Below, piece after piece: positions 1 through 64,000 of a stretch of DNA of 64,000 nt. Position 1 is the stretch's first letter; every line of letters begins with the position of its first letter. The stretch comes from Rhodosorus marinus CCMP1338 (lineage: Eukaryota > Plantae > Rhodophyta): contig JAMWBK010000008.1 of assembly GCA_029953675.1 (NCBI GenBank), positions 1-64,000 on the forward strand, in the 5' to 3' direction. Both the position numbers and the translations under genes were made by a program. The notes beneath the pieces were generated by a model, which was not told where the DNA came from, made no database searches, and worked only from the letters and a program-made list of their open reading frames with translations.

Positions 1-338
1 CCCCAGACTAACGTAACCCCAGACTAACGTAACCCCAGACTAACGTAACCCCAGACTAACGTAACCCCAGACTAACGTAACCCCAGACTAACGTAACCCC
101 AGACTAACGTAACCCCAGACTAACGTAACCCCAGACTAACGTAACCCCAGACTAACGTAACCCCAGACTAACGTAACCCCAGACTAACGTAACCCCAGAC
201 TAACGTAACCCCAGACTAACGTAACCCCAGACTAACGTAACCCCAGACTAACGTAACCCCAGACTAACGTAACCCCAGACTAACGTAACCCCAGACTAAC
301 GTAACCCCAGACTAACGTAACCCCAGACTAACGTAACC
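1..338. repeat. Terminal telomeric array, 21 x CCCCAGACTAACGTAA (G-strand TTACGTTAGTCTGGGG)
   Basis: Perfect 16-bp period from base 1, with the C-rich strand on + at the left end. The same unit recurs as 1-2.5 copies at many internal junctions. Confidence 0.9.
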
Positions 339-416
339 GCGTACACTTTACTGAAGAACTCCCTATTGGAGCCCATTAAGAAGCAATAAGGATCCTATTG
401 GTCAGCAAAGAAACCC

Positions 417-3400
417 CTAATGGGTTGTGTGGCTACGTTCTAAGATAGGGACGATGTCATAGTCTGCTTCGTCGACACGACGTGCCTGGGTGGCAAGGAT
501 AGCGTTTCCTTTCCACAAAGTGCGGTTCAAGATCGCCCGAGCCTCACTTACTTGCGTTGCCCGCTGATCCAGGTGTATAGTCGCTTCCTTGAGGAACTCA
601 CTCGCTTGTTGTCCCATCTGCCCAAATGTTTCCAGGCAGAAGGGGACGAAGATGTCGTCGTTATGTTCTCCGATACTGTCACGGTATTTGGACTCTTTAA
701 ACTTTTCCGCTTTCCGTGCCGCATACCCGGTCTCCCAAGACGCTTTGTGGAGGTGTGTTCTTTGCAAAGGCGAGGTCACCTTCACATCGATCACGTAGAG
801 CTTGCCTGTTCGTGGGTGTCGGGCTAGAATGTCAGGCCGAAGCCGACTGCCTTGGTAGTGTCCGGTCGGTTCTATTGTCACTTCTAGTCGCCATTGTCTC
901 AGCACTGTCGCCAGGGCGTCCCTGACCATGTTATGCCGAATTGTCCAACTGCCGGTAGAGCTGGTGCAGTGGTGAAGGCGTTGAATGCCTGCAGCGTCGT
1001 GTGGTTGGGAACATATCGTACACGTACTAAGTATTCGTACACCCGGCAGGGGTAATCCCAACAGTTGTCGAAGGCTCAGGTTCAGTTCTCCGCTACTTAG
1101 GCCTCGTCCGTGTTTCCTTGGCAAGTCTCGCAGCCAAGTACCCCCTCCTGATCCCTTGCAGGAGCGTATTCGCGCACGTGCCGTCTCGCTGATCTCCGCG
1201 TTCTCCACCATTTCCTCGAATGCCCGTCGGTGACTCCAGTTGGAGAGGAGTTTTTGGGTTGAACCGATCAAGGGCCTGTCGGGTGGTGTGTGCGGGTTCT
1301 CTGCTTGTTCTTGGCTCTCCAACGATTGCCATTCTGTTAGGCGAAGTATGGGGGCCGGTGTTCCTCGTGCCAGGCAGCGTTTTGAGTGGAGGCTCGCTTC
1401 GATTAGTTGTGCTCCAAGTTGATCCGTCGAGTGGAGCAGGGGTCGAATGTGATGGTGCTCGGTCAGGTTCGTCGACGTGCAGGCATCGAGTAGCGCTCCT
1501 AGGTGGCTAGATCCAGTCCAATTGAGCTTCAGAGTCTGTCGCCAACTGCTGAAGAAGGCGAGGGGTTGTATTCGTGTTCTCATCGCTAGGCCTGCGCCAC
1601 CCCATCGGCAAGGGAGCTGGATCTGCGCTTCGACCACGTCTTTTGCGGGTCCTGTGAGGCCCTGGCCTTCGAGGAGCGAGCCGCACAGTTTGTCGAGTTC
1701 CAGGAGCGAGATGCGATCGGCTTCGCGTGCGAGATTGGCTCCGTATTGTAGGGCGAGCGTGCGTAGAGCAAAGTCTAGACGCGGTCCTGCGCAGTAGCGG
1801 AATAGGCACAGTTTAATTGGTAGCTCAGTGGTCGGTAGACGGATGACCTCTTGGACGAGTTTTCATGTTCTCGTTGTAGCTTCCTGTTCGCGTCTTGGAC
1901 GTAGGTCCGTGTGCCAATAGGGATGGAATAAAGTTGGATTCCGTCCCGGGTGACATGTACGTCGGGAATTTCCCTGTTGACGAGTCTGGTCGTCGGCAGT
2001 TGGAGTCCAAAAAGCTCGCATTTCGTCCTTTGAAGTTGTGCGCCTATTTCGGGGAGGTGGTGCTCGCTCCAGTGTAGCGCTTCTTTCACGTCCTTCAGAG
2101 GGCCAAGTAAGGTGAGGTCGTCGTGGATTGCGCTAAGGGTGATCCTCGGAAACCGGTCTCGTAGTGCTCGTAGGAGTGGGGAAAGGGCGAGCGCGTGTAA
2201 AGCAGGTCCCAACGGATCGCCTTGTTGGACTCCAGTCCAGGCTCGGAGCTGGAGCCAGTCATCGACATCGCTGTCTCGCCATCCGAATTGGCGTGGGGCG
2301 CTCTCGCCTCGTGGTCCGTAGCTCATTGTCATAAGCGACTTCAATTCGGGGAAAGCTAGCTCGATGATACGGTTTGCGAGGCGTCGGTCGATTCTGTTGA
2401 ACGCGTTTGCGAGATCAAGTTTGAGGAGCACGTCATTTGGGCGCGCTGCGAGGTGGGCTTCCGCGAGGTGGATGGCGTGTTCGCAGCCGCCGCTGACCGA
2501 GATGCCGAGTTGTTCCGGGAGCAGAAAGTCGCGAAGGGGCGTGGCGACAGCGCGAAGTGTCCATTGGGTGACGGCCTTCCGCAGTACCTCAGGAATCCCT
2601 AGCGGGCGTAGGCGAAGAGGGTACCCTTGTCTAGCTTCGGCAGACGTTCGCTTGTCTTTCGCGAGGAGTCGGTTGCTGCGCATGGCTTCGAGAAACACGT
2701 CAGGGAAGCTCTCCGGAGTGGTGGCAAGCTTGCGAAGGAAGCGTACAAGTACCGGTTGCGTTGTCATGGTGAGACTTCGCAGATGTTCGGCTTTGAGTCC
2801 ACTCGGCCCGGGGGCTGTGGCGTACGGTAGGTGTTCCAGCGTTGACAGGAGGCTCTCGTCAGAGGCCAAAGTCGGGTCCCATATATTGCGTTGCAGTCCG
2901 TTGAGCTTTGCCTGTAGGGCGTCTTCAAGCTCCGAGGAGAGCGTTGCGGCCTCGTACTCAGGGAAGAGCGTAGTCAGAACGCGCCAGGTGGCAGGAGTCT
3001 TCGAGGCAAGATCGGTGGCCAGTAGGAGTTGGCTAGACTGGGACATGCGTTGAGCTTTGGCGAGTTGTAGGGCTCGTTTCTGTCGGTGGCGGGTCTGAGG
3101 CGGCGAAGGTACGATACAGTTGGTGTCAAGGGTTTTGCTGTGAGCAGTAAGGTGTTCCCACACCGTGGAGAACCTTCCGTCCATAACGGCGAGCATCTGC
3201 GCAGAAGGGGCCAGGTCGCCTGTGTAGCCGAGTGCGAGACTGGGGAGAGCGAAGATGAACAGGCGTGACAGGTTCGGCGCTGACGTATCAAGGGCAAGTT
3301 CCAGGGCTTTCGACATGAGATGGTTCCAGCGTGTTTTCAGGTTATCGGGGACGAATTGGCGAGTAGGCGTCGGAGCCTGAGTCAGCTGCCACCAGCGGTT

Positions 3401-3568
3401 GCCATTATCGGTTACGTTGAGAGTGAAGTCGTGCAGAGACGAGAGCCAGGCGTTCGAGTCGGTCTCGAAGAGTGACTGCGTCGAAGTGGGAGGTCGTTGG
3501 CGACGAGCACGAGCACGGCGGGATGAGCGAGAGCGGTTCGGAGTATATTCGTCTGAGGAGCTGCTCAT
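417..3568 (-). CDS. T-A ORF2: reverse transcriptase plus restriction-like endonuclease, with one 1-bp frameshift near 1860
   Basis: Motifs include APGPSG, LRPLGIPEVLRK, LKLDLANAFN, GVQQGDPLGP, AIHDD, CxxC..HxC, RH, RPDI...IDVKV and PFCLETFG. Adding one A to the A-run near 1860 joins the two ORF-track pieces in frame (HEKLVQEVIRLP...). Confidence 0.88.
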
Positions 3569-5085
3569 GATTGAGTCGACGAGAGGGAGTCGGGCGTGAG
3601 GTCGTCGACGGCGTTGGCAGGCTTAGGGCGCTTAGTGGGTGGAGCCACTTGTCTCTTGTCTTGGGCCGTCGAAAGTCCTTGCATCGGCTCTGCAGGGGTC
3701 ACTGGTTGATCGCTAGTGGTGGAGGGGTCAGGCTCCGAGTCTAGTGGATCACGGGCTGTCGCGGCAGGCGTCTCAGGCGTGTTGTCCTCCCGAGCGGCTG
3801 GGACTTGGGCAGAATCAGCGCTATGCGTAGTCGCTGCGAGGGGTTCCGCACTCTCCCTCTCCAGTGCCGCCGGTTGAGGGTCAGCTACCCGGGTTCGGTC
3901 CAGAGAGCGTGGCTCTCTGCGCTCGGTTGTTGTCGAGTGCTCTGGAAGCTCAGGGTCGGAGAATGGCACGCGCAGGCAACTGTCGGGTGCTCGTTGAGCG
4001 TGAGCGTGGAGGCTGGCCAGGGTGCGATCGAGCTCGGCCCTGACGTGGCCCAGGAGTGCCTCTCGGTTGTTGGGTGGGAGACTCCTGCGATTGGTAACAA
4101 TCCGCTGGATCCGTCGGTAGCGGAGCAGGTTGTGGATCAGTGCAGCGCGGGGATAGTCTGCCGGTTGGTGACGGAGCTTTTCCCTCATGCTCAGGTATTC
4201 GTGTGACGTTGGAGAGAGCTTGACAGCTTGGATACGTTGATCAAGAGGCAGGTGTGCTCCTCTGGTGGGTTCGAAGGCCCCTGCGTTGGTAGCGTCGCGG
4301 AGTAGTTGGAAGGCGGTATGATGAGCGATGACGTGTACATGATGATCAAAGTAGTCCAGCTGGAGCAGCGAATTTTTCTGAAGGCCGGCTAGGCGCTCGA
4401 TATCCCAAGCATGATGGGCCTTGCTTCTGGTGGAGTCCCGAGGTCGAGCATTGAGTAGCACAAATGCATCAACGTCCTTCTGGCTCTGGTACTGCAGCCC
4501 ATGAATGCTCGCGAAAAACGAGCGATTGGCAGCTGCTGGGGTCTGGTTGGCGCGGACACGTGTCGTCCAGCTCATTGGTTGAGGTTGAGCTCGAGTCCTT
4601 GTCCGTGCTTGCTCATTGGCCGTTGCGAGATCTGGGAATGCATTGGAATCGAGATCACGTGTCTCGGGAGATCGCGGGCGGGCTGCTGCAGTGGCGTAGT
4701 TTGCTGGTTCGTAGACAGGGAGGGGGCGTTGTGCCCTCGGGGCAGCTTTTTGTGGCGTCGTAGTCAGATTGTGAAGGAGTTGAGCCTCGGTGCCATTGGC
4801 GTGTGCCTGGGCTAAGAGACCCATAAACCGCAGCATAAGCCCATTGTAGAGCGGGGTCTTATGCTTGGGCGCGTCGAGATGCAGCTTCAGCGCTCCGCAG
4901 CTCAGGTCAATAGCCAAGGGAGTAGGTACGTCGTTGTCTAGTGCAGATGCAGTTGTAGGCTCAGAAACAGGTACGGGCAGAGGCTCGGGTCCGTCTGCCC
5001 TCAGGCTAACGGCCGGGAGGTCTTCCATCGTTGCGTCTGTGCAAAAGCCCCCCCCATCCGGAGGCACGGGCTCGAGAGTAGTCAT
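3565..5085 (-). CDS. T-A ORF1, putative RNA-binding (RRM-like) protein
   Basis: Open frame from the ATG at 5085 (MTTLEP...). The stop overlaps the ORF2 ATG (ATGA). A near-identical copy lies at 27907-29427. Confidence 0.8.
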   Translation of the reverse strand: MTTLEPVPPDGGGFCTDATMEDLPAVSLRADGPEPLPVPVSEPTTASALDNDVPTPLAIDLSCGALKLHLDAPKHKTPLYNGLMLRFMGLLAQAHANGTEAQLLHNLTTTPQKAAPRAQRPLPVYEPANYATAAARPRSPETRDLDSNAFPDLATANEQARTRTRAQPQPMSWTTRVRANQTPAAANRSFFASIHGLQYQSQKDVDAFVLLNARPRDSTRSKAHHAWDIERLAGLQKNSLLQLDYFDHHVHVIAHHTAFQLLRDATNAGAFEPTRGAHLPLDQRIQAVKLSPTSHEYLSMREKLRHQPADYPRAALIHNLLRYRRIQRIVTNRRSLPPNNREALLGHVRAELDRTLASLHAHAQRAPDSCLRVPFSDPELPEHSTTTERREPRSLDRTRVADPQPAALERESAEPLAATTHSADSAQVPAAREDNTPETPAATARDPLDSEPDPSTTSDQPVTPAEPMQGLSTAQDKRQVAPPTKRPKPANAVDDLTPDSLSSTQS

Positions 5086-5183
5086 ATCACTCGATAAGCG
5101 TTCGTAGAAAGAATGAAAGTGTAACTTTATCACCACGATAAACTCCAAAGTCCAACCCCAAATCCCAGACTTTTTACGCCAGA

Positions 5184-5945
5184 CTAACCCCAGACTCCCA
5201 CTGTGGCGTGTAACTGCTTCAGGGCGGCATGTTGCGTCTGCGGCCCAGGCCTTCGCATGGTGCGGATGGGTGTCTCTACACCGTTCTCTGGTACTTCTAC
5301 TGCCGAAACCGCCGCGTAGGTGGGTCTGGGGGTGTCATTCCCAAGGGCCGGGAAAGCCGTCTCAAACCGGACACCCGCAGGGACACCTGTCCCGACCGGA
5401 ACTTGATTGAAGCCCGTTCCGGCCGCAAGTTGATTGACCACCGCCGTCGGCCGGTGATGCGCCGAAGCTCCCGAGGGATTCGAAGTCTGTGCAGAAGCTT
5501 GCCACATGTGGGGCTTCTGTGCAAGTTCCGTGAGGCGGCTGGTGACATTATGTATCTCTGTGGTACTGTTAATTCGCGAGTAGAGATTGAAGACTGCTTT
5601 GTAGAAGTTCGCGATGTCCTGCTCCCCAATTCCGAGGGCGTGATAGCACTGATCGTAGCTTCGAAGTTGGTGGAGGAACGTGTTAGCGGGAGAGGATGAC
5701 GTAGAAGACTCTGTCCGACTCCCCTCCTGGCACGGTTCTTCTGGGCGTAAAGTAGTCGCTTGTAGTCCATCATGTGGCCCATGCCCGTCCTCTCGTTCAG
5801 CAATTGGAGAGGCAGGCAGCATTCCGCTCATTGCACCGGTATTCTTCGAATTCCCCTCCCCAAACGAAGGGGAAGTGCCAGTGTTTGGCATATTGTACCC
5901 CAGGCGAACCAAACCTACAAACTTAATTGCGAACCTTATCCAATA
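5184..5945 (-). mobile_element. 5' end and ORF1 N-terminus (ATG 5891) of a second T family, 3'-truncated
   Basis: The translation (FLHQLRSYDQCYHALGIG...ALKQLHATVG) matches ORF1 pieces at 17741 and 33216. Both ends are bounded by telomere-like units. Confidence 0.8.
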
Positions 5946-5972
5946 ACCCCAGATAACCCCAGACTAACGTAA

Positions 5973-6779
5973 CCGTGAGCTTTATTGGGCACCCCAGACT
6001 AACGTAACCGTGAGCTTTATTGGGCAGTCGCCTAATGCGACGTAACACTAAGCCGATTGCTATCTAGGGAATCACTCACAACAACCCCGCTACCGGGGTC
6101 TCATGCTACGTTCAAAAGAAAAAACAGGAACCAGTGGGTTCTCCAACTGGTCCGCACGTAGAGCGCCTAACCCCAGACTAACGTAACCGTGAGCTTTATT
6201 GGGCAGTCGCCTAATGCGACGTAACACTAAGCCGATTGCTATCTAGGGAATCACTCACAACAACCCCGCTACCGGGGTCTCATGCTACGTTCAAAAGAAA
6301 AAACAGGAACCAGTGGGTTCTCCAACTGGTCCGCACGTAGAGCGCCAAGCGCAATCTCCGCGTTGCCCTGCCATAGGATCCTGTTTAACTGGGATCGTGC
6401 ATCCCTCAGCTCCTCATCTCGATGCAACAAGTGTTTACAACTGTCCCGCAAAAAGTCTTGCGTCAACCTCCCGCTCCGCCCAAAGGTCTCTATCGCGATC
6501 GGGATGAACTTCTCCTCGGGCTTTTCCACACTCATCGCCTCTTTATAGTGCGCGAGCTTGTAGTTCTCCGCCAGTTTCGCTGCATACCCGTTTTTACGGG
6601 TATTAACCCCAGACTAACGTAACCGTGAGCTTTATTGGGCAGTCGCCTAATGCGACGTAACACTAAGCCGATTGCTATCTAGGGAATCACTCACAACAAC
6701 CCCGCTACCGGGGTCTCATGCTACGTTCAAAAGAAAAAACAGGAACCAGTGGGTTCTCCAACTGGTCCGCACGTAGAGC
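5973..6779 (-). mobile_element. Tandem array of four 5'-truncated 3' ends of family T-D (about 18, 158, 415 and 157 bp), separated by single telomere units
   Basis: An identical 3'-UTR sequence restarts after each CCCCAGACTAACGTAACC. The longest copy encodes the endonuclease C-terminus (KFIPIAIETFGR...). Confidence 0.88.
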
Positions 6780-7310
6780 CCAGATTCTCAGGTGCATGAT
6801 GTTTTTCATGTATCACTATTACGAAAGTTCAATGGACCTGAACCTGAAGGCTCGCGCGTAGTTCCTGTACTACAACCAGTAGTACCAAACCGGGAAGTGA
6901 AGTCTGTATTGGGACATCGTCTAGGTGAAAAGGGCCTGAATAAATACTTCGTTTACTTTGAAGGCGAAACAACGGACGATTTGAGATGGTTACCCTACCA
7001 TCAACTACCGCAGAACCAGAATACCAAGAAACGAATTCGGTATTATACAAACCTCCACAAGGCAGCTTCTTCTTCCACCGGATAGTTCTTTCTTGCAGTG
7101 GGGAGGAGTTGTGACGTGCTGACATGACATCTGGCTAAACATATTGGTGAGCTAAAAAAATAACCACCATGCGTACAAAATATAGTGTACGTCTATGATG
7201 CGCCCAGTGGACAAGATATTGTACGAGTACGGACGGGGCTAATAATAGTAGTCTAAAAGGGAAGTTGAACTATTTTGGATCACCAACACGCGTTAATACA
7301 GAACGTGTCA
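6780..7310 (+). mobile_element. Ty3/gypsy chromovirus 3' remnant: integrase tail and chromodomain (6792-7085), polypurine tract (about 7097-7109), putative LTR (7110-7310)
   Basis: HDVFHVSLLRK is followed by a chromodomain-like EVKSVLGHR..YFVYFEG..W segment. GGGGAGGAG precedes a TG...CA-bounded 201-bp segment. Confidence 0.7.
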
Positions 7311-7679
7311 CCTTCTTCCTGCTAGCTCTACAAACCCAAAATCAAAGCTCTTTTCCTTTAGACTCCAATTAAATCTTTCAAATCAAAGTTCCCCGCTGTG
7401 CCGGATTCTGTTTGAAAACTAACAACCCCGAGTGGGCGCCCTGGCAGAGGGAAAGGAGAGCCACAACCATGCAACTGCTAGCTACTCACCCCCGACTGTG
7501 CTGGATGAACGAAGCGAATGGTTTAATCGGAGGCTGGATGAACGCCAACGCCGCGTTGAAATTGGATCCACAATGTTCACCAATCATAGCTTTTTTCCCT
7601 TTCCGGTTTTTTCTTCGAGTCTCGAATTGAAAACAATTGTTCAGGCATTCACTCAGCGCTTTGCTCAATTCGTCTTAAA

Positions 7680-7709
7680 CCATTCATTCATTCATTCATT
7701 CATTCGTTC
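7680..7709. repeat. (CATT)n microsatellite, same unit as the family X 3' tail
   Basis: Direct reading: cattcattcattcattcattcattcgttc. Confidence 0.8.
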
Positions 7710-7930
7710 AATATAGAATTGATATTTAAATATGCAATATGAACGCATGAGTCCATTCGCAGAGCGATGCAGAGTGACCCAATAGACACTCGACTTCGGG
7801 AACGAACTGAGAAATAATTGGTCAATTTTCTTGACCAATTATTTCTATATTGGGATGGTTTTTGTTTTTAATGAATTCAGTTACATATGAACGGAATCGC
7901 TTTGGGGGTGCAGGTTGGACTGACTCTACG

Positions 7931-7973
7931 AACGAATGGTTTAATCGGAGGCTGAAAAAAAAAAAAAAAAAAA
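7931..7973 (-). mobile_element. 43-bp 3'-terminal insertion of family X with TSD ACTCTACG
   Basis: The X 3' end (cagcctccgattaaaccattcgtt) is flanked by ACTCTACG at 7923-7930 and 7974-7981. Confidence 0.75.
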
Positions 7974-8100
7974 ACTCTACGGGGTTCCCGATGGCATAAA
8001 TTAGCGGCGCTGACGTCTTGGCTATACCCGATTCAATATTCTGTTGCGATTCTTTATGTCCCGCTTGAAGGTGAGGATTCCGGATGGAACATCATTCTGT

Positions 8101-8820
8101 TGAATGAATGATTTATTCGGAGGCTAAAGGAAAAACTCCGTAGGGAAAAAGACTAAGCACCTCGAAGGTCGCGGGCCTCCAACAACAATGCAGCGTTCAC
8201 ACGCCACAGCAAGAAACTCAAGCGAGAAAACAAATATTGTAGACGGTCCGGGCGCTCGCGCATATATCTCCCAAAGCCAACGAGATCCAGTGTGGTCGAC
8301 AAACCCAAAGGATTCAATGATGAGAGGCACGAGGCGGTGTGCAAGAGCCAACGCTCGGACCTCGGGGGTAGACGGTGCCCTCGTTTACGTCACCTCCATT
8401 TGTTGACACACACTGGCAGCGCCAAAACCACGGCGCTCTCCTGCTGTCGGCAGATAACGACCAAGCTGGGGATTCGGGACAGCCGGGTCAACGCAGGTGG
8501 CGCGGCGGCTATCGTCCCAGCTGACCACTAGGTCAGCCACTCGTCGCTCACCATTGTGGCAGGCTGGGACCGTCAGGGGCCTCTCACGTTCAGTTTCGAG
8601 ACCTGCTTGTCGGACAACAGGCCGAATTTCGCGGTGTAATAGGGTTAAAAGGCGCATACGGCGGCCGGTGCGAGCACCTTGCACCGCTGGGCAACTGATG
8701 AGAAGGTGAACGCCATAATCCGCGGTATCTTCCATTTGTGAACATAGCGGACACGGCAAACCCGTCTCGTAGGGCCAGGGGGGTTGACGTAGCCCGAGGT
8801 ATAAGCGAAGAGAGGTAAGT
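8101..8820 (-). mobile_element. Diverged X-subfamily 3' fragment (zinc knuckle and endonuclease)
   Basis: CPLCSQMEDTADYGVHLLISC...RRVADLVVS is homologous to the X ORF2 C-terminus. A CATT tail is at 8101-8112. Confidence 0.8.
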
Positions 8821-9239
8821 ACTTTGAAATCAGTAGGCGTTAGGGGGGGAAAATCATTCTGTTTACGCGATTGAGTTTGTTGCCGTGCCGTATGAACGCT
8901 GCAGCGTTACTGGAGGCCCGCGACCTACATATACGGTGCTTCGTCTTTTTTCCGCTCACGATGTTTTTATTTTGGCCCGCTGAGTAGAAAATTTGTTCGA
9001 CGTCTAGATATTCACGATTCAATCTTTTGTTGAATTCAATATGTCCCGTTTCAAGGTGAGCGTTCAGTATGGAACATCATTCTGCTTACTCGATTGAGTT
9101 TGTTGCTGAGGCTTATGAATGCTGCGGTGTTATTGAAGGCCCACGACGTTGACGGTCCTTAGTCTCTTTTCCCTTGGGCTTTTTGTGTTTTAGCCTCCAA
9201 TTAGATCATTCGCTCGACGTCTAGCTGTTCGCGGTTTCA

Positions 9240-9735
9240 ATACTCTGCACTGACCCGTTGCTTCCCAGAGCTCTTCGTCTCAGACGCTGCCGCCAGATAC
9301 TCAGCATTTGTGGACCTCGCCAATACCTGCCCTGTGGCCACCGCCCACCTCACCACTGCTGCTGCCCGAGGGGAAGCGGCTTCTGCCCTTCGATGAGTTA
9401 AGGAACGAAGATATGCCGAGAGCATGGCCGGCCTGCTTGTGCTGAAGGTCGCTCTCACCAGTTCCAGCCTTTCATTGTGGAAAGCTTTGATCATGTGGAC
9501 AAGACGGGTTTGGAGAGGCTTCGGAAATGTTTTGCTGAGCATCGTACTGAATGCTTGGCGCCCTTGCGGGCGTTTGAGTGTCGCCATGTTGCAAAACCCA
9601 ACCCACATGCTTGCCGAGGCCATCGGCGCCTGGGGTTGCGTACTTTAACTAGTTCTTAGTTCCTCTTCAAACCTTGCGTAGCGCTTCGGGCTATGCCAGT
9701 AAAGTCCGGTCTAGTAAAGTCCAGTAAAGTCCGGT
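9240..9735 (+). mobile_element. Diverged Y-family 3' fragment with (AGTAAAGTCC)n tail
   Basis: Homologous to 22900-23357. Tail repeats lie at about 9697-9733. Confidence 0.75.
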
Positions 9736-9798
9736 TGAACGAAGCAGCCTCGCGTGGCATTGCACGCAGGAAGATCTCCTGTAAAAATAATTTTTTAC

Positions 9799-10497
9799 GG
9801 TGTCAGGAAATTTCCTATGGAATTTTCCAACAAATGCGATTTGCTAGTTTTGCCAGAGAAGCTCCATAGCTTCTCTTCCTGGCAGGAGACATGAGCGCAA
9901 GTTTTCCAGGCAACCGCGTTCTATTCATTCATAATGCCGGAACAAAATATTTCCTAGTTCCCGGCTGCGCGGGAGAGCCGTGGATCTGCCGCCGCCAGCA
10001 TGAGACGCCGCAAAGAGATCAAATACGCGGGGGCTTTGTCTTCCCCTGGTGTTCGTGCTTCGGCACTAGCACATCGCTTGGTACCCCTGATCATTGAGTG
10101 CTTTGGGTTCATGGACTCTGTTGGTTCTCGCTGGCTTCGGGAGTTGTTCCGCGAACGCCCTGACCGTCTTCAATCGTTGTTTACCCTTTTAAGTTTCCTG
10201 CTGTGGCGCATGAATGCCGCTTTGATGTTGGAGGCGCGAGTTCTTCGCCGCATTTAGTCTTTTTTTCCCCTCGGGGTTTTTTTTCAGCCTCCGATTAAAC
10301 CATTCGTTCATTCGTTGTAATATGGGCGTTCTGTCTGGTGTCAGGAAATTTCGTATAGAATTTTCCAACAAATGCGATTTACTAGTTTTGCCAGAGAAGC
10401 TATGGAGCTTCTCTTTCTGAGAGGAGACATGAGCGCAAGTTTTCCAGGCAACCGCGTTCTATTCATTCATAATGCCGGAACAAAATATTTCCTAGTT
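9799..10497. repeat. Two about 161-bp direct repeats (9799-9959 and 10337-10497) rich in short palindromes
   Basis: Direct alignment with few mismatches. The copies flank an X fragment. Confidence 0.8.
9960..10318 (+). mobile_element. 5'-truncated family X 3' end
   Basis: Encodes MRRRKEIKYAG...LMLEARVLRR, followed by the X 3' UTR and a cattcgttcattcgtt tail. Confidence 0.88.
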
Positions 10498-11095
10498 TGA
10501 TTGCGCCTGACTGTCGCGGCGCTTAATCGTTTTTCCAAACAGGGTTTATTTAATTTTTCTGAAAGAAATTATTCATTTCTATCACAACTATCTGGGGAAG
10601 GCTTCTGGGTGGTGCGCACTACGTATCGCAGAATCTTAGTTGAGAATTTGAGAGTATGTTCCGCCCTTCACATCATCATGGCACTCAGCCTGCGTTGCTC
10701 ATTTCTCGCGATAAGCGGTGTTTTGGAATCAGAAAGGTTCCAAATGATGTGGTGGTCGACTCCTTGGATGGTCTTTAGTCCTTGGATAGCTGGGCTTTAC
10801 TGGACTTTACTGGACTTTACTGGGCTTTACTAGCATAGCTAGCACAACCACCACCAAAACACCTCGGTTAGCTCAACGAGGTAGTTGAAGACCTATATAG
10901 GTCAAGCAAAAAGTAGCTGGAGGTTTGAAGGGAACAAATCAGAGCGAGCAATGAAAAGGTTACTTGTTGCGATTTGCAAGCGTCCGTCTACGATAATTCG
11001 CTGATAATTGAGTGCTTCGGACTACTGGAATCTGTGGGTTCTGGTTCGCTTTTGGATCTGGGAACGCCCTGGCCGTCTTTCCTCGTTCAACCAAG

Positions 11096-14000
11096 ATGAA
11101 TCGAACTTTTACGGTGATTGGGTGTATAACCCTAGCAATATTTCTCTGCGTCGGAGGAGTGAGAGCTGATGCTGAGAGCGTGTGTGATGGATGGGGATTC
11201 TCTAATACGACTTGTTTGATGGTTCAGGATGTGAGTTCTGGTTACGTGGATGGTGTTGAGAACGGAACGTTTGCAATCTATGCACCGTTCTTCTACGTGA
11301 TGGACTTCACCGCGGATACGACGGACACGACAGAATTGTTTGGAACTGAGCAGGATATCCTATTACACGCGTACTACGTTCTAATCAAGGGCGCGGCTGG
11401 GGCAGCTGCTGCAATGCGGGGTACGAACGTGACGATTGTGGCGAATATCATTGAGATCCAGAGCGATGGAGATTTTGAGATCAACCTGAAGGCAACGGAG
11501 GTCACGATCCCTCCTCCAAGCGCACCAGCCACACCCGAGACCCTCGATCCGATGCAGAGGACGAAAGACCCCAATACGTTTCGGGGTGGTGACATGGGTA
11601 CCATGGGAAGTTGGGGAGCCACCGGCAGCCAGGGCAACCAGGGGGGAAGCTTTACCATGGTCGCAAAGTACGTGAACATCGAGAGCCTAGTCGAGGGAGG
11701 ATATACCATGACCATAAGAACTGATGGAAGCGACGGTGGTACCGGTGGATATGGTGGAGACGGAGGTAACGCGCAGATGCCTATCGATGGAATGGCGTGT
11801 GGCAAGAAGAACAGCTGGGTGGGTGGGAAGTGCAAGGATTCTTGGTGTAACGAGTGTCCAACGGGTACCATGAACGGCGATAAGAAGCCATGTCTGTACT
11901 ATCAGCCGGGTTACCCGCAGCCGGGCGGCCAGGCGGGACATGGAGGAACTGGAGGAGCTGGTGGGCTGGCAGGCACCGTACATATCTACTCGAGCGTTGT
12001 TATCGGAGGCGAGGAAGAGAACGGGCTTAGCAATGAGGCGGCGGCTGCATACTTCAATGGGGAATCCAATTCCGGGGGAGGGGGACCAGGCGGGGAGCCA
12101 GGAAATCCCGGATTAGGGGGTCAGCTCACGGTGAATTGCTACACGAGAACATGGCAGAAGAACTATATTCTGAACACGAACTACTACGAAACAGTTTCGT
12201 CAGGATATCCGCTTGTCGGCGATGTTGGACTGACCAACCACGCCGGAAAAAGTGGAGAGGAGTCTCACGACCCGCTACCGATGTCATTCCGAGCGACAAT
12301 CGGCGCTGAAGTCGAGGAGTGGGACACCAATGAGTACGACGATCCGCGATCCTTTGCGTTCGAAAACTTTCCGCAGCCGTTGGCGTACATCGACTACGGT
12401 CTCAGCCTCTCGAAGAGGATGCTGGATATTATGTTCTTTAACGATGATGCTGAAGAAAACCAAAACGCGTACACCGTAATTCTCTTGTCGGTTTCCGATA
12501 TGCTCTACAATGCTCAGCTAGTTGCCAATCGGACTTCAGACGAGACGGAGAAAGCCAAGTACACCTCGCTAGCTGGAAAGGCGATTTCTATTATCAAGGC
12601 GGCGAATCCGTTGACCACCTCCTCGGGTACGAATGCCAACCAGGTCAGCGTCATGAGCTTTGAGTACCTGCTCGACTACCTTGAAACACAGCGCCAGCTC
12701 GGAGAATCCTTGGAGTACTACTACGACGCCTACCGAAGCAGCGTCGAGGATTCGGAAGCTTCCATGGAGCTCCTCTCCAATGCGACGAGCAACGCGCAGA
12801 CGGGTATCGCCACGCAGTTGGCCAAGCAGCAGGCTCTGATGGAGGAGATCATGGAGGTGAACCGGTCGATGTCGGTAGCTGATCAGAATATTTGGAAGTA
12901 CCAGAGCACCATGGAGTTGCAGCAGGGTGAGATGGATGAGTGCTGGCGTAAGGTCGAAAAGCGTGCCAAGTTCGAAAAGGTGATGCAGTTTGTGAGCTTC
13001 TTTGTTAGCGTCTTTGACGCGGCATTCGCAGTGACCAAGGTGTTGTCCAAGGCCGGCAGTTGGACCAAGAGTGCTTCGCTCTCAGATACAACGAAGTCGG
13101 TGTTCTCCGGCATTGAGGGCTGGAGCGGTGCCAAGTTTTCTATGATACCTTCGCTGACGAATGAGATGGTGGACTTCTTCCCTTCGCCTGGAGAAAGCGC
13201 CGACTGGTCAGGGTACGAAGTGAGCTACGACGCGATCATGGCCGACATTGGCCTTCTTACGGAGGGAACGGAGACCCTCGCGGATCCGCTGGAGAGCGTC
13301 TACAGTGCAGACGACTACGACGAGGCCGTGGCGCTAGCTGCTCAAATTAGCGATGTTCAGACCTCTGCCAGTAGTGCGATGGTGGCACTTGACCGACAAG
13401 AGCTTCAAGACTACGTGGGGTACATGAAAACAGAGTGCTACACCTCGGCGACTGCATTCCTTCGGGCATTCGATGGGCTGGAGATGTGGGTCAACCAAAA
13501 GAACGACCTCATCGCGCTTTACTCCTCCTACATGAGCTACCTCAAGCAGGTCACGGCAACAAAGCTCTACCTCCAGAACGTCGTGGCTGCACTGGCGGTC
13601 GAGATGAAGAACAACATGATAAATCCCGCCGCACCCGCTGTTAAGGTCGCTCACCAGACCAACTACAACCTTCTGATAGCCGATTTTCACCGAGATCTTG
13701 AGGCCGTCTTCACCGCGAGGAACTATCTCATGATGGGCTCGATGTCGTCAGTAGATACCATCAGCCTCGCAGACTGCGAGTGGGAAACTTCCCTTCTGGA
13801 CACATCAGGGAGCCTATACTTCAGCTGTGCATCAGACGCGATCATTCAACTGCGTAAGTCACTCAAGAGTTGGTACGAGACCTCCTATACGAAAAACCAA
13901 CTGATGGAGTATGGCACCTTCTGGGGCCCTTACAATATCAAGGCGGAGACAGTAGGAGAGGATAACTGGGCGGAGTTTCTGGAGACGGGGTCCATCAATT

Positions 14001-15034
14001 TCTGCGTTGACCCATCGGATCCAGCTTTCAACAATCTCCCGGGACTAGAAGATCCGCTCTTCTTCCCCATGATTTCGATGAATAGCATGTTTGTCGTTTT
14101 CGACGGCGTATCGCATACGAAGAGTCCAGTCGTCGACATCACGCACAAGAGCATGTCCGGGGTCACTCGAGTTGCAGAGGCGGAAGATGATGAGGACTCG
14201 ATGTACTACGTGAAGAAGTATACGCACGCCAACCGAAAGCGAACGTTTATGTACTTCGGAGGTGCACCTGCAGGTGACGAGCTAAGCGTCAAGGAGTGGA
14301 TGGCGTCCGACTACATCCGGCAAAACGCCGTCTTCTCAACGGAGGACTTCATCGACATAAGCCCATTCAGCAACTATCAGATCGATGCCAGGCTCCAGGA
14401 CATCAAGGCCATTACTAACATTCGACTCTACTTCACCGGAAGCTACGTGAGGTCGAACTTTGCCGACGCCCTCAACTCGACAATTCCAATCATGTGCAAC
14501 TCTTTCGATTCGGATGAGACCCCGACTCCCACTCCAACCCCGACACCGACAACGACTCCGACTCAGACACCCACGCCGACACCGACTTATACTGGGACTC
14601 CTACGACGTCCCCGACAACGGCTCCGGCTGAAACATCGTCCGGGCTACCACTTCTGGAAACCGTGGCTCGAGAGCAGGAAGTGGGTTGCGGTTCTTACAA
14701 GGTTTCAGTAGAGAAGGTTGCATCCTGGACGAGACTCTCCGGTGAGACGGCTAGCGCCTGTATGATCACTTTCTCGTCGACGGAGGCTTCTGTGAACCTG
14801 CCGAAGAGCCTTGAGGTATCCTGGGAATGGCCTCAAAAACCGAAGGGAGTTGCATGGGAGCAAGCAGATGGCGTCGTCATCAGCTCAAACGAGGTTCTCG
14901 GCGCATTGAGCATTTCCGCTAAGCGAATTCAGGGCTTGTCCGAGGCTGTCACAGTCGCGATCTCTGAGACCTGTCCAGACAACGTTGAAATCGTCGCAGT
15001 TAACCGATCCAAGTGTGGACGGACTTTGGGCTAA
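11096..15034 (+). CDS. Secreted 1312-aa putative pore-forming or Tc-toxin A-like protein with Gly-rich repeats, coiled coil and hydrophobic hairpin, Pro/Thr linker and CBM-like C-terminus
   Basis: Intronless long ORF with a signal peptide (MNRTFTVIGCITLAIFLCVGGVRA). It has GxxGxxG tracts, FLETGSINF...SPFSNYQID...ITNIRLYFTG resembling the TcA C-terminal domain, and a (TP)n linker. The ORF is solid; the function is inferred. Confidence 0.8.
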   Translation: MNRTFTVIGCITLAIFLCVGGVRADAESVCDGWGFSNTTCLMVQDVSSGYVDGVENGTFAIYAPFFYVMDFTADTTDTTELFGTEQDILLHAYYVLIKGAAGAAAAMRGTNVTIVANIIEIQSDGDFEINLKATEVTIPPPSAPATPETLDPMQRTKDPNTFRGGDMGTMGSWGATGSQGNQGGSFTMVAKYVNIESLVEGGYTMTIRTDGSDGGTGGYGGDGGNAQMPIDGMACGKKNSWVGGKCKDSWCNECPTGTMNGDKKPCLYYQPGYPQPGGQAGHGGTGGAGGLAGTVHIYSSVVIGGEEENGLSNEAAAAYFNGESNSGGGGPGGEPGNPGLGGQLTVNCYTRTWQKNYILNTNYYETVSSGYPLVGDVGLTNHAGKSGEESHDPLPMSFRATIGAEVEEWDTNEYDDPRSFAFENFPQPLAYIDYGLSLSKRMLDIMFFNDDAEENQNAYTVILLSVSDMLYNAQLVANRTSDETEKAKYTSLAGKAISIIKAANPLTTSSGTNANQVSVMSFEYLLDYLETQRQLGESLEYYYDAYRSSVEDSEASMELLSNATSNAQTGIATQLAKQQALMEEIMEVNRSMSVADQNIWKYQSTMELQQGEMDECWRKVEKRAKFEKVMQFVSFFVSVFDAAFAVTKVLSKAGSWTKSASLSDTTKSVFSGIEGWSGAKFSMIPSLTNEMVDFFPSPGESADWSGYEVSYDAIMADIGLLTEGTETLADPLESVYSADDYDEAVALAAQISDVQTSASSAMVALDRQELQDYVGYMKTECYTSATAFLRAFDGLEMWVNQKNDLIALYSSYMSYLKQVTATKLYLQNVVAALAVEMKNNMINPAAPAVKVAHQTNYNLLIADFHRDLEAVFTARNYLMMGSMSSVDTISLADCEWETSLLDTSGSLYFSCASDAIIQLRKSLKSWYETSYTKNQLMEYGTFWGPYNIKAETVGEDNWAEFLETGSINFCVDPSDPAFNNLPGLEDPLFFPMISMNSMFVVFDGVSHTKSPVVDITHKSMSGVTRVAEAEDDEDSMYYVKKYTHANRKRTFMYFGGAPAGDELSVKEWMASDYIRQNAVFSTEDFIDISPFSNYQIDARLQDIKAITNIRLYFTGSYVRSNFADALNSTIPIMCNSFDSDETPTPTPTPTPTTTPTQTPTPTPTYTGTPTTSPTTAPAETSSGLPLLETVAREQEVGCGSYKVSVEKVASWTRLSGETASACMITFSSTEASVNLPKSLEVSWEWPQKPKGVAWEQADGVVISSNEVLGALSISAKRIQGLSEAVTVAISETCPDNVEIVAVNRSKCGRTLG

Positions 15035-15159
15035 GACTATTGCAGTGACACGGCATGAGAAATGATATACATTGTACTTATGGACGAAAAATACAAAAAA
15101 GGGCCTTAAAGCTATTCAAAAAACATGAGCAGGGAACGACAGAGTAGGTGCCACGCTCG

Positions 15160-16979
15160 ATGGATTCGTTGCAACCATGCTTTTCACCGCCTATGAACGA
15201 TAGACACCCCACATTGTGACGTATCCAAGCGTTATTCGTGTTTGCCTTGGCCATGTCCTTTGTGACTGTGTACCGAAAGAGGCTTGCCAGTGTGTCCCTG
15301 GTGAGACGTGCGAGTATACCGGTATGTTTCCGGGGGATTCGTGTGAGACCGAGTTTGGCACTGGGGTAGGGCGCGAAAGAGATGTAAAAAGGAGCCGAAT
15401 TTGGCGTTTCAATTGGGAGTTCTTACCATTTCACATCTCTGCCATAGCTCGTAGCACAGAGATCGGACAGTATTGGGTGCAATTGCAGAATCAATTGTAC
15501 CCTTTCGCCTTGTGACGGCGACCCCGAAAACTGCGAAGACTACACCTTCGGCACATGTGATTTGGAGGATGGCGAGAGAGGGGTAGGCAGTGAACCCGCT
15601 CGGAGACCTTGCCCATAAACGTGTTTCTCACTGAATACTTTTTTTTCTATATTACCCCTGGAGTTAGATCGTAGTACCAACTTCAGTGCCTGGCACATGT
15701 ACGTGTCAGCGTTGTGATCCGGGCAAGTGTGCACACCCTGACGCTGGATGCATTGTCGAAGGAAAGTCGTGCAGTAATCTTAACGGGCTAATGGACGTGA
15801 GTTCAATATCTAGAAGTAGAATCGCTTGGCTAGCCCGAGAAGCTCACGTACGCATGCGATCTGTTTCTGCACCATTTCAAAACCTTTACAAAGGTCTTCT
15901 TCACGGACGACACGACGAAATGTAACTGTGGTTGTGATTTAAATATCCCAGACCAAGCCGGTAGGTCGGCAAGTTCAGGAGGCGTTTGTCTTCAAGGTTT
16001 AGCCCGTGGCGTGGTATGTGGGAAATATCGAATTGAACGTGCCGTAGAGATGGATCCAGGTGTCGTGCTTACATATCTCGCGCTCTCTGTCCACACGCGC
16101 AACGCAGGTCGTGACTGGAAACGAGGAGGGCGAGTGTGGTTGCCAAGTGCAAAACTGCACCTCTTCAAGCTGTGAAGGCCCCGATTGTGAAACGTTCGAT
16201 GGCGTCCTAGGAGAGACATGCGACTCGGACACTGGCGTGAGTCTAGAACCTTCAAGTCAAGATATGCGATATCGGAACTCACCGTCCTCTTTGACTCTTG
16301 TCCTGTTCCTTCCCCCGAGTGCAGATCGTCGAGATTCTCCAAGACGGCAGTTGCAAATGCCAACCGATTTGTCAGACTGTCAACTGCGACGACGAACCGG
16401 AAATTTGCACTGATCCAGACGGGACACCAAAAGTTGGAGATGTGTGCGTCCTTGAATTCGATAGTCTTGGGGTTAGTAAATTTCTGGATGAGCGGACAAA
16501 ACTTCTTGAGGAATGTGACCCCCCAACTTTTCTCCATGGACTGTCCCACCAGGTTCTAGAAGCCTCTTCAGATGTCGCTGGTGAATGTGACTGCGTTGCT
16601 CCAACCTGCGTTTACACGTATCAAATAAGAATTGGCCGTAACAGTATTGGGACAGGTTTTGGTAATCCCGGCGACGCATGTACTACTAGTGAGGCCCCCG
16701 GGGTAGGGAGGAAATACGCCAAGATCAAAACTCGTCAGCCTTTCGAAATGTTCTCACCTGCATCGTACGATTCTTGCCGACCAGGTGGTCAGCGACGAAT
16801 GCGAGTGCGAGCCGTTGTGCGATGTGGAATGTATTCCAGTAGGTTGTCAGACGGATACCGGTCGATGCAGAGAGGAAATACCTCCAGTAATTGTCAATGG
16901 ACAATGTCTCACGAGCTCCGAAGTAGCTGGGGTAAGTGGATGTTTTTTTGTATATGACGATGGGCGGGGCGGAGTATAA
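15160..16979 (+). CDS. Multi-exon Cys-rich (CxC/GDxC repeat) extracellular protein; start and exon limits approximate
   Basis: Cys-rich peptide blocks occur in alternating frames (CDCVPKEACQC, CQPICQTVNCDD, CECEPLCDVEC), separated by short GT...AG segments. The final stop is at 16979. Confidence 0.55.
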
Positions 16980-17499
16980 TAGTTTTACCAAATTATTGCT
17001 TTCGACCACAGCGCTCTTTTGCTACACACATTGAGAAGTTAGGTTTTCTCCGGCTCACGTTCTCGTATGTCCGATTCATTTGTGCTTTAGACCTACCAGC
17101 TTGTGTCAGGATCCGACCAATTCTGCGAGTGCGTTGCATCGCGCTAGTATCCGGAAGACCGACCGCGAGGATGACGGCGGACGATGGTGCAAGAGTCCAG
17201 CACCTCAGAAGGTACAGAGGTAACGATAACCATAAATGTGGCCCCTGTGTTCTACGAAGAAACTGGACTAGTTGTTTAGCAATGCGCCGACCGATGCGAT
17301 TGAACACATTGCGAGGTCGACTCAATAAGCATTGTCGATTATGGTTCGTCACAGCAAAGATGAACCGCGCTGGCGCGCTAGCTCTGGGGAAACATCGTTA
17401 GCTGTCCACTTTGACTCCGTCTGGAATGCTCTAGAAGCCCACGGGGCATATTAGGTAGCCGCCGAATAAAGGTTACTTTAGTCGGGGGTTAGTCTGGGG

Positions 17500-19310
17500 A
17501 TTTTGGACGGCTTTGTTTGTGGAAAACAACGGTAAAAGGTTATAAGTAGTTACACGTGATTGTGAAGGAGGTACGCGGGCCGTACCCCGAGCCTCTTGTG
17601 ATCCCGGGGGCCCACACACCTCGGGTACCCGGAAAATAGAGAGGGAGAAAGAGCTGCTGCAACAGCACCAGCAGCACCAGCACCAGCAGCACCAGCAGCA
17701 CCAGCAGCACCAGCATACAGGAGCAGAACAGGACGCAGAGATGCATGCAGAACACCGTGCAGCGGAGCCGGCTACAGCAGACCCAGCTGTCGCCTTTCTC
17801 CACCAGCTGCAGAGCTACGACCAGTGCTACCAAGCACTGGGAATCGGCCAGTCTGACATCGTCGACTTCTACCAGGCCGTCTTCAACCTCTATTCGAGGA
17901 TCAATTGTACGCAAGAACTTCAGGGAGTGACAGGACGTCTGAATGAGCTCGCCAAAAAACCGCATATGTTGCAAGACGGACGAGCCACCACGACCCCGCC
18001 TCAACCCCCGCAGCAGCACCCGCGGACGGCGGCAGTCAATCAACATGCACCGGAACCGATCAACAATCAACTTCCGGAGGGACAGGTGTCCCAGTCTCAC
18101 TGGACTATGCCACGGCCTTCCCTGTTGTCGGGACCAGCAGCACACGGCCAACGTACGCTCAGCGCACTGTCCAAAATACTCCAGCTCGAGAATCAGAGGC
18201 TCAAATCCGACCAGCCGGACGCCCGGGCCCACAGAGCCAGCAGGCAGCGCTGCGACAGCTGCACGCCACCGTGGGCGGGTCCTCCTGGGGACTTGAGACC
18301 AAGCCGATCCTAGCCACCCTTCGAAACGTCCGCCCCCCAAGGCAGGATGATGTGGCACCTTCGGACTTCACCATCGTCCTCTGCCGCGCGCTGGGAATCC
18401 CAGCCTCTCACATCGCGCATGTGGACTTCATCTCTTCACATTTAAGCTGGACTTTACTAGCATAGCCTGAAGCGCTACGCAAGGCGTGAAGATGAACTAA
18501 ATTAAGCTTGCTCTGCCATCCGGATGCAATCCCAATTGTGCAGAGCGCTATCGCCCGAGGTGTTTTCAGAACAGGGATCTTTGGATCGTTCACACTGAGG
18601 CATCCTGACCAGCAAGTGACTCTGCACACAGGACAGGGACTGGAGGCTGGCAATCTGTTGGGCTACAACGAAAGGCAAAGGATCGCCCAAGAGGATATCC
18701 CAGCCCAGACGCTGCAACGGGCCATACAACAGATCATCAGGATTCGTGCGAGGCTCGGAAAGAGGCATCTGTCGTTCTCTACTCTAGCAGCCATCCATGA
18801 AACGCTGGAAGAGGGTCTACGAGCGTTGCGAGACCTACAACATCCACCAGAAGTCGTCGGGGAGAGTGTGGAACCCCTTGAGACTGCAGCAGCTACAAAC
18901 GCAGCCCCAGAAGCCTCGGCCCCACACGGAGCCGCACAGGCAGCCCACGGGACCGTTGACGCTTCGGGTGACTCCAGGGCAACGTCTCAACTACCACGGG
19001 AGGATGCCGAAGAGGAAAATCCACACGCCGAGCTCCCACACAACCTTCCGGAGCCTCCCCAACAAAACCGCACACGTGTGACATGTGAAAGCGGCAGGCA
19101 CATGCCATGACACCGAGATGATTCTCGCAGCCCCAGAAGCACCTCAGCGTGATACCCATGCCCAGACCCACTCCGTAGCCCACGATAATGCGATGGACAT
19201 CCAGACCAGTCAGGAAGACACAACCCAATAATGCCGAGCCGACGTAGGGGAATCAAACGCAGACGGGAAGAGCCTCTTTTCTTCTCCAAGCGACAGGACT
19301 GGATTGTGCT
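17500..19310 (+). mobile_element. Family T-G 5' portion: degenerate ORF1 with polyQ/H tract, TAATG overlap and first residues of ORF2
   Basis: Starts after variant telomere units (17472-17499). The ORF1 pieces align with 33216-34031, and ORF2 begins MPSRRRGIKRRREEPLFFS like the copy at 32977. Confidence 0.85.
18449..18501 (-). mobile_element. 53-bp family Y 3'-end insertion with 7-bp TSD TTAAGCT inside T-G ORF1
   Basis: TSD at 18442-18448 and 18502-18508. Removing the insert restores SSHLSLLCHPDAIP. Confidence 0.85.
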
Positions 19311-19903
19311 TGCGTTGATCTCCACATCTCGAGTTGTTATTGTCAGATTGCGGAAAGGGCTTGTCTGGGCATGTCCAATAGATAGTATACATGAACTGAA
19401 AAAGTCAGAAGAAGAAGAAGACGTACTGCTTATCGGAGTACGTCCGTCACGGTCATCGCAGAAAACCTTTTGGCCGGCTATTGTGTGTGGTTCCGTTGCG
19501 TCTCGGGAGCTGTTTTTGGAGCTGCTATCCAGCGTGAAGAGAATGAGGAATCAGTGGCAAGATGATGTAATGCTCGGACCAGTCAACAGGGACAACAGAA
19601 GCCCGAGCGCGGGCGGTGCGCCAGCATTCGAGAACAGGCGGCTTGAGGAAATCCTCTATGTGGCTCAGAACTCACCGCAACGAGATGCATCCTCGCATCG
19701 CAGTGTACAATTTGTTATTGCAAACAACGTAGAAGAAGACTTAACGCTGAACGGTTCAGAGCTGAAGAGCGGTATATGGAGGAGGGAACCACCTCTGAGG
19801 ATTGAAGCAAACTCGGCCGGTTTTTTTGAAAGCGATGGTGGCCGTGAACTGACAGCAGATGTGCACGGGAGTGTCTCTTACAGAGCAACGTCGACTATGG
19901 CAG
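19311..19903 (+). pseudogene. Host gene fragment ending in an aegerolysin/Cry34-like beta-sandwich, truncated by a telomere unit
   Basis: RSVQFVIANN...LTL..SELKSGIW...PP.RIEANS.G.FES...GSVSY pattern. An upstream GLVWA...FWPAIV segment is weakly PWWP-like. Confidence 0.5.
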
Positions 19904-19925
19904 AACCCCAGACTAACGTAACCCC
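19904..19925. repeat. Interstitial telomere unit joining two non-telomeric sequences
   Basis: aaccccagactaacgtaacccc. Confidence 0.9.
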
Positions 19926-20330
19926 GGTTTACTTTTGTCAACCTGTTCCTTGCGCCCAACAGCTTCTTCTCTAGGTGCTCACCTTCAATCTCAATCATGA
20001 GCGGGGATCATAGTCATACAAATGATCACGTTCTGAAAGTATTCTACGTCAGCGTTGACGCCGCGGTTGATTCCCCATTAAGGCGGTAGAACGGAAGCTC
20101 TTCGGAAAATGCGGAGTCGAGAAATATAGTGCTCACAGGGCCGCCGAGTTGGAACCAAGGAAGGAATCGTCTTTTTAAGCGTTTTCATCCACTTGCAAAC
20201 TAGCTGATCGATATATTATCTAACTTTTGACAGGTGAACCTATATAAAAACAAGCTTTCAGTACACTCAGTGATACTGAGCCTTTACGGCATAAGTTATA
20301 CAGTAAAGGCTTGCTACTTACACCTTTACC

Positions 20331-21846
20331 GGACTTTACTAGCATAGCCTGAAGCGCTACGCAAAGCGTGAAGATGAACTAATAACTAGGGAGGGAAGCA
20401 TGCAACACCAGGCGCCGATGGCGCGCCTCGGAAAGCATGTCGCTGGAATATCGCCAAAGGGAGACACTTAAACGCCTCAAGACCGCCAAATATTCAGTAG
20501 GATGCTCAGCAAAACATTTCCGCAACCACTCTAAACCCGACTTATCCACGTGACCAAAGCTTTCCACAATGGATGGCTGGAACCGGTGAGAGCGACCCTC
20601 AGCGCAAGGCAGACTGGCCATGCTCTCAGCATACCTTCGTTCCTTAACTCTTCGAAGGGCTGAAGCCGCGGCCCCCCGGCGGCGGGCGGCTGCGGTGAGG
20701 TGGGCGCTGGCCACGGGGCAGGTAATCGCAAGGTCCACATATGTTGAGCGTCTGGCAGCAGCGTCAGAGACGAGGAGATCGGCTATACAACGGGGCGGTG
20801 CAGAGTCCGAGCTTGATCTGGGCAGTTCCGACTCAACCTCAACCGTATGCCCTATCCGAGTCAAAAATTCGCTGAGGATGTACTTGAGGCGAGTGTGACG
20901 CCTCGTACGGAGACCTCGCAACAGTCCGCAGGAACCCAGGAAGTGGTAGCCACAAGCGTCAATCCGGCTCTCACATCCCTGACAGAAAGACGGCCGATTA
21001 GAGTGGCACGGAGCCTGTGGCAAACCGAGATAGATGCGTGCGGCAGAACGGAACTGGAAAGCATCGAGACGATGACTCAATGACGACGGTAGAGTGGTTA
21101 ACCACAAGTGCGAGAGGTGGCCTCCCATGGCGCGGAGACGAGCGGCAGTGGTAGGCGGCGTGAGAGGAGAATTGAGCATGACTGTGGGAGCGGCACTGTG
21201 TTGGCCCCAGGTGAGGCTATGTTGAATCACATCAGTGCGGGAGCTCCACAATCGGCTCAAACCCGGGTAGTCTGCAACAGGGGACCCGGGGCTAGCCTCT
21301 CCGTCATCGGCAAGAACTCGGTCGAGGGGACAATCCTCAATCGCTTCAGCTAGTCCCCATAACAGGTCCCTCCAGGAACGAAAGCGGCACCGATTTGCGT
21401 CCGGCACGGCGTTGCACCTCCTGAACGCGTGTTGAAGACCATCATAAATTGTCAAAAGCGGGGGCGGCAGGGTCACTGGATCCTCGTTGGTCAAAGCTCG
21501 AGCCAAGAGGCAGGCACTTCGCATCTGGAAGGTCACCAACGTTCGCAGCGCGGTAGCCCAGGAGGCAACCGCCGCTGGCGAGCATACCAGCCCACGGTCT
21601 GCGACGCCGAATCCCCCTAATCGCAACGGTAGAGCGATCTGTGCACGGATAAAGTCCCTGTCGGGAGCAGCTTCAAGATCGAGGGGCTCATCCAAGAGCG
21701 TTCCCCAGTGTTGCAGGGTCATTTCGTCGGCTTTAGCCGCGATCCACGAGCCCCAAGCTGGAGGCAGGCTGCGCAACCAGTAGTTGAGTCTGGGACCGGC
21801 ACAAAAGCGGGAAAGCAAGCAGGCCGATTGCAAAATGCTGCAAACG
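20331..21846 (-). mobile_element. Family Y, 5'-truncated (post-RT region, zinc knuckle, endonuclease, 3' UTR, tail)
   Basis: ORF 20379-22070 contains LPLRLGGFG, CQGC..HFLGSC, RH, IADL..YVDL and PSIVESFG. The tail ggactttactagc starts at 20331. Confidence 0.88.
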
Positions 21847-21859
21847 GGTAAGCGAGTTA

Positions 21860-23357
21860 ATGAGTTGTTGTCGAGGATTGGGGTTTTGTTTCTTTTTCGG
21901 TCGCGAGCGTGTTCGTTTACGGGAAGCGCTTCCTGTGGTACGCCTTCCCCTCGATTTTCCGCGGGGCGTCGTTTGCATTTGCAACTACTTCTGTCTTCCG
22001 GGTGGGTGTGTTGCGGGGCCTTTCCTATTTGGGTTGGGTTTGGTCGATTATTCTCTCGGTGCGGTTTCATATTGGTGGTGCAACGTTTCCTTTGCGGATT
22101 CCCTCAGGATGGTAGGGATATCTCCGCGCTCGGCGGAGCCTCCTCCCAAGGAGGCACTGCCAGGTGGAGGACTCCGTGTTCGCCTCAGCTGCGGCACCTT
22201 TTCTTCCGAGGTTGACTTGGAAGGCGCTTCTGGCACCCAGGCGCGTGCACTTATCTCCGCTGTCACCAGCCTGATCACGGCTGCGAGTGATCGTGGAGTG
22301 CTCCCTCAGCTCACCCAGAAGCTAGGTGGGCTGGAATCGGGATTGCTGGCCAGGTCAAATTCAAATTCGGACGAGAATTTGAATTGCCCCAGAGTGGCAG
22401 CGTTGGCTGAAGGCAGTCAACATCCGGTCAATCAACATGAACCTGTCCCGGGACAGGCGAGGGCTGTTGCTTCTGCGCGGGACAGTACGACGTTGGGGAG
22501 CGGCAGGCCGGGCCAAAACGCGCTTCAGCGCTCGGGGACTCGAGGCAATGGTGGTGGTGACTGTGCGGCAACCGGTGTGGAGGAGAGTGCAGCTGTGGAC
22601 TTCCCTATCTTGGACCAGCCCTCGCACTTGTGGTTAACCACTCCGCATCTATCTCGGTTTGCCACAGGCTCCGTGGCACTCTAATCGGCCGTCTTTCTGT
22701 CAGGGATGTGAGAGCCGGATTGACGCTTGTGGCTACCACTTCCTGGGTTCCTGCGGACTGTTGCGAGGTCTCCGTACGAGGCGTCACACTCGCCTCAAGT
22801 ACATCCTCAGCGAATTTTTGACTCGGATAGGGCATACGGTTGAGGTTGAGTCGGAACTGCCCAGATCAAGCTCGGACTCTGCACCGCCCCGTTGTTAGCC
22901 GATCTCCTCGTCTCTGACGCTGCTGCCAGACGCTCAACATATGTGGACCTTGCGATTACCTGCCCCGTGGCCAGCGCCCACCTCACCGCAGCCGCCCGCC
23001 GCCGGGGGGCCGCGGCTTCAGCCCTTCGAAGAGTTACGGAACGAAGGTATGCTGAGAGCATGGCCAGTCTGCCTTGCGCTGAGGGTCGCTCTCACCGGTT
23101 CCAGCCATCCATTGTGGAAAGCTTTGGTCACGTGGATAAGTCGGGTTTAGAGTGGTTGCGGAAATGTTTTGCTGAGCATCCTACTGAATATTTGGCGGTC
23201 TTGAGGCGTTTAAGTGTCTCCCTTTGGCGATATTCCAGCGACATGCTTTCCGAGGCGCGCCATCGGCGCCTGGGGTTGCATGCTTCCCTCCCTAGTTATT
23301 AGTTCATCTTCACACCTTGCGTAGCGCTTCAGGCTATGCTAGTAAAGTCCAGTAAAG
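21860..23357 (+). mobile_element. Family Y copy with 5' UTR and ORF1 N-terminus, a large internal deletion (about 22615) and an intact 3' end
   Basis: GU-rich leader and ORF1 start MVGISP..LSCGTF. 22620-23350 is the inverted match of 20331-21080. Confidence 0.82.
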
Positions 23358-23380
23358 TTTACAGTTACGTTAGTCTGGGG

Positions 23381-25400
23381 CCATTGGGGCGGAACTACAG
23401 CCTCAAAAGTGCACCCTATTCGGCTACCACATAGCATCCCCTCGACTGGTTACCAGATACATGCCGGACCTCAATGTTTCTCGCGAAGGAGTAACCATAC
23501 ACTCCATTCCCATTGGGACGAGAAAATATGTGGAAGAAGCTTTGAGAACACTACAAAACAAGCATGAAACACTGGGCAAAGAGATAGCCCATCTGCCTCC
23601 TGAAGAGCTCAACACACAACTGGCGCTGTTCCGATACTGCTCGGAAACGAGACTTGACTACACCCTAAGGACAGTGGCTTACCACTACGGCAGAAGTTTA
23701 GCACGAGAAGCGGACTACAACACACGACTACAGTTGGAAAGGCTACTAGGCTGTCTGCAAACAGCCCATGCGGACGACCCTGACGGAACGCACCCGGCTT
23801 GGAAGCAGGTAGCACTCCCCTGCCGATGGGGGGGACTGGGATTCTGCACTAGAAGGCGCATCCAACCTATTTATTTCTACACAGGTTGGATGCAAAGCTT
23901 TGCAGCTAACAAGGGCTATTGGCCCCACCTACAAAAATTGTTAGAACGCACCCAGGAAGCTACACCACAGCTGCTCAACCCCCCGAGGACACTACACCGC
24001 TCTACTGACGACCTCCCCTCCCAAATCCTAGTGGCAACTACAGCCATTAGGGGGAGACTGAGACCGGAAACCAGCCCCCGAATAAGGCAGCTCCTCAACC
24101 CCACGTACCTGACTGCTGCCCCTGCAGCAAATTCCCCCCCTGACCAGTCTGCGGTGAAGCAAGGTTCCTTACAACAGACCCTCTCAAGAGAGGCACACCT
24201 TGCTGCTTTCACCCGACTGGTCACGGATCCCTTACTCGACCCGGAACATCGTGCCCGAATCCGTTCCGCTGCAGGAGCAGGTTCAGGCGTCTGGCTAAGA
24301 GATTTGCCGCAATTCGGACCCCGAAAATTGAGTGGGAGAGGCATGCACCTGAATATCCGACAATTGCTGGGTCTCCCGATTCCGGGACTAGATCAAATAC
24401 GCGGGGGCTTTGTCTTCCCCTGGTGTCCGTGCTTCGGCACTAGCACATCGCTTGGTACCCCTGATCATTGAGTGCTTTGGGTTCATGGACTCTGTTGGTT
24501 CTCGCTGGCTTCGGGAGTTGTTCCGCGAACGCCCTGACCGTCTTCAATCGTTGTTTACCCGCTTAAGTTTCCTGCTGTGGCGCATGAATGCCGCTTTGAT
24601 GTTGGAGGCGCGAGTACTTCGCCGCGCTTAGTCTTTTTTTCCCCTCGGGGTTTTTTTTTCAGCCTCCGATTAAACCATTCGTTCGATTCCGGGACTGCGC
24701 ACGACGGAGAGGTGTACTACGTGTAATAGTACACACCGTACGAACGGTGTACAAAGATTCCATCATTGTCAGACCTCGACTGGGCTCTGGCAACGGCGAC
24801 ATGATGAGCTCTGCACTGAGCTGGCGCGTTGGCTTAACAGATGGCAGTTCAGAGATGTTCAGCAAGCACCTACAGACTACTTCACGAACTCGAATCTACG
24901 TCCGGACTTGGTAGCTATACACCCTCGAACCTGGCAACGATTTGCGACCGATGTGACGGTGGTGTCACCCCTACAGGCGAGACACCTAGCCAACAGCAAA
25001 GACAACAATGGTTATGCAGCAAAACAGGCGGAGCGTTGGAAACTTGCACACTACAAGGAGGCGATGGCGACAGAGCATCCAGATGACAAACTGATTCCGA
25101 CTGCGATAGAAACCTTCGGCAGAACAGGGCAGATGACCGGGGGCTGTGGGCACATGCTAACTAAGCAGTACGAGTTGAGCAACGTGCGGGCTCAACTAAA
25201 CAGAACACTCTGGGCAGGGAACGCAGAGCTCGCGTTAGGGGCTTTGCGCGTGGATCAGTCGGACCAGCCACTGATCCCTTATTTTTCTTTTTTATCGTAG
25301 CTAGAGACCCCGGGAGTCGGGGTTAAACACACACATTTTCCCTAGATATTGATAGAATTAGTGTTGCGCTGCATTAGGCAGTTGCCGAGTAAAGTTTACA
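23381..25400 (+). mobile_element. 5'-truncated family T-B, interrupted by an X insertion
   Basis: Begins after a telomere unit (23364-23380). The ORF2 C-terminal half lies in 23461-24389 and 24684-25300, and the 3' UTR joins a telomere unit at 25401-25417. Confidence 0.88.
24390..24683 (+). mobile_element. 294-bp family X insertion with 13-bp TSD CGATTCCGGGACT
   Basis: TSD at 24377-24389 and 24684-24696. Confidence 0.92.
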
Positions 25401-25417
25401 GTTACGTTAGTCTGGGG

Positions 25418-26925
25418 TACCTCCCCGATGCTGAACTCCAAGTCAAGCTGGCCCTCTTTCGATACTGCGCAGGCACAAGGCTCGATTATCATACACGTGG
25501 GCTGGCGTACCCCCTTGGACGTACCGTTGCCCGCGAGGCGGACGCGATCACCCTCTCGGAGCTTGAAGGCTTGTGTGGAGGCCTATGTCAACACCAGGAT
25601 ATCACCGCACGTGAGGCTGCAGCGGTTGAGAAACAGATTCGACTCCCATGTCGATGGGGAGGACTTGGCTTTGCCACGCGCACGAGAATTCAACCAGTTG
25701 CCTTCCATGCAGGGTGGAAACAAAGCCTGCAAGAGAACACCACTGAATCACGCTACCTCGAACGGCTTTCCCAGGAGTGTATTGCGGCAGCACAAGGAGA
25801 ATCGCTGCGACGGGTGCGACTTGGATGGACAACTGATGGACTTGCTTGGCAACTGGTGGAGGCAAGTCGCGCAATTAGACGACGTTTGCCAGCGACGACC
25901 AGTGCACGGATCCAGAGGCTGGCCGATTGGCAACCGCTGGAGGACTCGGCGGAAGGCACAGTGGAAGACACAGGAGGTACCCAAAGGTTTGACGGTCCGA
26001 TCCAAAAACGCTCTCTCGAGAGTGTCACCGACAAGCCTTTGAGGAGCTTACTGGAGATTCAACACTGGACGACCTAGGCCGGGCGAGGATCCGATCGGCA
26101 TCTGGAACGGGGTGCGGGGTCTGGCTACGCGACTGTCCTAGTACAGGGCCGCGGCAGTTGACGCGAAATGAGATGTTGTGGAGCATGCGGATGCTTCTAG
26201 GGCTACCACTACAAGGACTAGGGCGGTCACACACGTGCACAGTCTGCGAGCAACCACACGATGTGCGTGGGATCCAGCGGCTGCACCACTGCAGGACCTC
26301 ATCAGGGATGCGCACCAAGAGGCACGACGAGCTAAAGGTGGAACTGAGCCGATGGTTACACCTCTGGAGTTTCACGGAGATACAAGTAGAGCCTGAGGGG
26401 TTCTTTGCTGGGTCTGGAATTCGCCCAGACATCGTTGCACGACACCCGACGAGCGGATGCGTGTACGTGGTGGATGTGATGGTGACGTCGCCACTTCAAA
26501 GACATCAGTTGAGACATACGAGCTGGAACTGCGGGTATGCTGCTAAACAGGCCGAACAAGCGAAGGCGTTGCATTATAAGGAAGTGCTGAGGGGGCAAAA
26601 CCGAGATGTTGTTCTTGTGCCGTTCATTTTTGAGACATTTGGTCGAATGGGCCAGGCAAGCCTTGAATTTCTTCGAACGGCGAGCGCGCACCTGCATGAT
26701 CGTGACTCCCATCTATCGTCGGTGAGGGGTCAACTAAACCGCATTTTGTGGCAGCACAATGCTGCGCTAGTTGAGCACGCGATCGAGAAAGATCGCGCAG
26801 ATAGACCGATATTTCCCCTACGTAGAATTTAGATGAGACTCCTGGACAGGGAGTCCAGGTTTGGTTAGTGCGTACGTAGTGATCGTGTGATGCGCTACAT
26901 TAGGTAGCTGCCCAATAAAGGCTAC
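25418..26925 (+). mobile_element. 5'-truncated family T-E
   Basis: ORF2 C-terminal part (LPCRWGG, CTVC..HHC, RPDI..VDV). The 3' UTR joins a telomere unit at 26926-26940. An inverted near-identical copy lies at 39152-40672. Confidence 0.9.
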
Positions 26926-26940
26926 GGGGTTACGTTAGTC

Positions 26941-27679
26941 TGTGGGATTGCCGATCCCTGGATTAAGGACGACGGAGAAGTGTAGCAGTTGTCGGCGTCC
27001 CCACGGTGCCAATGGGGTACAACGCTTTCAACACTGCCCTACGTCAACTGGGCTATGGCAGAGGAGACACGATGAGATCTGCACGGAATTGGCGAGATGG
27101 CTGAACCGTTGGAACTTTTTAGACATACAACAGGAGCCTACATCCTATTTCGAGAACTACCAGCTACGACCCGATATTATCGCGACCCACCCGAAGACGT
27201 TCCAGAGGTACGCTCTGGACGTGACGGTGACTTCACCGCTCCAGGATAAGTACTTGAGGCGCGGGAGTGGGGAGAGCGGGTATGCAGCGAAGATGGCGGA
27301 GAATTATAAATTGGCACACTACAAGGAAGCGATGGCGGTGGAGAAACCCAGCGACAAATTCGTCCCGATTGCGATTGAGACGTTTGGGCGGACAGGGAAG
27401 TTGGCGCAAGACTTTTTACGGGATGGCTGCAAGCACCTCCTACATCGTAGCGAGGAGTTGAGCGACGTACGCGCTCAGCTAAACAGGCACCTTTGGCAGG
27501 GGAACGCAGAAGTCGCACTAGGCGCTCTGCGTGTGGACCAGCTGGACAATCCAGTGGTCCCTGTTTTTTCTTTAGAACGTAGCATGCGACCCCGGTAGCG
27601 GGGTTATTGTAAGTAATTCTCTAGTTAGTGATAGACTCAGTGTTACGCCGCATTAGGCGGCTGCCCAATAAAGCTTACA
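26941..27679 (+). mobile_element. 5'-truncated family T-C
   Basis: Endonuclease ORF at 26942-27598. The 3' UTR joins a telomere unit at 27680-27695. Confidence 0.9.
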
Positions 27680-27695
27680 GTTACGTTAGTCTGGG

Positions 27696-27793
27696 TTCAG
27701 ACCACAACCCATTAGGGGTTTCTTTGCTGACCAATAGGATCCTTATTGCTTCTTAATGGGCTCCAATAGGGAGTTCTTCAGTAAAGTGTACGC
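27696..27793 (+). mobile_element. 98-bp 3'-UTR-only copy of T-A
   Basis: Reverse complement of about 339-430, with telomere units on both sides. Confidence 0.88.
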
Positions 27794-27827
27794 GGTTACG
27801 TTAGTCTGGTCTGGGGTTAGTCTGGGG

Positions 27828-29633
27828 CATTTGGGGTTGGACTTTGGAGTTTATCGTGGTGATAAAGTTACACTTTCATTCTTTCTACGAACGCTTATCG
27901 AGTGATATGACTACTCTCGAGCCCTTGCCTCCGGATGGGGGGGGCTTTTGCACAGACGCAACGATGGAAGACCTCCCGGCCGTTAGCCTGAGAGCAGACG
28001 GACCCGAGCCTCTGCCAGTACCTGTTTCTGAGCCTACAACTGCATCTGCACTTGACAACGACGTACCTACTCCCTTGGCAATTGACCTGAGCTGCGGAGC
28101 GCTGAAGCTGCATCTCGACGCGCCCAAGCATAAGACCCCGCTCTACAATGGGCTTATGCTGCGGTTTATGGGTCTCTTAGCCCAGGCACACGCCAATGGC
28201 ACCGAGGCTCAACTCCTTCACAATCTGACTACGACGCCACAACAAGCTGCCCCGAGGGCACAACGCCCCCTCCCTGTCTACGAACCAGCAAACTACGCCA
28301 CTGCAGCAGCCCGCCCGCGATCTCCCGAGACACGTGATCTCGATTCCAATGCATTCCCAGATCTCGCAACGGCCAATGAGCAAGCACGGACAAGGACTCG
28401 AGCTCAACCTCAACCAATGAGCTGGACGACACGTGTCCGCGCCAACCAGACCCCAGCAGCTGCCAATCGCTCGTTTTTCGCGAGCATTCATGGGCTGCAG
28501 TACCAGAGCCAGAAGGACGTTGATGCATTTGTGCTACTCAATGCTCGACCTCGGGACTCCACCAGAAGCAAGGCCCATCATGCTTGGGATATCGAGCGCC
28601 TAGCCGGCCTTCAGAAAAATTCGCTGCTCCAGCTGGACTACTTTGATCATCATGTACACGTCATCGCTCATCATACCGCCTTCCAACTACTCCGCGACGC
28701 TACCAACGCAGGGGCCTTCGAACCCACCAGAGGAGCACACCTGCCTCTTGATCAACGTATCCAAGCTGTCAAGCTCTCTCCAACGTCACACGAATACCTG
28801 AACATGAGGGAAAAGCTCCGTCACCAACCGGCAGACTATCCCCGCGCTGCACTGATCCACAACCTGCTCCGCTACCGACGGATCCAGCGGATTGTTACAA
28901 ATCGCAGGAGTCTCCCACCCAACAACCGAGAGGCACTCCTGGGCCACGTCAGGGCCGAGCTCGATCGCACCCTGGCCAGCCTCCACGCTCAAGCTCAACG
29001 AGCACCCGACAGTTGCCTGCGCGTGCCATTCTCCGACCCTGAGCTTCCAGAGCACACGACAACAACCGAGCGCAGAGAGCCACGCTCTCTGGACCGAACC
29101 CGGGTAGCTGACCCTCAACCGGCGGCACTGGAGAGGGAGAGTGCGGAACCCCTCGCAGCGACTACGCATAGCGCTGATTCTGCCCAAGTCCCAGCCGCTC
29201 GGGAGGACAACACGCCTGAGACGCCTGCCGCGACAGCCCGTGATCCACTAGACTCGGAGCCTGACCCCTCCACCACTAGCGATCAACCAGTGACCCCTGC
29301 AGAGCCGATGCAAGGACTTTCGACGGCCCAAGACAAGAGACAAGTGGCTCCACCCACTAAGCGCCCAAAGCCTGCCAACGCCGTCGACGACCTCATGCCC
29401 GACTCCCTCTCGTCGACTCAATCATGAGCAGCTCCTCAGACGAATATACTCCAAACCGCTCTCGCTCATCCCGCCGTGCTCGTGCTCGTCGCCAACGACC
29501 TCCCACTTCGACGCAGTCACTCTTCGAGACGGACTCGAACGCCTGGCTCTCGTCTCTGCACGACTTCATTCTCAACGTAACCGATAATGGCAACCGCTGG
29601 TGGCAGCTGACTCAGGCTCCGACGCCTACTCGC
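27828..29633 (+). mobile_element. T-A 5' portion with intact ORF1 (27907-29427) and 78 codons of ORF2, broken and fused to inverted telomere repeats
   Basis: Near-identical inverted copy of about 3355-5175. C-rich repeats follow at 29634-29673. Confidence 0.9.
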
Positions 29634-29673
29634 CCCCAGACCAACGCAACCCCAGACTAACGTAACCCCAGAC

Positions 29674-31334
29674 ATCACTGTTGGGAGGCGGGGGGGCAGG
29701 CTTGTAGGTCCATGGCATTGGAGCTTGAAGAGTAGCCAGTGAGTCCGGCAGCAGTGGTTGTAGCCGCCTCGTGGTTGGCTGGGGTCATCTCCAAGTCGGG
29801 GCTGGTGCCAGCTGCAGTCGTTCGCGTGCGTTTCTGTTGGGGCGGCTCCGGGAGGTTAGAGAGGAGCTCCGCGTGCGGGTTGTCCTCTGCAGCGTCCTCC
29901 GGTGGTAGTGGAGGTGTCGCGCTGGAATCACCCGAAGCGGCGACTGCCTCACGGTCTGCCTGTACGGCCTCATCAGGGGTCGAGGCTTGGTGGTCTGCTT
30001 GTGATGCGGCTGCAGACGCGGGGGGTTCCGCGCTCTCCCCGGCTACCACTGGTGGCTGGTGTGCAGTACTTACACGCGCCGGAGCCCGTGCTACCTGTCG
30101 GTTGGTGGTGGTCGAGAGCTGGGGTAGTTCAGGGTCCTCGAAAGGTACCCTGGTGCCGGTGTCAGGTGTCTTCTGGGCGTGGGCATGGATACTGGCCAGA
30201 GTTCGGTCGAGTTCTGCCCGAACGTGGCCGAGCAGGGCCTCCCGAGCGTTGGGGGAGAGGCCCCTACGGCGCTCAACGATCCGCTGGATACGGCGATAGC
30301 GCCGCAGGTTGTGGATCAGGGCCACTCGCGGGTAGTCCTCGGGCCGATGGCGGAGTTTCTCGCGCATACTCAGGTAGTCCATGGAGCTCGCAGAGAGCTT
30401 GACTGCCTGAATGCGTTCGGCTGGGTGGAGGTTGCCGGTAGTGGGGTAGAAGGCGCCTGCGTTCACTGCGTCGCGGACCCGTGGTAGGGCAGTCCGGTGT
30501 GCAATGATGTGCACGTGGTGATCGAAATAATCGAGTTGCAGCAGCGTGTTCTTCTGCAGGCCGGCAAGGCGCTCGATATCCCAGGCGTGGTGGGCCTTGC
30601 TCTTGGTTCCGTCGCGAGGTCGTGCATTGAGTAGCACAAATGCGTCAATATCTTCCTTGCTCTCGAACTCCAGACCTTGAATGCTCGCGAAAAATGATCG
30701 ATTCGCGGCTGCCGGGGTCTGGTTACCTCGGACACGTGTCGACCAACTCATTGGCCGGCTGCTAGGTCGAGGTGTCGGGCGTGTGCGGTCATTGGCTGCT
30801 GCGAGATCGGGATATGCATCAGCATCGAGATCGCGCGCGTCGGGAGATCTGGGGCGGGCTGCTGTGCTGGCGTAGGATGCCGGTTCGTAGACAGGTAGGG
30901 GGCGCGGTGTCTGGGTAGGTCGTTGGGGCGTTGTAGTCAGAGTGTGAAGGAGCTGAGCCTCGTTGCCACTGGCATGGGCTTGTGCAGCAAGTTCCATGAA
31001 TTTCAGCATCAGGGCGTTGTACTTCGTGGCTTTGGCTTGGGGAACGTCGAGGTGTAGTTGCAGCGGTCCACAGCTCATTGAGATCTTCAGATGGTGAGTG
31101 CTGGTGTCCGGCGCCGCAGTAGCAGGTGCAGTTGGGAGAGTAGCAGCAGGATCAGGTTCTCGCCCGGTACAATTTTGGGTAGAAGCATCGTGCATAGGTT
31201 CGTCCGATTGTAGGGGGTTTATGCCACTTCCGTCCGGAGGCAGCGCCTCGGGAAACGTCATTTCCAAATCAACTCCTTGTAAAACACTCCAAGCTCGCGT
31301 CAATGAACTTAAATTTCAAAGTCCGAAAGCCCTC
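29674..31334 (-). mobile_element. 5' portion of a T-A-related family with intact ORF1 (31261-29675), broken at the ORF2 start codon
   Basis: ORF1 is clearly homologous to T-A ORF1 (FVLLNARP..HHAWDIERLAGL..LQLDYFDHH). The stop-start overlap is TGATG. Telomere units lie at 29634-29673 and 31335-31366. Confidence 0.88.
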
Positions 31335-31366
31335 ACCCCAGACTAACCCCAGACTAACGTAACCCC

Positions 31367-31570
31367 TACTGAATATTTGGCGCTCTTGACCATTCATTCA
31401 TTCTTGAGGGGTTTAAGTGTCTCCCTTTGGCGATATTCCAGCGACATGCTTTCCGAGGCGCGCCATCGGCGCCTGGGGTTGCATACTTCCCTCCCTAGTT
31501 ATTAGTTCATCTTCACGCCTTGCGTAGCGCTTCAGGCTATGCTAGTAAAGTCCAGTAAAGTCCAGTCCAG
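31367..31570 (+). mobile_element. Family Y 3' fragment containing a 12-bp X-tail insertion
   Basis: Matches 23190-23357 and ends in agtaaagtccagtaaagtccagtcc. Confidence 0.85.
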
Positions 31571-31982
31571 TTCAGTCAGGTATGGCCATTCATCTTCATT
31601 GTTCCGGAAGGTGTTTCTCCATGACGAGTAAAACGCGATGGGTTGGACGCGCTTTCGAGTAGCGAAACCCAAACCTCCCCAGCGGCAGGGCAGAGCGATT
31701 TGGTCCGAGATCAGCTCTGCGTACTCATCGTCCTCTACAGCTGTCGTAGCGAGGCCTCCGGTTAGAATTTCCAGGTGATATCTGGTCATCACGTCGGCCT
31801 CGCGTGCCAGATTTCTTCCAAACTCGTATGCGAGGCATCGTAGCACATAGTATAGTCGCGTTTCTGCACAGAACCTGAAGAGGGCAATTTGCGTCGTAAG
31901 CTCCGGTTGTGGGAGCTTGGCGATTTCCGCAAAGAGTTTCTCATGCTTATTTTGCAACCCCCGGCACTCCTGTTCGATATAT
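31571..31982 (-). mobile_element. Internal ORF2 fragment of family T-H
   Basis: QIALFRFCAETRL..LPCRWGG matches 44514-44780. Preceded on the minus strand by two telomere units (31983-32017). Confidence 0.85.
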
Positions 31983-32017
31983 AACCCCAGACTAACGTAA
32001 CCCCAGACTAACGTAAC

Positions 32018-33985
32018 TGTAAGCTTTATTGGGCAGCCGCCTAATGCGGCGTAACACTGAGTCTATCACTAACTAGAGAATTACTTACAATAACCCCGCT
32101 ACCGGGGTCGCATGCTACGTTCTAAAGAAAAAACAGGGACCACTGGATTGTCCAGCTGGTCCACACGCAGAGCGCCTAGTGCGACTTCTGCGTTCCCCTG
32201 CCAAAGGTGCCTGTTTAGCTGAGCGCGTACGTCGCTCAACTCCTCGCTACGATGTAGGAGGTGCCCCGGAAGACGTGCCACAATCGACAGGAGGCCCTCA
32301 TCAGCGGCTTTCCTGGGATCCCATCGGCGCTTAAGAGTGGTTTTGTTAGTGTTGCGCAGTGATTCCAGGGCCTCCACCAACTCGTCTGGTAAGTCACCTG
32401 CCGCAGGTTCTCGGAAGATTCCTTGGAGTTGGCGCCAGGTAGCCTCGGTGAAAGGAGCCATTTCCGTTGCCTGTAGTCGACGAGCAGCGTCCGAGAGGCG
32501 ACCGAGATGTGCCAGTTTCAGGGCTTGTTTCTTGCGTCCTAAAGCTTGGCGGCGAGTCGCTTCGGTTCCCGGTGGGGCAGTATTCTGCTGCAGTAGGGAC
32601 GCCCTGTCTTCAAGCGCGGTCCAGACAGTATGGAATTCTCCTTCAAGCACATGTGTGACCTGAATACCGATGTCAAGTGCAGAACGTCCTAGCACCAGGT
32701 CTGGAGGTCCGACAAGAAGCAGACTGGCGTTGGCGGGTGCAGCTGTGTCCATGGAAATCTCAAGAGCTGCGCGAAGATGGCGGCTCCAGGTATTGACGTG
32801 GGCACGGGGCACAAAGCGCCGGGTGGGTACCGGGCAGTGTGTTAGGCGCGTCCAGTGCCTTCCTCCTGTCGTAACCTCGTCAACGAAGTCGGTCCAACGT
32901 TTGATCCAGGCTTGTCGCTCCGAGAAGAACAGAGGCTCGTCGCGTCTTCGTTTGATTCCCCATTGTCGTCTGGGCATTATTGCGTAGGTGCTTCCTGGCT
33001 GTCCTGTGTGTCCATCGCGTGAGGGGTGGCAGTGTGGTCGGTCTGTGGTGCAGTGTTGCCCTGTGGAACCTCTACGGCTGCCGGAGTCATCTCGGTATCC
33101 TGGCCTGTGCCATCAGTGGATACTCGCGACCGCTTGTGTTGAGGAGGCTCGGGCAGGTTGTAGGGGAGCTCTGTGTGAGGGTTATCCACGGGTGCATCTT
33201 CTTCAGGTACTTAGGCTAGGGGACTACCCGGAGCGTGACTGTCCCACGGGCTGCCTGTGCGTCCCCTGTAAGGGACGAGGCTTCAGAGTCTACGTTCGTG
33301 GCGGCTGCAGACGCTGGGGGTTCCGCACTCTCCCCGGGTACCGTTGGAGTACGTTGTCTGGCTTGTAGGGCTCCTAGTCTGCTCTCCAGGTACTCGTGTA
33401 TCGCTGCGAGAGTGTTGAATGAGAGTTGCCTCCTGCGAAGCCTCGCGCGAATCCGGATAGTCTGTTCAATTGCCCGTTTCAGGGTCTGGGGCCCGATGTT
33501 CGCTGGGGCAATAAGCTGACGTTCGTTATAGCCCAACAGGTTGTCTGTATCCAGTGCCTGGCCGGCAGTGTAGAGAGTCACTTGCCGATCGGGGTGTCTC
33601 TGGGTCAACGATCCGAAAATCCCTGTCCTGAAAACGCCCCTAGAGATGGCGCTCTGCAGAATCGGAATCGCGTCCGGATGGCATAGTAAGCACGCGTGGG
33701 AAGCGATGAAGTCCACGTGCGCCACATTAGAGCTCGGAATCCCCAAGACTCTGCAAAGAACCGTCGTGAAGTGCGATGGGGCTACCTCGTCCATCCGTGG
33801 CGGTCTTACATTCCTCAGGGTCGCCAGTACCGGTTTGGTCTCAGGTCCCCAGGAGGACCCTCCCACTGTGGCCTGCAGCTGTCGCAGCGCGGCCTGATGG
33901 GACTGTGCGCCCGGGCATCGTCCTGCTGGTCGGATTGAGCCTCTGATTCTCGAGCGGGAGCATGTTGGACAGTGCGCTGAGCGTA
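32018..33985 (-). mobile_element. Chimera: ORF1 C-terminus and ORF2 N-terminus of a T-G-like family (32263-33985) fused in frame to the T-C 3' end (32018-32262)
   Basis: ORF 32099-32977 switches from ORF2 N-terminal sequence to HLLHRSEELSDVRAQ at about 32263. A TAATG overlap is at 32975-32979. Confidence 0.8.
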
Positions 33986-33989
33986 CGTA

Positions 33990-34936
33990 ACCGTAAGCTT
34001 TACTGGGCAGCTGCCTACTGCAGCGCAACACTACGTCTAATCCTATCTAGGGGGAAACTTACTGGAACCCCGCTACCGGGGTCTCATGCTACGTTCAAAA
34101 GAAAAACAGGCACCAGCGGATTCTCCGTAACCCCGTAGCCTTTATTCGGCAGCTACCTACCGCAGCGCAACACCACTACTCTATGTTCGCTCTAAACTCA
34201 CTTAGACCCCCTCGCCAGGGGTCTCATCTAGTTCTACTCAAGGGAAACATTGTTCTATCTGCGCGATCTTTCTCGATCGCATGCTCAACTAGCCTAGCAT
34301 TATGCTGCCACAGGATCCGGTTTAATTGACCCCTCACCGACGACAGATGGGAGTCACGATCATGCAGATGCGCCGTCCCTATGCGAAGAAATTCAAGGCT
34401 TGCCTGGCCCATTCGACCAAAAGTTTCAAAAATGAACGGCACAAAAACCACGTCTCGGTTTTCCACCGTCATCACTTCCTTATAATGCAACGCCTTCGCT
34501 TGTCCTGCTTGCTTCACGGCATGCCCGCAACTCCAGCTCGTATGTCTCAACTGATGCCTTTGAAGTGGCGATGTTACCATCACGTCCACCACGTACACGC
34601 AACCGCTCGTCGGGTACCGTGCTAGATACATATCGGGTCGAATTCCGCACCCAGCAAAGAACCCCTGAGGCTCTACTACTATCTCTGTGAAACTGCATAA
34701 GTGTAGCCATCGACTCAGTTCGACTTTCAGCTCATCGTGCCTCTTTGTTCGCATCCCCGATGACGTCCTGCAGTGGTGCAGCCGCTGGATCCCACGCACA
34801 TCGTGTGGTTGCTCGCAGACCCCAGACTGACATAACCGTAAAATTTACTGGGCAGCTGCCTACTGCAGCGTATCACTAGTGCAAGTACTATCTAGGGAAA
34901 AACCTACGCTAACCCCGCTACCGGGGTCTCATGCTA
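33990..34936 (-). mobile_element. Array of three 5'-truncated T 3' ends (about 33995-34125, 34130-34820 and 34838-34936) joined by partial or variant telomere units
   Basis: Each piece has the conserved hairpin and A[AG]TAAA motif. The junctions read gtaacc, gtaacccc and ccccagactgacataacc. Confidence 0.82.
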
Positions 34937-35404
34937 ATTTCGAAAAATAAAAAAAGGGTCAGAAGGGGCGCTGTTATTAGGAAAGTAGATGGTTATCGTA
35001 GTGCTGAGAGCAGCTCCCGGCTCCGCATTCTGAACGACCGTTGCCGGCTCCGCACCCTGAACGACCGTTGCCGGCTCCGCACCCTGAACGACCGTTGCCG
35101 GCTCCGCACCCTGAACGACCGTTGCCGGCTCCGCACCCTGAACGACCGTTGCCGGCTCCGCACCCTGAACGACCGTTGCTGGCTCCGCACCCTGAACGAC
35201 CGTTGCCGGCTCCGTACCCTGAACGACCGTTGCCGGCTCCGCACCCTGAACGACCGTTGCCGGGCCAGCACTCGGAACGAATTTGTGACTGGCAACCTGA
35301 ACGCCCGCCTGATTTTTCTCCGCAAGATGAACTTTCTCGATCAGCGGAACCGCCATCGTGAACCCTAGCACGGCGACAAGAATTAATGCGCTCAACTTCA
35401 TCAT
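34934..35404 (-). CDS. Small secreted protein with 9 x PATVVQGAE (27-bp tandem repeat); the stop codon lies at the junction with a T element
   Basis: Signal peptide MMKLSALILVAVLGFTMA. The repeat lies at about 35023-35270, and the TAG is shared with the element's tagcatgagacccc. Confidence 0.6.
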   Translation of the reverse strand: MMKLSALILVAVLGFTMAVPLIEKVHLAEKNQAGVQVASHKFVPSAGPATVVQGAEPATVVQGTEPATVVQGAEPATVVQGAEPATVVQGAEPATVVQGAEPATVVQGAEPATVVQGAEPATVVQNAEPGAALSTTITIYFPNNSAPSDPFFIFRN

Positions 35405-35639
35405 GTTCAATCCGCTCTCTCTGCAAGGATTAGACAACTTCGGCCGACCTTCTACAAGCTCGTTTACTCCCGTCGAAATTCAACCTGAGCTCTTATCACA
35501 ATCCCCGCTTCTGGCAATGTACGACTTGTCACATATCCCTCGACCAACACATCCCAATCCTCAGCAAGCATCGCTTTACTTATAACAAAAACAAAAACCC
35601 CAGATCACATATCCTCGCAAAGACCGTGGACGTTGTGAG

Positions 35640-36530
35640 CGGGCATTCCTGCAAGATGGCGAGAGCACTATGTGTACCTCGTTCCGTCAATAACAATGAC
35701 CTGAGTGACTACAACCTCCACGCGGTCAAAATCTATTGACTATAACCATCAGTGCTCACCGGGTGGAGAGTTTGGTCTCGCATTTGGAGTTTCTGATTTG
35801 TTCGGAAATGCGAGTAATTCTCGAATCATGAGGCTAGTGGTTATTTACCGTCTGCGGGAGAGCGCAGTGGAACTACCGCGGCAACGATGAGACGTCGCAA
35901 AGAAGTGAAATATGCGGGGGCCTGATCTTCCGCTGGAATACGAGCTTCGGCTTTTCATCATACCTTGATACCTGTTTTGGTCATTGAGTGTTTTGGGTTT
36001 ATTAACTCCGTTGGTTCTCGTTGGATTCGGGATTTGTTCCACGAGTGCCGTGACCGTGTCTCCTCGTTGTTTACCCGTCCAAGTTTCCTGCAATAACCTG
36101 AGTGACTGCAACCTCCGCGCTGCCAAAAACTCCTGACTGTAACCATCAGTGCTCACCGGGTGGAGAGTTTGGTTCTCCCACTTGGAGTTTCTGATTTGCT
36201 CTAATTCTCGAATCGTCAGGCTAGTCGTTATTTACCGGCTGCGGGAGAGCGCAGTGGAACCACCGCGACAACGATGAGACGTCGCAAAGAAGTGAAATAT
36301 GCTGCGGCCTGATCTTCCGCTGGAATACGAGCTTCGGCTTTTCCTCATGCCCCGATACCTGTTTTGGTCATTGAATGTTTTGGGTTTATTGATTCCGCTG
36401 GTTCTCGTTGGATTCGGGAGTTGTTCCGCGAACGCCGTGACCGTTTCCCCTCGTTTTGTTCACCCGTCGAAGTTTCCTGCTGTGTCGCTGTTTCGCTGTT
36501 AGATCCTGGCAATCTTCACGGGATCTAGTC
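35640..36530 (+). mobile_element. Old, tandemly duplicated X-like endonuclease relics
   Basis: Degenerate matches to the X 3' region (cgatgagacgtcgcaaagaagtgaaatatgc occurs twice). Confidence 0.6.
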
Positions 36531-37093
36531 TTTTTTTACCGCGGGGCTTTTTTTTCTGTCCCAGATTATACAAATTACTCAATTTCCTGGCGCGATGTAT
36601 TGTTTTTAATGAACTTATCCATAGCCTTGCGTCACTATGCCTTCTGCCATCGTATGCTGAGTGCTCCTTGGGGCATAGGGTTTACTGAAGTTTTGTAAAA
36701 ACTGCAACACAAAGTGCAAAAATAAAGCTGAGATCAGCTGATGTGATTATGAGAAAACGCTGAGGCATTTAGGCTCGCGTTAAGAACGAATGGTTTTATC
36801 GTTAAGAAACGCATAATCAGTCATCACATACGGGAACTATAAGGAGTTCGCTAGGAAAAAGGAAAAGTACCTCATACTAAAGCAAATCTGTTCATCCCTC
36901 CCCGCCCCAAACAAAAAAACTGGTGGTTTTACTTCCATCCACTAAATTTCTGTTTCTAGCGCGGCCACGGACAAATAAGTCTATTAATAGACTTCGAGTC
37001 ACGGTAGAAAATTAGCGCGTTTGGACGCCGTAGAATCTCTTTATTATTAACTAGTATGAAAGTCTCCGAAGCGTGGAGCCTACAGTCCCTCAG

Positions 37094-37299
37094 GTCATTT
37101 GCTATTGGCGGAACGAGGTACATTTCTGAAAGACGCACCTACTTAATTTCAATAGAAAATAAAATGAGTGGCAAAAAACTACGCTTTTACGTGCGTTAAG
37201 ATCGCTCACCTCCAGCACCCAGTGTTCATACGTCTTACTCAGAAACCAGTCGGTGCTTCCTTGGCGGAGAAATATACCCCGTTCCGCCAATAGCAATGA
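37094..37299. mobile_element. MITE-like element with about 21-bp terminal inverted repeats
   Basis: gtcatttgctattggcggaacg ... cgttccgccaatagcaatgac. The left end recurs at about 37585 within a local duplication. Confidence 0.45.
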
Positions 37300-38279
37300 C
37301 CAAAGTAACTACAACCTCCACGCTGCCTAAACGCACTTTCTGATGGTAAATAGACTCATTTGTGTAGGGAATGAATGAATGAATGGTTTAATCGAACCCC
37401 ATTTTCAAAGGTCGCCGATCTTTGCGAGGATACGTGGTATGGGGTTAAAGTAAAGCGATGCTTTCCGAAGACTGGGATGCGTTGGACGAGGGATATCTGA
37501 CAAGTCGGACATTGGAATCACGCTAGAAAATTTGGGCGTTTGAACGCCGCAGAATCTTCTTATTATTAACCAGTATATCACTCAGGTCATTTGCTATTGG
37601 CGGAACGAGGTACATCTCTGGAATGGAAGGAAAGGCGCGTCTGCTTAATGTCAATAGAAAACAAAAGGAGGAGCAAAAACCGCCCTTTCTGATTGTAAAT
37701 AGACTCATTCGGGTACGGCGTAGCGAGAAAAACATTTTCATTGGTGCTGGTGATGAGAACAGAATTAGCGCTTGGAAGCTCAAAGGTTCTTCAATGGAGG
37801 TTATCTCAGCTTCTTACCTGGGCAGGTTCCAGAGTGGGTCTTCAGGGAGCAACTTTGGAGCTGTCATATTTAGTAAGGGTCTAGTGTGCGTGAGTGCCAC
37901 TCTTGCTGAACGTGTCCAGGTTGTATTCTATCCTGGAGATATTTTTGGGTGAAAATGTTTTTTGTACCGGAGACCCCTGGACAGGGGGTCTAAGTGAGTT
38001 TAGCGCGACACAGAGTAGTGGTATTGCCCTGCAGTAGGTAGCTGCCTAATAAAGTCTATGGTGACAAGATGGGGAAGCAGTTCTGTGGAGATGGTGAAGC
38101 ATCTATAGAAGCGTCTAGAAAGCTCTAGCCCCTATCCCTCCGCTTATCGTTAAACCTGAGAGTTCCAGCAGTATTTCGAACAGGACAAGGGATAGAAGAG
38201 CTAGTTAAGCTCGACCCTTGCGGACCTCTTCTTCATGCCTGTGCCCTACAGCTCGTACTTTTACGTCTTTCGACTGAGG

Positions 38280-38700
38280 TCTCGGATCTTCGAATCTGCG
38301 CGTACCACGATGACGTAACATTGCTGGGCACCCCTGACACCCTGGCTCGGGGGCTGACCGCGATCGAAGCGATTGCACGTCGCGTCGGTTTGACTGTGGA
38401 AACAGAAAAATGTCGCTTTCTCCCCCCGAGGGACGTGTCGCTGGCCTCTCTGCCACCCACTCTGCGACTAATCAGCGAACGTGAAGGGTTCGAACACCAC
38501 GGCGTCGGATTGGGGACTGACAACTTTGTCCAAGCTTCCTGCGAGCGAGTTTTGGCACGGCACAAGCAACTTACCGACGCCATTGAGCACCTACCCGACA
38601 GCATACTGGAATCGGCCTGCTTGCTTTCCCACTTTTGTGCCGGTCCCAGACTCAACTACTGGTGGCGCAGCCTGCCTCCAGCTTGGGGCTCGTGGATCAC
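38280..38700 (+). mobile_element. Y-related RT fragment (YHDD region)
   Basis: AYHDDVTLLG...ESACLLSHFCAGPRLNYW matches the Y ORF2. Confidence 0.78.
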
Positions 38701-39128
38701 GGGCTCGCCAGCCACAGAGCGTCGGTGAGTCCGCGTTGTCGCTTCCATATCCAAGTCTATACACTGGTGCGAGCTCCGGCAAGTGTTCGTCCACCAGTTG
38801 CTTGGCAAGGCGTCGGTCGATGCGATTAAAGGCATTCTCAAGGTCTAGGCGAAGGACCACCGAATCGGCTTCGCATGACAAATGGGCCTGGATCGCGTGA
38901 AGGGAGCGTTCGCACCCGCCACTTACTCCAATACCCAGTTGTATGGGCACCCAGGAGCTCACGCACCCTGTCCATAACCGCGTGAAGAGTCCATTGCGTT
39001 GCTACCTTGCGCAAAACTTCTGGTACTCCGATAGGGCGAACTCCGGGATGCTCCTGCGGCACTGAACCCTTGTTAGGCTTCGTGAACGGCAGGAGTCGAC
39101 TACTGCGAAGGGCGCGGGTCAGAGCCGG
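38701..39128 (-). mobile_element. Internal RT fragment of a T family
   Basis: RPIGVPEVLRKVATQW, QLGIGVSGGCE and LRLDLENAFNRID. Follows a telomere unit (39129-39151) on the minus strand. Confidence 0.82.
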
Positions 39129-39151
39129 TAACCCCAGACTAACGTAACCCC

Positions 39152-40833
39152 GTAGCCTTTATTGGGCAGCTACCTAATGTAGCGCATCACACGATCACTA
39201 CGTACGCACTAACCAAACCTGGACTCCCTGTCCAGGAGTCTCATCTAAATTCTACTTAGGGGGAAATATCGGTCTATCTGCGCGATCTTTCTCGATCGCG
39301 TGTTCAACAAGCGCAGCATTGTGCTGCCACAAAATGCGGTTTAGTTGACCCCTCACCGACGATAGATGGGACTCACGATCATGCAGGTGCGCGCTCGCCG
39401 TTCGAAGAAATTCAAGGCTTGCCTGGCCCATTCGACCAAATGTCTCAAAAATGAACGGCACAAGAACCACATCTCGGTTTTGCCCCCTCAGCACTTCCTT
39501 ATAATGCAACGCCTTCGCTTGTTCGGCCTGTTTCGCAGCATACCCGCAGTTCCAGCTCGTATGTCTCAACTGATGCCTTTGAAGTGGCGATGTCACCATC
39601 ACATCCACCACGTACACGCATCCGCTCGTCGGGTGTCGTGCAACGATGTCTGGGCGAATTCCAGACCCGGCAAAGAACCCCTCAGGCTCTACTTGTATCT
39701 CCGTGAAACTCCATAGGTGTAACCATCGACTCAGTTCTACCTTTAGCTCGTCGTGCCTCTTGGTTCGCATCCCTGATGAGGTCCTGCAGTGGTGCAGCCG
39801 CTGGATCCCACGCACATCGTGTGGTTGCTCGCAGACCGTGCATGTGTGTGACCGCCCTAGTCCTTGCAGTGGTAGCCCTAGAAGCATCCGCATGCTCCAC
39901 AACATCTCATTTCGCGTCAACTGCCGCGGCCCTGTACTAGGACAGTCGCGTAGCCAGACCCCGCACCCCGTTCCAGATGCCGATCGGATCCTCGCCCGGT
40001 CTAGGTCGTCCAGTGTTGAATCTCCAGTAAGCTCCTCAAAGGCTTGTCGGTGACACTCTCGAGAGAGCGTTTTTTGGATCGGACCGTCAAACCTTTGGGT
40101 ACCTCCTGTGTCTTCCGCTGTGCCTTCCGCCGAGTCCTCCAGCGGTTGCCAATCGGCCAGCCTCTGGATCGGTGCACTGGTCGTCGCTGGCAAACGTCGT
40201 CTAATTGCGCGACTTGCCTCCACCAGTTGCCAAGCAAGTCCATCAGTTGTCCATCCAAGTCGCACCCGTCGCAGCGATTCTCCTTGTGCTGCCGCAATAC
40301 ACTCCTGGGAAAGCCGTTCGAGGTAGCGTGATTCAGTGGTGTTCTCTTACAGGCTTTGTTTCCACCCTGCATGGAAGGCAACTGGTTGAATTCTCGTGCG
40401 CGTGGCAAAGCCAAGTCCTCCCCATCGACATGGGAGTCGAATCTGTTTCTCAACCGCTGCAGCCTTACGTGCGGTGATATCCTGGTGTTGACATAGGCCT
40501 CCACACAAGCCTTCAAGCTCCGAGAGGGTGATCGCGTCCGCCTCGCGGGCAACGGTACGTCCAAGGGGGTACGCCAGCCCACGTGTATGATAATCGAGCC
40601 TTGTGCCTGCGCAGTACCGAAAGAGGGCCAGCTTGACTTGGAGTTCAGCATCGGGGAGTCGCTGAATCGATTTGACCAGGTTCGCATGTCGCGTTTGAAT
40701 AGCTCGACATTCTTCTTCCGCAAACACCCGAGTTCCAATTGGTATGGAGTACAACGTAGTCCCGGCGCGAGTCACTTGAATCTCAGGGATATCCAGGTTA
40801 ATCACCCTCGGCGTGTCCAGTCGTGGTGCGTAT
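39152..40833 (-). mobile_element. 5'-truncated family T-E, second copy
   Basis: Inverted match to 25418-26925, extended by about 160 bp. Confidence 0.9.
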
Positions 40834-40864
40834 AGTCTGGGGTAACCCCAGACTAACGTAACCC

Positions 40865-41156
40865 CTGGAGCTTCAAAAATGTATGGACCGAACATTATGA
40901 ACATGGGAAACACACGAGCAGGAAAGATCGCAAGCAAGGATGTGACTGCCACCAACAACAAGATCCTGTGGGAGAAGACCCAGGAACTTGTGGGTGTATA
41001 GGCCTCTGTGAATTTTCCGTTGTCTTGTGGGGTTCTTTGTTAATATTCCGTGCAAATTAAATACAGTATCGACAAGTAAACGGTTTGCAAGCAGCAACTT
41101 CACCGAGGGGTGAACCTGTTCCGTCTCCACGCCGGCAGTGCTATGTGCTACGATGC
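40865..41156 (+). repeat. Duplicate of the SDR gene 3' end and flank (44238-44529), capped by a telomere unit
   Basis: Essentially identical sequence at offset 3373. Confidence 0.9.
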
Positions 41157-41809
41157 TTCTAGTCACAGAGAACCTCGGCCCCACTTCGAGGAAATGATCG
41201 CCAGGTGTAGAATATAACTATCCTATGCACGTATCTTAGATTTAACGTGGAGATCCATCACCGTCAACCTTGAAGACCTTCCGCTCTTGGAGAGGATGAT
41301 TTGCCCTATCGAAAAGGTACTGGGGATCGTGAAGCGATGCCGTGTGACCACACTTACTAAGCTGTTTCCTATTCGAAATTGATCGACGATGACGGACAGT
41401 CCTACATTTTAATGGAATGCAATGAACTCGGGAAACTTAAGCTTCAAGGACCTTGCCTTCGGACCTTCTCCTGAACGTCGTCATTGGCCATGCGAAAAGA
41501 GTTCGAACTGACACAACCGACGAACCAATGTAACTTTATTTCCTGTACTAGGTGTCACTACTGACCCTACCGAAAAATAAAAGCATATACATTTGCCCCG
41601 CCAGCACACAGTAGACAGAAAACTCACAAAAATACAAATTGCAATTTCGGAAGAAAATCGGAGAAAACTACAGAGATTTCGGCTCATAGCAACGGCATGA
41701 AGGAATTTATTACAAATATGATTTCTTACAAAAGAGCAGAACTTTCGTCGTCTGAGCAAGGTCAGCTTAATTCCTTCTTCTAATTCCATAAAGCTAATCC
41801 CGGGTCACC

Positions 41810-42305
41810 CGTTGCAGATTACCCGGGTCTGAGCCGATTGTGGAGCTCACGCACTGATGTGATTAAACATAGCCTCACCTGGGGCCAGCACAGTGCCGTT
41901 CACCCAATCTTGCTCAACTCTCCCCTCACACCGCCTACCACCACTGCTCGCCTCCGCGGCATGGGAGGCCATCTATCGCACTTGTGGTTAACCACGCTGC
42001 CATCGTCACTGGGTCACCGTCTCGATGCCTTCCAGTTCCGCTCTGCCGCACGGATCTACCTCGGTTTGCCACAAGCTCCGTGGAACTCTAATCGGCCGTC
42101 TTTCTGTCAGGGATGTGAGAGTCGGATTGATGCTTGTGGTTACTTGGAACTTTTGCGGGGTTTAAGCGTCTCTCTGTGGCCCTACTTGAGCAGCATGCTT
42201 GCTCAGGCGCGCCATAGGCGCCTGGGTTTGCACGCTTCCCTAGCTAGTTCTTAGACCCTTTTCACGCCTTGCGTAGCGCTTCAGGCTATATGCTAATAAA
42301 GCCAG
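41810..42305 (+). mobile_element. Internally deleted Y-related 3' fragment
   Basis: WSSRTDVIKHSLTWGQHSA... homology, with a Y-type 3' UTR and aataaagcc tail. Confidence 0.75.
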
Positions 42306-42682
42306 CCATTTAAACCTCTAATTCTATTAGCAAAGAATGTTGTACCCCCTTACGAACGGATACCCAATTCTTAATATATATAGAAAAGAAAGGTTAAATT
42401 CGAGTTTACGCAAGTTTTACCACCGATCCCCCACCCCACCGTCCGAAAATTGTCGCGAAGAAAGATCCGACGGATTTTTAGAGAAGCATTTAAAAATGAA
42501 ACATATTCTATAGCTCCATGTATTTTGTATTGGAGAAACTTTTTCTTCGTAAACGAGATTCGTCTTCGGAACGTTCCACTTGCATTTTGTTTTGTGTGAT
42601 GGGGATCGTACTCCTGTGGGATTAAATTAAATAGGAAGGCTCTTGAGAAGGGTTTGTAACCTGAGAGAATCCTGTTTATTAA

Positions 42683-43326
42683 AAAAAACAATCTTCATGT
42701 TGATTGCGCGTCCGGTCCTGCAAATGTTGCTTATGAAAGCTCCTCATTCCGAAAACCTATACAAAACGACAGGATTAAATGAATATCAAGGGAGAAATAG
42801 TGTCTATATATGTACTGAATTTCCATTACTTTCCCGCTCATCGTCTGATGAGCAGGAAAGCTACTTTCATAATCAACAATTGCAGGACCGGAAGCGCAAT
42901 CGAACATGAAGATTGTTTTTGCTCTTTTATCAGGATCGAGATGGTGCTGAAGTATCGAACTCACCAACATCTTCTGGTACGACAGAATTTGTCTTCCTTT
43001 CCTGCTTCCGTTCTGGGAACTGGTGAAACCGTTGATTTGCCCAGTTCCTATTGAATCTAATCATTCATGTTGATCGCGCTTCCGGTCCTGCAAATGTTGC
43101 TTATGAAAGCTCCTCATGCCGAAAACCCATACAAAACGACAGGATTAAATGAATATCAAGGGAGAAATCGTGTCCATATATGAAAAGAATTTCCATTACT
43201 TTCCCGTTCATCATCTGATGAACAGGAAGGCTACTTTCATAATCAACAATTGCAGGACCGGAAGCGCAATCAACATGAAGATTGTTTTTGCTCTTTTGCA
43301 CAAAAAGAGCAAAAACAATCTTCATG
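42683..43326. mobile_element. Two tandem copies of a about 230-bp MITE-like element (42683-42920 and 43064-43289) with about 40-bp TIRs, plus a 24-bp-stem palindrome (43274-43326)
   Basis: aacaatcttcatgttgattgcgc..ccggtcctgcaa is mirrored by ttgcaggaccggaagcgcaat..catgaagattgtt in both copies. Confidence 0.65.
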
Positions 43327-43477
43327 TCTATGAGCACATACCTGAAGGGTATAAATGCTCAAGATGTGGAGTGCTTTTCGTGGGCTTGGCGAGGGGACAA
43401 CGTATCGGACAAGAGCAATACAGAGTACGGATCAACTGTATTAAAGTTTTTGGGGAAATTGTGATATATGGGAGAAG

Positions 43478-44374
43478 ATGGGTTTCGATTTCAACAAGAT
43501 ACCGGATCAGAGCGGGAAAGTCGCGATTGTTACCGGATCGAATATCGGCATTGGGTTCTCTACCGCAAAGTACCTCGTGCTTAACAACGCACACGTTATC
43601 ATCGCGTCGCGAACCCCGAAGAAGGGACTTGATGCAGTAGCGGAGCTCAAGAAGATGAAGCCTGATGCCAAGGTGGAGTTCATGCAGCTGGATTTAGCGA
43701 ATTCGGATAGCATAAGATCGTTTGCAAACGCGTTTATCGAGAAAGGACTGCCGCTTCACCTTCTCGTCAACAACGCCGGTGTAGGGGGGGTCCCACATTC
43801 CAAGACCGTGGATGGCTATGAAGTAACGCTAGGGACAAACCATTTGGGGACGTACCTACTAACGATTCTACTGTTAGACACGCTGAAGAAGTCGGCTCCT
43901 GCAAGGGTGGTCACAGTGTCGTCACTGATGGCGAACATGTCAAAGGCCGACCTAGATGATGTGGCGGGAAGGAGCTACGAGAAGAGCGGTCTTGATGTGT
44001 ATGGGACTAGCAAGCTGTACAACGTTATGTTCGCGCAAGAGCTTGATAATCGCGTGCGGGCGGACGGAGTAAGGTCGTTTGTGGTACAACCCGGTGTTGC
44101 AAAATCGGATTTGCTGAGAAAGGCAGAAACGAGCGCGGTGACAAGGATTACGAAGGGGATGAAGTTCATGATGCAGGCTCCTGACAAAGGTGCAATTTCC
44201 ACCCTGTACGCAGCAACATCGGACGAGGTGCTCGCTACTGGAGCTTCAAAAATGTATGGACCGAACATTATGAACATGGGAAACACACGAGCAGGAAAGA
44301 TCGCAAGCAAGGATGTGACTGCCACCAACAACAAGATCCTGTGGGAGAAGACCCAGGAACTTGTGGGTGTATAG
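43478..44374 (+). CDS. Short-chain dehydrogenase/reductase, retinol-dehydrogenase/WWOX-like classical SDR
   Basis: Motifs VAIVTGSNIGIG, LLVNNAG, TNHLG, VVTVSS and YGTSK. Confidence 0.92.
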   Translation: MGFDFNKIPDQSGKVAIVTGSNIGIGFSTAKYLVLNNAHVIIASRTPKKGLDAVAELKKMKPDAKVEFMQLDLANSDSIRSFANAFIEKGLPLHLLVNNAGVGGVPHSKTVDGYEVTLGTNHLGTYLLTILLLDTLKKSAPARVVTVSSLMANMSKADLDDVAGRSYEKSGLDVYGTSKLYNVMFAQELDNRVRADGVRSFVVQPGVAKSDLLRKAETSAVTRITKGMKFMMQAPDKGAISTLYAATSDEVLATGASKMYGPNIMNMGNTRAGKIASKDVTATNNKILWEKTQELVGV

Positions 44375-44513
44375 GCCTCTGTGAATTTTCCGTTGTCTTG
44401 TGGGGTTCTTTGTTAATATTCCGTGCAAATTAAATACAGTATCGACAAGTAAACGGTTTGCAAGCAGCAACTTCACCGAGGGGTGAACCTGTTCCGTCTC
44501 CACGCCGGCAGTG

Positions 44514-45523
44514 CTATGTGCCACGATGCCTCGCATACGAGTTTGGAAGAAATCTGGCACGCGAGGCCGACGTGATGACCAGATATCACCTGGAAATTCT
44601 CTTCGGAGGTCTCGCTACGACAGCTGTAGAGGACAATGAGTACGCAGAGCTGATCTCGGACCAAATCGCTCTGCCCTGCCGCTGGGGAGGTTTGGGTTTC
44701 GCTACTCGAAAGCGCGTCCAACCCATCGCGTTTTACTCGTCATGGAGAAACACCTTCCGGAACAATGAAGATGAATGGCCATACCTGACTGAACTAGAGC
44801 GGGAGGTTACGGCAGAACGCTCACAAGACACATACGAGCCGATGGATCAACGATGGTCGACTGCACAGCTGCCGGACCAGATCTGTGCATCGTCGCGAGC
44901 AATACAACGGAGGCTCGGACCAGAAACCCCGCCGCGGATCTTGGCACTGACTACCCTGCAACAACCGCGAGAAACATGTCTTCGAAGCGCACCGGGCGAG
45001 ACTGCAGCTTGGAATAATGGTTCAATACAACAAACCCTCTCTCGAGAGGCACACCATTGTGCATTCCAAAAGCTGGTCACCAACCCACGAATCTCCCCTG
45101 AAAACCGAGCTCGAATACGGTCTGCCGCGGGATCCGGGTCGGGAGTCTGGCTACGTGAAATACCAACGCTGACACCGAAAAAATTGAGTGCGGTTGAGAT
45201 GCAGGAAAACGTTCGACAACTGCTGGGTCTGCCAATTCCGGGATTGCGGACCACCGAGAAGTGCACTAGTTGCCGGAGTAAACACGGAAGGACTGGGGTA
45301 CAACGGTTGCATCACTGCCCAACATCAACTGGACTGTGGCAACGTAGGCATGACGAAATCTGCAGAGAGCTGGCACGGTGGCTAAGGCGATGGAACTTCA
45401 TGGACGTAGAGCAAGAACCTGAGGGGTACTTCGAGAACTACGGACTGAGACCTGATATCGTTGCTAGACATCCGAGGACCAAACAAAGGTATGCGCTGGA
45501 TGTGACGGTGGTGTCACCATTAC
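44514..45523 (+). mobile_element. Family T-H ORF2 fragment, truncated at both ends
   Basis: LPCRWGG, CTSC..HHC and RPDI..LDV. The 3' side is cut by the X tail. Confidence 0.85.
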
Positions 45524-48122
45524 GAACGAATGGTTTAATCGGAGGCTGAAAAAAACCCCCGAGGGGAAAAAAAGACTAAGCGCGGCGAAGTACTCGCGCC
45601 TCCAACATCAAAGCGGCATTCATGCGCCACAGCAGGAAACTTAAGCGGGTAAACAACGATTGAAGACGGTCAGGGCGTTCGCGGAACAACTCCCGAAGCC
45701 AGCGAGAACCAACAGAGTCCATGAACCCAAAGCACTCAATGATCAGGGGTACCAAGCGATGTGCTAGTGCCGAAGCACGAACACCAGGGGAAGACAAAGC
45801 CCCCGCGTATTTGATCTCTTTGCGGCGTCTCATGCTGGCGGCGGCAGATCCACGGCGCTCCCCTGCAGCCGGGAGATAACGACTAGCTTGAGGGTTAGGA
45901 ACAGCAAGATCAACGTATGTGGTACGGCGGCTGTCGTCACAGGTGATCACCAGGTCGGCTACACGGCGTTCATCATTTTGAAAGTCCGCGACGGGTAAAG
46001 GTTTCTCACGTTCGATTTCCAGACCGGCTTGCCGGACTATAGGCCGAAGTTCCCGGTATAACAGGTTCAAGATCCGTGTATGGCGGCGGGTTCGAGCACC
46101 TTTCACCGCCGGGCAACTAGCGAGCAGGTGGGCGCCAAAATCTGCGTTGTCGTCAGTCTGAGAGCAGAGAGGGCACGACGAACCCATCTCGTACGGCCAA
46201 GGGGGCTGATGTAAGCCGAGGTATAAGCGCAGTGAAGTACGCACTTCGAAATCCGACAGTGTGAGTGGCGGAAAGGCTGGTACGGTCATGAGCCACTGAG
46301 AGCTAATAACCCCTCCAAGACTACGTAGGCGGGCGCGAGCGCGAGAAGATGAGACCATCTGCGCGAGGAGTCGGCCATATGCAGCACGGTGCAAGTCCCA
46401 AGAAAGGATACTTTGCAGCGCATCCGTGCGTGCTTGAGCTCGGCTCCCAGCGCGCTGGGAATCATCAGGAGGATCAACTGGAACTTCTTCTTCTGCGGCA
46501 ACCACTGGGTCAATCTCCCCTAGAACAGGTTCAGGCGCAGGACGAATCCCCGGGGTGGAGCCTCGAGAGCGGTCAAATACAGCTCGCCAGTCAGGAAGAC
46601 GGGGTTGAACGGTTTAGGGGAGACTAGTACAGGAATTCAGGGCGGTTTGGAGCTCCAGAAACAAGTCTTGGGCGCTTTCCGGTACGCTGGGAAGCAAGAC
46701 ACCCCGCGAGAGGCTCGCCATCAAATTGCGGAACCTCGAGATACCCAAGCTGCTCAAAGTGGGAAGTGCGGTTCCCCAGGCCCCTACTGCGGCTGCAGGT
46801 TGGACCACAACACGATTGCAGAGGCCCAGTCCCCCCAATCGCAATGGGAGGCCTACCTGGGCGCGCACAACATCACAGGTGGGTCGCGGCAGAGCGCTCA
46901 GCTCGTCGTCGAGAAAATACCCCAGGTCACGGAAACTTTCAGCATCCGCACGAGTGGCCAACCACCGGCCCCAATGAGTTGGAAGTGAGCGAAGCCAATA
47001 GGTTACCCGCTGACTGCAACAATACCGAAACAGCAACAACGAGCACTGGAGAAAGCCCAGAGGTAGCCGTCGAAGCTCTGCAACCAGCTGTCTGTGCTTA
47101 CCGAGGAGCTGCAGCAACTCGCCTTCAACGAAGGACGGCGACCCGTAGGGGATGCCTAAGTGGACAAAACCATCCGGTCTCCAAATATCCTGGAACGACG
47201 CAGGTACCTGCTGCTCTTGTGCAGCTACACCTCCCCAGTAGAACGATTTGTGATGATTAACCTCCAAGTCAACCCGCGAAGCCAAGGAGCGGAGACGATC
47301 ATAAGCGAGCGCTAGAGTATCGGGGGGCCCCAGGAGGCACACGTCGTCGTGGTATGCAACCGTACGAACCTGCGGGAATTCGGAGCGAAGACAAAGCAAG
47401 ACGAGTTGTAGTCCACAGGCATGTAGGAAAGGGGACAAGGGATCACCCTGTTGTACCCCTGTGCGCGCCGCAAACGTGTGTGAGGAAGCGCCAAGGGTGT
47501 CATAGGTAGCCCCACGACCAAGCGGAGAATAAAGTCTACTAACAAAGGGAAAGCCTACGGGGAAGACTTCGCGCACCACGTGCATGAGAGCCGGACGAGA
47601 GACGCGGTTGAACGCATTGATAAAATCTACAGAGAGGAGCCCAGAATCTGGGGAGTACGCCATTTCCGAACGGAGTAAAACAGACAACAACTCACAGCCA
47701 CCACGATAGCCCACGCCTAACTGCACGTGCCCAAAGAAACGGCGGGATTCGGGAACCAGGATTTTCACTAACCATCGCGCCGCCAATTTGCGGACCACCT
47801 CAACCAGGCCAATAGGGCGAATAGCAGGGCTCGAGGCCGTGTGACCGGGCTTCGAAAGCAGACACAACTGCGAACGCCCGGCCAAGAACCACGCACACTC
47901 ACACAGGGGATCACCATTCACAAGCGCTTCGACCACCAACGCCAACGCCTTCAAACCTTCATCACTTAAGAAACGGAGATATTCCACCCCCAGCCCCGAG
48001 GGCCCTGGGGAACGGCCCTTCGGAGCATCATGAACCAACTCACGCACCGCCTCCAGATTGACCACTAACCGCGCACTGGGATGTGGCGCGGCGCGGTACT
48101 CTTCCAACACTGATTCAAACGA

Positions 48123-49505
48123 AGAGCTGAGCGCTCTGCCGCGACCCACCTGTGATGTTGTGCGCGCCCAGGTAGGCCTCCCATTGCGATTGGGGGGACT
48201 GGGCCTCTGCAATCGTGTTGTGGTCCAACCTGCAGCCGCAGTAGGGGCCTGGGGAACCGCACTTCCCACTTTGAGCAGCTTGGGTATCTCGAAGTTCCGC
48301 AATTTGATGGCGAGCCTCTCGCGGGGTGTCTTGCTTCCCAGCGTACCGGAAAGCGCCCAAGAGTTGTTTCTGGAGCTCCAAACCGCCCTGAATTCCTGTA
48401 CTAGTTTCCCCGAAACCGTTCAACCCCGTCTTCCTGACTGGCGAGCTGTATTTGACCGCTCTCGAGGCTCCGCCCCGAGGATTCGTCCTGCGCCTGAACC
48501 TGTTCTAGGGGAGATTGACCCAGTGGTTGCCGCAGAAGAAGAAGTTCCAGTTGATCCTCCTGATGATTCCCAGCGCGCTGGGAGCCGAGCTCAAGCACGC
48601 ACGGATGCGCTGCAAAATATCCTTTCTTGGGACTTGCACCGTGCTGCATATGGCCGACTCCTCGCGCAGATGGTCTCATCTTCTCGCGCTCGCGCCCGCC
48701 TACGTAGTCTTGGAGGGGTTATTAGCTCTCAGTGGCTCATGACCGTACCAGCCTTTCCGCCACTCACACTGTCGGATTTCGAAGTGCGTACTTCACTGCG
48801 CTTATACCTCGGCTTACATCAGCCCTCTTGGCCGTACGAGATGGGTTCGTCGTGCCCTCTCTGCTCTCAGACTGACGACAACGCAGATTTTGGCGCCCAC
48901 CTGCTCGCTAGTTGCCCGGCGGTGAAAGGTGCTCGAACCCGCTACACGGATCTTGAACCTGTTATACCGGAAACTTCGGCCTATAGTCCGGCAAGCCGGT
49001 CTGGAAATCGAACGTGAGAAACCTTTACCCGTCGCGGACTTTCAAAATGATGAACGCCGTGTAGCCGACCTGGTGATCACCTGTGACGACAGCCGCCGTA
49101 CCACATACGTTGATCTTGCTGTTCCTAACCCTCAAGCTAGTCGTTATCTCCCGGCTGCGGGGGAGCGCCGTGGATCTGCCGCCGCCAGCATGAGACGCTG
49201 CAAAGAGATCAAATACGCGGGGGCTTTGTCTTCCCCTGGTGTTCGTGCTTCGGCACTAGCATATCGCTTGGTACCCCTGATCATTGAGTGCTTTGGGTTC
49301 ATGGACTCTGTTGGTTCTCGCTGGCTTCGGGAGTTGTTCCGCGAACGCCCTGACCGTCTTCAATCGTTGTTTACCCGCTTAAGTTTCCTGCTGTGGCGCA
49401 TGAATGCCGCTTTGATGTTGGAGGCGCGAGTACTTCGCCGCGCTTAGTCTTTTTTTCCCCTCGGGTTTTTTTTTTTCAGCCTCCGATTAAACCATTCGTT
49501 CGTTC
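48123..49505 (+). mobile_element. 5'-truncated family X copy inserted antisense into X, with 11-bp TSD GATTCAAACGA
   Basis: TSD at 48112-48122 and 49506-49516. The flanks rejoin as ...DSSFESVLEE... Confidence 0.92.
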
Positions 49506-50119
49506 GATTCAAACGAGGAGTCCCAAGGGGAGCCTCCCAAGGGGAGCCTTCCGAGGGAAAGAGCAAACGGAGCGGTGAAGAAAGATCATCGGAGTATGGA
49601 ACCACAGGTTGCCGCTGCTGGAGGATCCCGGCTGCCCGCCGCAGATCACCGCCTGCCACCGCGTGACGCGCCCAATTCTGTCGAGAAGACCTAAAAGCTG
49701 AGCGAGCACTAGGAGAAAAGGAAGAGAGAGAAGCGAAATGAAGACGTTCGAGGTCCTCAAAGTCGCCGGAAAGGAACATTTGCAGTTTTCGGCGAGGGTG
49801 GACCCGGCGAGGATGTGGGTTGAGGGGGACGGTAGAGGAGGTGAGCACGAGGCGGGGAAAAATGAACAAGAGTTCCCAGCGAAGAGAGCAGTGAGGGTTC
49901 GCGGCGACCTGCTGCCAGAGAAAATCCAACACCAATCCTAGGGGCTTATGAAGTCGACGAGGGAGCCGTACGGCCGTGCTCTGACGACAAAGGGGAAGGG
50001 AACCGTCCGGGTAGGAGGCGACAAGGTGCGAAAACCACGAGAGAACACGCTCATGCCAGGATAAGCGGTCACTGGTAAACAGGGGTAACCGGGACGACAC
50101 GCACGCGGAGGAGGAAGAC

Positions 50120-51418
50120 TCAGACATCGGGCCTCCCCTCAGTCGGGAAGGCAGATCGAATATCCGGAGGAGGTGCCTCGGAGGGAGGCTCAGGAGCCGC
50201 ACGACGCTTACGTGGGGGGCGCACGAAGGAACAAAAAGACCTGAAGAACGTAGACACAGGGTTTTCAGCAGCGGAGTCTTGACTGAGGGTGTCCAGAGCC
50301 AGCGGATTCGGAGAGGCCGATGGTGCTTCTGCCATGTCGGTGGAACGAGCCTCGGAGACAGGGCGAGGGGAGGAAGGGTGCTCAAGAGTCAGCGGTAGAA
50401 GGTCAAACGCAGGGTGGGCTTCCAGCAGGGTGGCCTCAGTGGAGAGGAAGGCCTCTAGCGCGGTGCGGAGGACCCCGCGAGGAGGAAAACGCGCGAAGAG
50501 GCTCGCCTGTATGCGCGAGTGCCGCGCCGCATGAGTGTGTAGCGCGACAACCGAAGCCTGCGAGGCATTCAGGTTTTGCAAGGCCGACGGAGGAACCCAT
50601 CCGGCGTCAAAACGATCGAACTCGACAAACAAAGAGACATGAGGACGAATCAGTATCATGTTGGCCAGAGCAGAGCGCTGGGGCGCGGGGGTGCTTACAA
50701 GCGATTGAAGGAACTGGTAAGCCGAGTCAGTAACAAGAAAACAGGCATGAGGGCCCGTGAAGTCCACATATAGGAATTCAGACGGGGCGACCCCAAGGGA
50801 GGAAGCCATGGTGTCGCGAAAATCGCGGTAGTGGACGGGGGCGCGGCCCGGACCACGAGAGGGGGTCTGGGGACGCACGTTCGTCATCCAAACAAAGTGG
50901 AACGGAGATAGTTGGCGAGAAGAGTCAATAGGGATGTGTTGTGGCATCATACGCACCATTGCCGTCGTGCGTTGTTCAGAAGAGCCCCTGCGCAGGACCT
51001 GCGAATAGGTCGCACGTGGGGCACTGGAGGGAGCAGGAGTCGGGCCCGACGCGGGCCTAGGAGGCGTCTGTCCTTCAATAGGGGTAGGCCAGTCGGAATC
51101 AGGAATGACCGGAGCGGAGCGCTCGGGTCGGGTGGAGGCATGCCCCGCTGTACCGTGCGGATCCGCGGGGACGGGCACCGGGGGGTATGGGGCAGGCGCG
51201 GAGGCGGAGAAGCGCTCCAAATAGGCGATCAGCAGGGGCAGGCGGTGTTTCTGGGAAGCATTCACAAGAAGACTCGTCAGTTTCGAGCAGATCACATGGG
51301 CCAACTCGTCAGCGCAGTCCGTGAGGGTGGCCGCGGTACTAAACCCGCCCACGCTGAGCTCCACGCGCGCTGAGAGAACGGCTCCGTCCGCCGGAATGGG
51401 TGGGGAAACCCCAACCAT
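50120..51418 (-). CDS. Family X ORF1 (RRM-like core)
   Basis: Open 433-codon frame with MTNVRP...SLGV..LYVDFTGPHACFL. The stop overlaps the ORF2 start (ATGTCTGA). Confidence 0.78.
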   Translation of the reverse strand: MVGVSPPIPADGAVLSARVELSVGGFSTAATLTDCADELAHVICSKLTSLLVNASQKHRLPLLIAYLERFSASAPAPYPPVPVPADPHGTAGHASTRPERSAPVIPDSDWPTPIEGQTPPRPASGPTPAPSSAPRATYSQVLRRGSSEQRTTAMVRMMPQHIPIDSSRQLSPFHFVWMTNVRPQTPSRGPGRAPVHYRDFRDTMASSLGVAPSEFLYVDFTGPHACFLVTDSAYQFLQSLVSTPAPQRSALANMILIRPHVSLFVEFDRFDAGWVPPSALQNLNASQASVVALHTHAARHSRIQASLFARFPPRGVLRTALEAFLSTEATLLEAHPAFDLLPLTLEHPSSPRPVSEARSTDMAEAPSASPNPLALDTLSQDSAAENPVSTFFRSFCSFVRPPRKRRAAPEPPSEAPPPDIRSAFPTEGRPDV

Positions 51419-51676
51419 AACGATTGGAAGGTGTGAAAAACCGATTCTCCCACGAAACCCCCAAAAAGAGAACTTGTTCCCAACGTTTGCAACCAAAGAA
51501 AAACCACCACGACCTCCAAGGGGCGCTAGCAACCCCCAGCACGCACCACACCACTAGAAGATGCGGGGGAAAGGCTGCAGAAAGAAGCACCTCCCACCGA
51601 AGAACACAATTGCGACTCAAAACCACCAAAAGCCAGCACCATACACGCTCACGAAACCAAAAACAAAGTTCATTCA

Positions 51677-51813
51677 ATTCCCAGCGCTTGGTAGCACTGG
51701 TCGTAGCTCTGCAGCTGGTGGAGAAAGGCGACAGCTGGGTCTGCTGTGGCCTGCTCCGCTGCAAGGTGTTCCCCATTCCTCTCTCCCTCTTGTGCTGCTC
51801 CCCTGTGCTGGTC

Positions 51814-51852
<39 letters not shown>

Positions 51853-52017
51853 TAGCAGTTCTTTCTCCCTCTCCATCTCGCGGGTACCCGAGGTGTGTGG
51901 GCCCGCGATCACAAGCGGCTCGGGGTACGGCCCGCGAACCTCCTTCACAATCATACTTGTAACTGTTAATCAGCTTTTACCGTCGTTTACCACAAACAAA
52001 GCCGTCCAAAAACCAAA
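51677..52017 (-). mobile_element. T-G 5' end and ORF1 N-terminus (ATG 51954) with (CAG)n
   Basis: Matches 17500-17840. Preceded on the minus strand by telomere units at 52018-52043 and 52066-52083. Confidence 0.85.
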
Positions 52018-54149
52018 ACCCCAGACCCCAGACTAACGTAACCGTAAGCTTACCCCTGTCCAGGGAGACTAACGTAACCCCAGTAGTACTGCTACGGTCC
52101 AAACGGTCCATACGAGACTAAACCACCGAGGTGTGTCGTCAAGGGACTTTCTAAGGAGCCATGTCGCATTATTGCCCTTTAGGGGATCGATTGGTAGAAT
52201 CTATACCCGACCCAAGCTTGCTCGCAAACCGTAAGAATCGATGCCAATGAATCCTGCCATAGAGTCCAAAAAACCCGAACCGCGGAAAACCTACACGTGA
52301 GTAACCAGCCGCAGGGCTTCAGACGATATTAGTAGAAACCATTCACAGGTCATCATCACATACCTTGTCATCTACCCGTCAGAATCGAACGAATGGTTTA
52401 ATCAGAATCCGCGGAATGATGGAATTTCCCGAACGCTGGTTGCGTTCAGAAATGGTAGTTCTCCGTGATGTGGATTGTACTACTTGTGGTATCAGCTTTG
52501 CAGACTGAGAAACTCCTGATCGGAGATGCCATGGACAGAGGTTTTAGAGTACTGGCTTGGTCTGCGAAAGGCCCTTGACAAAAGCTTCCCAAACCGACTC
52601 CGCTGAAACCTCATGATCGTTCATAAACAGCTCCGAAAGCAGAATAATCCAGTTTGCACTTTCGCTAAACTGTGCACTCATTATTTGCAACTCTTTCGTC
52701 CCCCGGCAGCTAGGGGGCACAGTGGGCACTGTCAATAAGAGCTAAGTACCGAATGAAAACGGACAACGTAGAATCGGATCGACTTTCAGGTCACCTGCTA
52801 CCATTCGAAATATATGGTTTATTCGACCGTGTGCTGTACTGCAAGAGATATCGGAGCATGAAACGTTTCGTTCAGCTTTGCCTTTGGCTCCTTCAATTAG
52901 ACCGCACTCGCATAGAAACAAGTGAAGAGCGGAAGTGTGTCCGCGGAGATGCTGGCACTGAGTTCGGAGGTACAGATCAGATTAGTATGCCCAGATAGTT
53001 TCGCTCAAACAAAATCCGCGCGGGAAAACCAGCTTTCGGCGCTCGCGGATCAGCGCATACTCTGCGTCTAGATCCACTTCTTATGATGCTATGGAGGAGT
53101 TGCATGCACACCAAAAAAGAAAAGCAGTTGTCATGAGTAGAATTCCCTCGTCCTAAACGTCATCGCAAAACGTACCGTAGTCAATCCTGCAAAAGCGTGA
53201 TGGGATCTGTATTTGGAGCCGCGCGGACTTGCAACCAAAAGGACTCGAGGCTCTCGTTAGCTTCCAAGCGCTTCTGAATCCAAACTTAAAGGCGACGATG
53301 CAAGGTGTCTATGTATCTGTCGTTCGTTGCCTCTCATCCACTCATGTGCGAGTTCACTACTCGTGGGATAGAGCTCTCCAGGATGCTTCCACTTTCCAAT
53401 ATGTTCCCATCAAAGTTCACCTCCATGAATCTAGCATCCAGATCACCCTCTCGAGTAGCCCTAGAGCTTAGCAACCACACCCTAGCGCTACTTGAGAGGG
53501 GAATGCAACTCTGACTGATCATCATTATCCCTCCTTCCCAAGAGTCCTATGCCCAAACAAAATTCAGAGAAATTCAACCCCTCCAAAAATCATCTAATTC
53601 AAAAAAAACTTACTGGCAATATTTTATAACGAAATAAACTTATGGAAGTCCATCTTTTTATTATAAACAAATATGAAAAAGGAGAAACCCAAAATTCAAA
53701 ATATTTCCTTGACCTGAATATTATCTTACTATTTTTAGATAAATATATCAATAATAAATATTCTATGAAATTCAATATATATATTTCATCCAAGCCATAA
53801 AATATACAATAATCGAATCATTGATTTCTTAGGTTGAAGGGGAAATATTACTGAAATGGTTGCTGTAAACGAGAAAGTCTCCCAAATTAGAGATTTGTTC
53901 GCGCGGTCTGTTTTCGTGGTAGACGACAAGCTTTGGCTGGCTTTCGTGTTTTGGAAGGGGCTTGGGAATCCGCTCGCGTGAGTTGGGGTGAGAACTACGG
54001 ATTTCGATGAATCCAGATGTGAGACTGCTACTTGGGAAAGACGCCCGTGGCCTCTTTTCTCGAGCCTATATAATGAGAGGCTTGGGCACAGTCGCGAGAG
54101 TTGTATGGATGTACGGGTATTGTGGCTTAGGAGCTAGAGGAAGTTGAAG

Positions 54150-55649
54150 ATGATAGCTGTGGACCTTGGCGTTGATGGCCATGGCGGCAGGTCGAGTTTG
54201 GACGGATTGCGGATCGCTGTACTCGGCACGGGACAGTATGGATCTGCCTTTGCAGAGCGGCTTGGACGGAACAACGCTGGAATAAGTGTCGTTTTGGGAT
54301 CGAGGAGAGAGCTTATAGACCCAAACGGATTTCCACTTCCGTGCTCGGTTCTTTCTTATGAGCAGGCTGCGGAAGAATCAGATGTTATTGTTTTTGCATT
54401 CAAAGTCGACGACCATGCGGACGTCGTGGCAAGCTTGGGAAACCGGCTGGAAGGTAAAGTGATTGTCGATGTCTCGAATTCGGCACATAGAAGCTACCTA
54501 CAGAGAATCAGGGAGAGACTATCCAGAACCCAAAACATCGACCAAAGCGCTGGTGGGTCAAATACAATACGTCTCCACCGCCTTCTAGAAAAAGAGCTGG
54601 TACACGCTGACGTTGTTAAGGCATTCAACAACATCTCGGCCTACTCGCTCTCCCTTCCCAGTAGAAGCCCAGGCGCCAGCAGGAACGCCTGTATGATATC
54701 TGGCGACAGTGACGATGCTAAACAGCTCGTCGCAAGAATTGCCCGGACCATGGGATTCGAAGTCGTTCACATGGGAGGTCTGGACGCATCGGCCGGACAG
54801 GAGGGAGCAGTCCATAGTTTCTTTGAGGGGTGGAAGATTGCTTGTGGCATTGGTTTTGCGCTTACCGTCGCCTTCCTGCTGTATGTAACGATAGCCTACT
54901 GGGCAATAAGCTCGTTGGAATGGATTACCTACCCAACCAGGTCGTTTCTAATCGTAACTGGAGACGTATCGGCTGGACTGTTGGCCATGACCTTTCTGCC
55001 CGGACCGATTGCCGCGTTCTGGCAGCTGTTTCGAGGTACGGCGACGCGTCCATTCCCGGCGTGGTTTGGGACTTGGCTGACGATTCGGAAACAGCTTGGA
55101 CTGCTCTCATTCGCAATCTCAATCCCTCACGTGATCATGGCATGCAAGGGAGACGAACCGACGGAGTTGAGAATCTCAAGTCAGCTTGCACCAGTATTCG
55201 GGACAGTGGCGTTTCTTCTGTTCTTCGTCATGTCCTCCTGCTCGAGGGGCACGGCATCCGCGCACTTCACGTGGTCTGAGTTCCGATTCATTTTTGTCCA
55301 CATCGGATACGGCGTTGTAGGCTTCACCCTAGCCCACGTGGTGTGTATTGGAGTGGGGCATGTTGAGGACTTTCACAGCTCGGCAGACAGCACTTCACCG
55401 TTCTCGGGTGAAACCGCGCTGAGCGCAATGTTCCTAGTAGGTGTGCTCGGACTTTCGATTCTACTCAAGCTCATCGTATCAGTACCACCGATGCGCACCT
55501 GGGTAGGGAGGATCAGATCTCACCAGAAGCTTGACTTATTTCCAGTTTGGCTGCGACTCAGCACCTCACCGAGCGACGCGGATGTTAACGCCAGTTTGGA
55601 TCCCGATCGGACTGTTCCAGTTTCTCAAGATTCCGTTCCCGAAGATTAG
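54150..55649 (+). CDS. STEAP-like metalloreductase (F420:NADP oxidoreductase-like N-domain plus ferric-reductase-like transmembrane domain)
   Basis: Motifs IAVLGTGQYG, GSR, GKVIVDVSN, VVKAFN, WLTIRKQLGL..H and WSEFRF..H, with multiple hydrophobic helices. Intronless. Confidence 0.85.
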   Translation: MIAVDLGVDGHGGRSSLDGLRIAVLGTGQYGSAFAERLGRNNAGISVVLGSRRELIDPNGFPLPCSVLSYEQAAEESDVIVFAFKVDDHADVVASLGNRLEGKVIVDVSNSAHRSYLQRIRERLSRTQNIDQSAGGSNTIRLHRLLEKELVHADVVKAFNNISAYSLSLPSRSPGASRNACMISGDSDDAKQLVARIARTMGFEVVHMGGLDASAGQEGAVHSFFEGWKIACGIGFALTVAFLLYVTIAYWAISSLEWITYPTRSFLIVTGDVSAGLLAMTFLPGPIAAFWQLFRGTATRPFPAWFGTWLTIRKQLGLLSFAISIPHVIMACKGDEPTELRISSQLAPVFGTVAFLLFFVMSSCSRGTASAHFTWSEFRFIFVHIGYGVVGFTLAHVVCIGVGHVEDFHSSADSTSPFSGETALSAMFLVGVLGLSILLKLIVSVPPMRTWVGRIRSHQKLDLFPVWLRLSTSPSDADVNASLDPDRTVPVSQDSVPED

Positions 55650-55789
55650 CTGTATATTCCCAAAACCAAACTAAAAAGCAAATACATACAACGCACGTTC
55701 GTGCATCACCTCCGTCCCCTTGCGCCCACTGTCTCTCAGTTCCTGGGGGGAAGACCGCTTTATGTCTTCTCCAACGGACACTTTCAACT

Positions 55790-55875
55790 GGCATCTACTC
55801 GAGTAGCCTGAAGCGCTGCGCAGGGTGTGAAGGGGAACTCAGAAGGTCTAGGCGGCGATGGGGCGGCTTGGCAAG
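55790..55875 (-). mobile_element. 86-bp diverged Y 3'-end insertion with 11-bp TSD
   Basis: CACTTTCAACT at 55779-55789 and 55876-55886, with a gcgcttcaggcta 3'-UTR motif. Confidence 0.75.
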
Positions 55876-55979
55876 CACTTTCAACTAAACGTTGCCTATT
55901 CCAGGGTGGGCTCACCGAGACGGGAGGGGCGCTTGGCAGCCATGCCCGTCAGTCTTCAGAGTCTAAGTAGCTCAAATGC

Positions 55980-58046
55980 TTACTCCACCGTAGCTTTGTA
56001 CGTTGGAATTTGTCTGAATTTGCCGCTCATTTCAAAAGCGTGTGCAAACCGGAGGAGTTGTCCCTCCGAGAACGCAGAAGCGTACATCGATATACCCCGA
56101 ACGAATGGTTTAATCGGAGGCTGAAAAAAAAAATCCCGAGGGGAAAAAAAGACTAAGCGCGGCGAAGTACTCGCGCCTCCAACATCAAAGCGGCATTCAT
56201 GCGCCACAGCAGGAAACTTAAACGGGTAAACAACGATTGAAGACGGTCAGGGCGTTCGCGGAACAACTCCCGAAGCCAGCGAGAACCAACAGAGTCCATG
56301 AACCCAAAGCACTCAATGATCAGGGGTACCAAGCGATGTGCTAGTGCCGAAGCACGAACACCAGGGGAAGACAAAGCCCCCGCGTATTTGATCTCTTTGC
56401 GGCGTCTCATGCTGGCGGCGGCAGATCCACGGCGCTCCCCCGCAGCCGGGAGATAACGACTAGCTTGAGGGTTAGGAACAGCAAGATCAACGTATGTGGT
56501 ACGGCGGCTGTCGTCACAGGTGATCACCAGGTCGGCTACACGGCGTTCATCATGGGATATACCCCAAGGCAGGCCTTTGTGCAACGGTCCAGGGAAGCTA
56601 CGGTGCGAGATCGGCGGGCGAAAATGTTCAGATAATCAAACTGGACTCAACTTCAGTTTTTCGGGGCTCTTCTTCACCAACCTTATATGGGGGTAGCCAG
56701 CCATTGCCGGTGTCGTAGAACAACCTCCAACATTCGAGAGATTGTCCCCAACCAAAGGATCGATAACATAGGGCGCACAAGAATTCGTCAGGGCGACAAT
56801 AGGGTCCAGATTGTGAGTCTCAAGAAGATTGTCAATCTTAGCCTGAGCTCCCTCCACGTTTGCTTTCCTGGCCGCCAAGTACGACTCATCTCCCCTCCCA
56901 GGAAAGCCTGCGGTCTTCTCCAAAACGTCTTGCCCAAAGAATGGCATCACTCTGTCCGCGTGTTTTCGATTGTATTCGATCAGATCAAGGATACCATCTA
57001 GTCTGCCAGTCTTCGGCAGACTGGTGTCCAAGGAATCCTTGAGTTCAGTCAACAAAACCTTCTCTTCATTCTCGTTGAACAGGTCATACCCGTCCGCGTG
57101 AATTTCAACTATTTCGGCGCCAAGGCTTTCTAAATTGGTGATCGCCGCGATCATAGCAGCGTCAGAACCTTGATGCGTGGACACTGTATCAACATCACAA
57201 ATCCAAGGCGGATATCCTTCAGCATACTGTCGGTGGTGCCCGCCTCGTCAACAAGAAACTTTGTGTAATCGGCACCGACGTAGTCTTTGCTCCATTCCGT
57301 AACAGGATCGTCTGCATCCACACCGGTCAGCACAGTTAGCAGCATAGCAACGTCATGAACACACCGCCCCATCGGCCCGAGCGTGTCCTGAGTGGGGCTG
57401 AACGGCATGACCCCAGTTCGACTCAAAAGTCCAACAGTAGGTTTCAAACCGACGATACCGGTCATAGCAGCGGGTCTAGTGATGCTTCCGTCTGTTTCCG
57501 CGCCAATTGCCACGGTGCATAAGCTTGCGGAGACAGCGGTCCCACTCCCAGAGCTGGATCCAAAAGGAGTTCGGTCAAGAACGTATGGGCTCCTCGTCTG
57601 CCCTCCCAGAGTGCTCCATCCTGAACATCCGTTCTCTGAGCGAAGGAACCCCATTCACTCATATTCGTTTTACCGAGGATCACCGCACCCGCCTCGCGCA
57701 ATTTTTGGACGATAAACGCATCTTTGGGAGCCACATATCCTTCCAACGCAAGGCAACCACAGTTTGTGGACATTTTGTCGGCAGTTCCAATACATTGCTT
57801 CAAGAGAACTGGAATCCCATGCAGCGGCCCACGGGGACCATTCTCAGCACGCTCCTCATCTAGCTTACGGGCAATTTCCACCGCATCCGGATTTACCTCG
57901 ATCACGCTTCGCAAAGTTGGACCGGATTGATCCAAGTCCTCGATTCTCTTCACGTAGCCCTCAACTGCTTCTACTGAAGTCAAAACACGGGTTTCAAACC
58001 TCTCCTGCAGATCCGTAACGCTGGCTTCTACCAGTTCCCCATGACC
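55980..58046 (-). pseudogene. Amidase-signature family gene with two apparent frameshifts (about 57650 and 57195), an 84-nt intron (56598-56681) and an X insertion in the last exon
   Basis: Motifs GPLHGIPVLLK, GKTNMSEW, GSSSGS, GAETDGSI, VGLKPT, AGYPHI and GLPWGIS|MYASAFSEGQLLRFAHAFE. The 5' exon was not located. Confidence 0.82.
56099..56555 (-). mobile_element. 457-bp family X insertion with 10-bp TSD GATATACCCC
   Basis: TSD at 56089-56098 and 56556-56565. Confidence 0.92.
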
Positions 58047-58477
58047 TGTTTTGTCTTTGACGAACATGATAGGAAGCAACGACTGAACTCAGCAAAGTAC
58101 CAAAGAAGTCTGGAGACGAAAACAAATACCACCGGAACCTTCGGCTCCCCCTCCCTCCCCCCTTTGGCGACGATGAGCCAAGTCCGAACCTCGAAATTCC
58201 TGGAGACGAAAACAAACACCACCGGAACCTTCTGCTCCTCCTCCCTCCCCCCCCTTCTTTACCTTGACCCGCGATCGACCAACACGAACAGATTTTATTA
58301 TCTCCCACGGCTTTAACGGATTTTTTCTCCCCAACGGCTTTTTTCTCCCCGACGGCTTTTTTCTTCCCAACGCCTTTTTTTCAGGCCAACGTACTGTATG
58401 TTTTTTTCCCTTTTTTTGGAGAACGATAGTGCTGTGCTTCCCATCGTACGCCGGCAATCTGGTCTTGAAATTGGATT

Positions 58478-58735
58478 GGATTTATTGGATGGATTTATTA
58501 GCACTACGCAAGGCGTGAAAAGGGACTAAGAACTAGGTAGGGAAGCGTGCAAACCCAGGCACCTATGGCGCGCCTGAGCCAGCATGCTGCTCGAGTAGCG
58601 CCACAGAGACGCTTAAACGCCGCAAAAGTTCCAAGTATTCAATAGGATGCTCAGCGAAACATTTCCGCGACCACTCCAAACCCGACTTCTCCACGTGGCC
58701 AAAGCTTTCCACAATGAAAGGCTGGAACCGGTGTG
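58478..58735 (-). mobile_element. Y-related 3' end with variant (AATAAATCC)n tail
   Basis: Homologous to the Y 3' region. The tail reads gctaataaatccatccaataaatccaatcc on the minus strand. Confidence 0.75.
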
Positions 58736-59079
58736 AGCGACCCTCTAGACGACGTTACGGAAGGGGGTATACAGTGGACACGCCTTACACACTGCCCGGT
58801 TCCCACACGGCGCTTTGTGCCCCGCGTACACGTCCATACCTGGAGCCGCCTCCTCCGTGCTGCACTTGAACTTTCCATGGACAGAACCGCACCAACAAAC
58901 GCCAGTCTGCTGCTTGGGGTTACGTTAGTCTGGGGTTTCTTAACGCATAGATAGATTGCTTCTTCCTTCCTTACGGGCTCCACTAGGGAGTCCTCTAGTA
59001 AAGCGTTCACGGTTACGTAGTCTGAGGTAACCCTTGTTGGAGCGGTTCTGTCCATGGAAAGTTCAAGTTAGTCTGGGGT
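58736..59079. mobile_element. Patchwork of short T fragments and telomere units in both orientations
   Basis: An ORF2 N-terminal piece (58736-58915), a telomere unit, a T-I 3' UTR (58938-59005), a variant unit, an inverted 37-bp recopy of 58864-58895, and another telomere unit. Confidence 0.75.
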
Positions 59080-59950
59080 AACCGTAAACTTTACTGGGCA
59101 GCTGCCTACTGCAGCGTATCACTATTTCTACTGCTATCTAGGGAAGTGTTTACTCTAACCATGCTACCGGGGTCTCATGCTACGTTCTGAAGAAAAAAAA
59201 GGAACCAGTGGATTCTCGAACTGGTCCACTCGCAGAGCGCCTACCGCTATCTCTGCGTTACCTTGCCAAAGTTTCCGGTTCATCTGAGCCCTGACATCGC
59301 TCAGCTCCGCAGTCCGGTGCAATAGGTATTTGCAGCTATCTCGTAGAAATTCCTGTGCTATGGGGCCTGTCCGCGCAAAGCTTTCGATCGCGATTGGAAT
59401 GAACTTGTCGTCTGGCCTCTCAACCGACGTCGCCTCTTTGTAATGTGCTATTTTCCACCTCTCCGCTCGCTTCGCTGCGTACCAATTCTCTGAGCTACTA
59501 CCCTTCACGTATTTCTCCTGCAGTGGCGAGGTAACCGTCACATCCAGCGCATACCGTTGGAAAGTCCTCGGGTGAGTGGCGATGATATCTGGTCTTAGCC
59601 CGTAATTCTCAAAGTATTTCTCAGGTTCTTGCTGTATGCCCAGGAAATTCCATCTATTCAGCCAGAGCACGAGCTCCGTGCAGATTTCGTCATGCCTCCG
59701 CTGCCAGAGTCCCGTCGAGGTTGGGCAGTGGTGAAATCTTTGTACACCTGTAGTACTATGTGTACTATTGCAACTAGTACACTTCTCCGTCGTCCTCAGT
59801 CCCGGGATCGGCAGGCCCAACAGTTGTCTAACGCTCACCTGCAGTTCCGTCGAGTCCAGTTTTTTTTAGCGCCAAAGTCGGCATTTCTCGCAGCCACACT
59901 CCCGATCCCGAACCGGCCGCAGACCGGATTCGAGCACGGTTTTCGCGGGA
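59080..59950 (-). mobile_element. 5'-truncated family T-J with intact 3' UTR
   Basis: Endonuclease ORF at 59164-59838. 59560-59950 is the inverted match of 61625-62050. Confidence 0.88.
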
Positions 59951-60059
59951 ACCCCAGACTAACGTAACCGTGAACGCTTTACTAGAGGACTCCCTAGTGG
60001 AGCCCGTAAGGAAGGAAGAAGCAATCTATCTATGCGTTAAGAAACCCCTAGTGGGTAAC

Positions 60060-62053
60060 CCCATACTGCGACAACTCGCGACTGCTCCAGAGAATTTTTC
60101 ATCTCCTCTGACCCGTGCCCTGCGCAGCAGCAGACTCTTGCCGTTCGTGAAGCCTACCAAGGACGCAGCTCCCCAGGAACGCCCAGGAGTTCGACTCATC
60201 GGAGTACCAGAAGTTCTGCGTAAGGTGGCAACCCAGTGGATCCTCCGACAGGTTACAGACCGAATCCGCGAACTGCTCGTCCCCTTACAACTAGGCATTG
60301 GAGTAAGCGGAGGATGCGAACGCTCACTCCATGCGATTCAGGCCCATCTCGCCTGCGAACCTGAAGCAGTGGTCCTTCGACTCGACCTTGAGAACGCCTT
60401 CAACCGCATAGACCGCCGGATTGCTAAGCAACTGCTGGACCACCATTTTCCCGAGCTGAAAGCGATATACCGGCTTGGCTACGGCACTGACAGCTCGGAC
60501 TCCCCTAAGCTCTTCGGCTGGCGCGCTACTCACGGACCAGACCAGGTCAATACGAGTCGACTGACGCTGCAGGCCACAACCGGTGTACAACAAGGCGATG
60601 CCCTCGGACCGGTCCTACATGCGCTATCCTTGGCCCCCTTCTTGGAAGCACTGCACCGAAAAGCGCCTGATCTAACGACCGTAGCCATCCACGACGACAT
60701 CACCATCGTGGGACCCCTGCAGCCGCTGAAGGATATACTCCACTGGGGGCAGACTATGCTCCCTGCCCTCGGTGCCAGACCGCAGCTAAGCAAGTGGACT
60801 CTCTACGGACGCACCCTGACGACAAGTAGACTAATTAATCGGGACATCCCTGGCGTACATGTCAACAGAGACGGCGTGACGATACACTCGATCCCGCTAG
60901 GCAACCGGGAATACCTTCAGGAAGAGTGCCGTGCAATGCAAAACAACCACAACAAACTTTTTAAGGAAATAGCACGACTTCCTGACAACGAACTTACGAC
61001 ACAGCTCGCCCTCTTCAGGTACTGCACTGAAACCAGGCTCGACTACATTCTACGCTGCCTAGCGTACCCGTTTGGCAGAACTTTGGCACGCGAGGCGGAT
61101 GCCATGACCAGATATCACCTGGACATCCTATTCGGAGGCCTCGCTCCCGCAGCAATCGAGGACGAGGAGTACCTACAACCGGTTTCGGATCAGATCGCGC
61201 TCCCTTGCCGCTGGGGCTGGGGGGGACTGGGGTTCGCTACTCGCACCCGTATACAGCCAATCGCCTTCTACTCGGCGTGGACAAACACTTTCAGAAGCAA
61301 TCAAGGGGACTGGCCGTACGTCACTGCACTACAGAGGGAGGTTGCTACAGGCGGAACTCCAGACGAGCACACACCCACGGGACTACAATGGTCAACCGCA
61401 CAACTAGCGGATCAGATCCGTGCATCTACCCGAGCAATTCTACGGCGATTCCGCCCAGAAACCCCGCCCCGGATCAGGAGACTAGTCACCCTGCAGCAAA
61501 CGAGGGAACCCCCCCAAGGAGGCGCACCAGAAGACCCAGCAGCTTGGAATATTGGTTCAATACAACAGACCCTCTCTCGAGAGGCACACCATACGGCATT
61601 CCAAGAGCTGGTCACGAATTCACGAATTTCCCGCGAAAACCGTGCTCGAATCCGGTCTGCGGCCGGTTCGGGATCGGGAGTGTGGCTGCGAAAAATGCCG
61701 ACTTTGGCGCTAAAAAAAACTGGACTCGACGGAACTGCAGGTGAGCGTTAGACAACTGTTGGGCCTGCCGATCCCGGGACTGAGGACGACGGAGAAGTGT
61801 ACTAGTTGCAATAGTACACATAGTACTACAGGTGTACAAAGATTTCACCACTGCCCAACCTCGACGGGACTCTGGCAGCGGAGGCATGACGAAATCTGCA
61901 CGGAGCTCGCGCGCTGGCTGAATAGATGGAATTTCCTGGGCATACAGCAAGAACCTGAGAAATACTTTGAGAGTTACGGGCTAAGACCAGATATCATCGC
62001 CACTCACCCGAGGACTTTCCAACGGTATGCGCTGGATGTGACGGTTACCTCGC
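60060..62053 (+). mobile_element. Family T-J ORF2 (RT through the endonuclease start), truncated at both ends
   Basis: LRLDLENAFN, GVQQGDALGP, AIHDD and LPCRW. There is an A8-run frameshift at 61712-61719. Ends in a telomere unit at 62054-62076. 59970-60060 is a minus-strand T-I 3' UTR. Confidence 0.9.
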
Positions 62054-62076
62054 CTGGGGTTACGTTAGTCTGGGGG

Positions 62077-62685
62077 TAGCTCTGCACTGAGCTGGCGCGT
62101 TGGCTTAACAGATGGCAGTTCAGAGATGTTCAACAAGAACCTACAGACTACTTCACGAACTCGAATCTACGACCTGATTTGGTAGCTATACACCCTAGAA
62201 CATGGCAAAGATATGCGATTGATGTGACGGTGGTGTCACCCCTACAGGCGAGACACCTACCCAACAGCAAAGACAACAATGGTTATGCAGCAAAACAGGC
62301 GGAGCGTTGGAAACTTGCACAATATAAGGAGGCGATGATGACAGAGCATCCAGATGACAAACTGATTCCGATTGCGATAGAAACCTTCGGCAGAACAGGG
62401 CAGATGACTCAAGACTTTCTCCGTGATGGCTGTGGGCACATGCTCACTAAGCAGTACGAGTTGAGCAACGTGCGGGCTCAACTAAACAGAACACTTTGGG
62501 CGGGGAATGCAGAGCTCGCGTCAGGGGCTTTGCGCGTGGATCAGTCGGACCAGCCACGGATCCCTTATTTTTCTTTTTTATCGTAGCTAGAGACCCCGGG
62601 AGACGGGGTTAAACTCCCACATTTCTCTAGATAGTGATAGAATTAGTGTTGCGCTGCGTTAGGCAGTTGCCGAGTAAAGTTTACA
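62077..62685 (+). mobile_element. 5'-truncated family T-B, second copy
   Basis: Near-identical to 24810-25400. Telomere units follow at 62686-62713. Confidence 0.9.
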
Positions 62686-62713
62686 GTTGCGTTAGTCTGG
62701 GGTTACGTTAGTC

Positions 62714-64000
62714 GAATGAATGGTTTAATCGGAGGCTGAAAAAAAAACCCCGAGGGGAAAAAAAGACTAAGCGCGGCGAAGTACTCGCGCCTCCAACATC
62801 AAAGCGGCATTCATGCGCCACAGCAGGAAACTTAAGCGGGTAAACAACGATTGAAGACGGTCAGGGCGTTCGCGGAACAACTCCCGAAGCCAGCGAGAAC
62901 CAACAGAGTCCATGAACCCAAAGCACTCAATGATCAGGGGTACCAAGCGATGTGCTAGTGCCGAAGCACGAACACCAGGGGAAGACAAAGCCCCCGCGTA
63001 TTTGATCTCTTTGCGGCGTCTCATGCTGGCGGCGGCAGATCCACGGCGCTCCCCCGCAGCCGGGAGATAACGACTAGCTTGAGGGTTAGGAACAGCAAGA
63101 TCAACGTATGTGGTACGGCGGCTGTCGTCACAGGTGATCACCAGATCGGCTACACGGCGTTCATCATTTTGAAAGTCCGCGACGGGTAAAGGTTTCTCAC
63201 GTTCGATTTCCAGACCGGCTTGCCGGACTATAGGCCGAAGTTCCCGGTATAACAGGTTCAAGATCCGTGTGTGGCGGCGGGTTCGAGCACCTTTCACCGC
63301 CGGGCAACTAGCGAGCAGGTGGGCGCCAAAATCTGCGTTGTCTTCAGTCTGAGAGCAGAGAGGGCACGACGAACCCATCTCGTACGGCCAAGGGGGCTGA
63401 TGTAAGCCGAGGTATAAGCGCAGTGAAGTACGCACTTCGAAATCCGACAGTGTGAGTGGCGGAAAGGCTGGTACGGTCATGAGCCACTGAGAGCTAATAA
63501 CCCCTCCAAGACTACGTAGGCGGGCGCGAGCGCGAGAAGATGAGACCATCTGCGCGAGGAGTCGGCCATATGCAGCACGGTGCAAGTCCCAAGAAAGGAT
63601 ATTTTGCAGCGCATCCGTGCGTGCTTGAGCTCGGCTCCCAGCGCGCTGGGAATCATCAGGAGGATCAACTGGAACTTCTTCTTCTGCGGCAACCACTGGG
63701 TCAATCTCCCCTAGAACAGGTTCAGGCGCAGGACGAATCCCCGGGGCGGAGCCTCGAGAGCGGTCAAATACAGCTCGCCAGTCAGGAAGACGGGGTTGAA
63801 CGGTTTCGGGGAGACTAGTACAGGAATTCAGGGCGGTTTGGAGCTCCAGAAACAAGTCTTGGGCGCTTTCCGGTACGCTGGGAAGCAAGACACCCCGCGA
63901 GAGGCTCGCCATCAAATTGCGGAACTTCGAGATACCCAAGCTGCTCAAAGTGGGAAGTGCGGTTCCCCAGGCCCCTACTGCAGCTGCAGGTTGGACCACA
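62714..64000 (-). mobile_element. Family X 3' portion, continuing beyond the window, with its tail joined to a telomere unit
   Basis: ORF 62767-63999 is near-identical to 45576-46800 but lacks the nonsense codon. Confidence 0.92.

Follow-up and report, generated by a model that had tools for sequence, protein, structure and literature searches.

The window analysed here covers the opening 64 kb of contig JAMWBK010000008.1 from the red alga Rhodosorus marinus CCMP1338, and it begins in a terminal telomere, with 21.1 perfect copies of CCCCAGACTAACGTAA at positions 1-338. We found no published report of this 16-nt repeat, and reviews describe red-algal telomere data as fragmentary. We counted 45 occurrences of the core of the unit, GTTACGTTAGTC, in the window, where 0.15 would be expected. 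Interstitial tracts number about 29 and are found on both strands. Exactly one unit is present in 20 of these 29 tracts, a proportion that random insertion into a 21-unit telomere alone would not predict.

The bulk of the repeats in the window belongs to a single clade of non-LTR retrotransposons, here called T (Table 1). Part of the T copy number stems from duplication and not from transposition, as seen in two of the C1 copies (157 and 158 bp) and in segments that are 98-100% identical. In all, the DNA covered was the window (one chromosome end), the adjoining 1.6 kb and a 21.5-kb stretch from the interior of the genome; this internal stretch contained zero telomere units and zero T elements. 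T elements are absent from the annotated protein set of the assembly.

Table 1. Telomere, T elements and their parts in the 64-kb window
Feature	Position	Strand	Remarks
Terminal telomere	1..338	-	21 perfect 16-nt units at contig start position; G-strand TTACGTTAGTCTGGGG runs toward contig start
Family A, full-length, 4.8 kb	339..5163	-	3' end against terminal telomere; 5' end ATTTGGGGTTGG shared with copy at 27828
Conserved 3'-UTR hairpin	358..372	-	5-bp stem, NNTAG loop; equivalent in all T types
Family A ORF2, ~1050 aa	417..3568	-	RT (RVT_1, IHDD), then CCHC + RLE; ATG overlaps ORF1 stop
Family A ORF1, ~506-527 aa	3565..5148	-	Without known domain
H-type 5' fragment	5197..5943	-	5' UTR + ORF1 N-terminus, 3'-truncated, then degenerate short units
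Four family C1 copies	5975..6781	-	16, 158, 415, 157 bp; mutually 100% identical; one unit between each; proximal edge of terminal array at 6781
H-type element	17500..19903	+	5' end intact, decayed; ends against inverted unit 19904-19925; upstream, H-type 3' remnant + unit at 17400-17499
Family B	23381..25400	+	5'-truncated at RT aa 508; Z insertion 24390-24686 with 11-bp TSD
Family E	25419..26925	+	5'-truncated; 3' end ...GGCTACGGGG
Family C2	26943..27679	+	5'-truncated
Family A 3' fragment, 98 bp	27696..27793	+	
Family A 5' part	27828..29633	+	ORF1 + 70 aa of ORF2; 99% identical to 3358-5171; ends against inverted units 29634-29673
Family F	29674..31334	-	ORF1 62% aa identical to A; truncated at ORF1 stop/ORF2 start, unit-capped
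K-type fragment	31566..31981	-	Starts after two units (31982-32017)
Family C2, 247 bp	32018..32264	-	100% identical to 27433-27679; joined directly to internal GGGG of next element
Hx	32265..33984	-	H-type ORF1 C-terminus + ORF2 aa 31-248, both ends truncated
Family D, 133 bp	33993..34125	-	Between two partial units (GGGGTTACG / GGTTACGT)
Family E2	34135..34818	-	87% aa identical to E
Family D2 3' fragment	34837..34960	-	Mutated unit
Old E2-like 3' fragment	37960..38061	+	Then decayed unit (TGACAAGATGGGG)
D3/K-type RT fragment	38703..39127	-	Starts after unit 39128-39151
Family E, second copy	39152..40841	-	98% identical to 25421-26945; preceded by unit 40842-40865, which caps duplicated gene fragment
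Family K	44500..45522	+	Cut off by Z insertion at 45522
H-type 5' fragment and mini-copy	51677..52065	-	Fragment 51677-52016, 22-nt mini-copy 52044-52065, each unit-bounded
Hx-like fragment	58748..59010	+	Unit cap 58915-58937, then family A' 73-bp copy
Family D3	59080..59949	-	5'-truncated; 3' end meets inverted unit
Family A' copy, 85 bp	59970..60054	-	
D3-family body	60064..62053	+	RT aa 277 to RLE, 3'-truncated, capped by unit 62054-62075; 73% aa identical to 840-aa MMETSP transcript ORF
Family B2	62076..62685	+	92% aa identical to B; then 1.75 units (62686-62713) holding Z insertion

Architecture and families of the T elements

A T element consists of ORF1 followed by ORF2, and ORF2 runs from a reverse transcriptase (RT) through a CCHC to an R2-like restriction-like endonuclease (RLE). 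The initial annotation had described two ORFs and an RLE retrotransposon, and both descriptions hold; the two ORFs were demonstrated for family A, in which the ORF1 stop and the ORF2 start overlap as ATGA (3565-3568). The ORF1 of family A has only three relatives among 1.84 billion representative proteins; T ORF1 is confined to the T lineage. In ORF2, Pfam RVT_1 was matched in three copies (E=2e-13, 1e-10 and 1e-8) and the IHDD motif is present, with a marginal alignment to the R2 RT (E=0.002). A profile of the C-terminal 250 aa matched the R2 RLE region in the PDB (E=3e-10), and the top seven Foldseek PDB matches of an AlphaFold (AF2) model (pLDDT 83) were all R2. Conserved here are CCHC, RH(N/D), E, PD and D-V-x-V...K; among the alignment columns E, D and E are invariant, and C, C, RH and K near-invariant. 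The elements have no LTRs, and copies ranging from 16 bp to 4.8 kb have common 3' ends. The RVT_1 matches, the profile, the predicted fold and the catalytic columns show T to be a non-LTR retrotransposon whose ORF2 encodes an RT and a PD-(D/E)xK RLE. Fully open ORF2 frames were not found among the T copies in the window, and that of family A carries a single frameshift near 1858, in an A4 run of the ONT assembly. T-type ORF2 transcripts are found in MMETSP data at 73-77% aa identity, one of them with an 840-aa open frame. In one MMETSP-derived contig a C1-like 3' end is followed by AGTCTCCCCC... and not by the telomere unit; since this contig starts with a Y fragment (see below), it looks chimeric.

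Full-length elements have a G/T-rich 5' end. Near the end of the 3' UTR, two hairpins precede an A(A/G)TAAAG box, after which 5-9 nt close with 1-4 G; in family A the 19 nt between the conserved hairpin and the 3' end hold first TCTTC and then the AGTAAAG box. Across the T types this hairpin is 96.7% paired, with compensatory changes in three of its five pairs. Neither the observed covariation score nor the percentage of paired cells was matched by any of 500 shuffles, and two pair-count measures were matched by 10/500 and 4/500.

Clustering of the terminal 150 nt at <90% identity separates 11 groups (A, A', B, C1, C2, D, D2, D3, E, E2 and H), so the earlier figure of about ten 3'-UTR types holds. 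The 10-11 or so 3'-UTR types are not on one level, however, but group as sub-families under three deep lineages: A/A', E/E2 and B/C/D/K. Between deep lineages aa identity is 40-50%, and dN/dS between T families is 0.13-0.24. In a neighbour-joining tree of the RLE domain covering T, Y and Z, T is monophyletic with 100% bootstrap and Y and Z together are its sister. The tree, the aa identities and the dN/dS values support the proposed family radiation, in which the T clade appears to have diversified into about ten sub-families within three deep lineages without loss of the telomere target. The distant ORF2 matches (E=2e-9) include a Diplonema protein named at its source 'SLACS reverse transcriptase', the only hint of a link to the CRE clade.

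Junctions with the telomere repeat

The shared 3' box (TAGG-N9-ARTAAAK) gave 19 exact T-type sites in the window against about two expected in total, and three short copies (5975, 52044 and 38061) bring the canonical 3' ends to 22. All 22 continue as G(1-4) and TTACG... in a single orientation: at least 16 nt of the unit follow in 18, a remnant of 4-9 nt in three and a decayed unit in one. The T sense strand is thus continuous with the telomere G-strand, its 3' end toward the chromosome end. The number of G before TTACG is constant per family, being GGGG in both E copies, G in B and B2 and in the two C2 copies, and GG in the four C1, two A and two A' copies. Since this number is fixed across independent copies, these G belong to the element and the target starts at T1. 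At the 5' side, about 17 of 20 junctions come after GGGG plus 0-4 nt (T, TT, TTA or TTAC). Of the others, two lie behind TTACG(T) and one behind an internal GGGG with no unit. The initial annotation had read the 3' ends as passing through G(1-4) into the telomere and truncated copies as almost always starting after GGG(G)(TT), and had pointed to a B-E-C-A-A array at 23381-29633. All this was confirmed, with single units between B, E, C2 and A and partial units before the last A. Within the window, the T elements are specific for the telomere repeat.

Besides T, the window contains the RLE lineages Y and Z, which have the ORF2 architecture of T and 22-31% aa identity to it; Y also shares the AGTAAAG 3' box. 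Only one of six Y copies and one of seven Z copies have a 3' end adjoining a telomere unit, and their insertion sites are varied. The shared telomere target described earlier therefore stands for all T types in the window, but not for Y and Z. Since these insert elsewhere in the same window, they provide an internal control for T specificity. It could be argued that ordinary non-specific retrotransposons pooled in a permissive subtelomere, the units coming from repeated breakage and telomerase healing. Junctions of the healing type, where unique DNA or a truncated element meets ...GGGG and a unit, do exist (19926, 29674, 40866, 52084, 58914 and 62053). However, healing caps any break sequence and cannot give 22 of 22 intact 3' termini at phase T1 in one orientation; Y and Z lack the unit association in the same DNA, and 5'-truncated copies start directly after GGGG(TTAC), as insertion into the repeat would leave them. 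We regard such an origin as scarcely credible. Very probably, this subtelomere was built by one T clade of non-LTR retrotransposons inserting only into the 16-nt repeat.

A second question is how many of the insertions were independent. If the arrays grew mostly by recombination, break-induced replication (BIR) or segmental duplication, the word 'community' would overstate independent targeted transposition. The near-identity (98-100%) of 25421-26945 to 40658-39132, of 27433-27695 to 32264-32002 and of the C1 copies would fit such growth, as would the period-179 and period-35 tandem structure in 5956-6346, and D-loop/BIR amplification has been documented for MoTeR (PMC7367193). Against it, the ten 3'-UTR types have differing 5' truncation points and different neighbours, and even the two E and the two C2 copies differ in their 5' ends and downstream partners. 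Families that are 50-60% different in amino acids with dN/dS <0.25 must, moreover, have replicated as active lineages. Growth mainly by duplication thus seems to us doubtful, though not far-fetched.

Insertion and rearrangement

Because the unit is long and asymmetric, the phase of a junction can be read, as it cannot with repeats of 5-7 nt, and nick sites and stagger can thus be deduced from sequence. From orientation and junction phase alone, we infer C-strand-primed TPRT at GGGG|TTAC. T RNA would be bound through its 3' hairpins, and the RLE would nick the C-strand at 5'-GTAA^CCCC-3' (GGGG|TTAC on the G-strand), freeing a 3'-OH that could prime reverse transcription of the T RNA. The G-strand would be cut 0-5 nt downstream and the cDNA end joined at this cut, frequent incomplete copying leaving 5'-truncated copies. 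As a result, the element sense strand would extend the G-strand, with its 3' end toward the chromosome end. This polarity bears on nuclease-free end-addition with the chromosome 3' end as primer, as in Drosophila HeT-A/TART or endonuclease-deficient Penelope-like elements, which the head-to-tail arrays at the chromosome end might bring to mind. G-strand priming would point the element 3' end to the centromere, whereas it is observed toward the terminus; T RNA, having the sense of the G-strand, cannot pair with a G overhang; and an RLE with conserved catalytic residues is present and under purifying selection. End-addition is therefore highly improbable.

Several T elements are 3'-truncated and capped by a telomere unit, and several telomere junctions are head-to-head. 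The capped copies could have formed when a chromosome end eroded or broke and new telomere was added, and breaks in interstitial units are probably the source of inversions and captured gene blocks. Inverted junctions and some of the mosaic structure might instead be Nanopore assembly artefacts: the assembly is ONT-based, mis-joins classically arise from subtelomeric repeats and fold-back reads, and there are five head-to-head junctions in 64 kb. The junctions nevertheless lie exactly at telomere-unit boundaries between otherwise coherent arrays, and similar rearrangements have been shown experimentally at MoTeR telomeres (PMC7367193). We consider artefacts of this kind quite unlikely; they would touch the rearrangement story only and leave the specificity finding intact.

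The near-universal spacing of elements by one unit might be more than a passive remnant and follow from a rule, by which the T community would actively sculpt the subtelomere. The nuclease might require two adjacent units, co-resident families cutting or filling longer tracts until uncleavable singles remain; alternatively, the preferred nick could lie at the first boundary beyond non-telomeric DNA. Although we put this forward tentatively and would not expect it to hold, such a rule would mean that the T community drives inversions, gene-block capture and capped truncations. The arrays would then form a self-renewing buffer between genes and telomere, a red-algal counterpart to those of silkworm and Drosophila, and T read-through transcripts would be TERRA-like.

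Comparison with known systems

Telomere-targeting retrotransposons are known from fungi, silkworm and Giardia. We found no literature report of them in red algae, nor of comparable diversity among RLE telomeric elements. With our results, the known range of telomere-specific retrotransposition comes to include red algae, and its targets an unusually long repeat of 16 nt. In addition, telomere-specific T and non-specific Y and Z, which share architecture and genome, form a comparison set for target choice by RLE elements.

GilM and GilT of Giardia resemble T in being non-LTR elements of the RLE type and in forming head-to-tail arrays where chromosomes end. Their tandem arrays are not known to have intervening telomere units; a truncated copy is telomere-capped, and unit-by-unit insertion is not known. 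R2 (8gh6, 8ibw, 9dou, 9nl2/3) shares with T the order RT, CCHC, RLE and the same fold, a structured 3' UTR that is presumably protein-bound, a precise 3' junction without poly(A) and a sequence-specific multicopy target. Unlike T, R2 is a single-ORF element with an N-terminal zinc finger/Myb and a 28S rDNA target. The N-terminal 240 aa of T ORF2 hold a single Cys, with no zinc-finger pattern and no Pfam match even at E<=10, and a Myb motif was not detected in T ORF2; with this and two ORFs, T lacks the architecture typical of the R2 clade.

MoTeR1/2 of Magnaporthe oryzae, FoTeR of Fusarium oxysporum and Cnl1 of Cryptococcus are telomere-targeting RLE elements grouped with CRE/SLACS/CZAR (PMC12857005, PMC7367193), and interstitial tracts, capped truncations and rearrangements occur together in MoTeR arrays as they do in those of T (PMC7367193). 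Like T, these elements have an RT followed by an RLE, insert into telomere repeats in a fixed orientation, form mixed head-to-tail arrays with short telomere tracts between the copies, include 5'-truncated copies, carry variant telomere-like repeats at full-length 5' ends, and occur as telomere-capped truncated copies in rearranged, gene-capturing subtelomeres. The polarity, however, is opposite: MoTeR 5' ends lie nearest the chromosome end and FoTeR 3' ends run into TAACCC, whereas T 3' ends lie nearest the end and are followed by the G-strand. T thus lacks the MoTeR/FoTeR polarity, a trait of those telomeric members and not of the whole CRE clade. T further differs in its red-algal host, 16-nt target unit, two ORFs and three deep lineages with about ten sub-families against one or two, and MoTeR interstitial tracts vary from half a unit to more than 20 where those of T mostly hold one.

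The initial annotation had characterized known telomeric elements as one or a few families, which is fair for RLE elements but not for the APE-type TRAS and SART elements of the silkworm (Bombyx mori), a multi-family telomeric community. SART1 and TRAS resemble T in being many co-existing telomere-repeat-specific non-LTR families with two ORFs, and SART-type elements have the polarity of T as well, with the first nick in the C-strand and a sense strand that runs on from the G-strand. SART1 and TRAS differ in having an N-terminal apurinic-like endonuclease (R1 clade), poly(A) tails and a 5-nt TTAGG target, where T has a C-terminal RLE and no poly(A). With no Pfam match for an APE domain at the ORF2 N-terminus and no A-tract at any T 3' junction examined, T lacks these hallmarks of R1-clade telomeric elements. 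Judging from its orientation, then, an RLE lineage may take on SART-like, C-strand-primed polarity, and one target can sustain its radiation into many families, in parallel to the APE-type elements of the silkworm.

Telomere repeat and target specificity

Contig JAMWBK010000008.1 is chromosome-scale (2,117,290 bp), and the window starts at its position 1, where 21 perfect copies of CCCCAGACTAACGTAA fill positions 1-338. Read 5' to 3', the G-rich strand, TTACGTTAGTCTGGGG, points toward the contig start, as is normal for the telomere of a left chromosome end. Beyond this terminal tract, about 29 short telomere tracts are found on both strands, and the 12-nt core of the repeat occurs 45 times in the window against 0.15 expected. 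Telomeres in Rhodosorus marinus appear to consist of the 16-nt repeat TTACGTTAGTCTGGGG, a unit far longer than the motifs given for other red algae, for which telomere data are fragmentary according to a 2020 review. The motif was absent from the searchable literature; the genome paper, which reports the use of Nanopore reads for the CCMP1338 assembly (GCA_029953675.1), mentions telomeres and describes neither the repeat sequence nor the elements considered here. A metagenome scan for the unit returned 32 single chance matches, with neither tandem arrays nor related loci.

The 3' ends of the telomere-targeting (T) families are tied to one phase of this repeat. All 22 canonical T 3' ends in the window, counting very short copies, pass through one to four G residues into TTACG... 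on the same strand. Independent copies of one family always have the same number of G residues, and families differ in it, so these residues must be copied from the element; what derives from the target always starts at the first T after the GGGG of the unit (T1). At the opposite end, about 17 of 20 truncated copies have their 5' junction after GGGG plus 0-4 nt. A 3' box, TAGG-N9-A(A/G)TAAA(G/T), occurs 23 times against about two expected, and 19 exact matches are T-type ends.

Two other lineages with a restriction-like endonuclease (RLE), Y and Z, act as in-window controls for this specificity. Z (3' end ...CCGATTAAACCATTCGTTCG) is an RLE retrotransposon that is not telomere-specific and occupies seven different insertion contexts; an 11-bp target duplication, ATTCCGGGACT, marks one insertion, one copy lies within a telomere unit in opposite orientation, and two copies abut in inverted orientation at 48118/48119. 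Y, also a non-specific RLE lineage, has a variable (AGTAAAGTCC)n 3' tail and six insertion contexts, and an AGTAAAG box is common to Y and the telomeric families. Across 21.5 kb of internal sequence from this genome, the unit, the 3' box and coding similarity to T, Y or Z are all absent.

Coordinates of elements, junctions and genes in the window
Feature	Coordinates	Strand	Remarks
Family A copy adjoining telomere	339-5163	minus	ORF1 + ORF2
Family A ORF1	3565-5148	minus	
Family A ORF2	417-3568	minus	Pfam RVT_1 domain
Y copy	20324-22103	minus	inverted repeat with the 714-bp copy, 99% identical
Y copy	22644-23357	plus	714 bp
Other Y copies	9242-9710, 31367-31561, 41790-42305, 58500-58745		
Z copy	45523-48118	minus	
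Z copy	48119-49503	plus	
Z copy	62714-64000	minus	
Other Z copies	8102-8852, 9959-10309, 24390-24686, 56098-56553		
Head-to-head telomere junctions	19904-19925, 29634-29673, 40833-40865, 59067-59083, 60055-60063		
1340-aa ORF	11012-15034	plus	single exon; signal-peptide-like start, Gly-rich block, Thr-Pro repeats
STEAP-like metalloreductase gene	54150-55649	plus	F420_oxidored + ferric reductase domains; annotated protein P0112
Two long overlapping ORFs	49444-51532	minus	313 and 470 aa; between H-type 5' fragment and Z copy

Element proteins, 3' hairpin and family diversity

In family A the ORF1 stop and the ORF2 ATG overlap as ATGA. The reading frame of ORF2 has a single defect, a shift by one base at an A4 run (1855-1862, minus strand), which may be a sequencing error given the Nanopore assembly; the terminal copy would then be intact. 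Past the frameshift, the C-terminal region carries C-x2-C-x12-HHC, RH(N/D), E, RPD and D-V-x-V...K. When seven copies from the window and six distant relatives were combined into a profile of this region, it matched the endonuclease part of solved R2 proteins (E=3e-10), and the seven best PDB matches of an AlphaFold model of the region (pLDDT 83, pTM 0.82) are R2 structures (E ~3e-7, TM 0.5-0.6). Together, the RVT_1 domain, the C-terminal motifs and the R2 profile and fold matches identify the T elements as RLE-type non-LTR retrotransposons. ORF1 is without a known domain, and Pfam even at E<=10 gave nothing usable. Among 1.84 billion representative proteins it has just three relatives, which lie on contigs from JGI/IMG and Logan, each some 2 kb long. 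At the N-terminus of ORF2, Pfam at E<=10 was equally uninformative, no zinc finger was found and Myb was not detected; a Myb-like W-x19-W-x19-W was rejected because its first tryptophans are not conserved beyond the lineage, and only a PT(R/L)xxVP...W motif is shared. An apparent "ORF0" upstream of A (5184-5912) proved to be the 5' part of an H-type element rather than a third A ORF.

Rfam and tRNA scans of the sequence were empty. The 3' UTR of all types, and of an MMETSP-derived transcript, contains a hairpin (5-bp stem, NNTAG loop) some 20 nt before the 3' end. The stem is 96.7% paired and shows compensatory changes in three of its five pairs; a second hairpin upstream aligned less well. 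When both helices were scored jointly, the covariation score and the percentage of paired cells were matched by none of 500 column shuffles and two pair-count measures by 10 and 4 of 500, and every measure lay above all slid controls. By analogy with R2, the hairpin is probably the protein-binding site.

Over the last 150 nt, types A, A', B, C1, C2, D, D2, D3, E, E2 and H separate at less than 90% identity, B2 groups with B at 95%, with A and A' reaching no more than about 50% against the other types. A supposed A' body at 60064-62053 belongs to the D3 family and does not go with the A' 3' UTR. Amino acid identity in the RLE region is 49% between A and E, 38-49% between A and the B/C/D/K group, 41-50% between E and that group and 62-92% inside it, and every T family is 22-31% identical to Y and Z. 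In a neighbor-joining tree of this region (Kimura distances, 242 columns, 300 bootstraps), T was recovered at 100%, Y+Z at 98% and T+Y+Z at 80% against 15 external relatives. Between-family dN/dS is 0.13-0.24, which argues that the T families diverged while functional. MMETSP data contain T-type transcripts, one 77% identical to A at the amino acid level and another with an 840-aa open frame 73% identical to D3; the best relatives outside Rhodosorus-type data (sponges, tardigrades, dinoflagellates and further assemblies) are 25-31% identical. In a transcript contig from JGI 3300016967 (L001, 1-4187), a Y-like fragment is followed by a T-type ORF2 and a C1-like 3' end, after which comes AGTCTCCCCCGAGG... 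and no telomere unit; the contig could be a chimeric assembly or a read-through across an array.

Arrays, capped ends and host genes

The 29 interstitial tracts, short stretches of units away from the terminal telomere, hold one full unit in 20 cases, about two in three and less than one in five or six, with a maximum of 2.25. This distribution is not predicted by random insertion into a 21-unit telomere. Candidate explanations for the single-unit spacing are that the first boundary following non-telomeric DNA is preferred, that tracts with at least two units become saturated or are collapsed by the nuclease, or that it arises by one-unit duplication, by template jumping or by breakage of longer interstitial tracts as in MoTeR telomeres, where tracts of at least three repeats are unstable (PMC7367193). 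Extra short units (TCTGGGG, TTAGTCTGGGG, TTATCTGGGG) occur at full-length 5' ends in six cases and on none of the truncated copies.

Four T copies are truncated at the 3' end, where they pass into a partial unit that stops at GGGG and then one full unit; the joints often fall at G/T microhomology, and the sequence lost is present in intact relatives. Four blocks of unique or Y-derived DNA likewise end in a partial unit (GGGG) and a full unit. These capped truncations resemble the outcome of erosion or breakage with a new telomere added afterwards, and the window reads as several former chromosome ends stacked with host genes in between (an SDR gene, a STEAP-like gene and a 1340-aa orphan ORF). 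At five head-to-head junctions, G-strand telomere meets C-strand sequence or an antisense element. They could be errors of the Nanopore assembly, or genuine inversions or fusions that arose where interstitial units had broken. Twin priming was rejected for the inverted segments since its geometry is wrong: there are units in between, and no inverted piece lies 5'-ward of a sense piece.

The STEAP-like gene has a paralogue at 0.6 Mb on JAMWBK010000001.1, to which this subtelomeric copy is 61% identical. The 1340-aa ORF, which had no Pfam match and no homolog among 5.8 billion proteins, may encode a subtelomeric surface or secreted protein. The 3' end of the short-chain dehydrogenase gene and its downstream region are duplicated with 99% identity (40866-41159 and 43478-44532), and the duplicate runs straight into a telomere unit, resembling a healed chromosome break. 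At 35017-35263 a 27-bp sequence is present in 9 tandem copies (97% matches), and at 35694-36480 lies a tandem duplication of 387 bp that includes Z-like endonuclease fragments. The two overlapping ORFs on the minus strand showed no similarity to T or other element proteins and no Pfam family.

Proposed insertion mechanism and known telomeric elements

We infer the whole insertion mechanism from sequence. The sense strand of the T elements runs on into the G-strand with the 3' end toward the terminus, so the cDNA would be continuous with the distal C-strand and a C-strand nick would be required, the 3'-OH of which would prime reverse transcription of T RNA. As the target part always begins at T1, the nick would be placed at 5'-GTAA^CCCC-3', and the 5' junction phases would put the G-strand break 0-5 nt beyond it. 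The flanks of a D copy (33993-34125), GGGGTTACG and GGTTACGT, would fit insertion into a 6-nt remnant with duplication of TTACG, supporting a small stagger.

This polarity, with the 3' end facing the terminus, agrees with that of silkworm SART. It is opposite to that of MoTeR, the 5' ends of which are closest to the chromosome end (PMC7367193); in FoTeR, TAACCC follows the 3' ends. Telomere-repeat-specific non-LTR retrotransposons acting by target-primed reverse transcription are already known among RLE elements (MoTeR, FoTeR, Cnl1) and APE elements (TRAS, SART), as well as GilM and GilT, and the T clade appears to be a new example of them. It is set apart by its red-algal host and 16-nt target, by the combination of an RLE with SART-like polarity, by two ORFs with an orphan ORF1 and a covarying 3' hairpin, and by its radiation into about ten families alongside non-specific sister lineages.

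Follow-up and report, generated by a model that had tools for sequence, protein, structure and literature searches.

The left chromosome end of the red alga Rhodosorus marinus raises the question of how short tracts of telomere repeat have come to lie inside a chromosome. The window analysed here, bases 1–64,000 of contig JAMWBK010000008.1, begins with a terminal telomere array of 21.1 perfect 16-nt units (1–338, minus strand), whose plus strand is the C strand, (CCCCAGACTAACGTAA)n, the G strand, TTACGTTAGTCTGGGG, lying on the minus strand and running towards base 1. Furthermore, CCCCAGAC occurs 53 times in the window where 2.76 occurrences are expected, and approximately 28 interstitial telomere tracts of 7–40 nt are present in both orientations; in the comparison of distal tract ends, lengths are 7–66 nt against 338 nt for the terminal array. 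A first-pass annotation had read eight of these tracts, at about 5192, 19925, 29673, 31366, 40864, 52083, 58916 and 62054, as break-healing scars with de novo telomere addition, and all eight G-strand junctions are indeed found within a few bases of these positions. A second chromosome end (L001, on contig 7) carries the identical 16-nt telomere unit and the same element families as the window. The two ends together (86 kb) provide a sample of 11 junctions that do not follow a 3′ UTR, including one exception to the register described below. The source is a single long-read assembly and the region a repeat mosaic with inverted blocks, in which misjoins are possible.

A-type LINEs and the telomere repeat

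The terminal array is adjoined by the 3′ end of a full-length A-type LINE, A1 (339–5178, minus strand; RVT_1 match, 2.4e-13), which comprises ORF1 (5148–3565), the RT part of ORF2 (3568–1775), a part with a CCHC motif and a PD-(D/E)XK endonuclease (1637–417), and a 3′ UTR (416–339) that abuts the array, all on the minus strand. The A1 reading frame shows a 1-nt change near an A-run at ~1865. The best solved relatives of the A-type RT are R2 and LINE-1 ORF2p, and SLACS-type RT is present among the homologs; the CCHC, RH, D, D and K..Y columns of the endonuclease region show no variation, and a profile match to the R2 restriction-like endonuclease domain was obtained (1.2e-5). As judged from these sequences, A-type elements are non-LTR retrotransposons with an R2-like restriction-like endonuclease, specific for the 16-nt telomere repeat. 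Several diverged A-type subfamilies occur side by side at R. marinus chromosome ends. The window also holds a B-family LINE (45523–48118, minus strand; RT, restriction-like endonuclease and (RTTC)n tail) that is not telomere-specific, with other copies or fragments ending at 7934, 10305, 24680, 49497, 56103 and 62718.

The sense strand of A-type elements is the G strand, with the 3′ end towards the chromosome tip. This end is formed by a 3′ UTR hairpin to which telomere sequence is attached without a gap, starting in a fixed register, G(G)TTACG..., after every A-type 3′ UTR; on the distal side the tracts stop at GGGG(T)(T)(A), and four phases account for 22 of 30 such ends (P<1e-5). Copies are 5′-truncated and arranged head to tail, as in an array of four 100% identical copies of 16 bp, 158 bp, 415 bp and at least 155 bp (5944–6779, minus strand), which are separated by tracts of 19–31 nt (5944–5974, 5991–6009, 6168–6188 and 6604–6624). 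The conserved 3′ UTR end, ...TGCC(C/G)A(A/G)TAAAGnTnAC, stands directly before ~20 of the 28 interstitial tracts. About two thirds of the interstitial tracts are, on this reading of their flanks, A-type integration junctions and not scars. The A-type endonuclease would nick the C strand inside CCCC, the read-through telomeric tail of the A-type RNA would pair with the nicked strand and prime reverse transcription, and the G strand would be cut next, after GGGGTT(A), yielding a duplication of ~5 bp and the typical spacer of 19–21 nt. The alternative offered by the annotation, that the element RT copies repeats of the RNA tail, fits these ~20 junctions but not the eight listed ones.

Eight junctions without a proximal 3′ UTR

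A 3′ UTR remnant before every tract, which the annotation had named as speaking against healing, was not observed, the conserved A-type 3′ UTR end being absent from the proximal side of the eight listed junctions (0/8). On their proximal side stand elements truncated at the 3′ side or broken in antisense, a fragment of a host gene, or single-copy DNA. Five junctions adjoin elements proven truncated by other copies (four on the 3′ side in sense, one by an antisense break), and read-through copies prove truncation at the break for junctions 4, 5, 7 and 8 and for both L001 junctions. Target-primed reverse transcription cannot produce a sense copy that lacks its 3′ part. In the following, junctions are read 5′ to 3′ on the G strand and a slash marks the break.

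Junction 1 (tract 5179–5195, break 5195/5196, minus strand; ..cacagtggga/GTCTGGGGTTAGTCTGG) lies between a 3′-truncated A4 fragment and the full-length 5′ end of A1. The A4 element retains 748 bp of its 5′ part (5196–5943, minus strand), with ORF1 open across the break and a 3′-side truncation at 5196; a second copy of the A4-family 5′ end is found in L001. The tract contains an 11-nt variant unit, and the GTCTGGGGTTAGTCTGG variant tract recurs at 27810–27827, before A1 copy 2. Since, in addition, variant 7-, 10- and 11-nt units occur before full-length 5′ ends (7/7) and nowhere else (0/17), this tract probably came with the 5′ end of the element itself, which makes site 1 weaker as a scar.

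Junction 2 (tract 19904–19925, break 19925/19926, minus strand; ..aaagtaaacc/GGGGTTACGTTAGTCTGGGGTT) is a 22-nt tract between two single-copy segments, 19926–20323 on the proximal and 19305–19903 (599 bp) on the distal side. The latter is joined at 19304 to an inverted piece (17471–19304, plus strand) that consists of a degenerate tract (17471–17499) and an A2-like 5′ part with a 3′-side truncation at 19304.

At junction 3 (tract 29634–29673, break 29673/29674, minus strand; ..aacagtgat/GTCTGGGGTTACG.., 40 nt or 2.5 units), an A5 element broken at its ORF2 start codon faces the broken end of the inverted A1 copy 2. A5 (29674–31334, minus strand; 3′-side truncation at the ORF2 ATG) retains its 5′ UTR and a complete ORF1 (31303–29675) that is 62% identical to A1 ORF1; for the ORF2 ATGTCT microhomology that the annotation reads at 29673, no read-through copy of the A5 subfamily was found, and the ORF2 starts of other subfamilies are ATGAGC or ATGCC. 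A1 copy 2 (27831–29633), 99% identical to the terminal A1 and broken in ORF2, closes an inverted head-to-tail block (22644–29633, plus strand) composed of a C-family 3′ end, four 5′-truncated A-type copies, an A1 microcopy and A1 copy 2, with tracts at 23364, 25401, 26926, 27680 and 27794–27830.

Junction 4 (tract 31335–31366, break 31366/31367, minus strand; ..attcagta/GGGGTTACG.., 32 nt, GGGGTTACGTTAGTCTGGGG plus an 11-nt variant unit) joins a C-family LINE broken in antisense (31367–31561) to a full-length element 5′ end, and read-through copies reveal a GG seed. Proximal to junction 5 (tract 40842–40865, break 40865/40866, minus strand; ..gaagctcca/GGGGTTACG.., 23 nt, GGGGTTACGTTAGTCTGGGGTTA) is a 294-bp duplicate (40866–41159) of the 3′ end of a host short-chain dehydrogenase gene, whose original copy at 44238 reads through the break and gives a G seed. 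The tract is followed by a 10-nt snap-back palindrome and a 5′-truncated A-type copy (39152–40832, minus strand) whose 3′ UTR and tract (39128–39151) are normal; the palindrome, TAGTCTGGGGT-A-ACCCCAGACTA (40833–40855), arises from a 10-nt inverted telomere piece at the 5′ junction of this copy.

Junctions 6 and 7 point outward, one on each side of a host segment (52084–58750) that contains a STEAP-like reductase gene (54150–55649) and an amidase gene (58079–57151) split over two frames. The DNA proximal to junction 6 (52066–52083 within the region 52017–52083, break 52083/52084, minus strand; ..gcagtacta/CTGGGGTTACGTTAGTCT) is single-copy and runs on without interruption into 6.8 kb of host genes; distally follow a 22-nt 3′-UTR-like piece, a second tract (52017–52043) that includes a 7-nt variant unit, and then the 5′ end of an A2 element. 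Junction 7 (tract 58915–58937, break 58914/58915, plus strand; ..tctgctgct/TGGGGTTACG.., 23 nt, TGGGGTTACGTTAGTCTGGGGTT) lies between a sense A-type ORF2 fragment (58751–58914) and a 72-nt 3′ UTR microcopy, with a TG seed as judged from an 81% homolog.

Junction 8 (tract 62054–62075, break 62053/62054, plus strand; ..ttacctcgc/CTGGGGTTACG.., 22 nt, CTGGGGTTACGTTAGTCTGGGG; C seed) follows an A3 element (60064–62053, plus strand; 3′-side truncation at 62053) that retains the RT and some of the endonuclease region. A 99%-identical copy of A3 (59951–59525) continues past the break position as far as its own 3′ end, at 59085. On the distal side is a 5′-truncated A-type copy (62076–62689) with its own tract (62690–62713). 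Beyond the listed eight, the antisense end of A3 runs into TGGGGTTAC (60054–60063, minus strand) and then into an 84-nt 3′ UTR microcopy. Where the annotation has a new element 5′ end or a fusion following each tract, full-length 5′ ends lie at junctions 1 and 4 and 5′-truncated copies or microcopies at 6, 7 and 8, but junction 2 leads into its 599 bp of single-copy DNA and not directly into the inverted element.

Register and seeds

All eight junctions start within (GTCT)GGGG, a five-phase arc (G9–G13) of the 16-nt unit, which random phases would produce with P = 0.0012 (P = 0.0036 without junction 1). The annotation had also named random registers in a larger set as speaking against healing; over the two ends sampled, nine junctions (without junction 1, plus two extra) give P = 0.0004. 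The extra junction at 60063 conforms to the register, as does the L001 junction at 20869, which starts with CTGGGG and has a CTGG seed. The claim of a consistent register nevertheless has one exception in this larger set, the L001 junction at 21412 (TTAGTCTGGGG), whose TT seed fits the other TTA of the telomere unit. The short microhomology reported at addition sites was recovered as seeds of 1–4 nt at 6/6 junctions with a read-through copy; at least 1 nt at all six has a chance probability of (1/4)^6, or ~2e-4.

Origin of the eight junctions

These sequences appear to be best explained by breakage at the chromosome end and de novo telomere addition, after which A-type elements re-colonised the new telomere or end-joining took place and the tract was internalised, a reading whose probability we put at roughly 65%. 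The chromosome end would have been lost or broken repeatedly, inside an array or in unique DNA. Telomerase, the inferred agent, would extend the 3′ end from a seed of 1–4 nt aligned to the ...GTCTGGGG part of the predicted template, so that new synthesis would start in, or just ahead of, the G run. A-type elements would then settle in the new telomere again, or the telomere, while still short, would become attached to other broken DNA, and either event could create inverted blocks and bury the scar. All scars are short (17–40 nt); had an element struck a fully regrown telomere (~340 bp) at a random position, longer stretches would be expected to remain. Survival of one- or two-unit tracts only may reflect re-breakage of long interstitial tracts or insertion preferentially at the telomere base, and such survivorship or base preference, we infer, reconciles the short scars with a regrown telomere.

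Seeds would also arise if a broken end were linked to an existing tract by microhomology-mediated end joining. An origin with no new telomere, by such joining, break-induced replication or template switching onto tracts already lying next to elements here or at other ends, would agree with the 1–4 nt of microhomology at every testable junction and with the tract-free end-joining products in the mosaic (19304/19305, 44513/44514 and the templated 294-bp duplicate 40866–41159); break-induced replication and end joining are, moreover, documented in MoTeR arrays. We nonetheless consider it unlikely, as entry at any phase allowed by microhomology would be expected, while the observed starts fall within one third of the unit (P ~0.001), the G and C seeds used G13 and C11 and not the equally matching G5, G9 or C4, and canonical sequence begins with the very first base of each tract.

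The register could also mirror the nick site of the endonuclease if the eight tracts had been made by the element RT, target-primed from the nicked C strand with 3′-truncated or foreign RNAs or by tail jumps. R2-type enzymes are capable of end-to-end template jumps and can use RNAs without a 3′ UTR, abilities that would permit such tracts, and several observations are compatible with this: the 100% identical tandem microcopies at 5944–6779 resemble serial template jumps, a read-through transcript continues past a 3′ UTR end into the neighbouring copy (L002), the healing register (G9–G13) adjoins that of the 3′ junctions (G13–G16), and A-type sequence lies in sense at five junctions. Antisense RNAs would however be required for junctions 4 and 5 and that at 60063, junction 2 and junction 6 with its continuous host DNA remain unexplained, and priming at a fixed nick does not predict seeds at 6/6 junctions. 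This origin accounts for at most five of the 11 junctions, breakage and healing for all 11, and we judge it improbable. An origin of some or all of the unusual junctions, chiefly those of inverted blocks and of tracts lying head to head, as artefacts of assembly or of chimeric reads is suggested by near-identical repeats (98–100%) in both orientations and by the dependence on one assembly, whose genome paper does not describe the subtelomeres. Yet the junctions are base-precise, in register and seeded, the same junction types occur at the independent end L001, the palindrome GTCTGGGGT-A-ACCCCAGAC is found at two different loci with different flanks, and artefactual joins would not respect telomere phase, making this origin highly improbable. 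The cycles of breakage, addition, invasion and internalisation put forward in the annotation explain all eight junctions better than any rival that we could build; its eight sites, which lack a proximal 3′ UTR, are retained as probable scars, with the reservation on junction 1, and the ~20 LINE 3′ junctions within its range are not counted as scars.

Relation to known systems

The closest analogue is MoTeR in Magnaporthe, in opposite orientation. MoTeR1 and MoTeR2 (Magnaporthe oryzae) and the FoTeRs (Fusarium oxysporum) are telomere-targeted CRE/SLACS-like LINEs that combine, as A-type elements do, an RT with a restriction-like endonuclease. MoTeRs share with A-type elements the insertion into telomere repeats, head-to-tail arrays, spacer tracts down to one unit or less and variant telomere-like repeats at the element 5′ terminus (PMC7367193). 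In MoTeR arrays, long interstitial tracts are fragile, truncated elements are internalised by end joining ("relics"), and truncated elements are capped by de novo telomeres from seeds of 1–4 nt (PMC7367193). The polarity differs, the MoTeR 5′ end being distal, as its removal by terminal erosion shows, whereas the A-type 3′ end is distal and erosion leaves 3′-truncated copies. The hosts differ as well, a fungus with TTAGGG and a red alga with a 16-nt repeat, and an experimental time series exists on the MoTeR side only, the A-type history being drawn from one assembly.

SART1 and TRAS1 of Bombyx mori likewise insert sequence-specifically into telomere repeats in a fixed orientation, the SART1 sense strand being the G strand as in A-type elements, but they use an APE-type endonuclease and poly(A) tails where A-type elements have a C-terminal restriction-like endonuclease and a 3′ UTR hairpin. 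Chromosome ends made of head-to-tail LINE arrays are also found with GilM/GilT of Giardia, which share the restriction-like endonuclease, and with HeT-A/TART/TAHRE of Drosophila; in both, 5′ ends are distal, unlike in A-type arrays, and Drosophila lacks telomerase repeats, whereas the Rhodosorus arrays are capped by canonical terminal repeats. In mammals, short interstitial telomeric repeats are inserted at sites of double-strand-break repair, and junction 2, with 22 nt between single-copy segments, has the appearance of these.

In ciliate macronuclear development and in terminal deletions of yeast and human chromosomes, telomerase adds G-strand repeats onto non-telomeric 3′ ends with 0–4 nt of complementarity. 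According to Melek and Shippen (1996, as cited in PMC7367193), a preferred or default template start reportedly gives a constant register in chromosome healing. The healed ends of Rhodosorus differ in being no longer terminal but buried, with one or two units left. Fungi and ciliates already provide examples of breaks that telomerase capped and that were later buried, and the subtelomere in the window is probably a mosaic built by two processes, routine A-type integration and healed breaks.

Telomere unit and A-type elements

The first 338 bases of the window hold 21.1 perfect copies of a 16-nt unit, CCCCAGACTAACGTAA on the + strand, whose G strand (TTACGTTAGTCTGGGG) lies on the − strand and heads to base 1. 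A host gene of the window (54150–55649) has identical coordinates in contig JAMWBK010000008.1 of R. marinus assembly GCA_029953675.1, which makes the window the left end of this contig. The 16-nt unit is also present at 20869–20934 of L001, a second R. marinus chromosome end (contig 7). Scans for exact and approximate matches located about 28 interstitial tracts of 7–40 nt, in either orientation, beyond the terminal array, and the 8-mer CCCCAGAC is observed 53 times in the window versus 2.76 expected; the telomeric fragments of the window are genuine. A unit of 16 nt, perfectly regular over 21 copies, is unusual within Archaeplastida, and this regularity fits a fixed template without proving one. 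Such a unit may also be the reason why telomere probes and TRAP assays have failed on mesophilic red algae, rhodophyte telomeres having been described as "recalcitrant" to standard analysis in a survey that includes such algae (PMC3622300). The R. marinus genome paper reports contigs with telomeres, and its main text is silent on the repeat unit and on subtelomeric elements (PMC10250338). A metagenome scan with GTTACGTTAGTCTGGGG gave ten matches, all of them unrelated and at chance level.

Next to the array lies a full-length non-LTR retrotransposon of 4.8 kb, A1 (339–5178, − strand), with an ORF1, an RT, and a C-terminal region, and the related subfamilies A2–A5 and many truncated copies are spread through the window. 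The A1 RT domain is of the LINE type (Pfam RVT_1, 2.4e-13, with matches also in A3 and in the B family), and its nearest solved proteins are R2 and LINE-1 ORF2p. Alignment of the A-type C-terminal regions reveals invariant C206, C224, R234-H235, D269, D284, and K314..Y318 (the CCHC, RH, D, D, and K..Y columns), and the corresponding profile aligns at 1.2e-5 with the endonuclease domain of R2 proteins of solved structure (residues 939–1035 in one of them). Exo_endo_phos, the N-terminal APE domain, had no match in the Pfam search. As in the R2/CRE/NeSL group, the A-type elements have a LINE RT and a C-terminal CCHC motif followed by a PD-(D/E)XK nuclease, lack LTRs, and are 5′-truncated to varying extents with a fixed 3′ end; their copies range from 16 bp to 4.8 kb and have a common 3′ UTR end. 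Database homologs of the RT include a SLACS-type RT, and the nearest are a transcript of a marine eukaryote (77%) and a protein of R. marinus (42%); the endonuclease part retrieved two proteins and ORF1 none. The one annotated R. marinus locus retrieved by the protein searches is subtelomeric; two chromosome ends, the window and L001, were sampled, and the contigs of P0114 and P0005 are without element ends. In the terminal A1 copy, an A-run (gaacatgaaaactc, 1850–1870) between the RT part and the endonuclease part coincides with a change of frame, which may be a real frameshift or a long-read homopolymer error. No HDV-like or other known ribozyme was found at the A1 5′ end: Rfam gave no match anywhere in the window at gathering thresholds, and none in 4700–5250 at E≤1.

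A terminal hairpin with compensatory changes is common to the A-type 3′ UTRs, whose last bases read TGCC(C/G)A(A/G)TAAAGnTnAC. The hairpin, GCnGC-ATTAG-GCnGC, sits immediately 5′ of the AATAAA-like motif (26816–26925 and other 3′ UTRs), and compensatory changes affect 4 of its 8 predicted pairs, suggesting that the RT recognises an RNA element here. In the window and L001, all of the approximately 20 A-type 3′ UTR ends, including the one at the terminal array, run, in the sense orientation, directly into G(G)(GG)TTACGTTAGTCTGGGG. Since each 3′ UTR directly adjoins G-strand repeats, the sense strand is the G strand and the 3′ ends point toward the chromosome tip; the 3′ ends adjoin telomere repeats in a single orientation and register, as expected of a telomere-repeat-specific LINE. 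The majority of the tracts, about 20 that are preceded proximally by an A-type 3′ UTR, are integration junctions of these elements. On the distal side, 22 of 30 tract ends fall at GGGG, GGGGT, GGGGTT, or GGGGTTA (P<1e-5). This clustering and the GGTTACG start fit a scheme, inferred from the analogy to R2, in which the C strand is nicked within CCCC and the G strand is cut behind GGGGTT(A); a duplication of about 5 bp and the frequent 21-nt spacer would result. Four 100% identical truncated copies arranged head to tail at 5944–6779, separated by 19–31 nt spacers and 5′-truncated at 16, 158, 415, and at least 155 bp, are compatible with serial template jumping in one integration event. L002, a transcript contig of a related strain or species, continues past the 3′ UTR end of one copy into the following one, which fits RNAs carrying downstream sequence.

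Shortened units of 7, 10, and 11 nt (TCTGGGG, TCTGGGGTTA, and TTAGTCTGGGG) occur only directly upstream of full-length 5′ ends (5179–5195, 5944–5974, 17471–17499, 27794–27830, 31335–31366, and 52017–52043, and L001 20910–20934), that is, in 7/7 such positions versus 0/17 other tracts (Fisher 3e-6), and are best read as part of the element 5′ terminus. A perfect palindrome, (T)AGTCTGGGGT-A-ACCCCAGACT(A), sits exactly at the 5′ junction of two different 5′-truncated A-type copies (40833–40855 and L001 21428–21450). It looks like 10–11 nt of snap-back synthesis primed from the G-strand 3′ end, before second-strand synthesis shifted onto the cDNA.

Telomere tracts that follow non-telomeric sequence

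The first-pass annotation listed eight sites at which other sequence runs into a G-strand tract, and at 8/8 the proximal flank is something different from a 3′ UTR. Four of these flanks are A-type: an A4 element of which the first 748 bp remain (site 1, 5195), an A5 element cut at the ORF2 start codon (site 3, 29673), a sense ORF2 fragment (site 7, 58915), and an A3 element cut inside the endonuclease region (site 8, 62054), a 99% identical copy of which continues to its own 3′ end. The others are single-copy DNA of 398 bp (site 2, 19925), a C-family copy broken in antisense (site 4, 31366), a 294-bp duplicate of the 3′ end of a host dehydrogenase gene (site 5, 40865), and single-copy DNA continuous with host genes (site 6, 52083). 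At sites 4, 5, 7, and 8, as well as at L001 20869 and L001 21412, non-telomeric DNA passes into G-strand repeats where intact copies continue. Target-primed reverse transcription truncates 5′ ends, and 3′-truncated sense copies are not among its products; a break or deletion is therefore needed to account for them.

Several sites admit a narrower description. The tract of site 1 recurs before the second A1 copy (27810–27827) and is therefore probably carried by the element, the break itself being still real. Site 2 was considered as a fusion to an inverted A2-like element, a description excluded by the 599 bp of single-copy DNA that intervene on the distal side; its unit may be a repair insertion between once-contiguous flanks. 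Beside site 4, 35 nt considered as a B-family microcopy proved, from the C-family copy at 23180, to be C-family sequence with a small indel. A breakage-fusion-bridge palindrome around site 3 was also discarded, the mirrored matches belonging to distinct subfamilies (73%) or to independent insertions that differ in where the 5′ end is truncated. At the inner edge of the contig-7 array (L001 8600–8632), the first tract, GGGGTTACGT, comes after ...ggttttacgtcc; this flank looks like a degenerate unit itself, and the junction, although its tract begins with GGGG, is ambiguous and was left out of the counts.

The region is a mosaic of blocks alternating in orientation, in which the host segment 52084–58914 is flanked on both sides by outward-pointing scars. 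Host genes trapped in the mosaic include that of the dehydrogenase, a short-chain enzyme whose duplicated 3′ end (40866–41159 and 44239–44532) is accompanied by 18 bp of adjoining element, and that of an amidase split across two reading frames (56636–58079). The B and C families are LINEs with an endonuclease of the A-type kind and tails of their own, (RTTC)n and (AGTAAAGTCC)n, respectively. B-family sequences, with RT and restriction-like endonuclease, are found at 7516–10314, 24390–24686, 45523–49503, 56098–56553, and 62714–64000; they end in ...GATTAAACCATTC(RTTC)n at many unrelated insertion sites, often before GAT or GTA, and include an inverted pair that is 98.4% identical (45522–46909 and 49503–48119). 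C-family sequences are found at 20324–22070, 22644–23357, 31367–31561, and 9242–9735 and at L001 16906–16936, two copies being inverted and 99% identical. Between element blocks, an ORF of 1340 codons in single-copy DNA (11012–15034) has no Pfam match and contains a GACACC-type repeat (14517–14587). A quasi-palindromic patch at 58864–59085, in which a 34-nt A-type ORF2 piece (58864–58898) recurs in inverted form at 59034–59068, has on its flanks degenerate tracts and the head-to-head junction GTTAGTCTGGGGT|AACC|3′UTR(antisense). Further repeats are a 27-bp tandem repeat of 9 copies (35017–35263) and a 387-bp repeat of 2 copies with B-family endonuclease-like sequence (35694–36480).

Start register and seeds

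Written as the base and its position in the 16-nt unit, the tracts of sites 1 to 8 start at G9, G13, G9, G13, G13, C11, T12, and C11, an arc of 5 phases (P = 0.0012) that bears out the consistent register first noticed. Beyond these eight, junctions at 60063 (TGGGGTTAC) and L001 20869 (CTGGGG) conform and L001 21412 (TTAGTCTGGGG) does not, which makes one exception among 11; when site 1 is dropped and the two additional conforming junctions are counted, P = 0.0004. Seeds, the bases at the break shared by the original continuation and the added tract, are testable only where a copy reads through the break. Microhomology of 1–5 nt had been described as usual, and seeds of 1–4 nt are present at 6/6 testable junctions: GG at site 4, G at site 5, TG at site 7 (from an 81% homolog), C at site 8, CTGG at L001 20869, and TT at L001 21412. 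At least 1 nt in all six compares with a chance expectation of (1/4)^6, and the TT of the exceptional junction fits the second TTA of the unit. The G and C seeds are aligned at G13 and C11, though G5, G9, and C4 match equally; since they took these positions over equal matches, they point to the ...GTCTGGGG part of a putative template as the favoured place of alignment. The telomerase RNA template is predicted to span at least 1.25 units, as the complement of ...GTCTGGGGTTACGTTAGTCTGGGG..., with a 3′ alignment part pairing with ...GTCTGGGG.

Discussion

The best reading of these junctions, taken from the assembly sequence of two chromosome ends, is breakage followed by de novo telomere addition, with a putative role of telomerase, and then re-colonisation or joining. 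Terminal loss or breakage would be followed by addition from short seeds; the new telomere would be re-colonised by A-type elements at sites 1, 4, 5, 6, 7, and 8, whereas at sites 2 and 3 a still-short tract would be joined to other broken DNA. The observation made in the first-pass annotation is thereby confirmed and its interpretation largely right, except that such scars are a minority of the telomeric tracts and that their context is a LINE array. The scars, all of them now internal, are 17–40 nt long (66 nt in L001) versus 338 nt for the terminal array, which is extremely unlikely under uniform insertion; we infer that long interstitial tracts are lost or that insertion prefers the telomere base.

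Synthesis of the tracts by the RT of the element from truncated RNAs could cover at most five of the junctions but fails where the flank is single-copy or antisense. End-primed cDNA synthesis followed by telomerase was rejected for the antisense junctions, which a simple break in an antisense copy explains equally well. End joining or break-induced copying onto pre-existing tracts does account for the seeds, yet it leaves the phase preference unexplained. That the junctions are assembly artefacts is unlikely, as they are base-precise, in register, and recur at an independent chromosome end.

A more daring proposal, which we consider improbable, makes A-type elements partners in end repair, which would attach by preference to nascent telomerase seeds made in one round and some 20–23 nt long (GGGGTTACGTTAGTCTGGGGTT). 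Were it true, broken ends would be re-capped by telomerase and retrotransposon together, the telomeric 3′ tail of the element would be the substrate for regrowth of the terminal array, and a red alga would have a hybrid telomerase/retrotransposon capping with a polarity opposite to that of Drosophila.

The closest parallel is with the MoTeR arrays of Magnaporthe, in which truncation and de novo telomeres from seeds of 1–4 nt were directly watched, long interstitial tracts are fragile while single-unit junctions are stable, and internalised relics arise via end joining (PMC7367193). MoTeR1 likewise has variant units at its 5′ terminus. However, MoTeR elements reside in a fungal host with the 5′ end distal, are antisense on the G strand, and are eroded from the 5′ end, whereas the red-algal A-type elements are sense on the G strand and have the 3′ end distal, which is the end that they lose. 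A-type elements are MoTeR-like in mode of action but not members of the MoTeR family. To our knowledge, telomere-targeted LINEs with a restriction-like endonuclease have been described as confined to fungi, and a red-algal counterpart of opposite polarity widens the picture of such elements.

Healing as such is a known phenomenon, and the novelty lies in the organism, in the 16-nt unit, and in the polarity of the elements. The scars lead to a testable prediction of where the telomerase RNA template is aligned, and they would constitute a natural record of chromosome ends breaking, healing, capturing foreign fragments, and burying host genes in subtelomeres.

Follow-up and report, generated by a model that had tools for sequence, protein, structure and literature searches.

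A secreted red algal protein with a possible fold-level counterpart of the Tc-toxin A-subunit channel

An uninterrupted gene for a multi-domain protein

The locus described here lies on the forward strand of the window, by which we mean the whole 64,000-nucleotide stretch of Rhodosorus marinus DNA that was analysed. It holds a single long open reading frame (ORF) at 11012–15034, whose first ATG is at 11096 and which encodes 1,312 amino acids with no internal stop. With a GC content of 54% and homologues at E values down to 1e-219, this 1,312-codon frame is not a product of chance. The encoded protein, for which an exact look-up of the full product returned no record, is secreted, has a mass of roughly 140 kDa, and combines several domains with nine N-glycosylation sequons. 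Along the gene we delineated the following features:

11096–15034, + strand: complete intronless gene, 1,312 codons plus stop, without a product in the public annotation
11096–11167, + strand: signal peptide, aa 1–24 (Kyte–Doolittle hydropathy, KD, 2.25; similar N-termini in paralogues; cleavage after aa 24 placed by eye)
11213–11500, + strand: N-terminal beta module, aa 40–135 (strands in the model, pLDDT 65–82)
11501–12295, + strand: Pro-rich spacer and Gly-rich module, aa 136–400, with a beta strand after each Gly-X-Y tract
11588–11650, + strand: Gly-X-Y tract 1, aa 165–185 (G168–G184 invariant)
11726–11770, + strand: Gly-X-Y tract 2, aa 211–225 (from the sequence and the alignment of relatives)
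11798–11893, + strand: Cys-rich insert, aa 235–266, with five Cys (C235–C266; C251 invariant)
11927–11980, + strand: Gly-X-Y tract 3, aa 278–295 (from the sequence and the alignment of relatives)
12074–12127, + strand: Gly-X-Y tract 4, aa 327–344 (from the sequence and the alignment of relatives)
12338–13765, + strand: helical region, aa 415–890, about 13 predicted helices (DSSP of the model)
12830–12961, + strand: strongest heptad-periodic segment, aa 579–622 (heptad contrast), running into the hydrophobic element
12971–13045, + strand: conserved hydrophobic element, aa 626–650 (hydropathy and alignment), followed by a variable polar loop
13778–14470, + strand: beta-sandwich domain, aa 895–1125 (model and alignment)
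14507–14653, + strand: Thr/Pro-rich linker, aa 1138–1186 (composition and DNA periodicity)
14654–15031, + strand: C-terminal tail, aa 1187–1312, a domain of some 125 residues (predicted all-beta, two conserved Cys pairs, WEW motif)

Much of this layout had been described in an earlier note made from the DNA letters, and its descriptive part held up well. The signal peptide it proposed is the most hydrophobic 19-residue window of the protein, and the N-terminal beta module behind it is retained in the paralogues, in the homologue from the jakobid Andalucia godoyi (P0003) and in P0005. The four Gly-rich tracts do surround a Cys-rich insert, which sits between tracts 2 and 3, and the glycines at every third residue of the tracts are invariant across relatives; in P0008 and P0005 the likeness to the window protein is limited to this Gly-rich N-terminal module. 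A collagen triple helix was considered and rejected, as the tracts comprise just 5–7 triplets and no Pfam collagen family matches.

The helix said to lead into a hydrophobic stretch is likewise there. Heptad contrast peaks at aa 579–622, just before the hydrophobic element, and again at aa 701–737, a level that was reached in 4 of 200 shuffles. The element itself spans about 22 residues, one of them an Asp, and its 19-residue core (KD 1.82) is exceeded in hydropathy solely by the signal peptide. Its hydrophobic character is kept in all five relatives, and thus across red alga and jakobid. The polar loop behind it is variable, being 46 residues longer in Andalucia through an insertion, and the segment that returns from it lacks hydrophobic character.

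Further downstream, all the beta-region motifs quoted earlier (including FLETGSINF) are present and partly kept in the jakobid homologue, and no part of the family is under stronger constraint than the beta domain (dN/dS 0.13, compared to 0.21 overall). The (TP)n linker has its core at aa 1142–1166, reaches to about aa 1186 and is underlain by periodic DNA at 14517–14587.

The tail is a different matter, as its likening to the carbohydrate-binding modules CBM2 or CBM49 found no support. It resembles these in being small, predicted all-beta and placed behind a Thr/Pro linker, with a Cys pair near both ends in two of the three aligned tails. However, only one Trp-x-Trp motif is conserved in the tails of the family: WEW alone is invariant among the three, and conservation does not extend to the other Trp of the window copy, so that there is no conserved row of aromatics. 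Pfam returned no CBM in the window protein or in Rhodosorus P0001, tail included, and CBM folds are absent from the top 50 Foldseek matches of a model of aa 885–1312, in which the tail has a pLDDT of about 45–55. Tail sequences of the window protein and its paralogues share 24–28% identity, with the Cys and WEW conserved; the modelled tail has seven strands, and its best local Foldseek match is the Ig-like DUF1425 fold (E = 0.05). A tail profile searched against PDB sequences found only 4lpl_A, a glycosyl hydrolase family 31/fibronectin type III domain protein, at a non-significant E of 0.11.

A patchy family in a red alga and a jakobid

The genome of R. marinus encodes four paralogues, the window gene being one of them. 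All are intact, lack introns and evolve under purifying selection, and the public annotation misses or truncates all four. A full-length transcript was observed for one paralogue; the window copy itself was not found in two strain transcriptomes. The paralogues are old (35% identity), and their loci sit in repeat-rich regions. Retroposition of the window copy from a sister copy was rejected, as the only nucleotide similarity between it and the other loci lies in flanking dispersed repeats. The intronless state, which the earlier note had pointed out for the window gene and which its uninterrupted frame bears out, is common to all four copies and atypical for a genome that averages about three introns per gene (PMC10250338). 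The neighbour downstream fits the description of an intron-rich gene, and we take it to be multi-exonic because its six Cys-rich modules sit in alternating frames (15261–16907).

Sequence relatives are few. Among 1.84 billion representatives the family is confined to one red alga and one jakobid; four of the five sequence hits are eukaryotic and none is attributed to a bacterium. Judged by sequence, Andalucia godoyi ANDGO_06449, labelled ‘Twitchin’, is a true homologue of the window protein, collinear with it over about 1,136 residues (E = 3.7e-18) and sharing the N-terminal module, the Gly tracts, the helices, the hydrophobic element and the beta domain. It differs behind the beta domain, where fn3 repeats (four Pfam-matched stretches) and a transmembrane anchor replace the TP linker and tail. 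From the signal peptide and this C-terminal membrane anchor we infer that the shared module would be placed outside the cell. Word-based protein searches, run with the whole protein and with the family alignment, gave nothing useful and missed the known relatives too, probably as Gly-rich words filled the candidate list, and scanning metagenome and viral contigs for patterns brought up no relative. The four large, conserved genes of expressed type that the public Rhodosorus annotation lacks or cuts short make up an uncharacterised family that is almost without sequence relatives among those representatives.

This distribution speaks against bacteria as the source of the horizontal acquisition that had been suggested as a possibility for the gene. 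The named relatives are eukaryotic, and the GC and GC3 of the window gene equal those of its paralogues and lie near those of its neighbours.

Fold-level comparison with Tc-toxin A subunits

The beta region and the helices had been likened to the TcB-binding domain and the channel found in A subunits of bacterial Tc toxins. Sequence and profile searches gave nothing that bears this out. No Pfam family, TcA_TcB_BD, CBM2 and CBM49 included, matched the window protein or the C-terminal halves of five members at E values up to 10, and no TcA-domain family (shell, neuraminidase-like, receptor-binding or TcB-binding) matched P0001–P0005 at E values up to 0.1. Searches of PDB sequences with phmmer and three family profiles returned no Tc chain at E values up to 1–10, and the NCBIfam and PDB matches that did appear (InlK, AaBgIC and WAVE1) were discarded as low complexity, since only the TP linker or the Gly tracts gave rise to them.

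Structure models gave a different picture. We built AlphaFold models of aa 26–1125 (model 1, pLDDT 43) and aa 885–1312 (model 2, pLDDT 41), which are not independent because both draw on one shallow alignment of 3–6 rows. Foldseek searches of the PDB ranked Tc-toxin A subunits first for both models (pLDDT 41–43; TM 0.05–0.25). For model 1 the top match is YenA2 (E = 1.7e-5, probability 0.99), with TcdA1, XptA2, TcdA4 and TcaA–TcaB also found, at E values that surpass those of generic jelly-roll capsid proteins by only about a factor of ten. The alignments to Tc subunits cover 493–585 columns (493–533 to YenA2), a length that fits the combined span of pore helices and TcB-binding sandwich, which amount in YenA2 to 309 and 173 residues, 482 in all (PMC6486591). 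Model 2, with the beta domain, linker and tail, matches YenTcA (E = 1.5e-3, probability 1.0, r.m.s.d. 7.5–11.7 Å), compared to probabilities of 0.1–0.2 and r.m.s.d. of 17–20 Å for viral jelly rolls, and the beta domain alone matches 6l7i_A (179 aa, ‘part of TcdA1’; TMt 0.42).

The apparent likeness to the five A subunits lies in the order of parts as modelled: long helices are followed by a C-terminal beta sandwich placed directly behind them, which closes the conserved module in the window family, and a hydrophobic element lies within the helices, with heptad-periodic flanks in the window protein. The differences are as plain. The window protein comes from a eukaryotic host, is about half the size of TcdA1 and has no detectable sequence similarity to the toxins; it lacks the alpha-helical shell, the knot, the stretched linker and the neuraminidase-like and receptor-binding domains, in whose place its N-terminal half is beta- and Gly-rich, and it carries extra appendages behind the sandwich. 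The short, Asp-containing hydrophobic element, its variable loop and the polar return would also fit the tight transmembrane hairpin of Tc type poorly. Nor is a TcB or TcC gene found near the loci of the family: we detected no TcB/TcC-like ORF (RHS, SpvB and TcB families) among the window's 30 other ORFs of at least 200 aa or near the three other paralogue loci, including the ORFs beside L004 and L005. The ‘stand-alone’ effector of the earlier note agrees with this as far as these four loci go.

The Tc-like reading is thus partly supported, at the level of the fold: rank and aligned length in the model searches suggest it, and sequence and profile searches do not. Based on the models, the rear 300 or so residues of the helical region are candidates for Tc-like channel helices and the beta sandwich at aa 895–1125 is a candidate counterpart of the TcB-binding domain. 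Taking both together, we hold with slightly less than even confidence that aa ~590–1125 may be the counterpart of the pore-forming apparatus of Tc-toxin A subunits. In such an arrangement, long paired helices with the conserved hydrophobic element would widen into the beta sandwich, the protein would oligomerise so that its helices make a channel or stalk, and the hydrophobic element of the channel helices might engage and insert into a membrane. The N-terminal beta/Gly-rich module would stand in for the Tc shell and receptor-binding domains, and the region behind the sandwich would tether the device to the producer's own surface, by the TP linker and small beta domain in the red alga and by an FN3 stalk and membrane anchor in Andalucia. 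Any cargo or target would be a matter of inference from this likeness.

Among eukaryotic surface proteins, the teneurins, animal relatives of the TcB/TcC cocoon, offer an earlier example of Tc-toxin parts (PMC6425310). These derive from the B/C cocoon, however, and not from the A-subunit channel, and the window protein has no Pfam match to an RHS or YD-repeat family. In the literature we located, the cocoon in teneurins is the only Tc-toxin part reported so far in eukaryotes. We therefore put forward, as a tentative proposal held well short of even confidence, that the first counterpart of the A-subunit channel outside bacteria may lie in this family, which the red alga and the jakobid would share with giant viruses. 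A new beta/Gly-rich head would here be combined with a core of channel and sandwich, and a tether would hold the whole to the surface of its producer. If so, bacterial ABC toxins would be linked with surface machines of giant viruses and protists, the known range of the translocation machinery would widen to algae, jakobids and giant viruses, and the question would arise of what such a device does on the surface of a protist or virion.

Alternative readings and a giant-virus match

The protein might instead be a glycoprotein that serves the extracellular matrix or adhesion and forms no pore, building or binding the mucilage or wall of the alga. Its Gly-rich tracts would then be short and collagen-like, its stalk a coiled coil, its sandwich of lectin-like or jelly-roll type, its TP linker mucin-like and its small tail Ig-like. 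The hydrophobic element would be a helix buried in the core, and the high rank of Tc subunits an artefact of poor models. The models are indeed poor, the jakobid homologue sits at the surface as a type I protein and carries, like adhesion receptors, an FN3 array, and the TP linker, the nine sequons and the Ig-like DUF1425 match of the tail all suit such a protein, as does a variable polar loop that could lie at the surface. Yet Tc A subunits top both searches over a fitting length, above many other helical and sandwich proteins in the PDB, the roughly 1,100-residue module itself matches no adhesion, lectin or collagen family, and the element stays hydrophobic from red alga to jakobid; we regard this reading as rather unlikely. 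Far less credible is a pore former of the ClyA, Hbl or YaxAB type, which would be alpha-helical and stand-alone, with a helical bundle and a hydrophobic head. Long helices with one central hydrophobic element of about 22 residues would agree with it, but the window protein has a far larger helical region, to which large beta domains are fused, no such toxin is among the 50 best Foldseek matches for model 1 or model 2, and no Pfam or PDB sequence match points to one, so that we give it very little credence.

The Tc-like reading leaves room for a separate question of origin. Foldseek against BFVD returned a full-length match to A0A481Z1I0 of Mimivirus LCMiAC02 (E = 1.2e-23, probability 1.0, 1,139 columns), followed by an invertebrate iridovirus protein (E = 2.2e-6). 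The Mimivirus protein is uncharacterised and of similar size (1,032 aa), but it shares only 14% identity with the window protein and has no match in sequence searches. Because of this structural match to a giant-virus protein, a viral route is worth testing. The family could be one of giant viruses (NCLDV) that moved between viruses and protists, having first served at the virion surface or in entry, with algal copies that were captured and whose present role may differ. Besides the two viral fold matches, the four intronless copies in a genome with about three introns per gene, their repeat-rich surroundings and the patchy spread over one red alga and one jakobid would accord with this. Against it stand the native GC and GC3, the age of the paralogues, the lack of a viral match at the sequence level and the nature of the comparison, which sets one predicted model against another, with a poor query model (pLDDT 43). 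An endogenous giant-virus island around the gene was rejected, as Pfam detects no NCLDV hallmark family in the 30 further ORFs of at least 200 aa that the window contains. On balance we consider a giant-virus origin improbable; being a statement about origin, it would be compatible with a Tc-like mechanism.

An intronless gene family with few relatives

The sole long open reading frame of its region (11012-15034, forward strand) runs for 1312 codons without a stop from its first ATG at 11096, and the public Rhodosorus marinus annotation gives no product for it. Reading the genomic loci, we found four intact members of this family in the genome, all of them uninterrupted.

Family members in R. 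marinus
11096-15034, forward strand: window copy, 1312 aa
L001:5596-9408: paralogue, 1270 aa, annotated as a 657-aa fragment
L004:10001-13792: paralogue, 1263 aa, annotated as a 328-aa fragment
L005:9602-13408: paralogue, 1268 aa, annotated as a 150-aa fragment

Of the four, the window copy diverges most, with 35-36% identity to the other three, which share 61-74% among themselves. Purifying selection acts on the family, with a dN/dS of 0.17 between the L004 and L005 paralogues and of 0.21 between the L004 genome copy and a full-length transcript of another strain (92% amino acid identity); in this second comparison the beta domain is most constrained (0.13) and the linker and tail least (0.35). 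That transcript means that one paralogue is transcribed unspliced; no transcript of the window-type copy was found in two strain transcriptomes.

Features of the window protein
aa 1-24: signal peptide, more hydrophobic than any other part of the protein
aa 165-185, 211-225, 278-295 and 327-344: four Gly-X-Y runs
between the second and third Gly-X-Y runs: cluster of five Cys
aa 579-622: strongest heptad-periodic segment, preceding the hydrophobic element
aa 626-650: hydrophobic element, directly after the heptad-rich stretch
behind the beta region: Thr/Pro linker, with periodic DNA underneath (14517-14587)
C-terminal end: conserved tail

The layout described in the earlier note, from signal peptide, Gly-X-Y tracts around a Cys cluster and a heptad stretch leading into a hydrophobic element to a beta region with several quoted motifs, a Thr/Pro linker and a C-terminal tail, was recovered in full; the heptad level of aa 579-622 was reached in just 4 of 200 shuffles. 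When aa 1-1105 were searched exhaustively with phmmer against 1.84 billion representatives, only five clusters emerged, three from R. marinus, one from the jakobid Andalucia godoyi and one containing a 704-aa protein. The Andalucia protein is collinear over roughly 1136 aa (N-terminal module, Gly tracts, helices, hydrophobic element and beta domain) and continues beyond the beta domain with FN3 repeats and a transmembrane anchor, whereas the red alga has the Thr/Pro linker and tail, so the two lineages differ in the appendage behind the beta domain. As the Andalucia appendage clearly anchors the protein in the membrane of the cell that makes it, the red-algal linker and tail may, by analogy, be a tether too. 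The 704-aa protein (P0005; L002:504-2618, on a 3.5-kb contig of GCA_003429145.1) shares the N-terminal beta and Gly-X-Y module only, so this module may exist separately from the rest of the protein.

Identity among the aligned red-algal tails is 24-28%, and the alignment shows two Cys pairs and a WEW motif. Reading the tail as a carbohydrate-binding module (CBM) is a guess, with no such signal in Pfam, the PDB profile search or the fold matches.

Resemblance to Tc-toxin A subunits

The earlier note had also likened the protein to Tc-toxin A subunits, a likeness that appears in structure comparison and not in sequence. Pfam, proposed there as a check for Tc and CBM families, yielded no family at E values up to 10, NCBIfam gave no meaningful match, PDB chains were matched only through low-complexity segments, and family profiles brought no gain over single-sequence searches. 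AlphaFold models built from 3-6-row alignments were poor (pLDDT 43 for aa 26-1125, model 1; 41 for aa 885-1312, model 2), and Foldseek against the PDB ranked Tc-toxin A subunits first for both. Model 1 matched YenA2 (E = 1.7e-5, probability 0.99) as well as TcdA1, XptA2, TcdA4 and TcaA-TcaB, over 490-585 aligned columns. Model 2 matched YenTcA (E = 1.5e-3, probability 1.0), XptA2 and TcdA1 over 216-260 columns at an r.m.s.d. of 7.5-11.7 Å, and also a 179-aa entry labelled as belonging to TcdA1 (TMt 0.42). YenA2 has pore helices of 309 residues and a TcB-binding sandwich of 173 (PMC6486591), a sum in line with the columns aligned between it and model 1, and the roughly 300 columns that model 1 has beyond model 2 fit helices upstream of the sandwich.

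Generic jelly-roll capsid proteins were matched as well, with E values only about tenfold weaker than those of Tc for model 1, and with far lower probability and far worse r.m.s.d. for model 2. We tentatively prefer, at somewhat short of even chances, a reading in which a channel core of Tc-A type would be carried by a new head, with the rear end of the protein possibly serving as a tether. Against it stand the poor quality of both models, the lack of any sequence signal, the missing Tc shell, the absence of a partner gene nearby and the hydrophobic element itself, a short stretch that includes an Asp and gives way to a polar loop of variable sequence. The main rival, which we hold to be less likely, is that the protein is a matrix or adhesion glycoprotein.

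Origin of the family

R. marinus has 8392 genes with 24,821 introns (PMC10250338), so four genes of 3.8-3.9 kb without a single intron are atypical of it. A recent acquisition from bacteria is not supported, since GC and GC3 of the window copy match those of the paralogues and are near those of neighbouring genes, and none of the five phmmer clusters was attributed to a bacterium. Among viral predicted structures, model 1 (pLDDT 43) gave a full-length match to an uncharacterized protein of Mimivirus LCMiAC02 (E = 1.2e-23, 1139 columns, 14% identity), followed by an invertebrate iridovirus protein (E = 2.2e-6). In view of the patchy distribution and the Mimivirus match, the hypothesis that genes were exchanged with giant viruses merits a test. 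None of the window ORFs matched a viral hallmark family in Pfam.

Neighbouring genes and repeats

The downstream neighbour (15204-16976, forward strand) consists of short Cys-rich modules, at least six in number, whose reading frame alternates (six lie at 15261-16907), and is apparently multi-exon, with one module per exon, in keeping with the suggestion of an intronless gene beside an intron-rich one; Pfam found no family for one piece of it. Repeat-rich DNA surrounds all four gene copies, and dispersed repeats are 97-98% identical between the window (9961-10309, 20331-21840) and the paralogue loci (L004:4798-5149, L005:4830-6339). These repeats and the STEAP-like gene (54150-55646), whose product is on record at 100% identity from a 2.12-Mb contig and falls into a 90% cluster with an R. 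marinus transcriptome protein, assign the window to R. marinus or a very close strain.

Other genes in the window and paralogue loci
1775-3568 and 46614-48302, reverse strand, and 59970-61751, forward strand: RVT_1 reverse-transcriptase ORFs
L004:2203-5094 and L005:3523-5238: RVT_1 reverse-transcriptase ORFs, a few kb upstream of those paralogues
43478-44374, forward strand: short-chain dehydrogenase, an ordinary host gene
54150-55649, forward strand: single-exon STEAP-like reductase, an ordinary host gene
57462-58079, reverse strand: amidase fragment, probably one exon, an ordinary host gene
L005:1-818: Hint (hedgehog/intein-type) domain gene, about 9 kb upstream of the L005 paralogue and probably unrelated to it

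At the start of the window (1-338) a 16-base unit is repeated 21 times in perfect tandem, and short arrays of this unit recur at 5956-6026, 29634-29673 and 31982-32017, flanking two reverse-strand ORF blocks, one with a reverse transcriptase. It may represent a telomere-like repeat of the contig end, carried or targeted by retroelements; the main text of the genome paper names no telomere unit. Elsewhere, nine copies of a 27-base unit (35017-35263) are followed by two of a 387-base unit (35694-36480).
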